DNA of 64,000 nucleotides, from NCBI GenBank assembly GCA_047495785.1, contig JBLDXI010000010.1, positions 744,001 through 808,000 on the forward strand. Reading direction: 5' to 3'. The notes under the pieces were generated by a model. It saw only the letters and a program-made list of their open reading frames with translations. It was not told the DNA's origin and made no database searches. Position 1 is the first letter of the stretch. Every line of letters starts with the position of its first letter. Both the position numbers and the translations under genes were made by a program. Of this stretch, positions 1 through 64,000 are shown piece after piece. The stretch is from Lepidodermella squamata. Its lineage: Eukaryota > Animalia > Gastrotricha.

Positions 1-129
1 GTTAATTATTCGAATGAGTCAGTTTCGCATATCTGAAGCTAATTTTCGAATGAGTCATTGAAGCCTTTAAGAAGGAAACGTTTAGCTCCATTCGATTCAC
101 TTTGTAACTTTCAGCATTTATTTCTAGCA

Positions 130-2469
130 ATGGATTCGAAATTAATTATTGCTTATCTCACTATCGTCTCAATTCAAACAGTCGTCTGTGACTTGACAAA
201 GTTGAGGATTCCAACATTTGTCCCAATAACTGGGAACTATCCGTTCACTGGCTACGAATGTATAGCTGCTAGCAAGCTGGCAGTGCAAAAGGCTATAAAG
301 GACTGGAATGCTTTGCCGGGCTATAATATCGAACAAGTCATTGTGGACGAGGGACAGGACGGGTCACTGGCAGCTCGAAATGGAGTCAATTTCTATCGAC
401 AAACGATCGACGATCAAGACAATTCCGTGAATTCTCCGCTCATTCTTGGTGGATACTATTCAACCGGCTGTAAAGCTCTTGGCTCGGCTGTTCATCACAT
501 GAACACTGTTCTGCTTGGACTGAAATGCAGCTCTTACCTTCTGACGAATCGGAAAGCCTTCCCGAACCTCTATCTATCAGTGGCTACGAGTGACTTGAGC
601 ACCTACGGCTATCTTAACTTCATCCGCCGCTTCGGAAAATGGAACTCGATCGCCATACTCTTCTATTTGAGCAATGTCATTGATACCACAACAGCTCAGC
701 TCACCTATGAACAGGCGTTGAAGATGAATATGACGGTTTCTTACTACGCTGGCTTCATGGAAATGCCTGATGAAAGCTCGTTGTTGGCACTGAAGAAAAG
801 CGACGCAAGAATTGTGATTCTATGGCTGCAAAACCCAACGCTTCACATCCAATTCTATTGCCACGCACATCGCTTAGGCATGACAGGGCCGAGGTACACG
901 TTTTTCACTCAGTTGAGGTTCACAGCGAAATCACTGGTTGAAGGTACCATCCCTGGGTGTACTGGTGATATGATCCAAGAGCAATTGAAGTCGGTGATTG
1001 TGGCCCAGCCGGCGACTACCCCTCTGAAAATCACCCCAGCCACCGAAGCTTTCGAACGAAATCTTGATCTAGCCACAAACAGTTCGCGCGGAACGGATCA
1101 CCAGCTACGCTACATGTGCCACGATGGAACTTACGCAGGCGTCATGGCTTTAGATGCGGCTGAGAAACGCCTCCAGGCGATGAATATGTCTCTACGCGAT
1201 TATTCTAAACATCCAACATTCGTAGCGTCAGTTTTAAGGGAATCTTTGGCGAGCCTTGACGTCCCGGCGATTCGAACAGAACACTTCAAGTATGGGACAA
1301 CCGGGAAGTTTGGAGCCGATGTTCTCAAAATGCAACGTTGGATGTGGCCGAATGAATCTACCGATACAACAGTGGCGATTGTGCGGCAGCTCGACAGCAC
1401 AAGCGGCCTTAACTGGTACGACTATGCGATAGAGAAATTTGTCGACGAGCTGCCTTGGAACACTGCGAACAAGGAACCACCGAACGACAAGGCTCAAACT
1501 CGATTCATCTCACCCGATGATTCTCTGGCACTGCTCCTCGTCATCACTCTTTTCAATCTGGTTAACCAATGCGTGTTAAATGGGAAACTGTTTTTCCATT
1601 TCTTCCGAAACAAGCAGTATCGATTGATATCTGAACAATTGACAGCAATTGGGGCAATTGGAACTACCCTGTTAAACTGTGCGGCAATTGTCTTCGCCCT
1701 TCCCGATCAATATGCTGTCGATCAATTGTCGCTGTGGAAAGTTCGGTTTGCTCTAGCAGTTTTGGCGGCGTCTCTGATCAACGGATGCCTATTCGCCAGA
1801 GCTTATATGCTCAAGCCTGATATCGATGGCCAAGAAGCTGAACCCACGACTGTCGAAATCAGAATGAAAATGATGAAGGGTTATGGTGGCTTTTTGGCTG
1901 TCAACGTCATTGTTCTAGCATTATGGTTGGCGCCTAATGGTTTCATCGATTCGATGGGTTGCTTCTTAGAGCAATGGCCCCCGGTTTCCTCTGAATCACT
2001 TATCTACGACGAGAAGGAGGATTTGATTTCAGTTTGGCTTTACTATCAGTGCTCATCGCGCTGGCAAATCGTTTGGCTTATGGCCTTCGCCGGATTTCAC
2101 ATTCTGACCCTTCTTGCCGGGCTGTTCTTTGTTTACGAAACGCGGAAAATGAGCAACAAATACAGCATAATGGCCGCTAAAAGAAGTAAAAGTAGGGCAA
2201 GCCGGAAGATGTCTGTAATAAGCCTCGAACGGACTAAGAGCCGTAATGAGATTCGCAAGAATCGAGATCTCGTTCTTACAGCTGGCATTGTAAACGCTAT
2301 TGTCTTAGTGGTCGCAGGTCTCATCATTTTGGTCACCCTTCAACAGAATGAAAATCCGAGTGTGGCGACAGCTAACCAAAAAACGGCATTTTCAGTTATC
2401 GCGTCCGTATTTTCGTGTACAACGACCTTGATCTGGTTGCTCCCGAGGTTTGGAATGCAAATAAATTGA
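130..2469 (+). CDS. Intronless orphan class C GPCR, GABA-B receptor-like (Venus flytrap + 7TM), GPCR1
   Basis: First ATG at 130 (the ORF track opens at an upstream TTG) gives a signal peptide MDSKLIIAYLTIVSIQTVVC. VFT motifs (LPGYNIE..DE, LGGYYSTGC, LTNRKAFPNLY, KWNSIAIL, ARIVIL, CHAHRLGMTGPRY) lead via a PPND linker, with no cysteine-rich domain, to seven hydrophobic segments ending WLLP. Confidence 0.88.
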   Translation: MDSKLIIAYLTIVSIQTVVCDLTKLRIPTFVPITGNYPFTGYECIAASKLAVQKAIKDWNALPGYNIEQVIVDEGQDGSLAARNGVNFYRQTIDDQDNSVNSPLILGGYYSTGCKALGSAVHHMNTVLLGLKCSSYLLTNRKAFPNLYLSVATSDLSTYGYLNFIRRFGKWNSIAILFYLSNVIDTTTAQLTYEQALKMNMTVSYYAGFMEMPDESSLLALKKSDARIVILWLQNPTLHIQFYCHAHRLGMTGPRYTFFTQLRFTAKSLVEGTIPGCTGDMIQEQLKSVIVAQPATTPLKITPATEAFERNLDLATNSSRGTDHQLRYMCHDGTYAGVMALDAAEKRLQAMNMSLRDYSKHPTFVASVLRESLASLDVPAIRTEHFKYGTTGKFGADVLKMQRWMWPNESTDTTVAIVRQLDSTSGLNWYDYAIEKFVDELPWNTANKEPPNDKAQTRFISPDDSLALLLVITLFNLVNQCVLNGKLFFHFFRNKQYRLISEQLTAIGAIGTTLLNCAAIVFALPDQYAVDQLSLWKVRFALAVLAASLINGCLFARAYMLKPDIDGQEAEPTTVEIRMKMMKGYGGFLAVNVIVLALWLAPNGFIDSMGCFLEQWPPVSSESLIYDEKEDLISVWLYYQCSSRWQIVWLMAFAGFHILTLLAGLFFVYETRKMSNKYSIMAAKRSKSRASRKMSVISLERTKSRNEIRKNRDLVLTAGIVNAIVLVVAGLIILVTLQQNENPSVATANQKTAFSVIASVFSCTTTLIWLLPRFGMQIN

Positions 2470-2544
2470 AATCAAACCCCCATTACAATAAGAACGTTCG
2501 ATTGTTGAATGACATCAGTGCCAAATTTTTATAACTTTGATTCG

Positions 2545-3088
2545 TTTTTTTGTCTGTCTGATTCGCGGTGAATCCACCATCTCTTCGTATTATTATTCAT
2601 AACTTTGCACTAAAATTTCTTCACTTTTAGTCTGTGGAATATGCTTCGTGATATTAATGAGTTTTTATAAGGTAATTAAGTATGAGCCTCGCCAAAGTGC
2701 GGCATATCTGGGTAATTACACAGCCCCAGCCCCGCCGTTTGATGCTCGAATTAAATAAAATCATCGCATGATTCCGAACTTCTTTGCTTTCAAAATGCAC
2801 TTAACGAATGATAATGTAAGGTGACACATCAGAGGAGCCTATTATGTGGTGCTTGGCTTCATGATGAACGGCTGATAAGCTCATTTGAGCATTACCTGTC
2901 ACGAGATCATAAGACATTATTTGCCAGTGTTTGATTAGTGTTACCAGTTGCTACGACTCACGGGCTTGAAATAACGAGTAGAACAGAACTCAATTTTCAA
3001 GCGACCGCGGGAAACGATGATATTGAAGCACAAACGACTAAAAAACTCGTGACCATGCTCTGATAAATCGGCTACAGTTGAGAAGTAT
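2545..3088 (-). pseudogene. Relic of a GPCR2 paralogue: last ~48 codons plus ~400 nt of 3' flank
   Basis: 2920-3088 aligns by eye with 16109-16270 (e.g. gtgtttgattagtgttaccagttgct, gtgaccatgctctgataaatcggc). 2545-2920 aligns with 15745-16110. The rest of the gene is absent. Confidence 0.85.
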
Positions 3089-3601
3089 AGTAAAATGATA
3101 ATAATAATAATAATAAAATAGTAATAATAAACAAAACAATGATAATGATTTTATTTCGAAATTACTTTCAGGATTAGAAGGGCATGCCTCTAACACTAAC
3201 CCGATTACAATTAATAGTTTACAGTTTATATTAGTTTATATAGGATTTAAGATCCACGCAGATATTTCTTTTTGATAAAAGCTTTATCCCGGAGTAAATA
3301 TATTTCGCAGTAACACACTTTTTCCCGCAATATCACCTTAATTTGGCGAAAATTTGGTTGCACTTTTTAGACGATTCCTTTTTCAAAATTGAATCATAAA
3401 ATTTCTTGGGACTCGACACTTAACAAACACATAAAAAATTCCTCTGATCGCGGCAAAAATACGATTTTTGTGAGTGAAGCGAAAAAGGGTTGTAAGCAGT
3501 AATAACAATAAGGCCTTTAGCTGCTTTCTCCCATTAAATTCATTATTTCAGGTGGGCCCTACAATTAGCGGCTTAACTGCTTCTCAGTTCTCAGCTGTGA
3601 G

Positions 3602-3933
3602 CGCCATGACTATAGGACTTGGATTGTTGGATTCCTTTACTTACGCCGAATCGTTTAATATAAAAGTTAATTGCTTAATTGTATGACCTCAGTCGCAACA
3701 ATTCATTAATCGAATAATTCACCAAAACAATGGCAGCATTGGTGTGACTCATTGCAATTTTCAATTTTGCATATTCATGAAACCTGAAGTTGGTGCCTAA
3801 AACAACCTTGATATTACTGCAAATAAATACATTAAATTAAAAAACGCATGAGTATAAAATAAGTCAAATGTTCATATCAAACAATGTGTCGCGAGTTGAG
3901 GAATCCAATAATCCAAGTCCCATAGTTATGTCG
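3602..3933. mobile_element. Short inverted-repeat element (MITE-like)
   Basis: ~45 bp imperfect inverted repeat: cgccatgactataggacttggattgttggattcct versus the reverse complement of aggaatccaataatccaagtcccatagttatgtcg. No TSD resolved. Confidence 0.55.
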
Positions 3934-4204
3934 TTGATCTTAAGCAGAAAAAGAGGCTTGAGATAATTGCAAAGGGTGTAATGAGATGATTCATTGGCCG
4001 AGTTGGACTTTCGACCTCATTAAAAAATATTACGACTAAGAAAAAAGACGTCGACATCGCTATTTTTCTTTAAAAGGTTGGGGAAAGTGCTGTATCTGCA
4101 TTTAAGTCGACGTTATTTGTAATTCGAGGTTTTAATGTCACAAAGAATCTCAAGAACACCTTATACCTTATATAACACCGAATACAAGTCTCGACACTCA
4201 TATC

Positions 4205-7200
4205 TTAATCTAAATATGCGGGCATGATTTCCGATTCTGGTATGTCCATTCCGGCTTCAACGTGTGCTTTTTGGCTTCGAGATGCATCGCTTGTTGACGG
4301 CCTTGAAGACTCAACATTCAAGGGGTTCGCAACCAGCTGACCCTCAGCCATCCTATTACCAAGAATTCCCGCAGCTGCCATTTTCTTAGCCTCTTCCACA
4401 GCCTCGATATGCTTCAGGTAATTCTCCGCTGCATGTTTGTTTCGTATTTTCACCCTCAATTGATGCAACTCCCTCACCCGCCTGGCATCGCGGATTCGTT
4501 TTAGAAAGTGGTTGAAGTTGTGCCGAAGACGAGCCATGTCTCGAGATAGGGTCATGTAGTCCAAGCAAACGACTATTCCCATAAAGAAGCCACAAATTGA
4601 CAAAACCATGGACGCCGTAGCAACAGCGGTCTCTGATTCATAGACCACGACTTTCTTAGGTTTCGGAGCCTTTAAAAGCGCATTCTGAGAACAAAACAGT
4701 GGTTGCTTGTCCCATGTTGAGTTCTCATTGCATCGCCAGTTTGCAAATGAGCTAGTTTGATTCTTACTAGGCTCGTAGCCTCGATTCCAATCACACTCGA
4801 ATGAGATTATATCACCGTAAACAATTGTTTTGATTTCAGACGAAGAATTTAAAATCCGATAACTTGCAATTTCGAATATTGCAGGGACTTTGCAGCTTAC
4901 AACTAAAACGATTACATCAGCCTTAAACCCTGGGTTTTCAAACTGTTCTTACGTAAACAAGACAATGAATTGGTAGACCATACGCCTGAGTCCAAGCAGG
5001 TATTGACTACGGATGACAGTGGAGTCGACTCAGTTCCAGGTTGGACGTACAGGCTGTTAGCTCCTTTCACGCACCTCATTGTTACTTGATCGCCGGAAAA
5101 ATATGTACCAATCTTTGTGCCCTCAAGGATCGCATTCTGCTCGGAGATCGGGTTGCCGCAGGTAACAACTGATAACGAAAGTAGATGTCAAGTTATAATA
5201 TTGCAGATTCGTCACCTCAATACCTGTGCACTGCGGCTGTTCGACTGGCGACCATGTTCCGTTTTTCTGGCAAACCTTGACGAAATAATCGATATCGACA
5301 CTTGGCTTGAAGCCCTTCAAACACGTAAATGACGCCACTCCACCTGTAAAGTTACCAGACACATTGTGGTAGGTGTTTACACCCTCAATAAAGCCTTTGC
5401 ATGTTGGCACTGTAAATTATTAATAAGGAGTTTCCTCTCATCAAAGATTAAATGATTACGTTGGCATTGCGGGGTTCCATCGACCCAAGACCAGCCAGTT
5501 GGAGGCTTGAAGCTACAATAAGCCTCTCCACTTTTAGAACCAGTCATGTTGAAGCCCAAATTACAGGTGTATTTCACTCGATCTCCCATTCGATAAAAAT
5601 CGTTCGTGAAATTCACGTAGGTCGCAGCTGCTAAGCTGGGAGGATCCGGACACGCGGCTGATAAACACTTTGGCTTGTTCGCGTTAACTTGAAACCAGTT
5701 CCCAGTTGCTGGGTTTGGATTGAACGGGTCGCATATGTGCATAGCAGTATCTGAGGCTGATGCTGCTTTGAAACCAGCATCGCAGGTCATTATGGCAGAT
5801 TGCATGTAACCAGCCATTCCTTTGAAAGATGACAACGGTGGAGCAGTCAATGTCCAGCTGGAGTTGGGTGCGAGTTCAATGCCGAGAGGTACACTGGAGC
5901 AGTTGTTTAGAGGGTCTAGTTTAAAAGAATATTTAGAGTGAGCTCAGCATTTAAAAAAATGTCACAGACTTAATCTTCGGCCACAAGTGTAGAAACAACT
6001 AGCTTGAGCTTGCCCACTAGGATCGTTCTCACAGGCGCCAGTTGACGCCCAATCGCCACAGGTGCAGTTGTAGTCAACTGGCATTCGCGGGTCGACGTCA
6101 CACTCGCAAGTTGCGTAGGCCGTACAGCTGGACTGGCACGATGGCCACATGAATCCTGCGTTTGATAAGCACTGGCCTCGATCTTTCCAATTTGTGCACG
6201 AAGGACCGATGTCAGTTTTGACTTTAGTGCATAAGGACTGATTTGACCGAGGCATGCACATGTTCGAGCCTAAACAGATAGCTGCGGCAGGACAAGCCGG
6301 TACGCAGACGTCTATTCGAAAAACAGATTAGGTTTGCTAAATGACCTGAAGCCTCTTCTTACTATCGTCACATTTTGGACCACCGTACAAAGCAGGGCAT
6401 TTGCAGGCGTTGTTTGCTATGCACGTTCCGCCGTTGCTACAATCAGGGATGCAGATAGCTACAGAGGATTACACAAGTCATCATAAACAGCTTCACGCAA
6501 GATCTGGAAAACAAACGCGTCTCACAAGCGCTGCCGTTGTAGAAAGTGGTGCAAATGCAGGTTTTAGTTGAGCGGTCACAGGTGCCACCGTTCTGGCAAC
6601 TCGGGTCGCAAAGATCTGAAGGAGAATAAGCAAACATTGGACTGATTGAATTGACGCCTCGACTTACAATCATTGCACTTTGGGCCACCGTAACGAACAG
6701 GACATTTGCAGGTGTTATCTTTTAGGCACGTTCCGCCGTTGCTACACTCAGGAATGCAGACAGCTAGAATGCAATGTATATCTAATATAAGCAACTACAT
6801 GAAAGAGCAAGAAACAAACGCGTCTCGCAGGTGCTGCCGCTGTAGTACGTGGTGCAATTGCATGTTTTAGTTGAGCGATCACAGGTGCCACCGTTCTGAC
6901 AACTCGGGTCGCAAAGATCTGAAAAGCCATTCAAACACATTGAAATGCAAACTAGTCCAAAATATATGCCGATTTAATAGACAAGGATCTTTTCATCAGG
7001 CTCTTCCTTAACCTATCAGGCAATCAAGTACAGAACACACGGATCTCAAATTCACTCGGAGTTCCAGATGGGGGGAAATTATATTTCTCCATGGGTAGCC
7101 GTGGAGTATCCCTAATTATTGGACGAATTATTTATTATCCATTACGTTTAGAATTCGACCTTGTTATATGAAAACATTCCGCATGATGATCAGAAATTCC

Positions 7201-10200
7201 AAGGGAATATAAAAGGGTGGCATGCAACCTACCCAAAGCCGTTTCATTGAAGGTTGAACGTAGCGTGAACTCCTTTGAACTGTCATTTTGGCGAAGGAAG
7301 ATTTCGTTGTTCGCATCGACGTGAATGAAGAACCCTTGCACGTTGACTGCCTCGTAAGCAATCCCGGATGCCTGAGGCCTTTCGCAGAATGTCGCATCCA
7401 GAGCGAGCCCAGTATTGTTATCGTTAAAGGTAATCTGTAGCCTAAAACCGGTGTGACGAAGGACAAAATTGGGCTTGCTGAAGGATTCAAAAGAGGTGCA
7501 ATTGCCTGTCAGGCCTTTTATCTTCCTCCACTGAAATTCGCTTTTCAAATCAGGATCTGGCTCGATCTGGCTAAATGTCAAGTTGTTTTGCAGGCGAAGA
7601 ACGTAGCAGCTTGCCATTTGGAATACAGGCCGAATCACTAGGATGTTGCACTTGCTAGGTGGCTTGCATTGATTCGAAGGAGCCTTGCATGTACACGTGT
7701 TGCCCAGCAGACATTGTTGGTTCGAACTTGTGCAATTGTTACAGATGGCTATTTGAAAAGGAGAGAAATTATAATTGGCTCGAAAACAAGTCATTTTCCA
7801 GGGCCAATGCATTGGGCCATATGAATAAAAATCGATTTAGGGAAATAGAAAATTAAAATGAAACATACGTGTCTCGCAGGCGCTTCCGTTGTAATAATTA
7901 GGACAAATGCAGGTCTTAGTCAAGTTATTACACGTGCCTCCATTCTGACAACTTGGATTGCACAGAGCTGAGAAAAGGTTGGAGAAACAATGATAGGCGT
8001 TTGCTAAACACCAATTAGACTTACTTGTTTCGCATAGAGAGCCGGTGTAACCAGGTGGGCAGGTGCATTCATTAAACCCAATGCACGAACCACCATTTTT
8101 ACACTGAGGGTTACATGCAACTACGGAAATATATTGATAGATCAATCAAATCAATTTAAGTAATTACCAGCAAACGATCGACACAAATTCTTAACGCTCA
8201 GAAGCTGGCTGGTGTTCAGGCTCGATTTGAAAATTGACAAGCAAGAATAGCTCGAATATGGGGTTGAATCTGGTGGCCTGTAACAAGCTTGATTTGATAG
8301 ATTTTCATAACTTGGTAGTTCAGTTCACCTAGCTCCCACTACTAATCGCGGGGCTGTTGTTGGACTGTTACCAAAACTCATCTCGGCAGTTAAAAACGAT
8401 TCGTTGCAAAATAAACGGCCTATCTTTGAAGGTGTGTCATACACGAATGCCACGAATTGCCAGCCTTGTGAAATGACGCAACGCGGTTCCCAAACCTGAC
8501 TATCTTTCATAAAGTTCATCCATATCTGGTTGTTGTTCGAATGTTCCAGATGAAAACCGTAGGAATTATCAGGCTGCGAAAATTGAAGCATGATAGCTCC
8601 TGAGTAGCTTTTCATTGCATAGAGAAAGACGGCCAAGGTATACGACGTAGTTGAGCCAAAATCCAATTTACTGGAAGCGACCTCGAAAAACCGATTTACC
8701 ACACCTCCGTTAGGGCTAAAACCGGCCTGGAAACCAGTGTTTGGAACTCCATAGGGCCCAGTGACCCATTCAACGGCTGTTGTTGAGAATTGACCGTTTA
8801 GAGCTGTTACTGTCGAAACATCTCCGGCTCCATAATCAGAGTTGAGTGGCCAGAAACCGACTACATCGCTTAGTGAATTGACCGCAACTTGTACTATCGC
8901 TGATGCATTCAGTGCTGGGGAATTAAGTTGCCTTAACTAATGAAATTCATCTAGCTGAAACTCACATATCCCGCATCGCCCTCCGGTGTAGCCACCTGGA
9001 CAGTTGCACAGATTGAAGCCGACGCAAGAGCCTCCGTTTTGGCATTGCGGTGAACATTGAACTATGCATAATCACAATTTTTAATTAGGGAAGGCGAAAG
9101 CTTTAAAACTAACTTTGAAAAAATTGGCAGCTATCTTTGACTTTCAACAATTGGCTCGTATCAAGAGCAACGTTGTGATACGAGACGCAAGCGAATTTCG
9201 CTCTTGAACGTTCATCTTGCCTCCTGATGAACAAGTTTTTTTTTTTAAACTGCCTCCATAGAAACTATTTTTTATGACAATGCTCTAACCTGAGGCCGAT
9301 TTGCATGGTTGTGATATTTCTGAACCCAGAGTCCTCTACTCGAGAAGCTCCAAACGAATTGTTGCAAAATATTGAATTATTTCGGCTGGTCGCATTGTAA
9401 GTGGCAGCCACGAATTGCCACCCACTTGTCATGACACATGGCATGTTAAAGATTGGGCCGGGGGACCCATTACCGAAGTATAAATGATCTGTACCGCCAT
9501 CCTGCCATAGATGGGTCGCCCATTGAGTATCTGGCCTGCTCCACTCAACCAGCGCCATCCTGTTAGTTGCCAGAACATGAACGAATAAAGATACGGTCCA
9601 AGATGCTTTCAGGGCTAAACGGTCATCGTCAAAGCCAATGTATTGATTTGTCGCCCCATCCGTACTGAACGAACCATATGAAGCTCCTAAGAGACCAGTG
9701 TTGAATGAGGGCGCAAGACCGAACCAGCCATCCAATTTGGACGAACTGACATCTCTCGCCCGATAATCAGCTCCCAGAGGCCAATAAGCCATAACACTAG
9801 GTAATAGAGCTAACTTTGATCTGGCGAATGTATCAAGCTCAATTGCTGTGACAGAATGGTTGAAGTTATTTTAAATTATTTGATTACGTTTTGCTCACCT
9901 ATCCCGCAAGATTCGCCGGTATAACCCGCCGCACATAGGCATAAATTGTAACCTACACAAGTTCCGCCATTGAAGCAGGGAATTTTGCATTCAACTGTAA
10001 AATTATGATACCAATATTGCAATATCGCTAATTACAAAAGGACATTACCAGTAAACATTCGACATAAATCGCGAACTTTCAGCAACTCAGCAGCTGTCAT
10101 ATCTTTTGTTATAATAGAAATGCAAGCCAATGACCCAGTATTTCCGACGTTGATTGACGCCGGTGCATAAATTCCAATGTTCACAGTGTCGGATGTCAAT

Positions 10201-12664
10201 GGAATTCCAGTCGGCTGGACGTAACCGCTCCACCAATCGTTGCACAAAGTTCGCAAGTTTTTTGTGGTTGAATTATAAGTCGTGGCTATAAATGTCCACT
10301 TGTTCACGACCACACATTGCGAATTACTACCAACGCCGTCTGGAGCCATCGAGTTTATCCAAATTGTATTTGATTCAGCAGGTGCGCGTGAGAAATGCAT
10401 GCCGTAGGCAGCATTCGAGGTTGATGGCTTCGCGAATTCGATGAAAACATCAAAATTGCTTTGGCTAGCCATGTTTACCCACATTGATATCGACCAAGAC
10501 TTGGCGCCAATGTCGAGTTTCGCCGATTTCACTACGGCATACCGCCGGGGAGAGAGAGTCTTGTCGAAAGACATTGCCGAAGCATCCCGCCCATATGGCC
10601 CTACTGCGAAGGCGTAATCCCTTGACATCATACCATCGATCTTATTGGCTGACGCGTCTCTCGAACCGTATTCGTAACTCAACGGCCAATAGGCTACTAG
10701 GTCCGAGTAGACAGCCAGTCCATCACTTATAACTTTCTTGTTGATAAGAACTTAAAATAAATGCTTCAGAAATGGGTAATAAGATCTCTCCTTCATAGCT
10801 TACAAGTGTCGCATCTTGGAGGTGCCAATGGTGCCGGGCACTTGCAGATATTAACACCAACACATGTACCGCCATTTTTGCAATAGCCAGGTGAGCATGA
10901 GACTAGTGAACAATTTAACGATAGTTTTCGGATGGTGGGCAAGAGGTTCATGGTTTGTATCTTACCTGTGAAAAGCTTACATAGTTCCCTGGCTTGTAGC
11001 ATCTCATTTGCATTCAGTGACTTTGAATAAACTGAAACGCAGGCCATTTTGCCATCAAAATAATTTGTCGTTCCAATCGTGCTGAAAGTCATCACAAAAT
11101 TAAGATATAACTCATTAATCTCGATTTTACTCACCTCTTTCCAATATAAAGCGAATCTGATGTTATAGGTGGTCCAGCTGTCGGGCCATATGTTGCGGCT
11201 ATGAAGGATTCATCGCAGAAGAACTGAAGCAATTTTGTGACATTATTCCAAGTTACAGCTACGAACGTCCACTTATTACTGACCGCACAATTTACTTCAA
11301 GGCCATAAGGATTTCTAGTGTTGAACCAAAGCGTATTGACATCTTGATGATACCAGAGATGCATTCCCCAGTCTGCCCCAGGCGCAGTTGGGTGCAAAAA
11401 TTCTAAAAGAGGATGTTGAAAGGTTGCTGCATTCATCCACAACGAAAGCGTCCAAGAGGAGGTGTTGAAGTTCAGCAGTCCTGAGTTTGCGATAATATAG
11501 CTCGAAGCAGTCAGACCGCTCAAAGATGAAGCCACTTTATTATCGAAAGGACCAGTGTCGTATGACAAATACATTGTCGGTTTTCCGTGGATTTTGTTCG
11601 TGGAAACATCCGTTGCGGCGTATTCGCTGGTAAGCGGCCAGTAGGCAACCAATCCAGGCATGTCGCTCAATTTCGAGGCGATTGTTTCTTTATCGGTAGT
11701 AACTGTTTTTGATGCAATGATACCATTTTTTAATTACCTACTAGGCAACTTACTCAACTCGCATAGGGCTCCAGCATACCCGATTGGGCAGTCGCACACA
11801 TTTTTAGCGGCGCAAGTTCCACCATTTTTGCATTGAGGGTTGCAATCAGCTTGATTAGATCAAGGAATAGGAATATTGAAGCATTATTTTCAATTGACAT
11901 ACGAATGAAAAGCTGACATGTATCTTTGAGTGCTAAGAATTGAGCATCACTCAACGTTGCTTTATGCAGCGAAACGCAGGCATATTTGCCGACCGTGGCC
12001 GGGTAGCCGGGACTTATGAAATAAATGATATTAGAAGGTACTGAAACTTGACGTTCAGCAGCTCTTACCGGTAGCCAATATGTAGCGTTTCTGATGTAAC
12101 TGGAGCGAGAGGAGACGCCAATTTAGGGCCTGAAGCTGTGCTGCAAAAAGCATTCATCTTTGCATTCACCGAGTCGTAGGTGAATCCGACAAATGTCCAC
12201 GTGAAATTCATTACGCAGGGCATTATAGCAACGGACGTACTAATTGAGTTGATGAACAAATCGTTGACGTTGGGCCATTGCCACAGTTGCATCAACATTG
12301 GCAAATACTCGAGAAAGGGCATGCCAGCATTAATCTCAGTCTTGACCCAAAGCGCGAAGCTCAATGAAGAGTTGACAATGTTAACAGCTGGAGAGGTTAT
12401 TGTAACCCAATGTTTGTTAGGATTGTCCACCTGAATAGCAGAGCTTGAGGAACCGAAAGGACCTTGGCCGAAGATCGGAGGTTCCGTGTTTGAAACTCCA
12501 TCGGCTACTTCAAGGGCATCTCGCGCCTTGTAATAACTCGTCAGAGGCCAATATGCTACCGTGCTGGGCTGGAGGCGAAGCTGGTACTGAATGTAACCAG
12601 TATCATAATCGACGCTGGATACTATGCAGAAGGTCGTAGAAAACAAGATCAAGGTTAGCCACAT
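4205..12664 (-). CDS. Multi-exon type-I membrane protein, copy A: SP-(LamG/pentraxin-EGF)x5-EGFs-AbfB-EGFs-ShKx2-sushi x5-TM-tail
   Basis: ATG at 12664 ([17 protein letters not shown]); about 27 short GT-AG introns, mostly phase 1. Five domains begin V(A/G)(Y/F)WPL and contain W(T/Q)FV(A/G)xTY (about 12600-11903, 11705-10965, 10750-10029, 9846-9114, 8913-8167). About 12 EGF modules, mostly CxNGGxC. AbfB-like exon 7748-7233. ShK motifs (C..WK.RGQC..N..FM...C..SC; C..WA..G.C) at 6215-5975. Sushi domains 5905-4690. [24 protein letters not shown]; TAA at 4205. Confidence 0.88.
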
Positions 12665-14483
12665 CTTGCGACAACACAAATTAGGATGGTAAGTGTACAG
12701 TCCTATCTTAGTGAAAGTGCCTTGAGCGCAACTCATTAATAATTGAAGTTTGAAGAAGACCGTGTTTCGCTGGTCGATAGCGCCTTTGCACTTTTTATAG
12801 CTATATCTAAGGCGATCTAAGGCGATCACTAAACGTTTCCTTACTTAATACTATGATTTATTGGCTACGATCGAGTGGCTATCGACTCCTATAGCATTGA
12901 GAGCATTGGCTTGAATATCGGCTTTTTCGCAATTTCATTTTTCCGCAGTTCGGGCAATACCGTTCTAGATTCATGTTTTAAGTGCGTCTGCCAAAATGTA
13001 ACGTCAACGTCTTAGTTTGACAGATCGATCCTCTTGATTTATATATAGGGAAATATAAGACGTTGCACCATCGATTCGCAGACATTTGACAGACGAGTGG
13101 TAGACTGTGGATGAGCCGTCAAAATAAGAATTATTTGTCTGTTATTTACATTACGTCCAAGAAATTCTCCCCAGGGTTTTTAACAGGTTTTGGACAATTC
13201 TTGGAATTTTCTCCTCACAAGCCTAAGCCTAAGCCTTTTCCACATCCGTTCGTAAGAGGAATATCTCTTGTGTTTTTGAGCTACGCCCGTCTTCACGCGA
13301 CTCAGGGTAAAAAGGTAAGATTTTTTGATATTATTATTTTAATATTTTTATTATTATATTAATATTATTTTAATGAAAATAAACACCAATCCAGTCATTC
13401 AGTTAATGGTCATTAAAATTCAGCTTTGATCAAACTGCTACGTTCACACTTATTTTTGCGACTGTCGAACCGCCTGCTGCGTGAGAGCCACACGAATCCC
13501 TTACCGCCTTTTTCCAAGTTGGAGAAAAGCGGTAAATGGCAGGCACCGAGATTTCCTGATCCTCGTAAACACATCTTTTGCCATTGATTTTGTCAAACGT
13601 AGGGAATAGAACAGTGAAACAATGAAGTGAGCCGCAATGAGTGAAACCGTAACTTACGACATTTTTCAAATTGGAGTTCATTGCACATTCTGATGCAGTT
13701 TTTCATTTCAAATCCAAAACCCAGCAATTTTTAATATCTGCTACCATTTGCAGGATATTAATGATTGAGTGCGCGCACATTAAATTTGGAATTTTTCAGG
13801 AGAAGCAATAAAAAGAAAACTTAAGATTCGCACATTTAAAGCGACAAAATTTGATGAAACATCTGCAATATGCGTTGACTGAAACGCCACGTTTAGAGGT
13901 CAGTATGACCAACTAGGGCAGTTTGAGACGCAGATTCTGAATTTCGCTTATTAAGAACCTAAGCCCCGCCGATCTACCTCAAATTATCTCTTTTCTGTAT
14001 AGAACTGATTTTTGCATTATGCCGCTGTCCTTGCCTCTCTGTTTTTGTGTTTATTGGACCAATGAAATCGACAGTTTCCGTTAGGTAGAAGTGAGGAGTC
14101 AAAAAGCCAAAAGGCCAATAGCTAAAAAGCTACACGCCGCAAACGGTGTTGAGATTTGAGGATCATGACGTCCCCGAAACCTCAACTAATAGCCATGGCT
14201 ACTATTATTTCCGAAACTCCGAAAATGGTCCAAAAAAGAGGCAATTATTCGAGGGGGCTATTATTTATCGGTAATTGGCCAATTTCATCATCGCAAGTCG
14301 TTTGCGCTGTTGGATTCTCTGTTTTTTTTACCCATGCTGCTAATTATCCTCGGCATCAACAAACAACGGCTTACGTCCACCACATTTAATCCGCTTAGCA
14401 GTAAAAGGCGACGCAATTAGGACAGCTTTTTCCCTCCTCCTCCCTCCCCCAGCGCGCCAACTGCTTCGGACAAGGCATGGCGT

Positions 14484-14525
14484 GGCTTTTATTCGAGGGA
14501 GGCTATTAATCGATGAAATACGGTA
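14484..14525. mobile_element. Terminus of a Tc1/mariner-like MITE family (related fragment at 22564-22674)
   Basis: ggcttttattcgagggaggctattaatcgatgaaatacggTA. The same core recurs at 22651-22670, and a degenerate reverse complement of the end lies at ~22564-22590. Confidence 0.45.
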
Positions 14526-15171
14526 CATGATTATTCTTCACAGAGCTTGTTATGCCAATTCAAAGTTATGGCAGACTTTAGTATAAGGATGAATGGCCCT
14601 CGAAATGTTCAATAATCTTGAGAAGCCGCTCAAACTAAGAATTTATACGCGAAAAGTGACATTTTCGCGGACAGAGATTATGGTATATCCCAGAAATTAT
14701 GAATTCCGATGCTATGTACTGTCCTTTGCTCTACTCTACCTGTAGTATTTATAGACAATATTCGATAAATAATTAGGAAAATAGTCAAGCCATAAACTCA
14801 ATATTTATCCAAGCTATAGAAACCTTACCCTACTTGTATTCATGCTGGTATATCACCAAAAACTACATTGATTTCAAAGTTTAAAGTGGACAATGCAGTA
14901 AGAATGCGGATTAGGAAGTTTTATTTGAAGTCAGCCGCATTCCGCACGTTGAAGGTCAACTCTCGAATTTATGGGCGGCATTCTTGTCTAAAAATACTGC
15001 AATGACAAGTAACAGGCTTTGAAATGAATATAATGTTCTCGCTCGATAAATGTAATGGTCATGTAGAATTATTGCCATATAAGTATTAGCATTGAACGCA
15101 GTTAATGTTAAGGTTTAAAGTCATGGCTATGTGAACGCAGGATTGTGTATCGCCCAATGGCTATGCGTACA

Positions 15172-15173
<2 letters not shown>

Positions 15174-15206
<33 letters not shown>
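15174..15206. repeat. (GT)n microsatellite
   Basis: About 16 perfect GT units. Confidence 0.95.
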
Positions 15207-15210
<4 letters not shown>

Positions 15211-15474
15211 ATTGGTGACTTGGCACAGTGCGCGCTTAAATTTGGCTGTGTCACGCATTTTATATACGCATATCCAAAGCGGGATACACTTTTCCGGTGT
15301 TCACATAGCCACATCCATACGTTAAAAGGGTTTTTAAATCGGTGCTCATATTAATTCAGCTCGGTCTCAGATTGGGATTCTGGATTCTTAGGGTTTCCTG
15401 AACCTTAAAACTTGACACCCTTAAATATCAGGTTCAAAATTGAAGCTGAGAATCCATTTCATAACAGGTCAAAA

Positions 15475-15739
15475 ATCTATTGACCGCATCGTACTGCCAA
15501 ATGTGGGTCCTGCGGGAAATACTCGAGCAAGGGCATGAACCCATTAATCTCAGTCTTGAGACAAGCCGCACCACTCCACGAAGAGTTGCCAGACATTTGA
15601 AATTGATGACTGCACTTTGACCCAATGCTGATTCAAGTATTCAAATTAAATAGCCAAGCTTGAGAAACTGCAAGGACCTAAGCCGAAAAGTGGAGGCTCT
15701 GTGTTTGAAACTCCGTTGGCTACTTCAAGGACGTCTCGC
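15475..15739 (-). pseudogene. Decayed fragment of exon 1 (LamG1) from a fourth, B-like copy of the multidomain gene
   Basis: Aligns with 29636-29900 (RTHIWQYDAVNR vs KTHMWQYDAVDR; gaaactccgttggctacttcaagg), with indels and stops. Confidence 0.85.
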
Positions 15740-16129
15740 TGTGGGGCTTTTTGTATTTGTTTTCAGTCCAACCCACATCTCCTTGCATTATTTATACCTC
15801 CGCACTAAAATGTCATGAATTATTCTGTGGATTATTATTCGTGATATACCTGTCTATTTTTATAAGTAATTAAAACTGAGCTTCTTCAAATTGCAGTAAA
15901 TCTGAGTCGCGCGCCGCTTGTTGCTAGAATTGAATGATCATCGCGAGATTACGAACATCTTTGGTATAAAATGCACTAACGAACGATGTAAGGTGATAGA
16001 TTAAGGTCATAGCCGAAGCAGAGCTTGGCAACGCTTCAACAGCGAACATCTCATATAAGGTACATCAGCTCATCCGAACTTTCCGTGTCACGGGATCGTA
16101 ATAAATTATTTGTCAGTGTTTGATTAGTG

Positions 16130-18499
16130 TTACCAGTTGCTGCGACTCACGGGCTCGAGTGGAATAGGACTCAATTTCCAAGCGATCACGCAAAAAGATG
16201 ATATTGACGCAAACATGAGTAAAAAACTAGTGACCATGCTCTGATAAATCGGCGACAATTGAGAAGTAGCGCTTACCGCTGCAGCTCCGCCTAAAACCAA
16301 TGTCAACTGGCTTCCCAAAGCAGCCTTTAACTGATTTAAACTGAATGGAGCTAGTTTTGCTAGAGCAATACGGTGGTTCGTAAGACCTAAATATCGCCAT
16401 TGAAATGCGTAATACAAGCCGACCAGTAAAGGTAGAAAGTTGATTAATATCAAAACCGCCAGCCAGATTGAATCTATCTCAGGATTATCGGCCGAGCAGT
16501 TACACGCCGAAATCACGGTAATCGAGTCGTTGTCCTTGTCAATAACTGGTCTTCCAACAGGTACCAGATGAATTTCCCAAGTTAAGTTAAGATTCCAAGC
16601 AACAAGAAGAACAAGATTGATGAAGAAGCTCGAACCAATCAACAAGCATTCCTTGCGGTTGTTAGGTTTTACGCCTCTAGGATCCGGGGCGGTTCGTTGG
16701 GATCCATACATTTGGTTTGACGTTGTTCGCCTCAAATGGTTTTCATCAAAAAGGTCGCCGCTCTTTTTCGAGCGGCTTCGCATCCGCCTTGAAGTAGATA
16801 CTCTGCTTGGTCTCCCAAGCGTTAAAGCAAATTTTGCCAAGAGAAACCAATGTAATACGCCAGAGCCGAGAAATGAGGTAACCAGACGGCTTGGGCACAC
16901 CCATGCGATATGCTCAACTGGAGTCGCGAACAATACCCCACCAAAGCTAGACAGAAACCCTCCAAATATGAGAAATAGACGCGATATGGGGAGGCAATTT
17001 AGCCTAAAACGAGCGTATATCAAGTTCGCAATCATGTTCAAAATTTGAAGTATTCCGAATGTTAACATCGCGTAGAAAAATGGCAATGGCACGTCCTCTT
17101 GGCGTCGATATAAAGATCTGGAATCTTTTGGGGGCTTACGGGATAGCCACGAAACTTTTCTCAAGTGTTCAACCTTAAAGGCGTCAATATTTCTGTAGTC
17201 TCCCTTTGCAACGTCGAAGCTGATCTTTGTAATAGGTTCCATTATTCCGAACTCAGGGTTCCAAGTTGAAACCGTCTGCATCTGCCCGTCCATTTCAAGC
17301 CGCGAGGAGTACTTTTGCCTACCGCCGACCCTCAGTCCCAGGTAATTGACCTGTCCTGCAGTTGAGTTAGCAACAGTTGAAACCTCATATGGTTTCCCAT
17401 CAAAGTCTTTTAAAGTCAAGTTTCGGGTCTTGAGGATTGATTCTGTTGCATTGAGGGTCAAGACTACTTGCAGAGTAGTATCGTAGCAGTAATGCCGAGA
17501 TAGGTAATCGGCTTTTCGATAACCGCCGGAGGTTACATCAAAAAGTCTCTCAAACTCGACCAAATCATGACCGAGAGTTGATTGCCCGAAATTTTCAATC
17601 GCAACAGTGGGAGATCCTATGAAAAACGTCTGTCTCAACATCGAAGCGATGTTCTCCTTCGAGCAACCGGGAATTTGCTGTGGATTCAGGAATACAGGGT
17701 CGATAAAAGCCCATGTTTGAGCGATGAATACATACCGCTCGCCGAAAATGCCTTGCTTGAAGGAGTAACATAGCAATTTGTTAAACTCGACCGGTTCACT
17801 GATATCAATTACAAAGATCCTTAGGCCACTGTCTTTCATGGAAGCCACGACCCGTTCGTCAACCTGCATAACTATGTCGAACCATGGTACCTTTATTGAA
17901 TTAGCTTGGGCAAGTTGGAGGAAATCGATCGCAAGCATGAAGTTATTAGGATTGCTCGCCGATGTTAAAATTCCAACTTGAGACCACTTCCCGGTATTTT
18001 TTATGAAAATAATCCTGGGGATGCTAACCAGCTCTCCCGAATTCCTTGTCCGGTATAAGTTTGGGTACTTCACGCGGTTACCTGTGAAAATCGGCGAGGT
18101 GCATCCGCCTGAAATTGCGACCAAATTCAAACTTTTCGCCAATAAGCCTCCGACTGTTTGGCACGAAGGGGTGTAATAAAGTCCACTGACTATTGGAGAT
18201 CGGTACAAAGGATCCTTTTCAATGGTTGCTCCTTCAAAGCTTCTGATGTAGCTGAGAAGGGAAGAAGCTGCAAGTGGACCGAGACCCTCGTTTCTGTAAT
18301 CAGGTTCCAAGTGATAGTCTGGCAAAATATCGGACCGATTATTCACTGCATCCAGGACAACCTGGGTCCCATACTGGCAACCGAGTCCGTCTCGTGGCTC
18401 GTTACCAGTGAATGGCATAGATATAAACAAGCTTAGACGGTGCGGCTTTCGGGCTGATGCGATCAAAGCCCATAGAAAAATAGCAGCAAATCGCAGCAT
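16130..18499 (-). CDS. Intronless orphan class C GPCR, GABA-B receptor-like, GPCR2
   Basis: ATG at 18499 (MLRFAAIFLWALIASA signal peptide). VFT motifs VNNRSDILPDYHLE, NRVKYPNLYRT, KWSQVGIL, LRIFVI, CYSFKQGIFGERYVFI. PPKD linker, then 7TM with TM3 WVCPSR. Confidence 0.88.
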   Translation of the reverse strand: MLRFAAIFLWALIASARKPHRLSLFISMPFTGNEPRDGLGCQYGTQVVLDAVNNRSDILPDYHLEPDYRNEGLGPLAASSLLSYIRSFEGATIEKDPLYRSPIVSGLYYTPSCQTVGGLLAKSLNLVAISGGCTSPIFTGNRVKYPNLYRTRNSGELVSIPRIIFIKNTGKWSQVGILTSASNPNNFMLAIDFLQLAQANSIKVPWFDIVMQVDERVVASMKDSGLRIFVIDISEPVEFNKLLCYSFKQGIFGERYVFIAQTWAFIDPVFLNPQQIPGCSKENIASMLRQTFFIGSPTVAIENFGQSTLGHDLVEFERLFDVTSGGYRKADYLSRHYCYDTTLQVVLTLNATESILKTRNLTLKDFDGKPYEVSTVANSTAGQVNYLGLRVGGRQKYSSRLEMDGQMQTVSTWNPEFGIMEPITKISFDVAKGDYRNIDAFKVEHLRKVSWLSRKPPKDSRSLYRRQEDVPLPFFYAMLTFGILQILNMIANLIYARFRLNCLPISRLFLIFGGFLSSFGGVLFATPVEHIAWVCPSRLVTSFLGSGVLHWFLLAKFALTLGRPSRVSTSRRMRSRSKKSGDLFDENHLRRTTSNQMYGSQRTAPDPRGVKPNNRKECLLIGSSFFINLVLLVAWNLNLTWEIHLVPVGRPVIDKDNDSITVISACNCSADNPEIDSIWLAVLILINFLPLLVGLYYAFQWRYLGLTNHRIALAKLAPFSLNQLKAALGSQLTLVLGGAAAVSATSQLSPIYQSMVTSFLLMFASISSFCVIAWKLSPIPLEPVSRSNW

Positions 18500-18550
18500 G
18501 TTTTCCAACTGTGAATTTCGAACTAGAGAACTGCGTCTTGAAAATGCAGT

Positions 18551-18563
18551 GTTATTTATAACC
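18551..18563 (-). promoter_or_regulatory. Candidate TATA box of GPCR2
   Basis: Minus strand GGTTATAAATAAC, about 55 nt upstream of the ATG. Confidence 0.35.
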
Positions 18564-19085
18564 TATGCGGAAGCGGAACCCAGGGCATCAGGGATCAAAT
18601 CTACTTCAAGTTAATGCATCAGATTACCTACGAAATTCGAGATATGTTGACAATATCTTAGCCCATTTGGCCGGATGCAACGGAAGATTTTGCGAGTATT
18701 AAATTCTCGGAATAGCACTGCAACTATCAGGGTAATGCACCTGCTCGATATCGTCCGCAAGAAGATCGGAAATAAAGTGTTGCGCATGGAAACAAATTTT
18801 GTTCCGAGATGATCAGGACAACTCGTAGAACAAACATTATTTTGATTTCGTACCATGCGTCTACGAGACTTTCAGTTAAAGGACTCTGAGAAATGCCGTC
18901 AATGAAGTTTAAAAAGTTATCGCTTGGCACCACACGCTCAATTTCTCAACGATCGCCATGGAATTTTTCTCGAAAAATTGAATTTCTGTTGCATAATAAG
19001 TCTTATTACATTTCTCAAATATTGGCAAGGTTTTAATGACACAAAGAATCTCATAACGTCGAATACAGGTCTTGATAATCATTCC

Positions 19086-22000
19086 CTAATCTGAACATGC
19101 GGGCATTATTTCTGTTTCTGGTATGTCCATCCCGGCTTCAATATGTGCGTTTTGGTGGCGGGACATATCGCTTGACAACGGCCTTGTAGAGCCAACATTC
19201 AAGGGATTTGCAACCAGCTGACCCTCAGTCACCCGATTACCGAGAAATCCCGCAGTCGCTAATTTCTTAGCCTCTTTCACATCCTCGATATGCTTCAGGT
19301 AATTCTCCGCTGCGTGTTTGTTTCGTAGTTTCACCCTCAATTGATGCAACTGCCTCACTCGCCCAGCATCGCGTAGCCGTTTCAGAAAGTGATTGAAGTT
19401 GTGACGCAGGCGAGCCAAATCACGAGACAAAGTCATATAGTCCAAGCATACAACTATTCCTAGGAAGAAGCCACAAATCGACAAGACGATGGAGGCAGTA
19501 GCAACAGCTGTCTCTGATTCATGGGCCACGACTTTCAAGGCTTTTGGTGCACTTAAAAGAGCATTCTGAGAACAAAACAGTGGCTGCTTGTCCCATGTTG
19601 AATTCTCATTGCACCGCCAGTTCGCGTATGTGCTGGTTTGGTTCTTGCTTGGCTCGAAACCTCGATTCCAATCACACTCAAATGAGATTATATCGTTGTA
19701 AGCGATTGATTCAATTTCAGACGAGGAATTCAAGTAGCGATAATTTGATATTTCGAAAGTAGCAGGGATTTCACAGCTTACCACTAAAAATATTGCAAAG
19801 AACTGAAAAGATCAGCTCTGAATTTTCGAACTGTTCTTACGTAAACAAGCTAATGAATTGGTGGACCATACGCCTGAATCCAAGCAAGTATTCACTACAG
19901 AAGACAGCGGAGTGGACTCGGTCCCGGGTTCGATGTATATGCTGTTTGCACCTTTCACGCATCGCATCGTCACTTGGTCGCCGAAATAATAGGTACCAGG
20001 CTTTGTGCCTTCAAGGATCGCATTCTGCTCAGCAATCGGATTACCGCAAGTAACAACTGGTAAAGGTAGTAGACATTGTTCAATTACAGATTCATCAGCT
20101 CAGTCAGTACCTGTGCACTGCGGCTGTTCTATAGGCGTCCATGTTCCGTTTTTCTGGCAAACTTTGACGAAATAATCGATATCAACACTTGGCTTGAAGC
20201 CCTTCAAACACGTAAATGACGCCACTCCACCTGTAAAGTTACCAGACACGTTGTGATAGGTGTTTACGCCCTCAACAAAGCCTTTGCATGTTGGCACTGT
20301 GAATTATTAATAAGGAGTTTCCACTCATCAAAGATTAAATGATTACATTGGCATTGAGGGGTTCCATCGACCCAAGACCAGCCAGTTGGAGGCTTGAAGC
20401 TGCAATAAGCCTCGCCGCTTTTAGACCCAGTCATGTTGAAGCCCAAATTACAGGTGTATTTTACCCGATCTCCCATGCGATAGTACTCATTTGTGAAATT
20501 CACGTAGCTCGCAGCTGCTAAGCTGGGAGGATCCGGACACACGGCTGATAAACACTTGGGCTTGTTCGCGTTAACTTGAAACCAGTTCCCAGTTGCTGGG
20601 TTTGCATTGAACGGGTCGCAAATGTGCATTGCAGTGTCTGAGGCTGATGCTGCTTTGAAACCGGCATCGCATGTCATTAGGGCAGACTGCATATAACCAG
20701 CCATTCCTTTGAAAGATGACAACGGGGGTGCAGTCAATGTCCAGCTGGAGTTGGGTGCGAGTTCAATGCCGAGAGGTACACTGGAGCAGTTGTTTAGAGG
20801 GTCTAGTTCAAAAGGAATATGTAGAGCGAGCTCAACATTAAAAAATGTCACATACTTAATCTTCGGCCACAAGTGTAAAAACAACTAGCCTGAGCTTGCC
20901 CACTTGGATCGTTCTCGCAGGCGCCAGTTGACGCCCAATCGCCACAGGTGCAGTTGAAATCAACTGGCATTCGTGGGTCGACATCGCACTCGCAAGTTGC
21001 GTAGGCCGTGCAGCTGGATTGACACGATAGCCACATGAATCCAGGGTTCGATAGACACTGGCCTTGATCTTTCCAGGTTTTACACGAAGGACCGATGTCA
21101 GTTTTGACTTTAGTGCATAAGGACTGATTTGAATGTGGCAAGCACATATTCGAGCCCACACAGCTAGCTGCAGTAGGACAAGCCGGTAGGCAGACGTCTT
21201 TAAGATTTGAAGAAAAGCGATGACATGCTTGCATCGAAGCTTCCACTTACCTTCATCGCATTTTGGGCCACCATATAAAGCAGGGCATTTGCAGGTGTTA
21301 TTTCCTATGCACGTTCCGCCGTTGCTGCAATCAGGGATGCAGATTGCTATAGAAGAAAATCGATATTAGAAAAACAGCTATATGAGAGTCCTGCAAACAA
21401 ACGCGTCTCACAGGTGCTGCCTTTATAGTACGGCGTGCATTTGCAGGATTTAGTTGAGCTATCACAGGTGCCACCGTTTTGGCAACTCGGGGAGCAAAGA
21501 TCTGAAGTAGAATAAGCAAGGTTTGGAAAAATCGATTTGAAGCCTCGACGTACAATCATCGCATTTTGGACCAGTGTAACGATCAGTACATTTGCAGGTA
21601 TTATCTTTTAGGCACGTTCCACCATTGCTGCAGTCAGGGATGCATATTGCTACAATGTAATATATATTTAATATAAGCAACTACATGAATGAGCGAAAAC
21701 GAACGCATCTCGCAGGTGCTGCCGGTGTAATACGTGGTGCAAATGCAGGTTTTAGTAGAGCTATCACAGCTGCCACCGTTCTGGCATCTCGGGTCGCAGA
21801 GATCTGAAAAAGCCAATTTCTAATCAGTCCAAAATGTATGCTAATTTCACATGCAGCCTATACCTAACGCCGTTTCATTGAAGGTCGTACGTAGCGCAAA
21901 ATCTTTTGAACTGTCATTCTGGCGAAGGCCGATTTCGTTGTTCGCATCGACATGAATGAAGAACCCTTGGAAATTGACAGCCTCGTAAGCAACCCCGGAT

Positions 22001-25000
22001 GCCTGAGGCCTTTCGCAGAATGTCGCATCTTGGACGAGCCAAGGATTGTTATCGTTTAAGGCAACTTGTAGCCTAAAGTTGGCGTGACGAAGGACATAAT
22101 TGGGCTTGCTGACGGATTCGAAAGATGTGCAATTGCCTGTCAGGCCAGGTATCTTCTTCCACTGAAATTCGCTGTTCAATTCAGGATCTGGCTCGATGTT
22201 GCTAAATGCGAGATTGTCTTGAAGGCGAATAACGTTGCAGCTTGTGATTTGAAATACAGGCCGAATCACAAAAACATTGCACATGCTAGGCGGCTTGCAC
22301 AATTGATTCGAAGGAGCCTTACACGTACACGTGTTGGCACGAAGACATTGCTGGTTCGAACTTGTGCAGTTGTTACAGATGGCTATACGATATGTAAAAA
22401 GTTATCATTGGCTTGAAAACAATGGTTTTCATGTTGTCAAAGGGAGTATTATGATATGAATAAAAATAAAAATTGATATTGAATAGGTGAGGAATTTTGT
22501 GATCAGGGATTATTGCTTCGGTAACAGGGCAGTTTCCGTGTTTCATTAGTATAAATTTAGCGATTTCCATATTTCATCGAATGATAGCCAAGGCTATATT
22601 TTCTCCAAATTCGAAAAAATATTGAACAAAATCGGGAAAGTGCTCGAGGGGGCTTTTATTCGAGGGAGGCATTATTAACACTTTAACTGCCAAAATAGAC
22701 TGCGATCGAGATTTATTGGACCTTTTTTGCCGTCATTTCGCCCTACGACGCATCGCTGACCCGAAGTAAAAGAGATTTGGACAGACCCAGGATTAGGATC
22801 CAAATCTCGATCTCGTAGTCCATTCTGGCAGTTAAAGTGTTAAGCCAACCAAAGAAAATCATTTTCCATTTACTTTACGGGAATTAAAATGAAACATACG
22901 CGTCTCGCAGGTACTTCCCTTGTAATAGGTTGAACAACTGCACGTCTTGGTCAAGCCATTACATGTACCGCCATTCTGGCAACTTGGATTGCACAGGCCT
23001 GAGAAAAGGTTGAACAAACGATGATACCGAACATTGAGCATCTACTAAACACCATTTGGACTTACTGGTTTCGCAAAGGGAGCCGATGTAACCAGGCGGA
23101 CAGGTACATTCATTGAACCCTGTGCACGAACCGCCATTTTTACATGAAGAGTTGCATGCAACTGCGGAAAGGTATAGTGGTAAATCGAAATTAGAAATAA
23201 AAAAAATATGCACCAGTAAACAATCGGCACAAATTCTTAATGCTCAGTAACTGGCTGGTGTTTAGGCTCGACTTGTGAATGGACAGGCAAGAATAGCTCG
23301 AATATGAGGTTGAATCTGGTGGTCTGTAACAACATTTTTTGAAATGATGTGCATAATTTGATAGATCAATTCACCTAGCTCCTACTACAAATCGTGGGGC
23401 TGTCGATGGACTGTTGCCGAAACTCTTCTCGGAGGATAAAAAAGCGTCTTTGCAAAAGAATCGGCCTTTGTTCGAAGGCTTGTCATATACGAATGCCACG
23501 AACTGCCAGCCTTGTGAAATGACGCAAGGCGGCTCCCAGTTCTGATTATCCTTCTCAAAGTTCATCCAAATTAGGTTGTTGCTCATGTGTTCTAAGTGGA
23601 ATCCATAGTTGTTATCAGGCTGCGTAAACTGCAGCATGATAGTTCCCGGGTAACTTATCATTGCATAGAGAAAAATGGCAAATGTGTACGATGTTGTTGA
23701 GCCAAAATCCACTTTGTTGGAAGCGACCTCGAAAAACCTATTAACTACACCTCCATCCGGGCTTAAACCGGCCTGGAATCCGGTGTTTGGAACTCCATAA
23801 GGCCCAGTGACCCATTCAACGGCTGGTGTTGAGAATAGGCTGTTTACAGCTGTTACTGTCGAAACATCTCTGGCTCCATAATCAGAGGTGAGTGGCCAAA
23901 AGCCAACTAAATCGCTCAGTGAATTTACTGCGACTTGAAAGTTCGCTGATGCATTCAATGCTGGGGGTTTAGGTTGGCTTAACTAATGAAATTGATCCAG
24001 CTAAAACTTACCAATTCCACATCGCTCTCCAGTGAATCCACCTGGACAGTTGCAGAGATTGAAGCCGACGCAAGAACCTCCGTTTTGGCATTGTGGTGAA
24101 CATTGAACTATGAATAATCACATCGTTCTATTCAATTAGGCGCAAATTTTGAAAATTACTTTGAAAATATTGGCAGGCATCTTTGACTCGCAGCAATTGA
24201 CTTGTATCAAGAGCGTCGCCGTGATACGAGACGCAGGCAAATTTCGCTTTGGAACGCTCATTATCTTGCCGCCTGGAGAACAATTTTTCAAAATGAACTC
24301 AATAGGATAAATTTATGATAAAAATCCACAGACCTGAAGCCAATTTGCATGGTTGTGATATTTGTGAACCCAGAGGCCGACACTTGAAAAGCTCCGAAGG
24401 AATTGTTGCAAAACATGGAATAATTTTGCTTGACCGCATCATAAGTGGCAGCCACAAATTGCCATCCACCTCTCATTGCACACGGCATGGAGAAGAATGG
24501 TGGACCTAAGTATAACCGGTCTGTACCGGTATCCTGCCAAAGATGGGTCGCCCACACAGTATCTGGCCTACTCCATTCAACAAGTGGCATCCTGTTATCC
24601 GAAAGAATATGAACGAATAAAGCCACCGTCCAAGATGCTTTCAGGGCTAAACGGTCGTCGTCGAAGCCGATGTATTGATTTGACACCCCATCCGTACTGA
24701 ACGAACCATAAGAAGCTCCTAAGAGACCGGTGTTGAAGGAGGGAGCAAGACCGAACCAGCCATCCATTATAGACGGACTAGCATCTCTCGCCCGATAATC
24801 CGCCCCTAGAGGCCAGTAAGCCATCACGCTAGGTAATAGAGCTAACTTGGATTGGGCGAATAAATCAAGCTCAATTGCTGTTAAAAAACGACTGATGTTA
24901 TTTAGAATTATTTGATGAAAGGATCGCTCACCTGTCCCACAGGATTCGCCGGTGTACCCCACCGCACATTGGCATAAATTGTAGCCAACGCAGGATCCAC

Positions 25001-28000
25001 CATTGTAGCAGGGAATTCGGCATTCAACTATATAAAAAAATGCCAGCAATATTGTGAAACTGCTCAGAATAGGACATTACCAGTAAACATTCGACATAAA
25101 TCGCGAACTTCCCGCAACTCAGCAGCGGTCATTTCGTTGGTTATAATAGAAATGCAAGCCATGGACCCAGTATTTCCAATGTTAACTGACGCCGGGGCAT
25201 AAATTCCAATGTTCACAGAGTCGGATGTCAATGGAATTCCAGTTGGCTGGACGTAACCGCTCCACCAATCGTTGCATAGCGTTCGCAAGTTTTTCGTTGT
25301 TGAGTTATAAGTCGCGGCTATAAATGTCCACTTGTTGACGACCACACATTGCGAATTACTACCAACGCCGTCTGGAGCCATCGAGTTTATCCAAATTGTA
25401 TTTGATCCAGGAGGTGCGCGTGAGAAATGCATGCCGTAGGCAGCATTCGAGGTTGATGGCTTGACGAATTCGATGAAAACATCAAAATCGTTTTGGCTAG
25501 CCATGTTTACCCACATTGATATCGACCAAGACTTGGCGCCGATGTCAAGTTTCGCCGATTTCACTACGGCATATCGCCGGGGAGAGAGAGTCTTGTCGAA
25601 AGCCATTGCCGAAGCATCCCGCCCATATGGCCCGACTGCGAAGGCGTAATCCCTTGACATCATACCATCGATTTTATTGGCTGATGCGTCTCTCGAACCG
25701 TATTCATAGGTCAAAGGCCAATAGGCTACTAGGTCCGAGTAGACTGCCAATGTATCGCTTATAAGTTTCTTGTTGATTAGAACTAAAAATAAATGCTTCA
25801 AAGGTGGGTATTAGGTCTAGCTTCATACAGGGAGTCCGTAAAGTCGAGGCAATATAAATATGTAGCATAGTACATTACATAGCAAGGGAAAAATCGATAA
25901 TCTTGTTTTTTTCATCGATCGTGATATAATAATAATATGACTGTGAGAAAGACAGAGGCACTGAGCACTGCATGGCCGATCAGAGAATCCACTGTCATAG
26001 CGGAACGTACTGCTCAGAATACAACAGAAGCAAAAAATGAAGGGACGAAAAAGACGTTTTTTCTTGCGTTTTCTTCAATACTCTCCCCATTCCGTATGAA
26101 TTTGCGGAATGAAAGATGCGCGCATAAGAATTTCTAAGCGTATGTAATCCTAGTGCGCACGCGAGAAAAAATATATGAATTAACCTCAAGAAACGACCAT
26201 ATACACATACTTTTATCAAAAACGCATTGCTGCGATTTTCTTCTTGTCTATAAAAGATGACAGAGAGGTAGCTTCTAGAGCTTCCAGGCTTGATTGTTCC
26301 GGTCAGTCTTTGTTGGACCACAATCGTGGATAAATAAGGATTGTGGTCACATGGACAGTAGGCTTCTGCTGTCGTTCGTGGATCGCTTCCTATTCGAAAA
26401 CTTCAGCTTATTGCTCTGACTCCCTAACCAGTTTGATCTCTATCGCTAAAATTATCAAGTTCAAGGACGCAAGGACAGTGAGAGTTAGGACGCATCTCCG
26501 GCAGGTTGGGTGTAGTACTCAAAGTCTGCCCTGCGGGGAGGGATTCAGGGTCATGGCGCGAGAATCAGCATATTTTAGGATATTTTCAGCCAAAATTACG
26601 GTAAAATACCGTTAGCTAAAGCTCGCTTCGCTCACAGGTGTAGCTAAACTCACGCTTTCTGGAGTCTAATGTGAAATGCTTGAACGATTTTTTCTAATTA
26701 TTGGCTAATGAGAACATAAGAAGAACAACATTTTTACGTGAATCCAAGTTGTGACCCGTGGGGAATAGGAATAGGGCGGAAATAGCACTTTTAGCAGAGA
26801 GCGAAGTACCACCAGGGATGGTAGGAGTCATTCCTACCGGTTCAATCGGTTCGCAAAGTCGAAGACCAATGATTTTGAACATCTTAGCCACTTCTGCTGT
26901 CCTACTTCGCTCTCAGGTTGAAGGAAGCAACCTTTTTACCTCAGTAAATCCGCTTTGGAAGATAAATTCCGATAATTCCTGCTGCAAGAGTAGTTGGACG
27001 AGTCTAACACGACGGAGCGAACGAACAATTCATACAAATTGGTGGTTTCAAGGTCGAATACGCTAAATAAATGAAAACCCACCGGCGGGATTTTGAAATC
27101 CTACGGTGCTCGGCCAGATTACTCCGCGAGTAATCTTTCTGAGAATTTTCAACCCGTTTCACCGTGCATTTAATTATTATTTCAATGAAAACCAGTCCTG
27201 GGTGAACAATTGCCCACAGGACACACAATTTTCCGATGCCATTTGTTCAGCGAATGAAATATCAAGAATTCCCACGGTAAATAGCCGCATCCTTCATTGC
27301 AGAGGAAAACAAGCCAATAAACGCGGGTATTTGCCGCATTGAATTTCGGGAAACTGCGTTAAGTTGTTGCAAAAGCTACGTATTCCAGTTCAAAAAGAAT
27401 AAATTAACATTTTACCCACCATACTCCTTATTATTATATCCTAATCCATACAAAAGACGCCTTATCGATTTTTTCAGCGCGCTTGTTTTTTTAGCAAAAT
27501 ATGCAGAAATGTTCTAAAGCGCTGCACGAAATTTCGAGGTAAAAACCTGGCCCCTTTGCGAACCGCACGGTAGAATTCCCGTTACAAGGAGATAAATGTT
27601 CTTTGTAGTATTTCTTATACTTTCACCGAAGGAAATCTGAAAATACACGGTGAAAGTAACGGACGAAACCAATTTTCATGACTTCACCAGCTATTTCCAT
27701 TAGGTTTGAAAGTATTTCTGTGATCATCAGGTGTGTTCACGGTAAAAATCGTTTAAACTTGGCACTTGGCCATCCACGAAGATGAGATGCAACAAATGAG
27801 TTGACCGTGTACAATTAATTAATTCAAAGTGGAACGCTTCGAACCAAGTGGTATTTGGGACAAAAACTCATTCCATCCGACATTAGATGTCTTCTTTAAT
27901 CAACTTTTAAAATTTTCTTCGGTGAAAATGTTAAGCTTATTAACAAAATCACTTTGGCTACAAAAAAGAATGAATCTACCGTCATGACTAGAATGATATC

Positions 28001-30039
28001 GCTGTTTTCCGGTGAGAATTCGGTAAAAGCAACCTGGTTTTTCATGGTGTTCGCCTGGTTCGTACTTACATTATTATTATTATACGGTCCAGAAAAAATG
28101 CTAGATTATCGATTTTTCCCTTGCTATATAATGTACTATGCAATATATTTATATTGCCTCTATGACTTTACGGACTCCCTGTAGCTTACAAGTGTCGCAT
28201 CTTGGAGGTGCCAACGGTGCGGGGCACTTGCAGATATTCACCCCGACACAAGTACCGCCATTTTTGCAGTAGCCAGCAGAACAGGATACTAGGAAACACT
28301 TCCCGTTCGTTTTTCAAATAATCAAGAGATCTATATCTTACCTGTGAAAAGCTTACATAGTTCCCTGGCTTGCAGCATCTCATTTGGATTCAGCGACTTT
28401 GAGTAAACTGAAACGCAGGCCATTTTGCCATCAAAATAATTTGTAGTTCCGATCGCGCTGAAAGTTAACACATCTTAAGATATAGCTCAGTAATCAGGAT
28501 TTTACTCACCTCTTTCCAATATATAATGTATCTGACGTTATAGGTAGTCCAGCTGAAGGACCATATGTCGTGGATATGAATGATTCATCGCAGAAGTATT
28601 GCAGCAATTTCGTGATATTATTCCAAGTTACAGCAACGAATGTCCACTTATTACTAACCGCACAATTTACTTCAAGACCAGCGGGATTCCTGGTATTGAA
28701 CCAAAGAGTATTGATATCTTGATGATACCAGAGATGCATTCCCCAGTCAGCCCCGGGCATAGTCGGGTGCAGAAATTCCAAAAGAGGATGTTGAACAGTT
28801 GCTGCATTCATCCACAACGAAAGCGTCCAAGAAGAGGTGTTGAAGTTCAGCAATCCCGAGGTTGCGATAATATAGCTCGAAGCAGTCAGACCGCTCAAAG
28901 ATGAAGCCACCTTGTTATCGAACGGACCAATGTCGTAGGTCAAATACATTGTAGGTTTTCCGTGGATTTTGTTCGGGGAAACATCCGTCGCACCGTATTC
29001 GCTATTCAGAGGCCAGTATGCCACCAATCCTGACATTTCACTCACTTTCGAGGCGATTATATCTTTATCGGTAGCGACTGTTTTGATCAAATTAAATCAA
29101 GGATCGCTGGTTTCCTGTTTGCAACTTACTCAACTCGCATAGCGCCCCAGCATATCCAGCTGGGCAGTCACAGACGTTTTTAGCAGCGCATGTTCCACCA
29201 TTTTTGCATTGAGTTTGGCAATCGGCTAGGATAAATTCAAAAATAGCTCAAGTCATTATTTTGAAATCACTTACGAGTGAAAAGTTGGCAAGTCGCTTTG
29301 AGCGCTATGAATTGAGCGTCACTCAACGTTGCTTTATGCAGCGAAACGCAAGCAAATTTGGCAACAGAAGCGTTGTAGCCGGCGCTTTTTTTATAAATAG
29401 AATAGATATTAGATGCAATCAAAGCTGAGGCTCATCAATAGGTTACCGATAGCCGAACCCCAACGTGTCGGACACAACTGGAGGGGTAGGAGACGACCAT
29501 GTAGGCCCCGAAACGGTACTGCAAAAAACATTTATCTTTGCAGCCCCCGAGTCGTAGGTGAATCCAACAAAAGTCCACGTATTATTCATTGCGCATGGCG
29601 TCCAACCACCCGCATGATTGGCGTTGGCGAACAACCTATCGACAGCATCGTACTGCCACATGTGCGTCTTCTGCGGGAAATATTCGAGCAAGGGCATGAC
29701 GCCATTAATCTCAGTCTTGACCCAAGCCGCAAAACTCCACGAAGAGCTGCCGACATTCAAAACTGATGACTGCACTGTAACCCAATGCTGATTCGGGTAG
29801 TCAACTTGAATAGCTGAGCTGGCTGGACCGAAAGGACCTTGCCCGAAGATCGAAGGTTCCATGTTCGAAACTCCGTTGGCTACTTCAAGGGCATCTCGCG
29901 CCTTGTAATAACTCGTCAGGGGCCAATATGCAACTGTACCAGGCTGGAGCCGAAGCTGGTATTGAATGTAACCAGTATCATAATCGACGCTGAATACTCC
30001 GCAGAGGATCGCGGAAAACAAGAACAAGGTTGAACGCAT
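19086..30039 (-). CDS. Multi-exon LamG-EGF-AbfB-ShK-sushi-TM protein, copy B
   Basis: ATG at 30039 (MRSTLFLFSAILCGVFS); exon-by-exon colinear with copy A. The transposon insertions fall in introns, and no frame disruption was seen in the exons inspected. Confidence 0.85.
22679..22839. mobile_element. piggyBac-like MITE (161 bp)
   Basis: TTAA on both sides (22675-22678, 22840-22843). TIR CACTTTAACTGCCA(A/G)AAT(A/G)GACT...GATCGAGATTT. Lies in an intron of copy B. Confidence 0.8.
25828..28181. mobile_element. Non-autonomous Tc1/mariner-type TIR element (2354 bp)
   Basis: ~76 bp imperfect TIRs starting CAGGGAGTCCGTAAAGTC, with a TA duplication. The empty site cttcaTAgcttac is intact in copies A (~10795) and C (~39915). 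No transposase ORF recognised. Confidence 0.88.
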
Positions 30040-31950
30040 CTTAAAGCGCGAAGGTTGGTGAGGATAAAGTCTTACTATGATGATCTATGAAGTGTCTTAA
30101 GCGTATCTCATTAATTGTTTACTACCTATGAATTATCAACAAGCCGTGGCTGTTGGGTCGATATAAAATTTCCATTTTATTTATAACAGACATTAGCTAT
30201 ATCTGAACGATCGCATAACATTTCTCAACTGTGTGATCACTGACAAAATACAGATCGGTCTATGGCTCATATACGGAAATGATAGCCTTGGTTCGTATTT
30301 AATCCAACTCATATTCTTCAGTTTACTCAACTTCTTGGCAAGAGAGTTGGAGAATCAGGTTAAGTCTCCGCCAAACTTTAGTATGAACGTCATCTCAGAT
30401 ATTATGCAGATCGATTCTGCTCTCGTTCATGCCTAGGTAGCGTCGCGTTTTAGCAGCCAAAGCATCATCGATTCTCAGACAACCACTGACAAACGCATAG
30501 TGGCCATTGCCGCTAAGGTCTATTATGTCTGTTACTTATTGTCTGCTATTTATTAAAAATAGTGCGCATATCGACAAAAACTGGAATTGGCCAGATGGAA
30601 AACGGCAAAGTTCAAATTACTTGTACGTAAGTACTAATTTGGAATTCTTATCTACTTTTGCTAACATTTTGTCCGCACGCTAGTGCATTTCTGGCAAAGA
30701 CCTAGCGCTTTATCAGACTGATTCATGCCAGTTTGTAAAGAAAGAGATTTTCAGGCGTTGTTCAGCCCTGTTTTTTTGCGGAAAATTTAAATTTTTGCGG
30801 AACGATTCAGGCCCTCACCTCGTACTTAGCTTCGCTCATGTATTGAAATCGTCCCAATCCTGACTGCGCCTAAAATATTCGTGCAAAAGAACTCAAGAAA
30901 TTATATCATTATCATATTATTGCTGTATAGCCGTAGTAGTATTGAGTGTTGAACGAAATGAAATGTATCTCGATATTGCAATCGGGTAAGAAAATTGTTT
31001 GTGAGACTTAGGTCGTTTCATTGGGTTTCATTTGTGGATAATTGAAAATATGTGTGTTCGAAATGTTCTGCATTTGATACTGAAGTAAGACAGGTACTTG
31101 CGTATTTTTGCTCATTTTAACCAAGTTAGGAATCTTTAAGGTGACTCAAACCTTAACTCTTGATATCCTTACTGACGATCGAATTCAGAACTTGCAAAAA
31201 AACGTTCTGCATAGAAAATGAAGGCGGACACCCTGAATCTGATGGCCTATTCAGAATTTTCGTAGCCATCATAGATTCCAAGTTGCGTTTAGCGCCCACT
31301 CAGTTGAGTAGCAATAAATCGGTCTCTCATTTCAAGAGGTTGCTGTTGGTTCAACCGAATCAACGTATTTTTCTATTCTTAATTTCTCACGATTACTCCA
31401 GCATTACTAAGGTATGGGATAGATTTATGGCTGCTTCTACCCTGGTCTCAAAAGGGACGAGTATGAACAGAGTGCCGCCAATGAGCAACGAGTTTGAACA
31501 GTACGGTTCACGCCTGGCTCACCTTGAGCTAATGATAAAAAGCACCCATCAGTTGATCCAAGAAATCTCCACATGTGAGAGAAAAAGGCCTCTACTGTGA
31601 CAGCAGGCCCTTGTCGAATTCCAAGCGATCAAGAAGACCGACAAGGTCAACAAATTCGTCAACACAGCGGAGATCACTGCTACAAGACCCTGATTGCCCA
31701 TAAGAAATTGGAAACGAAATTTGTCGAAGATTTTATCACTTTGTTCGAAAGTTCCCAGCCGAGCTCGAATCTCGTGACACTACTGACTGCACCATCCCGT
31801 CGAGCCTCGATGCATGGTGCACCCTCAACAAATACCAGAAATCATCGATCTGCCTAAATCTAGTGGTAAAGAAGACCAAGGCGAACCTGTCGAGCAAAGT
31901 GCGCAACCAGAGCTAGGAGCTCGGAGGAATCCTGCCGAGGAGAAGGCTAA

Positions 31951-32573
31951 AGCTGGGTTCACGGACCAGCGATTTGTCGCGCGCGACAGTCGCGCACTTG
32001 TTCACGGACTCGGCGGTGTCGCGCGTATCGCGGGTGTCGCATCAGTGTTGCGCGCGACAAAACGCTAGGGTGTTCACGGACTCAACGACGCGACAGGCGC
32101 GCGAACAATAGGGCTGGACGGCCGTTGCGTAACAGCGAGCGATAGAAAGAACAATTGATTTTGTCGCGTGTCGCGTCGCGAGGGGGAAAATCGCCTATTT
32201 TGGGCGCGATAACGCGACAACGCGACAAGTTGGAGGCAAGTAGGCAAAAACAATAATAATAAACCGCCCGCCCGCACAAGATCAAATGCCAACCACGCGA
32301 AACACAGGTTTATTCGGACTCGATACTAGGTGTATAGGCTTTGATTTATTTATTCGCGCGAAAAACCAATTATTTGGAGCAATTTTTCCTAATTTTATTC
32401 CGCTTTTACCCGGAATCGCGCGACCGACGGTTGGGGGTCGGACGGCGCCCGGAGTTGAGCCACAGCAACAGTTTGTCGCGCGCGACAGAATTTTCAAGCG
32501 TGACTATCTGTGTGTCGCGTCGCTGTTTTCGTGCGACACTTGTCGCGCAGTCGCAGAGTCCGTGAGCCTAGCT
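31951..32573. mobile_element. PIF/Harbinger-like MITE (623 bp)
   Basis: TAA flanks (31948-31950, 32574-32576). TIR AGCT(G/A)GG(T/C)TCACGGAC. Many internal TGTCGCG/CGCGACA motifs. Confidence 0.75.
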
Positions 32574-32679
32574 TAAACATCCTTGCTGAGCTGCTGAGTG
32601 TATTGTTACCCAAGGATGAAATAGGTAATTATGAAATAGATAAAAGAATTGAATCTCAGACCTCTAATTATGGAAAAAA

Positions 32680-32913
32680 TTGACAGAGCTCTTGCAACAA
32701 ATGCTCACTCGTCCACCAAATAATGATTATAGGCATGGCCGTTTCAATCAACTAACCGACGAAAAGCTAATAGTGCTCGCTGTTTTTTGTATAACCTTTA
32801 ATATCGGTATAATGTGTTTAAATGAAACTTTTTTGAAACCCGGTAAGTCATTGCCTTTTAAAGGTTACAAAATCTTTAGAGCTGATCGACCAGGTACTTC
32901 ACTTTTCTGCTGA
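32680..32913 (+). mobile_element. Decayed non-LTR retrotransposon (LINE) AP-endonuclease N-terminal fragment
   Basis: NIGIMCLNETFLKPGKSLPFKGYKIFRADR matches the LINE APE pattern (I.CL.ET.L...GY...R.DR). Broken ORF-like sequence at ~31430-31950 may be its ORF1. Confidence 0.65.
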
Positions 32914-33180
32914 CTCATAACAGATGCTGCTGCACAAAAACAGCAGAAAAAGAACCAACATTGCCAGTAAAATTTGCCAGCGAATCAATTAAGCGCAAAT
33001 TGGTGCCTTATTAAGCGTTGCAATACAGTAAGTTATTGTTAATAAACCAAAACTATCTAAAATCCCATTTGATAAAATAAGGTTTTGAAGACACAAAGAA
33101 TCTTTAGCCATATAATCATTTATCATTATCTCGCCGGCTCACAAAATTATCATCCGAATACAGGTCTTGACACTCATTTC

Positions 33181-36100
33181 TCAATCGGAATATACGGGCA
33201 CGATTTCTGTCTCCGGTATGTCCATCCCGGCTTCAACATGTGCTTTTTGGCTTCGAGATACATCGCTCGACAATGGCCTTGATGACCCGGCATTCAAAAG
33301 GTTTGCAACCAGCTGACCCTCAGTCACCCGATTACCGAGAAATCCCGCAGTCGCTAATTTCTTAGCCTCTTTCACATCCTCGATATGCTTCAGGTAATTC
33401 TCCGCTGCTTGTTTGTTTCGTAATTTCGCCCTCAATTGATGCAACTGCCTCACTCGCCCAGCATCGCGTAGTCGTTTCAGAAAGTGGTTGAAGTTGTGAC
33501 GCAGACGAGCCATGTCTCGGGCAAGTGTCATATAGTCCAAACACACTACTATTCCCATAAAGAAGCCGCAAATCGACAAGACCATGGAGGCAGTAGCAAC
33601 AGCAGTCTCCGATTCATAGGCGACGACTTTCAAAGGTTTCGGAGCACTTAAAAGAGCATTCTGAGAGCAAAACAGTGGCTGCTTGTCCCATGTTGAATTC
33701 TCATTGCATCGCCAGTTCGCATATGTGCTTGTTTGATTCTTGCTCGGCTCGTAACCTTGATTCCAATCACATTCGAATGAAATTATTTGGTCGTAAACGA
33801 TTGTTTCGATTTCAGACGAAGAATTCAAAATTCGATAACTTGCAATTTCGAATGTCGCTGGGATTTCGCAGCTTACCACTGAAAAAATTGCATTTCTCCT
33901 CAAATGATATTTCCGATTAAAACGCTTACGTAAACAAGCTAATGAATTGGTGGACCATACACCTGAATCCAAGCAGGTATTTACCACAAATGGCATAGGC
34001 GTCGACTCAGTACCAGGTTCGACGTACAAGCTGTTTGCTCCCTTTACACATCTCATGGTTACTTGATCGCCGAACATATAAGTACCAGGCTTTGTGCCTT
34101 CAAGGATCGCATTCTGCTCGGTGATCGGGTTCCCGCAAGTAACAACTGGTAAAGGTAAAAGAAGACGTGTTTAAATTACAGAATCATCAGCTCAGTCAGT
34201 ACCTGTGCACTGCGGCTGTTCTATAGGCGTCCATGTTCCGTTTTTCTGGCAAACTTTGACGAAATAATCAATATCGACACTTGGCTTGAAGCCCTTCAAA
34301 CACGTAAATGACGCCACTCCACCCGTAAAGTTACCAGACACGTTGTGGTAGGTGTTTACGCCCTCAACAAAGCCTTTGCATGTTGGCACTGTGAATTATT
34401 AATAAGGAGTTTCCACTCATCAAAGATTAAATGATTACATTGGCATTGAGGGGTTCCATCGACCCAAGACCAGCCAGTTGGAGGCTTGAAGCTACAATAA
34501 GCCTCTCCACTTCTAGATCCAGTCATGTTGAAACCAGAATTGCATGTGTACTTCACTCGATCTCCCATTCGATAGAAATCGCTCGTGAAATTAACGTAGG
34601 TCGCAGCTGCTAAGCTGGGAGGATCCGGACACACGGCTGATAAACACTTTGGCTTGTTCGCGTTAACTTGAAACCAGTTCCCAGTTGCTGTGTTTGGATT
34701 GAACGGGTCGCATATGTGCATGGCCGTGTCTGAGGCTGATGCTGCTTTGAAACCAGCATCGCATGTCATTAGGGCAGATTGCATGTAACCAGCCATTCCT
34801 TTGAAAGATGACAACGGGGGTGCAGTCAACGTCCAGCTTGAGTTGGGTGCGAGTTCTATGCCGAGGGGTACACTGGAGCAGTTGTTTAGAGGGTCTAGTT
34901 TAAAAGAATATTTAGAGTGAGCTCAGCATTTGAAAAATTGTCACAGACTTAATCTTCGGCCACAAGTGTAGAAACAACTAGCTTGAGCTTGCCCACTTGG
35001 GTCATTCTCGCAGGCCCCAGTGGAGGCCCAATCGCCACAGGTGCAGTTGTAATCAACTGGCAATCGCGGGTCGACATCACACTCGCAAGTTGCGTAAGCT
35101 GTGCAGCTGGATTGGCACGATGGCCACATGAATCCCGCGTTTGATAGGCACTGGCCTTGATCTTTCCAAGTTTTGCATGAAGGGCCTATGTCAGCTTTGA
35201 CTTTCAAGCATAATGACTGACTTGAAAGCGGCAAGCACATGTTCGAGCCCAAACAGCTAGCTGCAGCAGGACAAGCCGGTACGCAGACGTCTTTTAGAAA
35301 AAGATGAGGTTTGAATTACTTTATTTGAAGCCTCGACTTACTATCATCGCATTTTGAACCACCGTAGAAAGCAGGGCATTTGCAGGTGTTATTTGCTATG
35401 CACGTTCCACCGTTGCTACAATCAGGAATGCAGATGGCTACAGGGGATTACATATTTGATATAACCAGCTGGAAAAAGAGCTAGAAAACAAACGCGTCTC
35501 ACAAGTGCTGCCGTTATAATAAGTTGTGCAAATGCAGGTTTTAGTTGAGCTGTCGCAGGTGCCACCGTTCTGGCAACTCGGATCGCAAAGATCTGAAAAA
35601 GCCATTTTCGAACCAGTCTAAAATATTTGCTAACTTGCGACCTACCCAAACCCGTTTCATTGAAGGTTGAACGTAACGTGAAATCCTTTGAACTGTCATT
35701 CTGGCGCAGGAAAATTTCGTTGTTCGAATCGACATGAATGAAGAACCCTTGGAAGTTGACAGCCTCGTAAGCCACCCCGGATGCCTGGGGCCTTTCGCAG
35801 AATGTCGCATCCTGAGCGAGCCAAGGATTGTTATCGTTAAACGTAACCTGTAGCCTAAAGGCGGTGTGACGAAGGACAAAATTGGGCTTGCTGACGGATT
35901 CGAAAGATGTGCAATTCCCTGTCAGGCCAGGTATCTTCTTCCACTGAAATTCGCTGTTCAACTCAGGATCTGGCTCGTCGTGGCTAAATGCGAAGTTGTT
36001 TTGAAGGTGAAGGACGTTGCAGCTCACGATTTGAAATACAGGCCGAATCACTAGGATGTTACACTTCCTAGGCGGCTTGCATTGATTCGAAGGAGCCTTG

Positions 36101-39100
36101 CACGTACATGTGTTGCCCAGAAGACATTGTTGGTTCGAACTTGTACAGTTGTTACAAACGGCTATTCGACATGGAAGAAACTATTATTGGTCCGAACGCG
36201 AGGTTTCTAGGATCTAGGTGTTGGCTCATATGGATAGGCATAAAAATCTATTTTGAGAAACTTAAGATTTGCTACTACAGATAATCTACCAGAAAATAGT
36301 ATGTACATAGTTGCTGTTTTATTTTCTAATCGAAGAATTTTCCAAATTCGAAAATTGAAATAAACATACGCGTCTCGCAGATACTTCCGTTGTAAAAGGG
36401 AGGGCAATTGCAGGTCTTGGTCAAGACATTGCACGTGCCACCATTCTGACAACTTGGATTGCACAGACCTGGCAAAAAGGATGAAGAAACGATTATTCTT
36501 TAACCTGAACATATGCATAACCCCAATCGGACTTACTCGTTTCGCAAATGGAGCCGGTATAACCAGGCGGGCAGCTACACACATTGAACCAAATGCACGA
36601 ACCGCCGTTTTTACACGAAGGGTTGCACGCAACTGCGGAAAGTTATTGGTAAATCGGATATAGAAACAATAAATCGAGAAATCGAGAAATGTACCAGCAA
36701 ACGATTTGCATAAATTCTTAATGCTCAGAAGCTGGCTGGTATTCAGGCTCGATTTGAAAATTGACAAGCAAGAATAGCTCGAATATGGCGTTGTATCTGA
36801 TGGCCTATGCCAAGCTTGATTTAACGGATTTTCATACCCTGATAGTTCAATTTACCTAGCTCCCACTACAAATCGCGGAGCTGTTGTTGGACTGTTACCA
36901 AAACTCGTATCGGAAGGTAAAAACGAGTCGTTGCAAAATAAACGGCCTTTGTTTGACGGTTTATCATACACAAATGCCACGAATTGCCAGCCTTGTGAAA
37001 TGACGCAGGGCGGTTGCCAGTTCTGATTATCCTTCATAAAGTTCATCCAAATTAGGTTGTTGCTCATGTGTTCCAAATGAAAACCAAAGGAATTATCAGG
37101 CTGCGTAAATTGAAGCATGATAGCTCCTGGGTAACTTTTCATTGCATAGAGAAAAATGGCAAATGTGTACGATGTTGTTGAGCCAAAATCCACTTTGTTG
37201 GAAGCGACCTCGAAAAACCTATTAACTACACCTCCATCCGGGCTTAAACCGGCCTGGAAACCGGTGTTTGGAACTCCATAAGGCCCAGTGACCCATTCAA
37301 CGGCTGGTGTTGAGAATAGGCCGTTTAGAGCTGTTACTGTCGAAACATCTCTGGCTCCATAGTCAGAGGTGAGTGGCCAAAAGCCAACTAAATCGCTCAG
37401 TGAATTTACTGCGACTTGAAAGTTCGTTGATGTATTCAAAGCTTGGCGATTAAATCGTGTTAAGCAATGAACAAATTGATCTAGCTGAAACTCTACTTAC
37501 CCACTCCACATCGTTCCCCAGTGAAACCAACTTGACAGTTGCAGAGATTGAAGCCAGCGCAAGTACCTCCGTTTTTGCATTGCGGTGAACATTGAACTAT
37601 GAATGGTATCAATAACTAATTGAATAAGGCGCAAACCATTGAACTAACTGTGGAAATATTGGCAGGTATCCTTGACTTTCAACAATTGGCTCGTATCAAG
37701 AGCAACGTTGTGATACGAGACGCAAGCGAATTTCGCTTTTGAACGTTCGTCTTGCCGCCTTCATAAAAATTTATAAATAAAATAAATAAAATAAAATAAA
37801 ATAAATAAAATATTTTCGATGGCCATGAGCTAACCTGAGGCCAATTTGCATGTTTGTGAGATTTGTGAACCCAGCGGCCACAACTTGAAAAGCTCCAACA
37901 GAGTTGTTGCAAAATAGAGTATGGTTTTGGCTGGTCGCATCGTAAGTGGCAGCCACAAATTGCCAACCGCTCGTCATGACACACGGGATATTAAAGAATG
38001 GGCCGGAGGGCCCATTGCCCAAGTATAAACGATCTGTACCGGCATCCTGCCATAGATGGGTAGCCCATGAAGTATCTGGCCTACTCCACTCAACAAGCGC
38101 CATTCTGTTAGTCGCCAGAACATGAACAAATAAAGACACCGTCCAAGATGCTTTGAGGGCTAATCGGTCGTCGTCGAAGCCGACGTATCGACTTGTCACC
38201 CCATCTGTGATAAAAGATCCATACGACCCTCCTAGTAAGCCAGTGTAGAAGGAAGGAGCGAGAGCGAACCAACCATCCAATTTGGACGAACTGACATCTC
38301 TCCCTCGATAATCAGCTCCCAGAGGCCAGTAAGCCATCACGCTAGGTAATAGAGCTAACTTTGATCGGGCGAATGTATCAAGCTCAATTGCTGTAATAAG
38401 AAATACTTTGAGTTATTCAAAATCATCTTAAAATAATGTCACTCGCCTGTCCCGCAAGATTCGCCGGTATACCCCGCCACACATAGACAGAGATTGTAGC
38501 CAACACAAGATCCACCATTGTAGCAGGGAATTCTGCATTCAACTATAAAATAACGTCACCAACTTGCAAAATCAATAAGAATACGACATTACCAGTAAAC
38601 ATTCGACATAAATCGCGAACTTTCAGCAACTCCGCGGCAGACATTTCTTTCGTAATAATAGAAATGCAAGCCATGGACCCAGTATTTCCAACGTTAGTTG
38701 ACGCCGGGGCATAAATTCCAATGTTCACAGTGTCGGATGTCAATGGAATTCCAGTTGGCTGGACGTAACCGCTCCACCAATCGTTGCATAGCGTTCGCAA
38801 GTTTTTCGTTGTTGAGTTATAAGTCGCGGCTATAAATGTCCACTTGTTGACGACCACACATTGCGAATTACTACCAACGCCGTCTGGAGCCATCGAGTTT
38901 ATCCAAATTGTATTTGATCCAGGAGGTGCGCGTGAGAAATGCATGCCGTAGGGAGCATTCGAGGTTGATGGCTTGGCGAATTCGATGAAAACATCATAAT
39001 CGTTTTGGCTAGCCATGTTTACCCACATTGATATCGACCAAGACTTGGCGCCGATATCAAGTTTCGCCGATTTCACTACGGCATACCGCCGGGGAGAGAT

Positions 39101-41778
39101 AGTCTTGTCGAAGGCCATAGCAGAGAGATCGCGGCCGTATGGACCTACTGCGAAGGCGTAATCCCGTGACATCATACCATCGATCTTATTGGCTGAGGCG
39201 TCTCTCGAGCCGTATTCATAAGTCAAAGGCCAATAGGCAACGGGTCCACATCTTTTCATCGGAACATTAAATACTTTTATCGTGCCACTTTCATCTTAAA
39301 CCATCGGAAATGCATTATTTCATGAAAAGCTATCTTAAACCGTCGGAATATGAAAGAAGCATTATCTATCGGAACACGCGAATTATTTCATCGGAACACG
39401 CGAATTATTTCATCGGAACACGTGTTATTTTTCCACCTTAAAAATTGAAAACCGTATTAGAATCATTCCTCGATTTTTAACCGAGTAGCTTTTTCAATTA
39501 TGGAGTTTCTCCAACAGTTTTATGCATCTGACGATGAGGCTGTATTTGATGAACAAGAAGACCATTATGAAGAAATTTCCCGTGATGAGCCTACTTACGA
39601 CGAAGATGACGACCCTGACATCGTGCCAGACGACCAGGACTTTGTTGTACAAGAGAAGCCATGAGAAAATGTGTTTTTCCGATGAATAAATGTGTTATTC
39701 CGATGAATTAATTGGTTTCAATGGGTAAAATAAATATTCCGATGGTTCCGATGGTTTAAGACAAAACTAGCACGATAAAAGTATTTAATGTTCCGATGAT
39801 TTGATATTACTTCTAGGCAACTAGGTCTGAGTAGACAGCCAGTGCATCGCTTATGACTTTCTTGTTGATTAAAACTAAAAACAAATGCTTCAAATTTGGG
39901 TATTAGGTCTAGCTTCATAGCTTACAAGTGTCACACCTAGGAGGGGCCAACGGTGCAGGACACTTGCAGATATTCACACCAACACAAGTACCGCCATTTT
40001 TGCAGTAGCCAGCAGAACATGATACTAGGAGTCATTTCACGTTCGTTTATTAAATAATCAAGAGATCTATATCTTACCTGTGAAAAGCTTACACAGTTCC
40101 CGGGCTTGTAGCATCTCATTCGCATTCAGTGACTTTGAATAAACTGAAACGCAGGCCATTTTGCCATCAAAATAATTTGTCGTTCCAATCGTGCTGAAAG
40201 TAATCACAAATTATAGATATATAACTCATTAATCTCCTTTTTTACCCACCTCTTTCCAATATAAAGCGTATCTGATGTTATAGGTGGTCCAGCTGTGGGA
40301 CCATATGTTGCAGCTATGAAGGATTCATCGCAGAAGTATTGTAGCAATTTCGTGAAATTATTCCATGTTACAGCTACGAATGTCCACTTATTACTAACCG
40401 CACAATTTACTTCAAGACCATCGGGATTCCTGGTATTGAACCAAAGAGTATTGATATCCTGATGATACCAGAGATGCATTCCCCAGTCTGCTCCGGGCAT
40501 AGTCGGGTGCAGATATTCCAAAAGAGGATGTTGAACAGTTGCTGCATTCATCCACAGCGAAAGCGTCCAAGAGGAGGTGTTGAAGTTCAGCAATCCCGAG
40601 TTTGCGATAATATAGCTCGAAGCAGTCAGACCGCTCAAAGATGAAGCCACCTTATTATCGAACGGACCAATGTCGTATGACAAATACATCGTAGGTTTCC
40701 CGTGGATTTTGTTCGGGGAAACATCCGTCACGGCGTATTCGCTGGTAAGCGGCCAGTAGGCAACCAATCCAGGCATGTCGCTCAATTTCGAGGCGATCGT
40801 TTCTTTATCGGTAGCGACTGATTTGAATTAAATGAAATTGCGGACTTTTATATTTCTGAGGCAACTTACTCAACTCGCATAGGGCTCCAGCATATCCAGC
40901 TGGGCAGTCGCAAACGTTTTTAGCAGCACACGTTCCTCCATTTTTGCACTGAGTGGCGCAATTAGCTGGGTTAGATCAAGGAATAATAATATTGAAGCAT
41001 TATTTCAATTCACATACGAATGAATAGTTGGCAAGTGTCTTTGAGCGCTAAGAATTGAGCATCACTTAACGTTGCTTTATGCAGCGAAACGCAAGCATAT
41101 TTGCCGACCGCAGACAGGTGTGTGGAACTTGAGGAATAAATTGTGTTACAATCTACCAAAACTTGGCTTAAGCAGCTCTTACCGGTAGCCGATACCTAGA
41201 ATACCGGATGTAACTGGAGTGGCAGGACACGGCGATTTAGGCCCTGAAGCTGTGCTGCAAAAAGTGTTCATCTTTGCATTCACCGAGTCGTAGGTGAATC
41301 CGACAAATGTCCACGTGAAGTTCATTGCGCATGGCATTGCAACTGGACCCGTAGAAATGGGGTGGACGTACAACTGGTTGACGCTACTCCATTGCCACAG
41401 TTGCGTCTGGTATGCGGAATACTCGAGAAAAGGCATGCCAGCATTAATCTCAGTCTTGACCCAAAGTGCGAAGCTCCATGAAGAGTTGACAATGTTTACA
41501 GCTGGAGAGGTTATTGTCACCCAATGTTTGTTAGGATTGTCTACCTGAATAGCTGAGCTTGAGGAACCGAAAGGGCCCTGGCCGAAAATCGGAGGCTCCG
41601 TGTTTGAAACTCCGTTTGCTACTTCAAGGGCATCTCGCGCCTTGTAATAACTTGTTAGGGGCCAATATGCTACCGTACTGGGCTGGAGGCGAAGCTGGTA
41701 CTGAATGTAACCTGTATCATAATCGACGCTGAATACCCCACAGAGGATCGTGGGAAACAAGAACAAGGTTGGCCGCAT
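33181..41778 (-). pseudogene. LamG-EGF-AbfB-ShK-sushi-TM protein, copy C; interrupted in the LamG3 exon (pseudogene or truncated secreted form)
   Basis: ATG at 41778 (MRPTLFLFPTILCGVFS); colinear with A and B but with one fewer EGF exon pair. The insertion at 39242-39813 changes GCC TAT to GCC TAG (39815-39813). Downstream exons inspected are still open. Confidence 0.8.
39242..39813. mobile_element. 572 bp non-autonomous DNA transposon with 8-bp TSD (hAT/Mutator-like, superfamily unresolved)
   Basis: TAGGCAAC duplicated at 39234-39241 and 39814-39821. A 30 bp subterminal inverted repeat TCATCGGAACATTAAATACTTTTATCGTGC sits 14 nt in from each end. Absent from copies A and B. Confidence 0.85.
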
Positions 41779-43654
41779 AATTTACGGCGCGAAGTTTGAT
41801 GAGTGTAAAGTCCTGCTAAGCTGTTCTATGAATAAGACTAAAGTCATTAATTATTTAGGCTTATTGTTTATTAACAATGAATTATCAAGAAAAGCCGTGG
41901 TTGGTTGGTCGATAAAGTTTTCCCGTTTTTAGATAGCAGACAGGGCAATCTCGCAACACTTCCCCAGTTTTACTGTTAGCCAAACCATAGACAGGTCGGT
42001 CTTGAAATCCTTCACGGAAATGAGGATGGAGCACTCGGAGCACTGGTTTTCTTATTTTTATTTTCCTTAGTTTCGACAGCTTTCGGGCAATCGGTTCTCC
42101 ACATTTCAACGTGAACTTGCGTCTTAGCTTTGCAAATCGATCCTCTTCATTAATGCAAATGGAGAGTCTGGTTTTAGAAGACAAAGCATCATCGATTCGC
42201 AGACAATTGGCAGACGCGTGGTAGGCTGCGTTTAGGCCGTTGCTAAGAACGCTTTGTCTGTTATTAATCATAAGTAGGGCGCATGTCAAAAACCAACCGA
42301 CTTGTTCTGGTGGAAAGTTCAAATAACTTTTTATAAACGCTACATTGTTGGCTGATTTTTGGCTACAATTTTTTCCGAACGCCGGTTCATTTTTGTATGA
42401 AAGCTCCTGTTCAACCAGAGGGACTTCAAGTCTAAGCATTGGCTAGCGATTTCAACAGCAGCGTTTTCTGTCAGCTCGAAATATTCTGTATTTTAAACTG
42501 ACCTTTAACTAATAATAAGAAGACATTCTCCTATGATTGAGGCTAAAAAACGATACAGAAATAGTGTTTCTGTATTCCTGTACAATACAGAAACACTTTT
42601 ATTAAGATGGACTTTTTATTGCATTTTCCTATATAAATGGCGTACAAGATCACTTTTTCCCGCACTTTCTAGCTACGTTTCTCCGAGTTTTTAGCAGATA
42701 TAGAGGAGAAAAGCAATCTCGGATTTACTCAGAATACAGAAACACTTTTCTTGTACGAATGACTGTATGAATCGAGGTTCCGCAGGAACCGAAGATGAAT
42801 ACAGTCATGAGTCTCTGGTCTCAAATTCATTATTGACCTTCAACTGGTCGGAAAGAGAAATTAGGACTTGCCACGTTCGTTGTTGCTCATTTTAACCTAG
42901 TTCGGTCTTAGGTTTGGAATCTAAGGTTTCTTGAACCTTAAATACGTTCGAGGTCGAAGCTAGGAACCGGCCAAAAAACTTCCTACAACTGACGAGGCAA
43001 CCTCTATGACCAATTCCGACTTGATTGAGACAAAACTTTTCAGCTTCGATTTGCTTCGGATTAATCTTTGTCCTGTTTTAACGACTCCGAAGCTCATGTC
43101 CAATCTTTTACAATCATCGATTGCAATGGAAATGAACTGGATCCATTTGACTATAATCGACTATAATCGAATTGCATGTTTAGTGAATTTAGCATATTTC
43201 GAACTCTAGTTTTTGGCTAATAAAGGTACAATTGGAGCCTTCCAGAAAGCTCGGGAAGCTCAATATCATCCAATTATAAAACGGCCTAATACTCAACATC
43301 AATCGCTTTTCCAACCAGTTGAAGTACCAGGACGCTAAACACTGGAGAATCTTTCATCACAACGGCAAGATGAAGGCGCTGGCAAAATATTTGGAGGTTG
43401 CTCAATCTAGGCATTCGATCTTATTCCGGTTGCATCCAGCTATGCACTGCGTAGCGACGCGGTCATGTGCCCATCACATGATTTGATTTTCAACTACGAT
43501 TCGCGAATCTGAAATCGCAGCTTTTCCAGTTTTAGACCACACTGTAAGTTTTAAGTTACAGGAAACTGCGAGTTTCGAATTGTTTTGATCGCTCTCTATG
43601 TGCGTGTTTGAGAGGAGCACTGGCATAAACCATCGCAGCCTTTACTTCGCAAAA

Positions 43655-46051
43655 ATGTTGAATCATTTGATCTCAGCTATTATGGTAATCGCATCGGCAT
43701 GTGCGATGAAGCAACATAGGATGCAAGTTCTTGCTGCGACAACCTTTACAGGCCGACCTGCTCGCTTCGGTGAAACATTCATATCAGTCGTCAACCTCGT
43801 TTTTGAAATTGCAAACAACAGAAGCGACATTCTAACTGATTACCAACTCGAACCAGTTTTCGAAGACGAGCGCATGGGAAACGCCGCACCCACTGTTGTA
43901 GGCAACTTCTACGAAAACTTGGAGCCTGTTTCCGACGCGAGCAAGAGTATTATCATAAAATCACCCATCGCAATAGGCGGACAACTGTCTCAAAGCTGCA
44001 AAGCTGTTGGTCCCATTCTTCACGGGTTGAATGCCGTGATGATGAGTGGAGCTTGCCTTTCCTCGACTCTTTCGAATCGAGTTCTATACCCGAACCTGTA
44101 TCTGACCGTGAATGTCATTGACCCGAATAGTGAGGTTCTGGTTCAATTTATTGAAAACGTTGCGAAATGGCGGCGAATGGCTGTAATAGCGACAGTTCAG
44201 AATCTCCTCGACTACACTGCATCTCTCACAATTTACAGCAAGGCGTTGAAACGAAATCTTTCTGTGCCTGTATTCAGCATTTCAATGGATATAGACCAAA
44301 ATGTAATCGATGAAATCATACGTAATGACATTCGAATTATTGTTGTTTATACCGCTACAACAGCAGTCTTATGGAAGTTCTACTGTCTTGCATATTTTTC
44401 CGGTTTGACGGCGCCTAAATATGTATTCTTCTCAAACGCTGGGATACTGACTGATTTTTCTGCTATTCCACTGGTTCCAGACCCTCTTGTACCGGGATGC
44501 ACCCGTGAAATTGTCAGCAAACAGCAGGAAATCACATTTTTTATCGGGCCAAAGTTGATCGCGACGCAAGATAATACGGCTTCATCAAGCCTGGGCATGT
44601 CTGTAGAACAATTTGACTCTGAATTAAACAAAAGGTTGAATTTCAATCGAGCTCCTGATGATAGCGCAAGATACATTTATTATGATATGGCGATGTCCGC
44701 TGTTTTCGCTCTGCACGAAGCAAATTTGAAGTTAAGGCTGACAAGTAACATGACTCTCCTCGATTATTATCACAAACCGGATGTCATAAGCCGCGCGTTG
44801 AATAGAACTATGATGGAAATTGACCTAGCAGGCCTCAGAATCGATCGATTACGCTTCAGCAATGTTACCGGCCAGCAAATGTACGACATCTCGGTCGTAA
44901 CCTATTGGACTAGGGCGAATAATACCAGAATAATATTTAAATCGATACCAACTGGTTCAGCATCAAACATTGGGTCTTCTAGTGACAACTTTAAATGGGA
45001 AATTTGGGGCGGTAACATCCCGAAGGATCAGGCTAGCCGGAATACCGTAATGGAGCAGGTTTCCTATGCTGAATTCCTGATCATTCTAGTGTTAGCAATA
45101 CTCGCAGCTTGTGCCCAGATCCTCTTCCTTGGTCTTTCTCTGAGCAAAAATTGGCATAATATACGAGCCGATTTCCTGGTTGCTTTAAGCACATTTTCAT
45201 TCCTTTGTCTTGACACTTCAGCGGTATTATTTGCAGCTCCAAGCTCTAAAGAATCGAGCAACGCCAGATTGATACTCGGAGCTATGGGGCTAATTTCTAT
45301 GAATGCAACTCTGTTCAGTCAACTTATTAGCGTGTGGTTGAAGCTGATTCGTATTCGAAAACATTTCGGAAAAGAAGTCAAGACAGATTTATCAACCATG
45401 TATCAACAGAGAAGTAGTCACAAGTTGGCCTCGATGCGCTTTTCAATTCTCCAGCAAGAGCAAAGAGATGGGCGAATTGAGATCGAAAATGACCGTGGCA
45501 CTTCTGAAGTGAAGCTACAACTGCTTCTCCAAGAATATGATTCCAGGCCTGTTTTGATCACGTTTGTCGCGTTTTTCGTAACCGCTATTTATCTTCTGAT
45601 TTGGCTTCTGCTTGATCCTATACATTGCCTGGTCATTAGTGGAAGCGAGATTATCTACGATCCCGCATTAGATTTATTCACCGAGTTTACCATTACGAGC
45701 TGTGAAAACAGCCATTTATCGCTTATGCTTTCATTTCTCGTAGCCGAAAACCTAACTTTGTTAGCAGCTGGACTTCTCGTGGCATATAAAATGCGAAACA
45801 AATACTCGAAAATGCTCGAAAACAGTACAGCCATCTCTATGTTGAAGAAGCAATTTAAATTGGCTAATTTGGGGGTAATCAACGTCTCTTGTTTGTTTAT
45901 CGCTGGAATCTTCATCATACTAACTCTGGGAGAAAGGATGGTTCAGCAGCAAATATCCGCTGCGTTTATCTTTCTCGCGATTTCGAGTACAACATCAATG
46001 ACGTGGTACTTGCCAATCCTCAAAGAGCGCCTCGGTATGTCAAACCGCTGA
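43655..46051 (+). CDS. Intronless orphan class C GPCR, GABA-B receptor-like, GPCR3
   Basis: Likely start ATG 43655 (MLNHLISAIMVIASACA); an in-frame upstream ATG exists at 43598. Motifs ANNRSDILTDYQLE, LSNRVLYPNLY, KWRRMAVI, IRIIVV, CLAYFSGLTAPKYVFF, IPKD linker, and 7TM ending WYLP. Confidence 0.88.
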   Translation: MLNHLISAIMVIASACAMKQHRMQVLAATTFTGRPARFGETFISVVNLVFEIANNRSDILTDYQLEPVFEDERMGNAAPTVVGNFYENLEPVSDASKSIIIKSPIAIGGQLSQSCKAVGPILHGLNAVMMSGACLSSTLSNRVLYPNLYLTVNVIDPNSEVLVQFIENVAKWRRMAVIATVQNLLDYTASLTIYSKALKRNLSVPVFSISMDIDQNVIDEIIRNDIRIIVVYTATTAVLWKFYCLAYFSGLTAPKYVFFSNAGILTDFSAIPLVPDPLVPGCTREIVSKQQEITFFIGPKLIATQDNTASSSLGMSVEQFDSELNKRLNFNRAPDDSARYIYYDMAMSAVFALHEANLKLRLTSNMTLLDYYHKPDVISRALNRTMMEIDLAGLRIDRLRFSNVTGQQMYDISVVTYWTRANNTRIIFKSIPTGSASNIGSSSDNFKWEIWGGNIPKDQASRNTVMEQVSYAEFLIILVLAILAACAQILFLGLSLSKNWHNIRADFLVALSTFSFLCLDTSAVLFAAPSSKESSNARLILGAMGLISMNATLFSQLISVWLKLIRIRKHFGKEVKTDLSTMYQQRSSHKLASMRFSILQQEQRDGRIEIENDRGTSEVKLQLLLQEYDSRPVLITFVAFFVTAIYLLIWLLLDPIHCLVISGSEIIYDPALDLFTEFTITSCENSHLSLMLSFLVAENLTLLAAGLLVAYKMRNKYSKMLENSTAISMLKKQFKLANLGVINVSCLFIAGIFIILTLGERMVQQQISAAFIFLAISSTTSMTWYLPILKERLGMSNR

Positions 46052-46165
46052 CTCAACCGTTGTTATTGGCGACAAAGCTAGCTTTATTTTCGACAATGTA
46101 AACAAATATATTTCATGTTTTGATTTCACAAAGCAACATATTGTAACAAAAAAGTTTGATTGAAT

Positions 46166-47400
46166 TCATTCGAACATTTCCTGGGTATTATAAATCAATA
46201 GCGTGCTGTAACTCGCTTCGTCTCTTTCACGTTCCAGGTTAGCCATAACGGCGATTTCTGATTGAGGAGCAACGGGTTCAAGGGGCCAACATGCTTTCCC
46301 ACATGAAGTTACCCTCCGCATCTTGAGTTTTGTTCAGTAAAACGATTCGTTCTTTCGGCGAAGATCGTACGACTACGGCAACCTTCCTTGCAGTCGGGAG
46401 ATTAAGCTTAAAGTTGGCATTGAGATTCTTGCTTGTTCTCTCAAGAATTCCAACTCTAGGCTCGAATAGATGCCCGCCGTGCCAGGCAGACAGTTGCTTC
46501 GGAAACGGGGAACTTACAGCCGTTTTGTTGTTCACGAACACAGCATAGGTACAAACGGCGGGTAAATCAGTCTGTGTCCCGTGTTTAGCAGCGAATAATT
46601 GTAACTTGTGTAAGTCCTTCTCTGAGGAAATCGGCATAAAATTGCCAGTGTCTTAGAATCGATTGTCTGATGCATTGCGAACATGCTAACATCGACCAAG
46701 CCCTGTTGATTCGGGGCAGCCATGTTTTTCACGAGGTACAAAGCAACGATGAGGCGAAGAGGTTGGTCTTCGGTTGTCTTAAATTGCAATTCGAGTTCTT
46801 TGGTTGAAGTTACGGTTATCAAAGGATCAGGGTGAGTGTAAGGCTGAATCCCAAGATCCGAACAGTAAGTTCCATGAAAACCTAGAACATTTGAGGTCAA
46901 TGCAGGGTAGAGGAGAAGTTGACGTAGGCAAAAGGGTTGTTCTCCAATGGGTTTAACTGGACCGACCACTAAGAACTGGGCGAAGCCAAATAAAGTTGTC
47001 TTGTCGCAGCTAGGATCGTTAGCGAAGATTTCAAGGCCAACCTCGGTAACATCTTCCTCAAGCGACAGGCAAACAGTAAAAACTGCTGTATTCTTCACAA
47101 TTCGATGAAAAACACTTGCTCCAACCGGATTAGTCTCGTCGAATCTTTTCAGTTTGGCTGTAAAAGAAATTTCAAGATTTCTGAATCAGCAAAAACATTG
47201 GTCTGGAACCAACCTGAGAATATGCAGGGTTTACTGAGTTGGAAGTAAATGTCCGCTATTCCATTCTCATCAGCCTCAATTTTAGCCCTGAACTTGCGAT
47301 GGCTATTCGACACTCCGAATTTGTTCGTAACAAACGAAGATAGTCCCCAAACTTGCGAGGCTTGGGAAGGGATCTTGAGGATCCTTCAAGGGTGATGAAA
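46166..47400 (-). pseudogene. Frameshifted fragment resembling the C-terminal Ig-like repeats of kyphoscoliosis peptidase/hillarin
   Basis: Segments AVFTVCL..VGLEIFANDP..LFGFAQFLV and ILCRFPQ..Y/KLQLFA..LPAVCTY. One intron at 47212-47160. A continuous reading needs frameshifts near 47360, 46608 and 46283. No transglutaminase-like core seen. Confidence 0.55.
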
Positions 47401-49158
47401 AATCACGAAACAGATGGGTTCAACAATACAAATTTCTTTAGGTCGTAAGTTAGGTAATGTTCTTGATGAAACTTTTGTGACACCAGATAGCGCTTCAAAT
47501 GGGGAACACTACAATTATTTTTTCGAAATTTTCAGAGAAATTTAGAGCGTTTAAAACAGCAAAAAACAATTCGTTGATTTCGAATAAATGAAAATTAACT
47601 AATAATTAAATCGAAATTTAAGCATATTTCAAAAAGGGTGGGTAATCCTGATCAAGCTATACATTTTGATGCTTGGAGCGAGCTTGAACGATTCTTTCCT
47701 GATTTTCTATTATTTTATAAATTATTCCGCTTGGTTTTACATCATGAAAATTGAGATTGCCGTTTGGATTCAATCCAGAATCTTTGTTGACAGCACGTGC
47801 ACGTGGTGTGGCTGAATCGAGTCCAGAGCTGCAACAGCTAGAGTTTGAATGTAGTGAAAAATCATTCATTCAATCAATAAAGAAATTCCAGATAATCAGA
47901 AAAAATTCGCCCGAGCTTCGAAATATAGAAATTGGTCAGATTTGCCTGGTCCGTTAAAAATACGCTTCAATTTCGCTGCTTCAATTTGGCACTAGTCATG
48001 TTTCATCAATTAATGCATTCATAATGAATTCCTTGTTTATGCGATTTTCCCCATTTCAAAAAGCATTAAAATTTCGTAAAAATAATCAATGTGTTCGCCA
48101 TTTCAAGAGCTATCCCGAACCGCCGGAAATGATTGATTATGATTAATCGTGATTAATAATGAGCGATCGAATGAGCGATCACCTGATTTGTTTACTTTTC
48201 CACTCGATGCTGATGACTTGATATAGTCGGCCTCTGCTATAGCCAGGGATGTCCCTAAGAAATCATGATACCGAATTAAGCTGTTCGAGATCGAAATTAG
48301 ACTATTAGATGACCTATTTAGCCTTGATTCGTGATAAGAAACTAGGCCAAGGCCATACGGTATGTACAGCAGGGGTCAACACATTAATACGAACTGGAAG
48401 AAATTCCCTAAAAGTTGTGCTTCTGACAAGGAAAAAGCAGTAACATATCAACTAATAGCAACATAGATCACCTAGCGGTCGCAAAATCTTGACAGCAGTT
48501 AATTTCAGTTTTAGACCACACTGTAGATTTTCCCGAAATTCGGCTTTTTTAGTTTCACGTCTTCAAAATTATCTCAATTTCATCGTTCACCATGTCTAGC
48601 CGATAGATCTACAACTTTTGGCAACTTTTTGTATAAAATTAAATAAATTTTTTTTATTTAACCTAGCGAGAGAATAATCCATCCATGATTTAACCGAGGA
48701 AATAAAAAAAATGTACCGAAGAAAACCCGGAAATCCCCGATGGTAACTGGTACGGTAATTCCGGTATTTTACCCGGTGGGACAACATTTCTGCGGACTTT
48801 TTTAATCACATTGACAAGTCACATGATTGATGATTACTATTCTCATCATATTTTGAATTTTTCTAAACTTCTGGCCATGAGATGTAGTTTCGTCTCTCAT
48901 TTTAGAGCTTCTGATGCCTTTTCCGTGTATTTTCTTTGAGGTGCAATCTTTCATACAAAAATATGTATGCCAAAATCACCTTTCATACATATTTTTTCGT
49001 AAAATTCGAGCTGGAAACGTCATGGAAATGCCAGTTTCTGGTTTTTAAAAACAAAAACGGGGTTCCGGAAACTTAGCCCATTTTCCACTTGAAAATAGTT
49101 ATTGGTGAAGTGAAAGGGCCCCGAAATCGAACTTTGGGAAAACTCAAAAATCGACCCA

Positions 49159-49288
49159 AACCTAACCCTAACCGTAATCCTGAACCCTGCTAACCAAGCT
49201 CTAACCCTAACCTATTTGGACCTATTCTAACCCTAACCCTAACCCTAACCCTAACCCTGACTCCTAAAAACTTACCCCTAACCTAAAC
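49159..49288. repeat. Interstitial telomere-like (CCCTAA/TTAGGG)n repeats
   Basis: Perfect run of about 5 units at 49227-49258 within degenerate units. Confidence 0.8.
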
Positions 49289-49345
49289 TCCTAATCATGG
49301 GATTCGCATGGTCCAAATAGGTTTAATTGAGATCTACATTCTGAG

Positions 49346-49584
49346 ACTTGAAGCGATCTTGGATGATTTTTTTCTGATTTTATTGGATTTTTAAAGAATT
49401 CCGCCCAGGAGAAACAGTGCTAAAATAACTGAGTATTTAATCCTGAACATTTGTCTACAAGCACGTGTGACGGATCCGCATGGCGCTGTTGGAAGTAATC
49501 CAGCGTTAAAAATCAATGCAAATATCGGAGATTTTCGAAATTTCCAGAAAATCAGGAAAAAATCATCCAAGATCGCTTCAAGTA
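49346..49584. mobile_element. Inverted-repeat element (MITE-like)
   Basis: acttgaagcgatcttggatgattttttt at the left and its reverse complement ending at 49584. Confidence 0.6.
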
Positions 49585-50039
49585 TCAAAAGGTAGCTCTT
49601 AGTATGAAGAATCTATTTTCCTCAAAAAAAAACATTCAAATTGACTTTTTTTGAAGCTGTTGTCATGGTTTATTCCCGAATGCAAAAACTTGTTTCCTAT
49701 AATTTTCGATCAGTTCCTTTATTATTGAAATTATGGAAAAAAATATCACCATGTTCCTCTCGAAGAGATTTGGTTCTTTGTAAACCGACCATTTATGAAC
49801 AAGAAATTTCGAATTTTTCGATTTTTGGCCTCCAAGAAATTGATGAATCAGCATGGCCAATGGCGTTACACCCCTTTGGAAAGAACACTTTGTTTTCTTT
49901 GCCTGCGTTACTCATGGGACACGCTGTATTACACGTGACGGACTGTCATTTTACGGGTTTCAATTCAACCTAATGCAGAGTCAATGTCGTTTCCAAGTAT
50001 CAATGTTTCAATACAGTGATTTTCCGACAGAATATCTTG

Positions 50040-50370
50040 TAGCGGAACCAATTTTACGGTCAGCGGAACCTAATTTACAGTAGCAGTACCAAATATGCTG
50101 CAAGAGTCACTTTTTGAATAATTCTACAAATTCGAGGCATATCGCGAGTTCTGAATTAAATACTGAATTAAGTACTCTGTCTAATAGAGAGTTTTACACT
50201 GAATTTAATAGTGAATTTCTTTATAATTATTATGGTCAATCTTGATACCCAAGAAATATCCGAAAAAATTTTTAGGCGGCCAGAAAATTTCAAAATTTGG
50301 TTTCGCTAACAGGAAACTCTGGTTCCGCTACTCTAAATTAGGTTCCGCTCACCGTAAATTTGGTACCAGT
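50040..50370. mobile_element. Inverted-repeat element (MITE-like) with AGCGGAACC sub-repeats
   Basis: accaattttacggtcagcggaacctaatttacagtagc versus the reverse complement of gctactctaaattaggttccgctcaccgtaaatttggt. Confidence 0.55.
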
Positions 50371-52321
50371 AAAAGGAAGACCCATTTTCTGATATCAAAC
50401 CGATATTTTTAGGGCATCACACATCTGAAATAAAAATCCCAGGTTCAGGGAAGACATCAGCATCGATCAACAAACGAAAAAATTCGAAATCCCAAAGTTA
50501 ATTTCTAAATTTCCCAACAACTTTAATGTGATTCGAAGTCATCAATAACCTCAAGTTTATGAACTCGTGTACTCTAGTTATTTGTTTTCTTTCTTTATTC
50601 TTAGTTTCAGCAACTTTGCAATATTGTCTCATTTTATTTACCCAACTTGATAATACTTTCGGGTAGCAATTGTTATTTGCACAATCTCATGCTCGAGCTC
50701 TGTTTCTTTCGTTTATTTATTCAAATTCTTTAGTCGCCGTGTCATAAAGCCGCAGATTTTTCCGCAACAATACTCGGGTCTCATTCCGCAAATATTTGCG
50801 CGGCACTCGACAAAATTTCACTACAACTACTGTTGTTGTTGTTTTGCTAATATCACGTAGCAGGTATTTCGGGCGTGATTTGCCGCCGCCTACAACCGCT
50901 TAGCCGGTTGCGCAACAAAACGTTTTGACACCTGTTACACACATCAGGTCCAGGGTGGCTAAAAAGAAAGTCGATACACGCCTGTACCTTAAGACTGTTT
51001 GCTTGCCGATCCGCAGCACCGCGGCGTCAATCACGTCGCGATGGCGCGGCTTTGAAGTAAACCGCGCCGCGCAATGGTAATAATAATACGGTAATAAAAA
51101 CAACTCGACCGCCTATTTGCCTGTCGCCCCTTGTCACATTAGCCGACGCGGCCGACGCCGCAGACGCCGGTTAGTTTCGGGTTCGGTAATACTAGTAGGT
51201 GCGATATACAGTCGAGTGATGTCATCGAACAGGCGTAATTATGTCAACATAGGTGCGAGGCTATCACTCCACTTGCTTTGTCGGCCCGACATCATTCACA
51301 CCCGTGAGTGAAGCGAGCGAGCGAGCGAGCGCGCCCGCTTGAGTGCGAGCGAACTTTTATTAAGGCGGAGTGAGTGAGCGGATGCGCGCGCGCGCGTTGT
51401 TAAATTTCTCACACTTGAAATAAATGCGCGCGCGCGCGCAATAAAAGCGCGTCGATTACGGTTAATCGACTCTCGCGCGTTTTATTATTGTTATTATTTA
51501 CACCAACCAACACACCTCACACCTATTTGATATACGTACGCGCATCATCATCACGGTAATAATTATTAATCGCGCGCAATATGTTTAGTTTTTCGAATTC
51601 ATACCACCTGGCTTGTCTAGGGCCTTACTAACATGACACTTGGCTTACACGTTTGTGTGTGTATATATGAAAAGTGCCAGTTACATGCCTGTGGTGTAGC
51701 TAGGTATATTATCGCCCGGATAGATGTAGTCGCACCCTGGTGATTAGGCGCTCATGCTGGCGCCGGAAGCTAAATTCTATACTAGTATTATTTGTCGTCA
51801 AAATAATTGACAAACAGTATGCAGCGAGATTTGTGTCACATTAAAATAATAATTACTCACGACGGGCGTTTGTAGACACCCTGCGGTTACTTGCGTTGGG
51901 TAACGTGACACGCGCCCGGAATCCGCGGCGTGTAATACATGCGAATTACAGCGATCGACTTCCTGTAGTTATTAGGCCTACTTAGTAGTCGTAGTTGGTG
52001 GCTGGTCTTGTTGAAATGCCACTCGACGGCCCGCCGAGGGTGTTTGAGGGCTCAGCGGGTGCGATTTGCCGATTTAGCCACTCGCTCCTCTTGCCTAAAC
52101 TAGGCTAATAAACACGTAAATCGCGTGTCAAATGTCAGCCTAAAGCCTATAGAGGAGGCTCTGATAACAACTTCGACGCGCCTCCGTCTGCGCGCCAAAA
52201 TCTCAAGATTCGTCGCCGATTCAGGTTACAGCGAGATCGAAATCAGAAAAATCAAAGACATGTCAAAGAAAATGAAAATAATTGTGAAGAAAATGAAGAA
52301 AAAAGGGAAATAAATTATAAT

Positions 52322-52761
52322 CGGTGTGGCTATTGGCACATAATTATGTGCCCCTTAATGGCTATTGGCACATAACATTTTTCATTTAACTGCTTTTTTC
52401 GGGAGTTTAATTCCCAGATACCAGCATTTCAACCTTGCATTAGCAATCTAGGGGCGGCGAATTCACTGGAATCGTCGGATTTCACGTAACTATGCGATAG
52501 ACTTCAGATACTCTACTTGGGCTACCCATTGGATGACGGATACCCCGATTTGCGGGCCCATGACTGCAATTTCGATATCGCCATTCGATTCCCCGTTGAC
52601 GAAAACCCTAATATCAATACTCGTGGAACATTTCGATGCGTGACTTTCTAAAGCATCGAAAATTGAAATTAGCGTTATGTGCCAATAGCCATTAAGGGGC
52701 ACATAATTTATGTGCCAATAGCCAATAAGAGGCACATAATTATGTGCCAATAGCAACACCC
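52322..52761. mobile_element. Mutator-like MITE (440 bp)
   Basis: 9-bp direct flanks AATTATAAT (52313-52321, 52762-52770). TIR (C/G)GGTGT(G/T)GCTATTGGCACATAATTATGTGCC with internally repeated units. Confidence 0.7.
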
Positions 52762-55700
52762 AATTATAATATGAAAAAGTTGGAATATCAATAATTCCGC
52801 CTTGATAAAAAATATTTCGAATTTTTATTGTGAATTTAAAAAAAGATAACTGGGTCAACCGATAGTATTCTAATAAATACCGAAATCGAATGAAAATTTC
52901 GAATATTTTTTTCAAATTTTGCGTTTGAATATTCGTGGAATTCCAGATTAATTATTAAAAATTTCCAATAAATTGTCATATAATTATGAATAATTTCCTA
53001 TAATTCTCCACCAATTACAAAATTATTCGATAAAAATGAATTTTTCAAGATCTTGCGCTTTGGACGGGTTTTTGAAGTTTGTGAGGCCTTTTTCCATTTT
53101 TTTCAAAAATTCAATGCCCAGCTTGAAATTCTCGCATCGATGATCGAAATAATTTCCTCATAAATGAAAAATATGCTATTTTTTCGATTTTTTTACTATG
53201 AAAAATATTGAAATTACCGAGTGTGAGGACTTAATTTTATTATTAGGAATTGTTTTTCTAAAATTTATTTCCCGTTCCGTTCGTTCAGAGTCCCAATTTA
53301 AGTTCATTTTCCTACATAATATTCCAATAATCGTCGGTATAACTTTTCGTTATTATTATCACGATTCATCGTATCGTTGTCAAATGATACAGCTTTTAGC
53401 CCACTGGAATTCCGTATTATCTATGTATGTATTGCCATCGGGAAATCGAGCCGGCGATAGCGGCGAGAGTTCGACTTGAGACGGCCTCAGCATCATCAAT
53501 TTGTCGCAAGTGCGCCTTTAATTAATTAACGAAAAATTTATTATTATTATTCGTGGTAGATAGATATCTCGAGTTGAAATCGGAGAAACGGCCCCTGAAG
53601 AGCGGCTCTCGTGTCACACATATATACCCATCATTAGATACATTTATAGCTATTGTTACATATAAAATCGAACCCATTTGGGACGTGATAGCGATGATCT
53701 TTTCGTATATGATATAATATCATATTTTTATATCTATCAAAGTCCTCGCATCAATCGCGAATGACATGCCGAAATTGAATCATGCAAAATGATACGGGGC
53801 GGCCGCTCTCTTACAAATCGAATCAACGTGCAGATAGATAGATATCGGCTGTGTATGTGTATACTATCCGTCTTTCTTTCCCTTGCCATAAATATTTCAT
53901 AGCGACGAGGTCCACCAACAATATCGCCGTCGCCGTCTCCGGGTAACAAAGGCGAAGCCGTGGTGGCTACTTGAATTAAAGCATCATTATCATCAACGAT
54001 ATTAGCGAGAGGATAAATAAAAAGAGTATAGTATATTGTAATTAAACGCTAATTTGCGCGGTGAAATATTTATTAAGGCGGCCTTGTGCGCGCATTAATT
54101 TTTTAGTCACCCTGCGCGATCATCGCCAGGTCATGTTATTATTGTTAACCGGTTCGATTACGCTAATCATATCACGCATAATTCATTGCATTTTTTGCAC
54201 CTGATATAATGTAAGACGCGAGCCGCCTTAATACATTATATACTACAAAGCGCCGTGTTTTGATTGCGCTTCGATGGCTTGGAACAATAAATGCGGGTAA
54301 GATATGAGACGAGAAAGTGTACCTATAGCTCTGTATTGATGATGATGTTTGGTCGGCGGCGGTTCACGGGCGGAGATAACGCGACATTAATCTGGAGGAT
54401 CACCTTACGTGTAATCAAGACATGTAATAATACAGATGTCTGTCAAAGCGCGCCGTTCCGCCTCGTTTCACAACGGGCCATTGCGCGCAAGCCGCGCGTG
54501 ACGTGTCAAACATCTCGAGCAACAACGGCGCGGCTTCCGATTGCTGCCAGGTTGACGACGGAGCAGCAATATGGCAACGTTTTTATCACTTACTTAATGA
54601 CTACACATATATGACCCAACGAATAAGAGATAACAAGCCGATGCGCTCGAGTTGGCGCAGTAGCGATATGACATGTAGACGTCACATATATTGTTTGCCA
54701 ATAATTTGCTGAGCGCACCGACAGACGACGGCGATGAGATGAAGCAAACAGCCGACGACGACGATGGTGTAATGCTCTTATACTTACTTGCGATGACAAG
54801 TGATAAATTCCGGCGCGCTTTTTGACCTATGTCGAGGCACGCCTCTTGAGCCAAAGGTGCGCACAAATACGGCGCGCGTTTTATTGAGAGACCGCGCCCG
54901 CAAAATTGATACCCCCGCGTCAATAAAAACAAGCGGCAAAAAATCACTCACGCTCGACTACTTGTCAAACCACTTTTATTTTTCGTTCTTTCTTTTCGTG
55001 TTAAATCATAGAATAATGCTGTAAGATGCCATCGCGTTAGAATAATTATAATTATAATAAACACAAAAATTCATCGCGGTAATTATATATATATATATAT
55101 ATATTTATAATAGTTAATTTTGCGTCAATTGAAATTTGCAAGATATACAATCATCAGTAGAGGTGAAAAGCCGCCGCCTATCATTGAAAATGAAAGCGGC
55201 GCTTGTAATAACGGGCTCGCGCGAGCAAGTGCGAGATTTTATTACCTCGCCCTGTTGTTAATAATAATAATGATTGTCACGCGCGCGATTTAGGAGTATA
55301 TTATAATAGAGGCGGCTATTAAACGTGAAGAGTTCTCAATAAATTTGGACACATCATCCTATACTATACTACTGTTGCTACTACTAGTAACACACACAGA
55401 ATAAAATGCATGACAATAATTATTATTATTATTATTATAGCAACAGGGTGGCTACAAAATCCGGCGCCGGAAATACGCGGTGTGTCGGAAGCGATACTCG
55501 ATTTGCAACGCTGATTAGCATCCGGCTTTTTACTCGCACTGTTCTGATTTTTTTTTACAGGTGTATAGTTAACGTATAACAACAATAACGACGATGAAGA
55601 TTTTTTTTCAAAGAAGAAGAGAGCGCAAAAAACCGAGGTCGAAAAACGGCGCTAATAATGTAATATTTATACGAAAGAGTGACAGAGCGAGAGAAAAATA

Positions 55701-55897
55701 ATAATAATTAAAACAAGGCGCGACACTTATGGTGAAGATGTTCGAAAGAAAAAGTAAGTCAGTTGTTGCACGTATCTACCATCAAAAATTATGAGGTAAT
55801 TAATTAATTAGTTAATTAAAAAACAACGAAGAAATAAGTGCGGTTGTTGTTATGTATAATATCGTGTGGTATATATTGAATTTAATTTTTAGGGTGT

Positions 55898-59112
<3,215 letters not shown>

Positions 59113-59270
59113 ATTTCGTACGAATATATACGAATTTTGTCTACAAAAAGTCACGGGGTGTTATAAGTAAGTAGTAAGTGGTGTATAAGATAGTCAGTAG
59201 TCGTATGAGTAAGATGATGATGATGGCGTTTAATGATTGATCCGTGCGCGCGCGTGTGTGCTCGCCGCTC

Positions 59271-59291
59271 ATTGGCTGCGCGCCGGCCAAT
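59271..59291. promoter_or_regulatory. Inverted pair of CCAAT boxes upstream of Six3/6
   Basis: ATTGGctgcgcgccggCCAAT, 160-180 nt upstream of the ATG. Confidence 0.4.
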
Positions 59292-62200
59292 CAGCATTCA
59301 GCTACGAGTGCGCGCGCACTGCGTGTATATTTTATGTACACACACACAGCGCCACCGCTTAGCTTATCGTTATTTGCCAACAAATGCGCGCGGTGGCTAA
59401 TACACTGCAATATGTTTGGTAACACGAAATGAAGATGAACGGAGAAGAGAACGTGTCGTATAGCATAGGCTAAGCTGCTGCCTGGCTGCCGATTGCCATC
59501 TTGGCTGTTGCAAGAAAATTGTTGCGCTAACACACGCGCGCAAGAATGTCATCTGCATTTCGCGCTTGCGAATGAATTAATACTACACATCATCATCATC
59601 ATTGTGTTTAGCGTCAATCACAACACGCGTAATAAAAATACCCGAAAAACTGACAACACATCCACCAGTCGTCGTTGATCTCTAATATAACGAGCATCGC
59701 GTGCGCGTATAGCCGGTCGACTTGTTCAACTCAAGCCCGCCAGCTTCCGGTTATTTCAGCTAACCGAAGTTTTTATTACGCCAGCAGAGAAATAATACCT
59801 GGTTTCAAGTTGAAGAATGCGATACGCAAATTCCCGCTGTGAAATGACGGACGGACGTCGAGGTGGACCGCTTGCTGTTTCGGTCAAGCGTTTAACAAAT
59901 TGCGCGTTGTTGGAATTAAATACCTCTCGCTCGCGCGCGCAAAATGAGCGAGTAAAATAAGCGCGCGCGCGCGCAAAAGTTAAGGTAGATTATTTATTTT
60001 TTTTATCCGCTCGCCTCGCTCTCCTTTGCGCACAAGTTAGTGCGCTGGATGATGAATAATTGACCAGATTTTTGTCACTCAATTTGCGCGCACCTGTGTG
60101 TGTCGGCGAGGCGCGCGATCACAATCGGCGTAATAACAATAATCGCCGTTTAGCCGGCGCTTGATCACCATCATCATCATCACCGCGATGGTATATGGCG
60201 CGGTTTATCACACCACTTTCGCGCTTTTTTCGCCGCATTATAACAATATACACGGCGGCGGAGTCAGCAATCAGCTATAAAGCTATAATATTGATCATAA
60301 TTATTACACGCAGCTTTTGTGCGGCGATGATGAGAGCGATAATAATTTTTACGGCTGTTATTATTATATAACACCTCTCGAGAGGGATGCAGCTCACACC
60401 TTAATGGCCGCGTGAAAAATTTATGAAATTACTCGCACCAAGTCAACGACTCTCGACGCTTTCCGCCGCCGTCGTCGCTGTCGATTATTATTTGTAATCA
60501 TCATCATCATCGTCGTCATAAATATAGAGACCGAAATCCAGCGCCAGGTAAACACGCGCAAAAATTGGCCACACCTAGCTGCGCGCACGCGTCACCGCTC
60601 TATATTATGGTGGATTATTTAAAAACAAGTGAGCTACTCGATGCGGCTATAACACATGATAATTATTTTAATAACAATAAACGACGACGATTATGTTAGA
60701 TGATGGCGGATAACAATGTGCGCGTGTTTTGACAAATTAACCGAGCGCTAAGTGGCTCTGGACAACGCGAACCTAGTAATGACCCGTCATTATATGGTGG
60801 CGCTATAATTAGCCGCCGGCGCCTGTCGCGGCCGATCAAAATTCGTCATTAAATGATATCTTCATATATGCGAAATAATGATAACAAAATTTAGAGATGC
60901 GCGCCCTTAAAAATAATACATTACATATGACACCAAGCCGCTATGTAATAAATGCCGCTGATGCGAGGCGACAAATGATTCCGTTGTCAATTCTATTAAG
61001 CGCGGCGTCTAAATGCGTATCTATCGCGGCCCAAGTGTCAATTGTCGCCGGATAATTTATAGATGCGGCCCTTTAAACGGCGGATAATAATATATAGCCG
61101 CGCTCATCACCGATAATTTTAATAATAAGTGTCACACTCGCCGCTTATCATTGTCATATTTCGACACCACTCGAGACGTATCGAGTCGAATATTATATAA
61201 TATATATCTTCCTCCCTCCTGTGTTTCGCCGAAAATATTACCGAAAATCGAGAACGCGGATTTTTCGTGTTATTATTTGTTATTATTATCATTACGTCGG
61301 TGATTGAAAGGTGCCCGGGATTTGCTGTGTTTGGATTTACGAATCACTTCGGTGTAAACACCCTGGATTTAGTGTAGCCATCGACAAGTTCGCATATTAT
61401 CCGCCTATAATACAAGTCAATCGAGCGTCTTAAATTGCGTTATTATTGCGCGCGATGTGTATGTAATATAAATTTGGCGCGCATCTGTTGCGCGATCTTT
61501 AATGCGCGCTTTTTATTGCTCCGTGCGCGCGCGCGATGATAAATAATAATGGATATCTAATTACCGCATGCTTGCACGCGCCCTAAGTTTTGACGCGCTA
61601 AATTTGGCGCAATTATTAAATTTAAATGTGTCAAAATTGTGATGCGCGTCGATGATGTTATCATGACAAATGACGACGATGATGATGATGATGATAATGG
61701 CGATGAACTTGCTGTAAACACCCTGCGATTAAATTGAGTGAAACATCTCGTCTCCGGTTTGAATGATGGCGGATAAATCAACCGGCGTTTGATTTGCTGC
61801 TGCTGCTGCACGCCTCATTATCTTATATATATATATGTAGCTGCTGATCAAATTCAATCTCACCCCTCGCCTATAGCCACTTGTCCCCTGGCGCGGTTAT
61901 TTTTATTGTTGTTATCATCATCATTGTTTCCGCAACACCAACGCGCAAATCAGAGGCGAAATGTGATAAATTTCGTAAAGTATTACGGCCGAAAATTGAG
62001 AGACGATCGCGGTTCGATTTTATTCTGCTCGGCTACATTTTTGCCCAGCCCCGGGACAGGATATGCGGCTACTGCGCATGATTGTTTGAATTTTGATCAG
62101 ATCTGAACTAAAATAAAAATGAAGAAAAATAAAGCGAGAATAAATATTCCGAGACCGGACCAGGAGAATTTCTGAAAAATTAAAATTAAAATATGGGTGA

Positions 62201-64000
62201 TTTTTTAATGTATGGTAAGTGGGCCATTTCGAAGATTAGGGAAGGTAAAATTGAATCCAAATGATCTGAAATCAAAGCTGGAAAACTGGACTTTGCAGAA
62301 AAGGAATTCAAACCGAACTTGCCGAAAAATTTAATTTCAATTTTTTCAAAATTTTGTGAGAATTCGGCTCTGTAGGAACCCAGATCCAAACTTCGCTGAA
62401 CATTTGAAACCTCTCGAAAGGTTCAGAGCTAGGAAGACATCGTTAGTTGCCTGGAATGAGACCTTTTCCAATCGAAATGACCTTATTTATGGTCATCAAT
62501 ATTGCCCGCCCTGACCTGAAATTTATTTTGGCGTGCATTTTTTTCAAACCATCACTAACCCTGCTTTCAAGATTAATGTTCGTTGCAATATTCTGCTGAG
62601 TCGATTTGTCTCAAAATTAGGACGTTGTAGATTCGGACGGATCGAATAGCAGCTGTACAACAGGTACTTGCGACACTATTATCGGAAGTTGGCGTGAGGC
62701 CTAGCCGGAAAAAGAACGCTGAGCCTGTAACTGAGACGTTAATGATGCGGAAAATAACAAGTGCGTATAAGTATAATGTGATATTATCACATTGAAGAGG
62801 ATGATCCGGATGTAGGATAAAAGGGGATGCCACCTTTATTGTCATACGCATATGCAACACTGTAACGGATACTGTCATGCGGAAGTAGGAGGAGGAGCAA
62901 AAGGCTCTGAAGCTGTTAAAAGACAGCTTTCATGAAAAACAAGGCTGCAAGGTACAGGGAACAGCTATCCTACTCGAACTAAAACTTCGGGTAGTAGTAG
63001 TAGTACCTTTCCTGATAGCAAATAGCAAGTTACCCAGCACCAGCAGCATCTTCGATCGGAAAATCCTCGGCAGCTCGCCAAAAGGGTTCCTGTAAAAATT
63101 TGAGGACTAAAAAATTAAGAGGTAAATGTTACACTTGCGAGATCGAATATTCAATCAAATGTTTTTTCAAGCATTTTCCCCCGTGCCTCATCGCCTCATC
63201 GATAGCTCACTTGCTTTCGTTGAATTGTCAGGTTGAGAAATTTCGTGGATCCTGAGAGTACCTACCTGAATTAGGTAGTTGAACTTTGGTTCCGCTTCAG
63301 AGAATTTATATTCATTTTTAACTCAATTTTTTTTTATTATTTTAAATAATTTAATATCACTTTTCCATTCGTTTTTGATTTTATTCGAATTAGGAATTGT
63401 CACATTTCTGATTTTTCAAACTGAGATGCTTCAGCGAGTATGGAAAGAAGTTTTCGCCGTTTCACATGGAAAAAGGAAGCGAATGAAAAAAAAACAGGTG
63501 TGAAACCTGAAGCCGCATGAAATGCTTAAAACGGAGTTCAAGGTCCGAAGAGGGGCAGTTCAGGAAGCCGAGAAGATAGCGAGGTGGATACGCCTTATTA
63601 TATATATCTTTCAAAAACGCAGCGATTTCCTCGAAAATTGCGAAATTCGAGGAGCGGATTCTAAAATTTTTTTAGCTCTAAAAACAAGTTCATAAAAAAG
63701 CACCTGAAGTTGTTCCTAATTTCAAACGAAAAAAGAACGAATATAATTCAGTTTTAACGAGGGCAAATGATAGGAATTTTTCAAATATTAAAAAAAAATC
63801 AGGAATGACGAAATCCGAGGTTTCCAAGTGAACGCTGTAAATTTTACGTTTCAAGATCTAAATTGAAGACCCGAAGGTTAAATTTCGCTTAAATCCTAAA
63901 ATTTAATTGGATATTCGGGTTCAAAGTCTTTCTTCGAATTTCAATTTTTTTATTACGATGCCAAAATATTAGGAAAATTTAGCACTGGAACCTCAATTTG

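Follow-up and report, generated by a model that had tools for sequence, protein, structure and literature searches.

The 64,000-nucleotide stretch of Lepidodermella squamata DNA analysed here (the window) probably encodes three functional tandem paralogues, together with one dead fragment, of a lineage-restricted type I membrane glycoprotein of 2,200-2,280 amino acids that would serve as a selectin-type multivalent receptor.

Locus organization and transcription

Self-BLASTN of the window revealed three colinear blocks on the same strand (4172-12667, 19053-30192, and 33154-41942), offset by 14,881 and 14,101 bases and sharing 80-88% block-to-block identity with introns counted in. Together with spliced models, these offsets bear out a sequence-only reading that had described three colinear multi-exon paralogues at ~14-15 kb spacing. 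The modeled copies are:

4205..12664, minus strand: c1, 25-exon CDS, 2279 aa, ORF intact (spliced model)
19086..30039, minus strand: c2, 25-exon CDS, 2276 aa, ORF intact (spliced model)
33181..41778, minus strand: c3, 23-exon CDS, 2214 aa, ORF intact (spliced model)

Position 4205 is the first base of the c1 stop codon and 41778 is the A of the c3 ATG; exon boundaries of c1 were projected from c3. The spliced models of all three copies are free of internal stops, their reading phase is unbroken across 23-25 exons, and a three-way alignment showed their splice positions to be concordant, as would be expected of the single long multi-exon gene proposed earlier for each copy. Splice sites are GT-AG throughout except for a single predicted GC-AG intron in c3, between 38447 (end of one exon) and 38390 (start of the next); exon 7 of c3 has a predicted acceptor at 39294 that is peculiar to this copy. 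Most introns are 50-60 nt long, with those of c1 spanning 47-314 nt. The longest introns of c3 (631 nt) and c2 (intron 6, 2407 nt, enlarged by an insertion at ~25783-28189 that appears as a gap in self-BLASTN) both lie between EGF2 and LamG3, a junction at which the c1 intron is 53 nt.

RNA contigs from run X1 extend over 33215-34111, taking in 3' exons of c3, and RNA joints at 33930/33878 and ~34439/34388 correspond to predicted c3 introns 22 and 20, showing that the 3' exons are transcribed and spliced. This support is limited to the 3' quarter of c3 and to 2 of its 22 introns, and many of the contigs are no more than 90-95% identical and so may stem from paralogues.

Domain architecture

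Pfam searches and AlphaFold/Foldseek analyses gave the order signal peptide-[Laminin_G_3-EGF]x5-EGF-Cys-rich-AbfB/CBM42-EGFx2 or x4-ShKx2-sushi x5-TM-118-aa tail. Hydropathy placed an N-terminal signal-like segment and one hydrophobic TM segment in the protein; neither a further segment of either kind nor an enzymatic domain was found. The features, all on the minus strand and in c3 unless indicated, are:

41018..41778: signal peptide and LamG-like module 1 (exons 1-2; module alignment, no Pfam match)
36695..40817: LamG-like modules 2-5 and EGF exons (Pfam Laminin_G_3, EGF_2), comprising the next seven features
40078-40817: LamG2
39926-40024: EGF after LamG2
38593-39294: LamG3
38447-38542: EGF after LamG3
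37649-38390: LamG4
37501-37596: EGF after LamG4
36695-37441: LamG5
36370..36632: EGF5 and EGF6 exons (Pfam EGF_2/EGF; 6-Cys pattern)
35646..36161: Cys-rich EGF-like piece and AbfB/CBM42 beta-trefoil (one symmetric, phase 1-1 exon)
7233-7748 in c1 and 21864-22382 in c2: equivalents of the AbfB exon
35342..35592: EGF7-8 (Pfam EGF_2/EGF)
6363-6918 in c1 and 21251-21803 in c2: four EGF exons after AbfB
34949..35290: two ShK-like six-Cys modules on one exon (Pfam ShK; Cys spacing)
33667..34894: five sushi/CCP modules (exons 20-23; Pfam Sushi; Cys/Trp pattern)
33184..33606: TM and cytoplasmic tail (hydropathy)
about 33538-33606: TM segment
33184-33537: 118-aa cytoplasmic tail

The domains listed in the sequence-only reading (LamG x5, EGF, AbfB, ShK x2, sushi x5, and TM) were thus recovered, except that the EGFs had been undercounted and the alternative label of pentraxin for the LamG modules was unsupported. 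Six EGFs and a Cys-rich EGF-like piece precede the AbfB module, and four (c1 and c2) or two (c3) follow it; c3 has one EGF pair fewer than the other copies, in which a ~305-nt internal duplication gave rise to the four EGF exons after AbfB.

Against the Laminin_G_3 (PF13385) cut-off of 27.6 bits, LamG modules 2 and 3 scored 32.9 and 36.3 bits, modules 4 and 5 fell below it (19 and 24.1 bits), and module 1 had no Pfam match. All five modules nonetheless align, keeping WPL, Y, D, and a pair of Cys unchanged throughout, and this indicates that the modules are homologous to one another. The AF2 model of LamG3 (pLDDT 72, pTM 0.76) is a ConA-like two-sheet jelly roll, matching the lectin-like jelly rolls of clostridial Hc-N/NTNH and then the N-terminal domains of ADGRD1, NELL, and collagen XV. 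A pentraxin (PF00354) identity was not supported: there was no Pentaxin match at E 0.01 or better and no HxCxS/TWxS signature, the corresponding strand reading SW(S/T)xS(L/M)W, without His or Cys.

Toward the membrane, ShK-like module 1 scored 26.7 bits in one query context and had no match in two others (PF01549, cut-off 20.9), while module 2, at 16.3 bits, was under the cut-off; the six-Cys spacing is present in both. Of the sushi modules, 2 (36.9 bits) and 3 (30.1 bits) were above the PF00084 cut-off, 4 and 5 were weak (~14.8 bits, E 0.04), and module 1 was assigned from its Cys/Trp pattern alone. These domain calls and the hydropathy profile agree with the stalk of EGF and sushi repeats, with one TM segment, that had been described. 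No Pfam or recognizable signaling domain was found in the tail, whose C-termini in the three copies (YSD, YLD, and CSD) lack a hydrophobic PDZ-type ligand. Within the strongly conserved TM and membrane-proximal tail, the sequence CLDYMT(L/I) may represent a Cys at the membrane edge plus a motif of the YxxPhi type, with a basic helix after it.

The AbfB/CBM42 module

The AbfB module matches its Pfam family significantly (PF05270; 63.2 bits vs. a 22.8-bit cut-off, E 3.6e-17), and phmmer matched it to the A. kawachii AbfB structure (1WD3; 2e-8). The best Foldseek matches to its model were all CBM42 structures (target TM 0.86-0.89, rmsd 1.7-1.9 A). At the level of the fold, the lectin-like heads that had been proposed therefore hold up, as ConA-like jelly rolls and a CBM42 beta-trefoil. 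His, Tyr, and Asp have roles in CBM42 sugar pockets (PMC12493170). The beta-subdomain pocket residues R97-H98 and D117-A118-T119-F120 are retained in c1, c2, and c3, and this type of pocket binds furanosides (PMC12493170). In the alpha pocket His is replaced by Leu and in the gamma pocket Asp by Arg; since two of the three trefoil pockets lack canonical residues, the module could be purely structural.

AbfB domains are known from extracellular proteins of animals, among them otogelin, which is part of acellular gels (PMC4948705), and CBM42-like folds were found in sponge, cnidarian, and vertebrate proteins, with otogelin-like proteins among the AFDB matches. Among 1.84 billion representatives, the best matches by sequence were multi-AbfB, glycoside-hydrolase, or T9SS-tailed proteins, at 40% identity or less; no bacterial protein exceeded 43% identity.

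Divergence among the copies

Copies are 86-89% identical in exons and 67-74% in introns, and dN/dS between them is ~0.19 overall. On these grounds, all three look functional. Low dN/dS extends along the full length in all copy pairs, with no domain close to 1. The sushi region is the best conserved (95-100% in places; dN/dS of the sushi modules 0.07-0.12), while LamG module 1 is the most divergent module (identity 54-72%, dN/dS 0.31-0.36). Similarity between copies is mosaic, in keeping with gene conversion and birth-and-death at the locus. A tblastn search of the window with c2, run after masking of the three genes, recovered one further element:

15470..15738, minus strand: decayed first-exon relic (residues 48-137), interrupted by an in-frame stop codon and two frameshifts

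This relic is 82% identical to 29630-29899 by BLASTN and is the trace of a lost fourth copy.

Relatives and comparison with known receptors

Searches of very large protein libraries yielded just two relatives, ~50%-identical fragments (P0151 and P0152) encoded on eukaryotic scaffolds L001 and L002 of an ENA metagenome from one sample. Their identity is 49-50% in the part comprising sushi 5, TM, and tail; even at this distance, the TM and the stretch of tail next to the membrane hardly vary in alignment. The longer scaffold, L001, which carries just the 3' 3.9 kb of its gene, is colinear from the last LamG module through the EGF run, two ShK modules, sushi, TM, and tail, has fewer introns in the LamG/EGF part than c1-c3, and lacks the AbfB exon. 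Since such a colinear relative exists elsewhere, the family extends beyond this locus and species. The earlier suggestion of a lineage-specific, locally expanding family is partly supported, by three constrained tandem copies and a relic, and is qualified by the metagenomic relative. As the AbfB exon is symmetric and absent from L001, it was either shuffled into this subfamily or lost from the AbfB-less relative. No protein with the same domain order was found in sequence searches of these libraries and, judged from such searches, the order seems to be undescribed.

The overall design is that of the selectins, which share a distal carbohydrate-binding head, EGF, a sushi stalk, one TM, and a short, non-enzymatic tail. 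However, selectins carry a C-type lectin head, and no Lectin_C match was found by Pfam in any exon scanned; the proteins described here instead carry five Laminin_G_3 jelly rolls and a CBM42 trefoil, have added ShK-like modules, and are about three times larger. They are like selectins in design, but are not members. Neurexin, CASPR, and Crumbs have in common with them the LamG-like/EGF alternation, type I membrane topology, and a conserved short tail, but neurexins lack sushi, ShK, and AbfB. Neurexin-type membership was rejected, with Laminin_G_1/2 cassettes (no Pfam match at E 0.01 or better; Laminin_G_3 only) and a PDZ-binding C-terminus both missing. SVEP1/polydom and CSMD, which are sushi-rich and carry EGF with pentraxin or CUB, are likewise large extracellular mosaics that join sushi and EGF to a module of ConA-like (pentraxin) type; however, VWA, HYR, CUB, and Pentaxin had no match in c1-c3 proteins, and SVEP1 is secreted, whereas these proteins have a TM segment. 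The AbfB module shares the beta-trefoil, with beta-pocket residues kept, with CBM42/AbfB structures (1WD3; C. thermocellum CBM42A, 3KMV; AtAbf43C, 9NXH) and otogelin AbfB, but it has no glycoside hydrolase attached, its alpha and gamma pockets are degenerate, and it is set between animal EGF modules.

Discussion

We infer a recognition or adhesion function for this receptor family. Five ConA-like heads spaced by EGFs, and a CBM42-like trefoil, all borne on an EGF/ShK-like/sushi stalk, would jointly provide a multivalent binding surface, whether for glycans or for other ligands exposed on surfaces. A single canonical His/Asp sugar pocket is retained in the beta subdomain of the trefoil, and the conserved TM and membrane-proximal tail may couple ligand binding to trafficking or cytoplasmic adaptors. 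It is in the LamG module farthest from the membrane that the copies diverge most, and segments may have been swapped between copies through gene conversion or unequal crossing-over.

Alternating LamG and EGF modules, a TM segment, and a conserved tail recall neurexin and Crumbs, and the resemblance raises the less likely, though serious, possibility that these proteins are self-directed adhesion or matrix-organizing molecules rather than receptors for foreign ligands. They would then serve as cell-cell or cell-matrix glue, as neurexin, Crumbs, or otogelin do, with AbfB and LamG binding endogenous glycoconjugates or matrix. That otogelin, in acellular gels, has an AbfB domain favors this (PMC4948705; AFDB otogelin-like matches). 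Purifying selection throughout, with no domain near a dN/dS of 1, is also in its favor. However, tandem expansion in which the distal module diverges fast, accompanied by gene conversion and a dead copy, is more typical of recognition families, and only Laminin_G_3, not Laminin_G_1/2, was detected by Pfam. The conserved CBM42 pocket type, moreover, binds furanosides, such as arabinofuranose and galactofuranose, which to our knowledge are made by bacteria, fungi, and algae but not by animals.

Alternatively, the AbfB module could have been acquired recently from bacteria by horizontal transfer, conferring microbial sugar specificity on the receptor. Its best matches (multi-AbfB, glycoside-hydrolase, and T9SS-tailed proteins), its single symmetric exon, and its absence from L001 would be compatible with such a transfer, yet identity to bacterial proteins is low, the exon, whose splice sites are normal, additionally codes for a Cys-rich piece of animal type, CBM42-like folds exist in other animals, and loss in the other lineage accounts equally well for the data, making transfer very improbable. 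We find it hardly credible that the exon run represents two or more adjacent genes (e.g., a secreted LamG-EGF protein and an AbfB/ShK/sushi membrane protein) or that some copies are unexpressed pseudogenes. RNA support is confined to 3' exons, and a gene boundary could hide in the long EGF2-LamG3 introns of c3 and c2; against this, no c1 intron exceeds 314 nt and that junction spans 53 nt, phase continues without a stop in three copies, a second signal peptide or TM segment is lacking, full-length dN/dS is low in all pairs, and the L001 relative is colinear from LamG through the tail.

Within the favored reading of a multivalent, selectin-type receptor, a bolder version, which we consider rather unlikely, is that this subfamily gained the CBM42 module on its symmetric exon and, with diversifying distal heads, constitutes a germline-encoded arabinofuranose/galactofuranose sensor, which would make it a new class of pattern-recognition receptor directed at microbes that are eaten or live as symbionts. 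Since the one conserved pocket predicts binding of sugars that animals lack, the module is a simple candidate for self/non-self discrimination. Mosaic lectin-EGF-sushi receptors, and their lineage-specific expansions, are common in invertebrate genomes, and the locus represents a variant of the well-known receptor plan of "lectin heads on a stalk" rather than a new category. If our interpretation is correct, it would place carbohydrate-binding modules in an undescribed combination on an animal cell-surface receptor, and exon shuffling together with tandem birth-and-death would have built up a repertoire of recognition receptors in a sparsely sampled lineage.

Structure and Transcription of the Putative Receptor Copies

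The DNA of the window is eukaryotic, with a G+C content of 37-50% across its length. Self-BLASTN of the window resolved three colinear, same-strand blocks (4172-12667, 19053-30192, and 33154-41942), offset by 14.9 and 14.1 kb and 80-88% identical in introns as well as exons; all coding runs of these blocks lie on the minus strand. Exons of the third copy (c3) were obtained by chaining open runs via splice sites that preserve the reading phase, and the boundaries in the first and second copies (c1 and c2) were projected from c3 through a three-way MAFFT alignment.

Spliced models of the three receptor copies, each with an ATG start and no internal stop
4205-12664, minus strand: c1; 25 exons, CDS 6840 nt, 2279 aa
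19086-30039, minus strand: c2; 25 exons, CDS 6831 nt, 2276 aa
33181-41778, minus strand: c3; 23 exons, CDS 6645 nt, 2214 aa

The sequence-only reading had described triplicated, colinear, multi-exon paralogues between 4205 and 41778, which is confirmed by the blocks together with three intact spliced models. Its limits are exact, 4205 being base 1 of the c1 stop codon and 41778 the c3 start codon. Exon boundaries show AG/GT in all copies almost throughout, with three exceptions: a 0.6-kb insertion displaces the exon-7 acceptor in c3, the exon-12 acceptor is shifted to an upstream AG common to all three copies, and an EGF pair occurs twice in c1 and c2, where self-BLASTN revealed an internal repeat unit of ~305 nt that corresponds to the EGF pair missing from c3. 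Most introns measure 47-68 nt. Each copy also has two longer ones, of 631 and 208 nt (c3), 2407 and 517 nt (c2), or 314 and 120 nt (c1). Intron 6 of c2 is enlarged by a 2.4-kb insertion at 25783-28189. Intron 8 of c3 (38390-38447) has GC-AG ends (donor ACAG/GCGAGT) where c1 and c2 have GT; this junction is either a true GC-AG intron or one that has begun to decay. We predict that all exons of a copy form a single gene with a full-length transcript, since the phase is continuous in three copies, all c1 introns are ≤314 nt, only one signal-like N-terminus and one transmembrane (TM) segment occur, and an outside relative on a metagenome scaffold is colinear.

Window sequence is present in two public sequencing runs. 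Contigs of one (X2) span introns and exons equally, and this run behaves as DNA. Contigs of the other (X1, labelled RNA) are concentrated at 33215-34111 at a depth of 20-68 and contain joints at 33930/33878 and ~34439/34388, whose intron ends read GT..AG on the minus strand. The joints coincide exactly with the predicted c3 introns 22 and 20, which shows that the 3' exons undergo transcription and splicing. Upstream of the 3' exons X1 coverage is thin, and the identity of many contigs is no higher than 90-95%, a divergence that suggests an origin from paralogues, so the full-length transcript stays a predicted one. At 35791-36051, X1 RNA (depth 56) and X2 DNA contigs match the core of the AbfB exon only, with unlike flanks; elsewhere the genome probably contains one or more further AbfB-bearing genes expressed more strongly than c3.

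Domain Architecture

Pfam matched Laminin_G_3, EGF_2/EGF, AbfB, ShK, and Sushi domains. Their order is a signal peptide, five LamG-EGF units, an EGF, a Cys-rich piece, AbfB, two (c3) or four (c1, c2) EGFs, two ShK-like modules, five sushi modules, a TM segment, and a 118-aa tail. Each protein has 28-35 N-glycosylation sequons and 119-130 Cys. LamG1 was missed by Pfam and aligns with the other four modules. WPL, Y, D, and two Cys are invariant in this alignment, in which different module types are 22-34% identical. For LamG3, which is encoded by one exon, AlphaFold predicts a ConA-like jelly roll (pLDDT 72, pTM 0.76). It is matched best by lectin-like Hc-N/NTNH domains from clostridial proteins, which dominate the PDB for this fold, and next by the LamG/TSPN-type domains at the N-termini of ADGRD1, NELL, and collagen XV. 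The clostridial matches locate LamG3 within a fold and do not point to a toxin. The label 'pentraxin' that had been attached to the LamG modules was dropped, as nothing supports it specifically.

The 516-nt AbfB exon is symmetric (phase 1-1), and its model is a beta-trefoil with a core pLDDT >90 whose top matches are CBM42 structures only (target TM 0.86-0.89, rmsd 1.7-1.9 Å). In CBM42, each working pocket contains His, Tyr, and Asp (PMC12493170). When the receptor AbfB domains were aligned with 60 AbfB domains, R97-H98 and D117-A-T-F120 of the beta subdomain were found to be kept in c1, c2, and c3, while His is replaced by Leu in the alpha subdomain and Asp by Arg in the gamma subdomain; one predicted AbfB pocket is probably functional.

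Relatives of the Receptor

The architecture is undescribed in the sense that searches with single exons did not find it. Against 1.84 billion cluster representatives the AbfB exon gave 621 matches, the best at ≤43% identity. Those examined were bacterial-type multi-AbfB, glycoside-hydrolase (GH2/GH16/GH64), or T9SS-tailed proteins without the receptor architecture, and a Cys-rich match (P0013) had no relevant domain. A homologue search with the LamG3 exon found no relative, which is weak evidence since the length window excluded full-length proteins. The ESM Atlas returned generic bacterial and phage Laminin_G_3 clusters only for this exon, and unnamed short TM proteins only (scores <0.9) for the tail. 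No relative was found in JGI metagenomes scanned with the last-exon alignment, Rfam gave no match over the whole window, and nothing useful was found in the literature on the domain combination. CBM42-like folds occur in otogelin-like and other entries of the AlphaFold DB, some of which we take, from their accessions, to be cnidarian and sponge proteins. AbfB is already known in animal extracellular proteins and characterises otogelin (PMC4948705). That the AbfB exon was acquired horizontally is an unsupported possibility.

With the last exon as query, the matches were P0151 and P0152, each ~50% identical (E 6e-66 and 2e-58, respectively), on eukaryotic-looking scaffolds that both come from one ENA metagenome sample. 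One of these scaffolds, L001, carries 3.9 kb from the 3' part of a colinear gene, with LamG, about six EGFs, two ShK, sushi modules, TM, and tail that are 26-54% identical to the receptor, and this 3.9 kb has neither a match to nor room for an AbfB module. A single 337-aa open run within L001:1-3905 covers the last LamG together with three EGFs, so dense introns like those in the window's genes are not a feature of the whole family. The TM and first ~90 tail residues are strikingly conserved between the window and metagenome lineages, with motifs including SICGFF, CLDYMT, RD..RL.HN, LVANPL, and GMD.P. This conservation argues for a function of the tail, which matched no known domain in Pfam or the ESM Atlas.

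Selection and Probable Exchange between Copies

The three proteins are 84-87% identical. Nei-Gojobori dN/dS is 0.19 for each pair of copies and identity is 86-89% in exons vs. 67-74% in introns, indicating that purifying selection acts on all three. The ratio is lowest in EGF2 (0.00-0.02) and sushi 3 (0.00 for c2-c3), and is 0.31-0.36 in LamG1 and 0.25-0.38 in AbfB; positive selection on whole domains was rejected, as the maximum single value is 0.41 (LamG3, c2-c3). Identity is mosaic, with the closest pair changing along the gene and local values of 67%-98%. This profile is consistent with gene conversion or unequal crossing-over. Between c1 and c2 lies an exon-1 relic.

15470-15738, minus strand: exon-1 relic; receptor residues 48-137, nearest to c2; one in-frame stop, two frameshifts

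The stop and frameshifts indicate that at least one further copy, a lost fourth, has died. Just downstream of the relic, at ~15150-15250, is a (TG)n microsatellite that translates as a THTHTH/CVCVCV run. At 31160-32913, in the c2-c3 spacer, are several ORFs of 70-146 aa that have no Pfam match and look like transposon debris.

Neighbouring Genes

Other genes and coding runs in the window
58-2469, plus strand: class C GPCR-like gene 1; intronless, ANF_receptor and 7tm_3 (Pfam)
16130-18508, minus strand: class C GPCR-like gene 2; intronless, ANF_receptor and 7tm_3 (Pfam)
43598-46051, plus strand: class C GPCR-like gene 3; intronless, ANF_receptor and 7tm_3 (Pfam)
46278-47098, minus strand: pair of open runs that overlap; one weakly matches a KY-like Ig domain (E 6e-4)
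~55900-59200, minus strand: Six-class homeobox gene; SIX1_SD (Pfam, E 8.5e-24), then homeodomain start

The three GPCR-like genes, whose 7tm_3 matches are weak or moderate, flank or interleave the receptor copies. A functional pairing with the receptors was rejected: orientation and spacing relative to the copies are inconsistent, so that no paired unit is seen, and the GPCR-like genes are mutually very divergent, sharing no nucleotide similarity by self-BLASTN. The DNA downstream of gene 1 (2592-3087) is 72% identical to the 3' end and flank of gene 2 (15787-16268); this similarity probably dates from an older duplication in which GPCR sequence was copied too. Gene 3 had no relative at E ≤1e-3 among 5.8 billion proteins in a word-based search. 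For a neighbouring GPCR-like gene, a homologue search was empty, which is weak evidence since the length window excluded full-length proteins, and a search for encoding contigs found none on record. The runs at 46278-47098 are probably part of an unrelated multi-exon gene downstream of gene 3. Exons neighbouring the homeobox gene have long poly-Gln/Ala-rich coding runs.

Implications for Receptor Function

The sequence-only reading had proposed a locally expanding recognition or adhesion receptor family with lectin-like heads on a long stalk. Its structural part holds in the gene models and domains, and its functional part is something we infer. The receptor may instead serve in self-adhesion or the matrix, a role with which selection that is purifying everywhere would be compatible. 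Faster divergence of the distal head and apparent exchange of segments between copies are both seen, as would be expected of a recognition family. In the best-supported interpretation, the genes belong to a lineage-restricted family that is expanding in tandem and encodes type I membrane glycoproteins with a selectin-like logic. Carbohydrate-binding-type heads would be carried on a stalk of EGF, ShK, and sushi modules, and the tail is short, conserved, and non-enzymatic.

Follow-up and report, generated by a model that had tools for sequence, protein, structure and literature searches.

Copies A and C of a tandem receptor gene in Lepidodermella squamata reach their maximum of nonsynonymous difference, over a gene of approximately 2,000 codons, in a single short patch of the membrane-distal domain. 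These genes and their paralogue B lie in a 64,000-nt window. As it stands, the patch is a well-documented rate hotspot in an apparently lineage-limited receptor family, and it can serve annotation and future population studies. With moderate confidence, we interpret the proteins as a receptor family that combines a constant scaffold with a paralogue-specific recognition segment.

The receptor family and its architecture

The contig encodes at least 14 single-pass membrane receptors of one family, among them the tandem copies A, B, and C (Table 1). The family occupies three clusters, at 0.75-0.79 Mb, 0.97-1.04 Mb, and 1.17-1.28 Mb of the contig. In gene A, a signal peptide is followed by five modules, each of a LamG-like and an EGF domain, then by further EGF domains, an AbfB-like domain, a Cys-rich ShKT-like exon, sushi repeats, a membrane span, and a cytoplasmic tail. 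In the ectodomain, a stalk of EGF, AbfB-like, Cys-rich, and sushi elements bears five beta-sandwich modules of the ConA-like / Laminin_G_3-like type. PF13385 scores were 32.8 bits for LamG2 and LamG3 (cut-off 27.6), while LamG4 (18.8) and LamG5 (26.1) both fell below the cut-off; the LamG1 exon alone matched no Pfam family at E ≤ 0.01. In a protein-atlas feature search, PF13385 clusters were found at 0.93-0.95. A search of the whole 121-Mb assembly revealed one copy per gene.

Searching 1.84 billion representative proteins revealed no close relative: there were eight matches, the best at 29% identity, and all were metagenome or run-assembly ORFs. A word search for related ORFs returned none at E ≤ 1e-10, and the literature held nothing usable on this architecture or on a "hypervariable" LNS rim. 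To our knowledge, no recognition receptors have been described in the host lineage. On these searches, the best reading is that the genes represent an undescribed receptor family limited to that lineage.

Table 1. Positions of the receptor genes, their exons, and the variable segments in the window
Feature	Position	Strand	Basis or remark
Gene A	4208..12664	-	Outermost-to-tail parts read from open frames and domain matches
LamG4 exon, gene A	9268..9801	-	Smaller hotspot at position equivalent to LamG1 patch
Exon 1 of gene A: signal peptide and most of the N-terminal (membrane-distal) ConA-like / Laminin_G_3-like domain	12068..12664	-	Open frame, fold, paralogy to LamG2-5
Second, smaller A-C hotspot in LamG1: long loop before last strand of exon 1	12074..12163	-	pN 0.181; 8/14 loop residues differ
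Variable patch, copy A (31 codons; model residues L104-V134)	12212..12304	-	Translation; AlphaFold secondary structure; gene-wide pN maximum
Recurrently replaced codon: third patch residue, Met in A	12296..12298	-	10 different residues among 14 paralogues
Gene B, tandem paralogue of A	19089..30039	-	
LamG4 exon, gene B	24312-24833	-	4-residue deletion at hotspot
Exon 1 of gene B	29446..30039	-	ATG at 30039
Variable patch, copy B (30 codons)	29590..29679	-	Translation; type common to six other paralogues (g03, g05-g08, g10)
Gene C, tandem paralogue of A	33184..41778	-	
Exon 1 of gene C	41182..41778	-	ATG at 41778
Variable patch, copy C (31 codons)	41326..41418	-	Translation; compared with A in the text

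The variable patch of the distal domain

Translation of the minus strand matched exactly the three patch peptides that a preliminary description had given for A, C, and B. The patch is bounded by conserved LEY and (M)N(F/N)[11 protein letters not shown] anchors. Between A and C, 17 of the 31 patch residues differ, as against 2 of the 103 mature residues upstream; the nucleotide p-distance was 0.35 in the patch, 0.06 upstream, and 0.12 downstream. The description of the two copies as almost identical on both sides of the patch thus holds upstream but not downstream, where 9 of 48 residues differ. Eight of these nine differences are grouped in the loop before the last strand.

The rank of the patch was evaluated by scanning pN in 30-codon windows over all large exons. 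For A and C, pN of the patch window was 0.357, compared with a median of 0.048 and a 95th percentile of 0.146, while its pS of 0.295 was ordinary for the gene. For A and B, the corresponding pN was 0.423 versus a median of 0.064. Similarly, the patch was the most divergent well-aligned 90-nt window in the 8.8-kb alignment of A and C DNA, introns included (p = 0.32; median, 0.12). Framework residues remain fixed inside the patch, namely a central Trp-Gln, a Leu, and a terminal Pro-Cys. Moreover, the length of the patch is 30-31 residues in 11 of the 14 genes while the non-coding DNA of A and C is 31% gapped, indicating that the patch is not free to decay.

The AlphaFold model of the distal domain (pLDDT 91.7) contains 12 strands and resembles two-sheet jelly-roll beta-sandwiches of the ConA-like, LG, and pentraxin type (VIA Z 10-15). 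Matches included CBMs, LG/LNS domains, pentraxins, and the lectin-like jelly-roll domains of clostridial neurotoxin-family entries. The patch is well ordered in this model (pLDDT 89-94) and spans the end of strand b6, strands b7-b9, and three connecting loops. Based on the secondary structure of the model, the variable residues occupy three consecutive loops and strands b7-b9. The variable columns of the domain are model residues 96-97, 104-108, 113-118, 121-131, and 165-178. Because the variable loops lie at consecutive hairpins, they are probably at both ends of the sandwich, a point that counts against the preferred reading.

The hotspot had been presented as confined to the distal domain. 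This was an overstatement: all five LamG-like domains peak at the equivalent place. Averaged over paralogue pairs, the pN peaks of the equivalent strand-loop region were 0.21-0.28 in LamG2-5 and 0.43 in LamG1, an amplitude 1.5-2 times greater in the distal domain. The smaller LamG4 hotspot and its deletion in B, both reported earlier, are real. LamG3 and the sushi exons, said to be nearly invariant, are conserved but not invariant. Specifically, LamG3 and sushi1-3 are 93-95% identical (dS 0.18-0.29), and sushi4 and sushi5/TM only 80-86%. Per-exon ω was 0.17-0.27 for LamG4 and LamG5. The multi-gene alignment of sushi1-2 was visibly contaminated by a mis-picked HSP and was left out.

Selection and origin of the patch divergence

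For A and C, dS and dN were 0.446 and 0.490 in the patch, and 0.288 and 0.008 in the upstream flank. That is, dN was approximately 60-fold higher in the patch and dS approximately 1.5-fold higher, with ω values of 1.10 and 0.03, respectively. Near the end of the patch, where A reads TSVAIM and C reads TGPVAM, two in-frame indels are an alternative account of the alignment; the A-C patch dN would then be somewhat lower. Across the family, pS was flat along exon 1 at approximately 0.5. A mutational hotspot at the patch was ruled out because mean pS was the same in the patch and its flanks. A compensated frameshift as the source of the amino-acid changes was also ruled out for the first half of the patch, where 10 of 15 nucleotides differ whichever register is chosen; in the TSVAIM / TGPVAM part, it may have contributed.

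The preliminary description had associated an old tract that escaped gene conversion with a dN/dS of at most 1 and a proportionally raised dS. This pattern is absent, and it is quite improbable that the flanks of A and C were homogenized while the patch kept an older divergence. In favor of such a tract, a Sawyer-type run test points to conversion between paralogues for A-B (p = 0.0005) and for g03-g08 inside the patch (p = 0.0015, narrowly missing the corrected threshold). Also in its favor, the closest pair changes along the gene, dS in LamG3 being 0.185 for A-B and 0.287 for A-C, and in LamG1 0.55 and 0.29; in four sister pairs, patch dS was 1.5-2.5 times flank dS. However, an old tract under ordinary constraint is expected to have a low ω, and neither the disproportionate rise in dN nor the flat mean pS fits it. 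Moreover, the A-C flank dS of 0.29 is near the gene-wide value of 0.37, indicating that the flanks were not recently homogenized. Finally, when the 121-Mb assembly was searched for allelic contigs and for a donor of the A or C patch, the known paralogues and a single decayed fragment were all that emerged, and no other copy was closer to either patch. Patch diversity is germline-encoded across the paralogues, by duplication and point substitution, and small in-frame indels and occasional short conversion tracts between paralogues probably contributed to it.

Codon tests were performed using our own implementation with fixed branch lengths, which reproduced the IQ-TREE lnL; in 12 null simulations used for calibration, the LRT was at most 5.2. 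Across 14 paralogues, patch ω was 0.56-0.59, significantly below 1, and no test showed ω > 1 for the patch as a whole. Branch-site tests on A, C, both, and their stem were not significant (LRT 2.09, p = 0.07 for the A and C patch lineages). A neutral class (ω = 1) accounted for 51-57% of patch codons versus 22% of flank codons. Overall, approximately 55-60% of patch codons change at the rate of silent sites, the rest of the distal domain being under strong purifying selection. LamG2-5 had no class with ω > 1 (LRT about 0). The least circular of the patch selection tests used the 24 patch codons that are variable in the other 12 paralogues: A-C dN was 0.61 against a gene-wide dS of 0.37, for an ω of 1.65 (Fisher p = 0.03, with no correction for the prior choice of the region by eye). 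In the 87 flank codons also variable in other paralogues, A-C dN was 0.068.

Only the third codon of the patch, located in its first loop, had an ω robustly well above 1. This codon was the source of the M2a signal in every run, the LRT of M2a versus M1a being 24.9 for the whole exon, 15.6-19.6 for patch-only trees, and 18.5 for 10 genes, and its FUBAR-like posterior was 0.97. When the synonymous rate was left free at each site in an FEL-like test, neither this codon nor any other in the patch was significant (n = 14 sequences, low power); the sole hit was a codon just before the patch (p = 0.005). The FUBAR-like scan returned as many weak candidate sites in LamG4 as in LamG1. Positive selection on the patch, as proposed earlier, is not established: the A-C ω is approximately 1.1, the family-wide ω is below 1, and the branch-site result is not significant. 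The divergence may have been driven by positive selection or simply permitted by low constraint.

Pure relaxation of constraint, with the patch drifting neutrally as the most tolerant part of the fold and having no role in specificity, is somewhat unlikely. It would account for a patch ω near 1 in A-C and below 1 family-wide, for the large neutral class, for the non-significant branch-site test, and for the equivalent region being the most variable in all five LamG-like domains. It sits less well with the codon of ω >> 1, which is robust to tree choice, with the greater amplitude in the distal domain, and with a patch length kept while neutral DNA is rich in indels. At the variable patch codons, moreover, A-C dN exceeds the gene-wide dS, and the ω of 0.03 in the rest of the A/C domain would be odd if the exposed segment were functionless.

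It is very unlikely that a binding face is under pervasive diversifying (balancing) selection at the level of alleles, of the allorecognition or immune type. Such selection is favored by a conserved scaffold with the hotspot in its membrane-distal domain, by one recurrently replaced codon, by a tandemly expanded family, and by an A-C ω of 1.1-1.65. However, the assembly holds one copy per gene, ω is below 1 family-wide, and a single site is supported, with LamG4 equalling LamG1 in weak candidates. In addition, seven paralogues (B, g03, g05-g08, and g10) have a common, fairly conserved patch, which is a misfit with pervasive diversification of the allorecognition type; the patch of B differs from those of the other six at nucleotide p-distances of 0.18-0.22, about as in the flanks.

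A broader proposal is a germline recognition repertoire, for self/non-self, mate, or microbe, in a poorly sampled invertebrate lineage. The b6-b9 segment of the distal domain would be its specificity determinant, diversified by positive selection and by short, cassette-like conversion tracts between paralogues, possibly also from decayed pseudo-exons, and would be hyperpolymorphic in populations. We consider this improbable. A decayed pseudo-exon lies at 15470-15739 and would be a possible conversion source in such a repertoire.

Under the preferred reading, the patch would be the ligand-contact, specificity-determining part of the distal domain. It may have diverged such that the paralogues recognize different ligands, and the A and C lineages may have undergone episodic, fast divergence of the patch after their duplication. 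If the patch is a specificity determinant, the family would provide a compact, testable case of a lectin-fold receptor repertoire diversifying on a fixed scaffold, with candidate residues already pinpointed.

Comparison with known systems

The distal domain shares its beta-sandwich fold with pentraxins (VIA Z 10-11 to PTX3, SAP, and a zebrafish pentraxin), and PTX3 was a marginal profile match (E = 0.015). In the PTX3 alignment, the patch lies between the strand aligned with "LFSY" (FSY-type) and the site of the pentraxin signature. In human CRP, Asp60 and Asn61 bind Ca2+, and Phe66, Thr76, and Glu81 belong to the phosphocholine pocket (PMC6503050). By interpolation rather than superposition, the patch corresponds roughly to the CRP segment containing these five residues, which lends indirect support to its proposed role as a ligand-binding face. 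The likeness has limits: the signature His-x-Cys-x-Ser/Thr-Trp-x-Ser is absent, the flank reading [10 protein letters not shown]. HLCGTWNS of PTX3 lies opposite the consensus tWtFvaitydS of the distal domain, from which the His and Cys are missing. The first patch loop, L-P-M-L-M in A and F-P-Q-K-T in B, has no acidic pair, and the Ca2+ ligands of CRP are apparently not retained; the equivalent of the second Ca2+ loop (CRP 138-150) would fall beyond exon 1. Finally, pentraxins are secreted pentamers, whereas the domain studied here forms part of a membrane receptor.

The ligand and Ca2+ sites of LNS domains, like their splice inserts, are grouped on loops along a single rim of the sandwich. 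The distal domain matches the fold of the LG/LNS domains of laminin, agrin, and neurexin (Z 10-12), but no Ca2+ site was recognized in it. Neurexin-type LNS diversity arises by alternative splicing, whereas the diversity here consists of substitution between paralogous genes. LG-type modules alternate with EGF modules in alpha-neurexin (PMC3084293). A similar alternation is present in this receptor.

Hydractinia Alr1/Alr2 and Botryllus fuhc/fester are clustered single-pass receptors that vary mostly in the outermost domain, and fester also contains sushi repeats. Their defining traits are an extreme polymorphism of alleles and a functional genetics of fusion and rejection. The family described here resembles them in its clustered single-pass receptors, its outermost-domain variation, and, for fester, its sushi repeats. 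It differs from them in that divergence is between paralogues only, ω does not exceed 1 overall, and the variable module has another fold; the patch hotspot cannot yet be taken as evidence for allorecognition or an immune system. Snail FREPs differ in domain type and architecture, and the present family is known from germline genes alone. Invertebrate germline-encoded lectin-type families such as the FREPs have likewise expanded in tandem, and their conserved scaffold carries a hotspot in the recognition domain.

Receptor genes A, B and C and their paralogues

Genes A, B and C, three neighbouring membrane-receptor genes, lie in an assembly of 121 Mb (151 contigs) in which introns are very short. 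Domain content was read from single exons, one by one. In each gene, a signal peptide is followed by five ConA-like/Laminin_G_3-like modules (LamG1 to LamG5 from the N-terminus), and behind every module come one short tail exon and one EGF. Next are further EGFs and an AbfB-like domain (PF05270, E=8e-15), and after these a ShKT-like exon rich in cysteine and the sushi repeats (PF00084); a single membrane span and ~130 residues of charged tail complete the order. The first exon encodes both the signal peptide and LamG1, the membrane-distal module. The AbfB-type domain is a carbohydrate-binding domain, here inside an animal membrane receptor. In a tblastn search of 10 kb per other gene, its exon was found only in g05 and g07, with a partial match at the extreme end of the g04 stretch (g03 to g14 denote other paralogues on the contig). 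Module number also differs among paralogues: g05 lacks an orthologous match to LamG3 and g07 one to LamG5.

Positions of the features in the window
Feature	Position	Strand	Remark
Gene A	4208-12664	minus	tandem paralogue
Gene B	19089-30039	minus	tandem paralogue
Gene C	33184-41778	minus	tandem paralogue
Patch of A	12212-12304	minus	translation
Patch of B	29590-29679	minus	translation
Patch of C	41326-41418	minus	translation
Hot codon of A	12296-12298		third patch codon
Second A-C hotspot	12074-12163	minus	long loop of LamG1
AbfB-type domain of A	7138-7836	minus	
AbfB-type domain of B	21862-22392		
AbfB-type domain of C	35614-36180		
Pseudo-exon	15470-15739	minus	LamG1 type, between A and B
(TG)n microsatellite	15150-15200		A-B intergenic
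Spacer in gene B	25800-28330		LamG2 tail/EGF exon to LamG3 exon
817-codon ORF	43598-46051	plus	intronless

The spacer in gene B measures ~2.5 kb, as compared to ~100 nt in A and ~0.8 kb in C. It contains short ORFs only, and the extra DNA is probably an insertion. The 817-codon ORF encodes a large N-terminal domain and then several hydrophobic spans, and looks like a receptor.

Among the matches listed, an assembly search returned at least 14 orthologous N-terminal exons (protein identity 46-100%), all on this contig, and more than 130 other exon matches of LamG type. A word search for relatives gave no match at E<=1e-10, and HMMER over 1.84 billion representatives yielded eight proteins, none named, the best at 29% identity. 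The family thus appears restricted to a poorly sampled lineage.

The variable patch of LamG1

The patch is a 31-residue segment of LamG1 (30 residues in B). The three peptide strings of the preliminary description were found exactly at the tabulated positions. Its statement that A and C are almost identical on both sides held upstream but not downstream, where 8 of the 9 differences fall in one loop. A second A-C hotspot occupies the long loop preceding the last strand of exon 1; 8 of its 14 residues differ, and it may pack beside the patch in three dimensions.

Comparison of A and C along exon 1 (dS, dN and omega by Nei-Gojobori)
Part	Residue differences	dS	dN	omega
Upstream (residues: mature part)	2/103	0.288	0.008	0.03
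Patch	17/31	0.446	0.490	1.10
Downstream	9/48	0.197	0.119	0.60

The pN and pS of A, B and C were scanned across every large exon with a window of 30 codons. Between A and C, the patch window had the gene-wide maximum of pN, 0.357 (median 0.048, 95th percentile 0.146); between A and B, its pN was 0.423 versus a median of 0.064. The corresponding pS was ordinary for A-C (0.295) and somewhat raised for A-B (0.556). In the 8.8-kb A-C alignment including introns, the patch was the most divergent well-aligned 90-nt window (p 0.32 versus a median of 0.12); intron windows reached up to 0.26-0.28, and non-coding DNA averaged 0.236. The other exons had omega values of 0.1-0.35 and dS of 0.2-0.9: the LamG3 and sushi exons, initially described as nearly invariant, are conserved but not invariant.

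Codon alignments of LamG1-5 were built from A, B, C and the other 11 genes. Mean pairwise pN in 15-codon windows peaked at 0.43 at the LamG1 patch, and LamG2-5 had peaks of their own (0.21-0.28), each at the equivalent strand-loop region. Thus, the distal domain has the strongest hotspot but not the only one, and the smaller LamG4 hotspot of the preliminary description is one of four such peaks. A mutational hotspot was ruled out, as pS was flat at ~0.5 throughout the family. Seven paralogues (B, g03, g05-g08 and g10) share a fairly conserved patch, with nucleotide p-distances of 0.11-0.27, similar to those of the flanks, while the patches of A, C, g04 and g11-g14 are strongly diverged. Hypervariability is thus a property of certain lineages only. 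The patch hotspot is real and the strongest in the gene, and neither age nor mutation rate accounts for it.

Selection, constraint and conversion

The preliminary description proposed diversifying selection. At the patch, dS was not raised in proportion, nor was omega between A and C clearly above 1. Patch codons were then sorted by their variability among the other 12 paralogues, making site choice independent of the A-C comparison. At the 24 patch codons variable elsewhere, A-C dN was 0.61 versus a gene-wide dS of 0.37 (omega 1.65; one-sided Fisher p=0.03, with no correction for the choice of the region by eye); at 87 flank codons likewise variable, it was 0.068. Near the patch end, A and C were aligned without gaps (TSVAIM versus TGPVAM); two in-frame indels may be concealed there, and A-C dN would then be slightly lower.

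Site models were fitted using our own codon-likelihood engine (GY94+F3x4), with tree and branch lengths from IQ-TREE; lnL was -4945.49 versus -4945.488 in IQ-TREE. For LamG1, M2a improved on M1a with LRT values of 24.9 (14 genes), 18.5 (10 genes) and 15.6-19.6 (patch-only trees); 12 null simulations gave at most 5.2, and LamG2-5 gave ~0. The LamG1 signal always came from the hot codon, Met in A, which has 10 residue types in 14 genes. A FUBAR-like scan found two LamG1 sites above 0.9, this codon and one just before the patch, and seven weak sites in LamG4. When the synonymous rate was left free, site-wise testing gave no significant patch codon, and a branch-site test in which A and C formed the foreground had an LRT of 2.09 (p=0.07).

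Family-wide, patch omega was 0.56-0.59, significantly below 1, and 51-57% of patch codons fell in the omega=1 class versus 22% of flank codons. The reading we prefer, at roughly even chances of being right, is that the patch is a paralogue-specific, specificity-determining segment. The scaffold would be fixed and the segment would differ paralogue by paralogue, evolving at a nearly neutral rate with one residue replaced recurrently; episodic positive selection may lie behind the divergence of the A and C patches. The main rival, pure relaxed constraint at the patch, we consider rather unlikely.

Another explanation is an old tract left unconverted at the patch while its flanks were homogenised. 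Long concordant runs in a Sawyer-type permutation test (A-B, p=0.0005; A-g06 and g03-g08, p=0.0015 each), of which only A-B lies below the Bonferroni limit of 0.0011, suggest gene conversion between paralogues. The g03-g08 run lies within the second half of the patch, with 26 concordant polymorphic sites over 42 alignment columns, the same 13 residues and differing flanks; at a p value above that limit, it suggests that a short conversion tract carried half a patch between these genes. The closest paralogue pair also switches along the gene, and in four sister pairs the ratio of patch dS to flank dS is 1.5-2.5. However, A-C flank dS (0.29) is near the gene-wide value, so these flanks were not recently homogenised; no copy in the whole assembly is nearer to the patch of A or C than the two are to each other; and an omega close to 1 is not what normal constraint would leave in an old tract. 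Lack of conversion may have added to patch divergence but cannot by itself explain it, and the old tract is improbable. So, in this paralogue comparison within one assembly, is allorecognition-like diversifying selection among alleles. Both rank below the specificity-segment reading and relaxed constraint.

The decayed, truncated pseudo-exon is 82% identical to nt 132-401 of B. The first half of a patch of the B type is present in it, and its reading frame is broken by two frameshifts and one stop codon. It probably remains from a paralogue that was lost, and in principle it could donate sequence by conversion.

Predicted fold and comparison with pentraxins

A LamG1 structure was predicted with 34 aligned LamG exons as input (pLDDT 91.7, and 89-94 across the patch; pTM 0.85). 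The patch spans the end of strand b6, short strands at 109-112, 118-122 and 128-132, and loops at 104-108, 113-117 and 123-127; its variable positions fall in loops and strands alike. The predicted fold is a ConA-like/LG/pentraxin jelly roll (Z 10-15). The best Foldseek and VIA matches were lectin-like jelly-roll domains of clostridial neurotoxin-family entries, a likeness of shared fold only; nothing toxin-like is present.

Profile comparison gave a marginal match with PTX3 (E=0.015), which places the conserved flanks of the patch opposite the 'LFSY' strand and the pentraxin signature position. The signature is not kept, nor do the acidic ligands appear to be, so LamG1 is not a pentraxin. Residues 3-136 of SAP superpose on residues 54-182 of the model, and by interpolation the patch corresponds to approximately residues 55-88 of CRP/SAP. 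In CRP, this segment holds Asp60 and Asn61, which bind Ca2+, and Phe66, Thr76 and Glu81 of the phosphocholine pocket (PMC6503050); by this analogy, a ligand-contact role for the patch is plausible.
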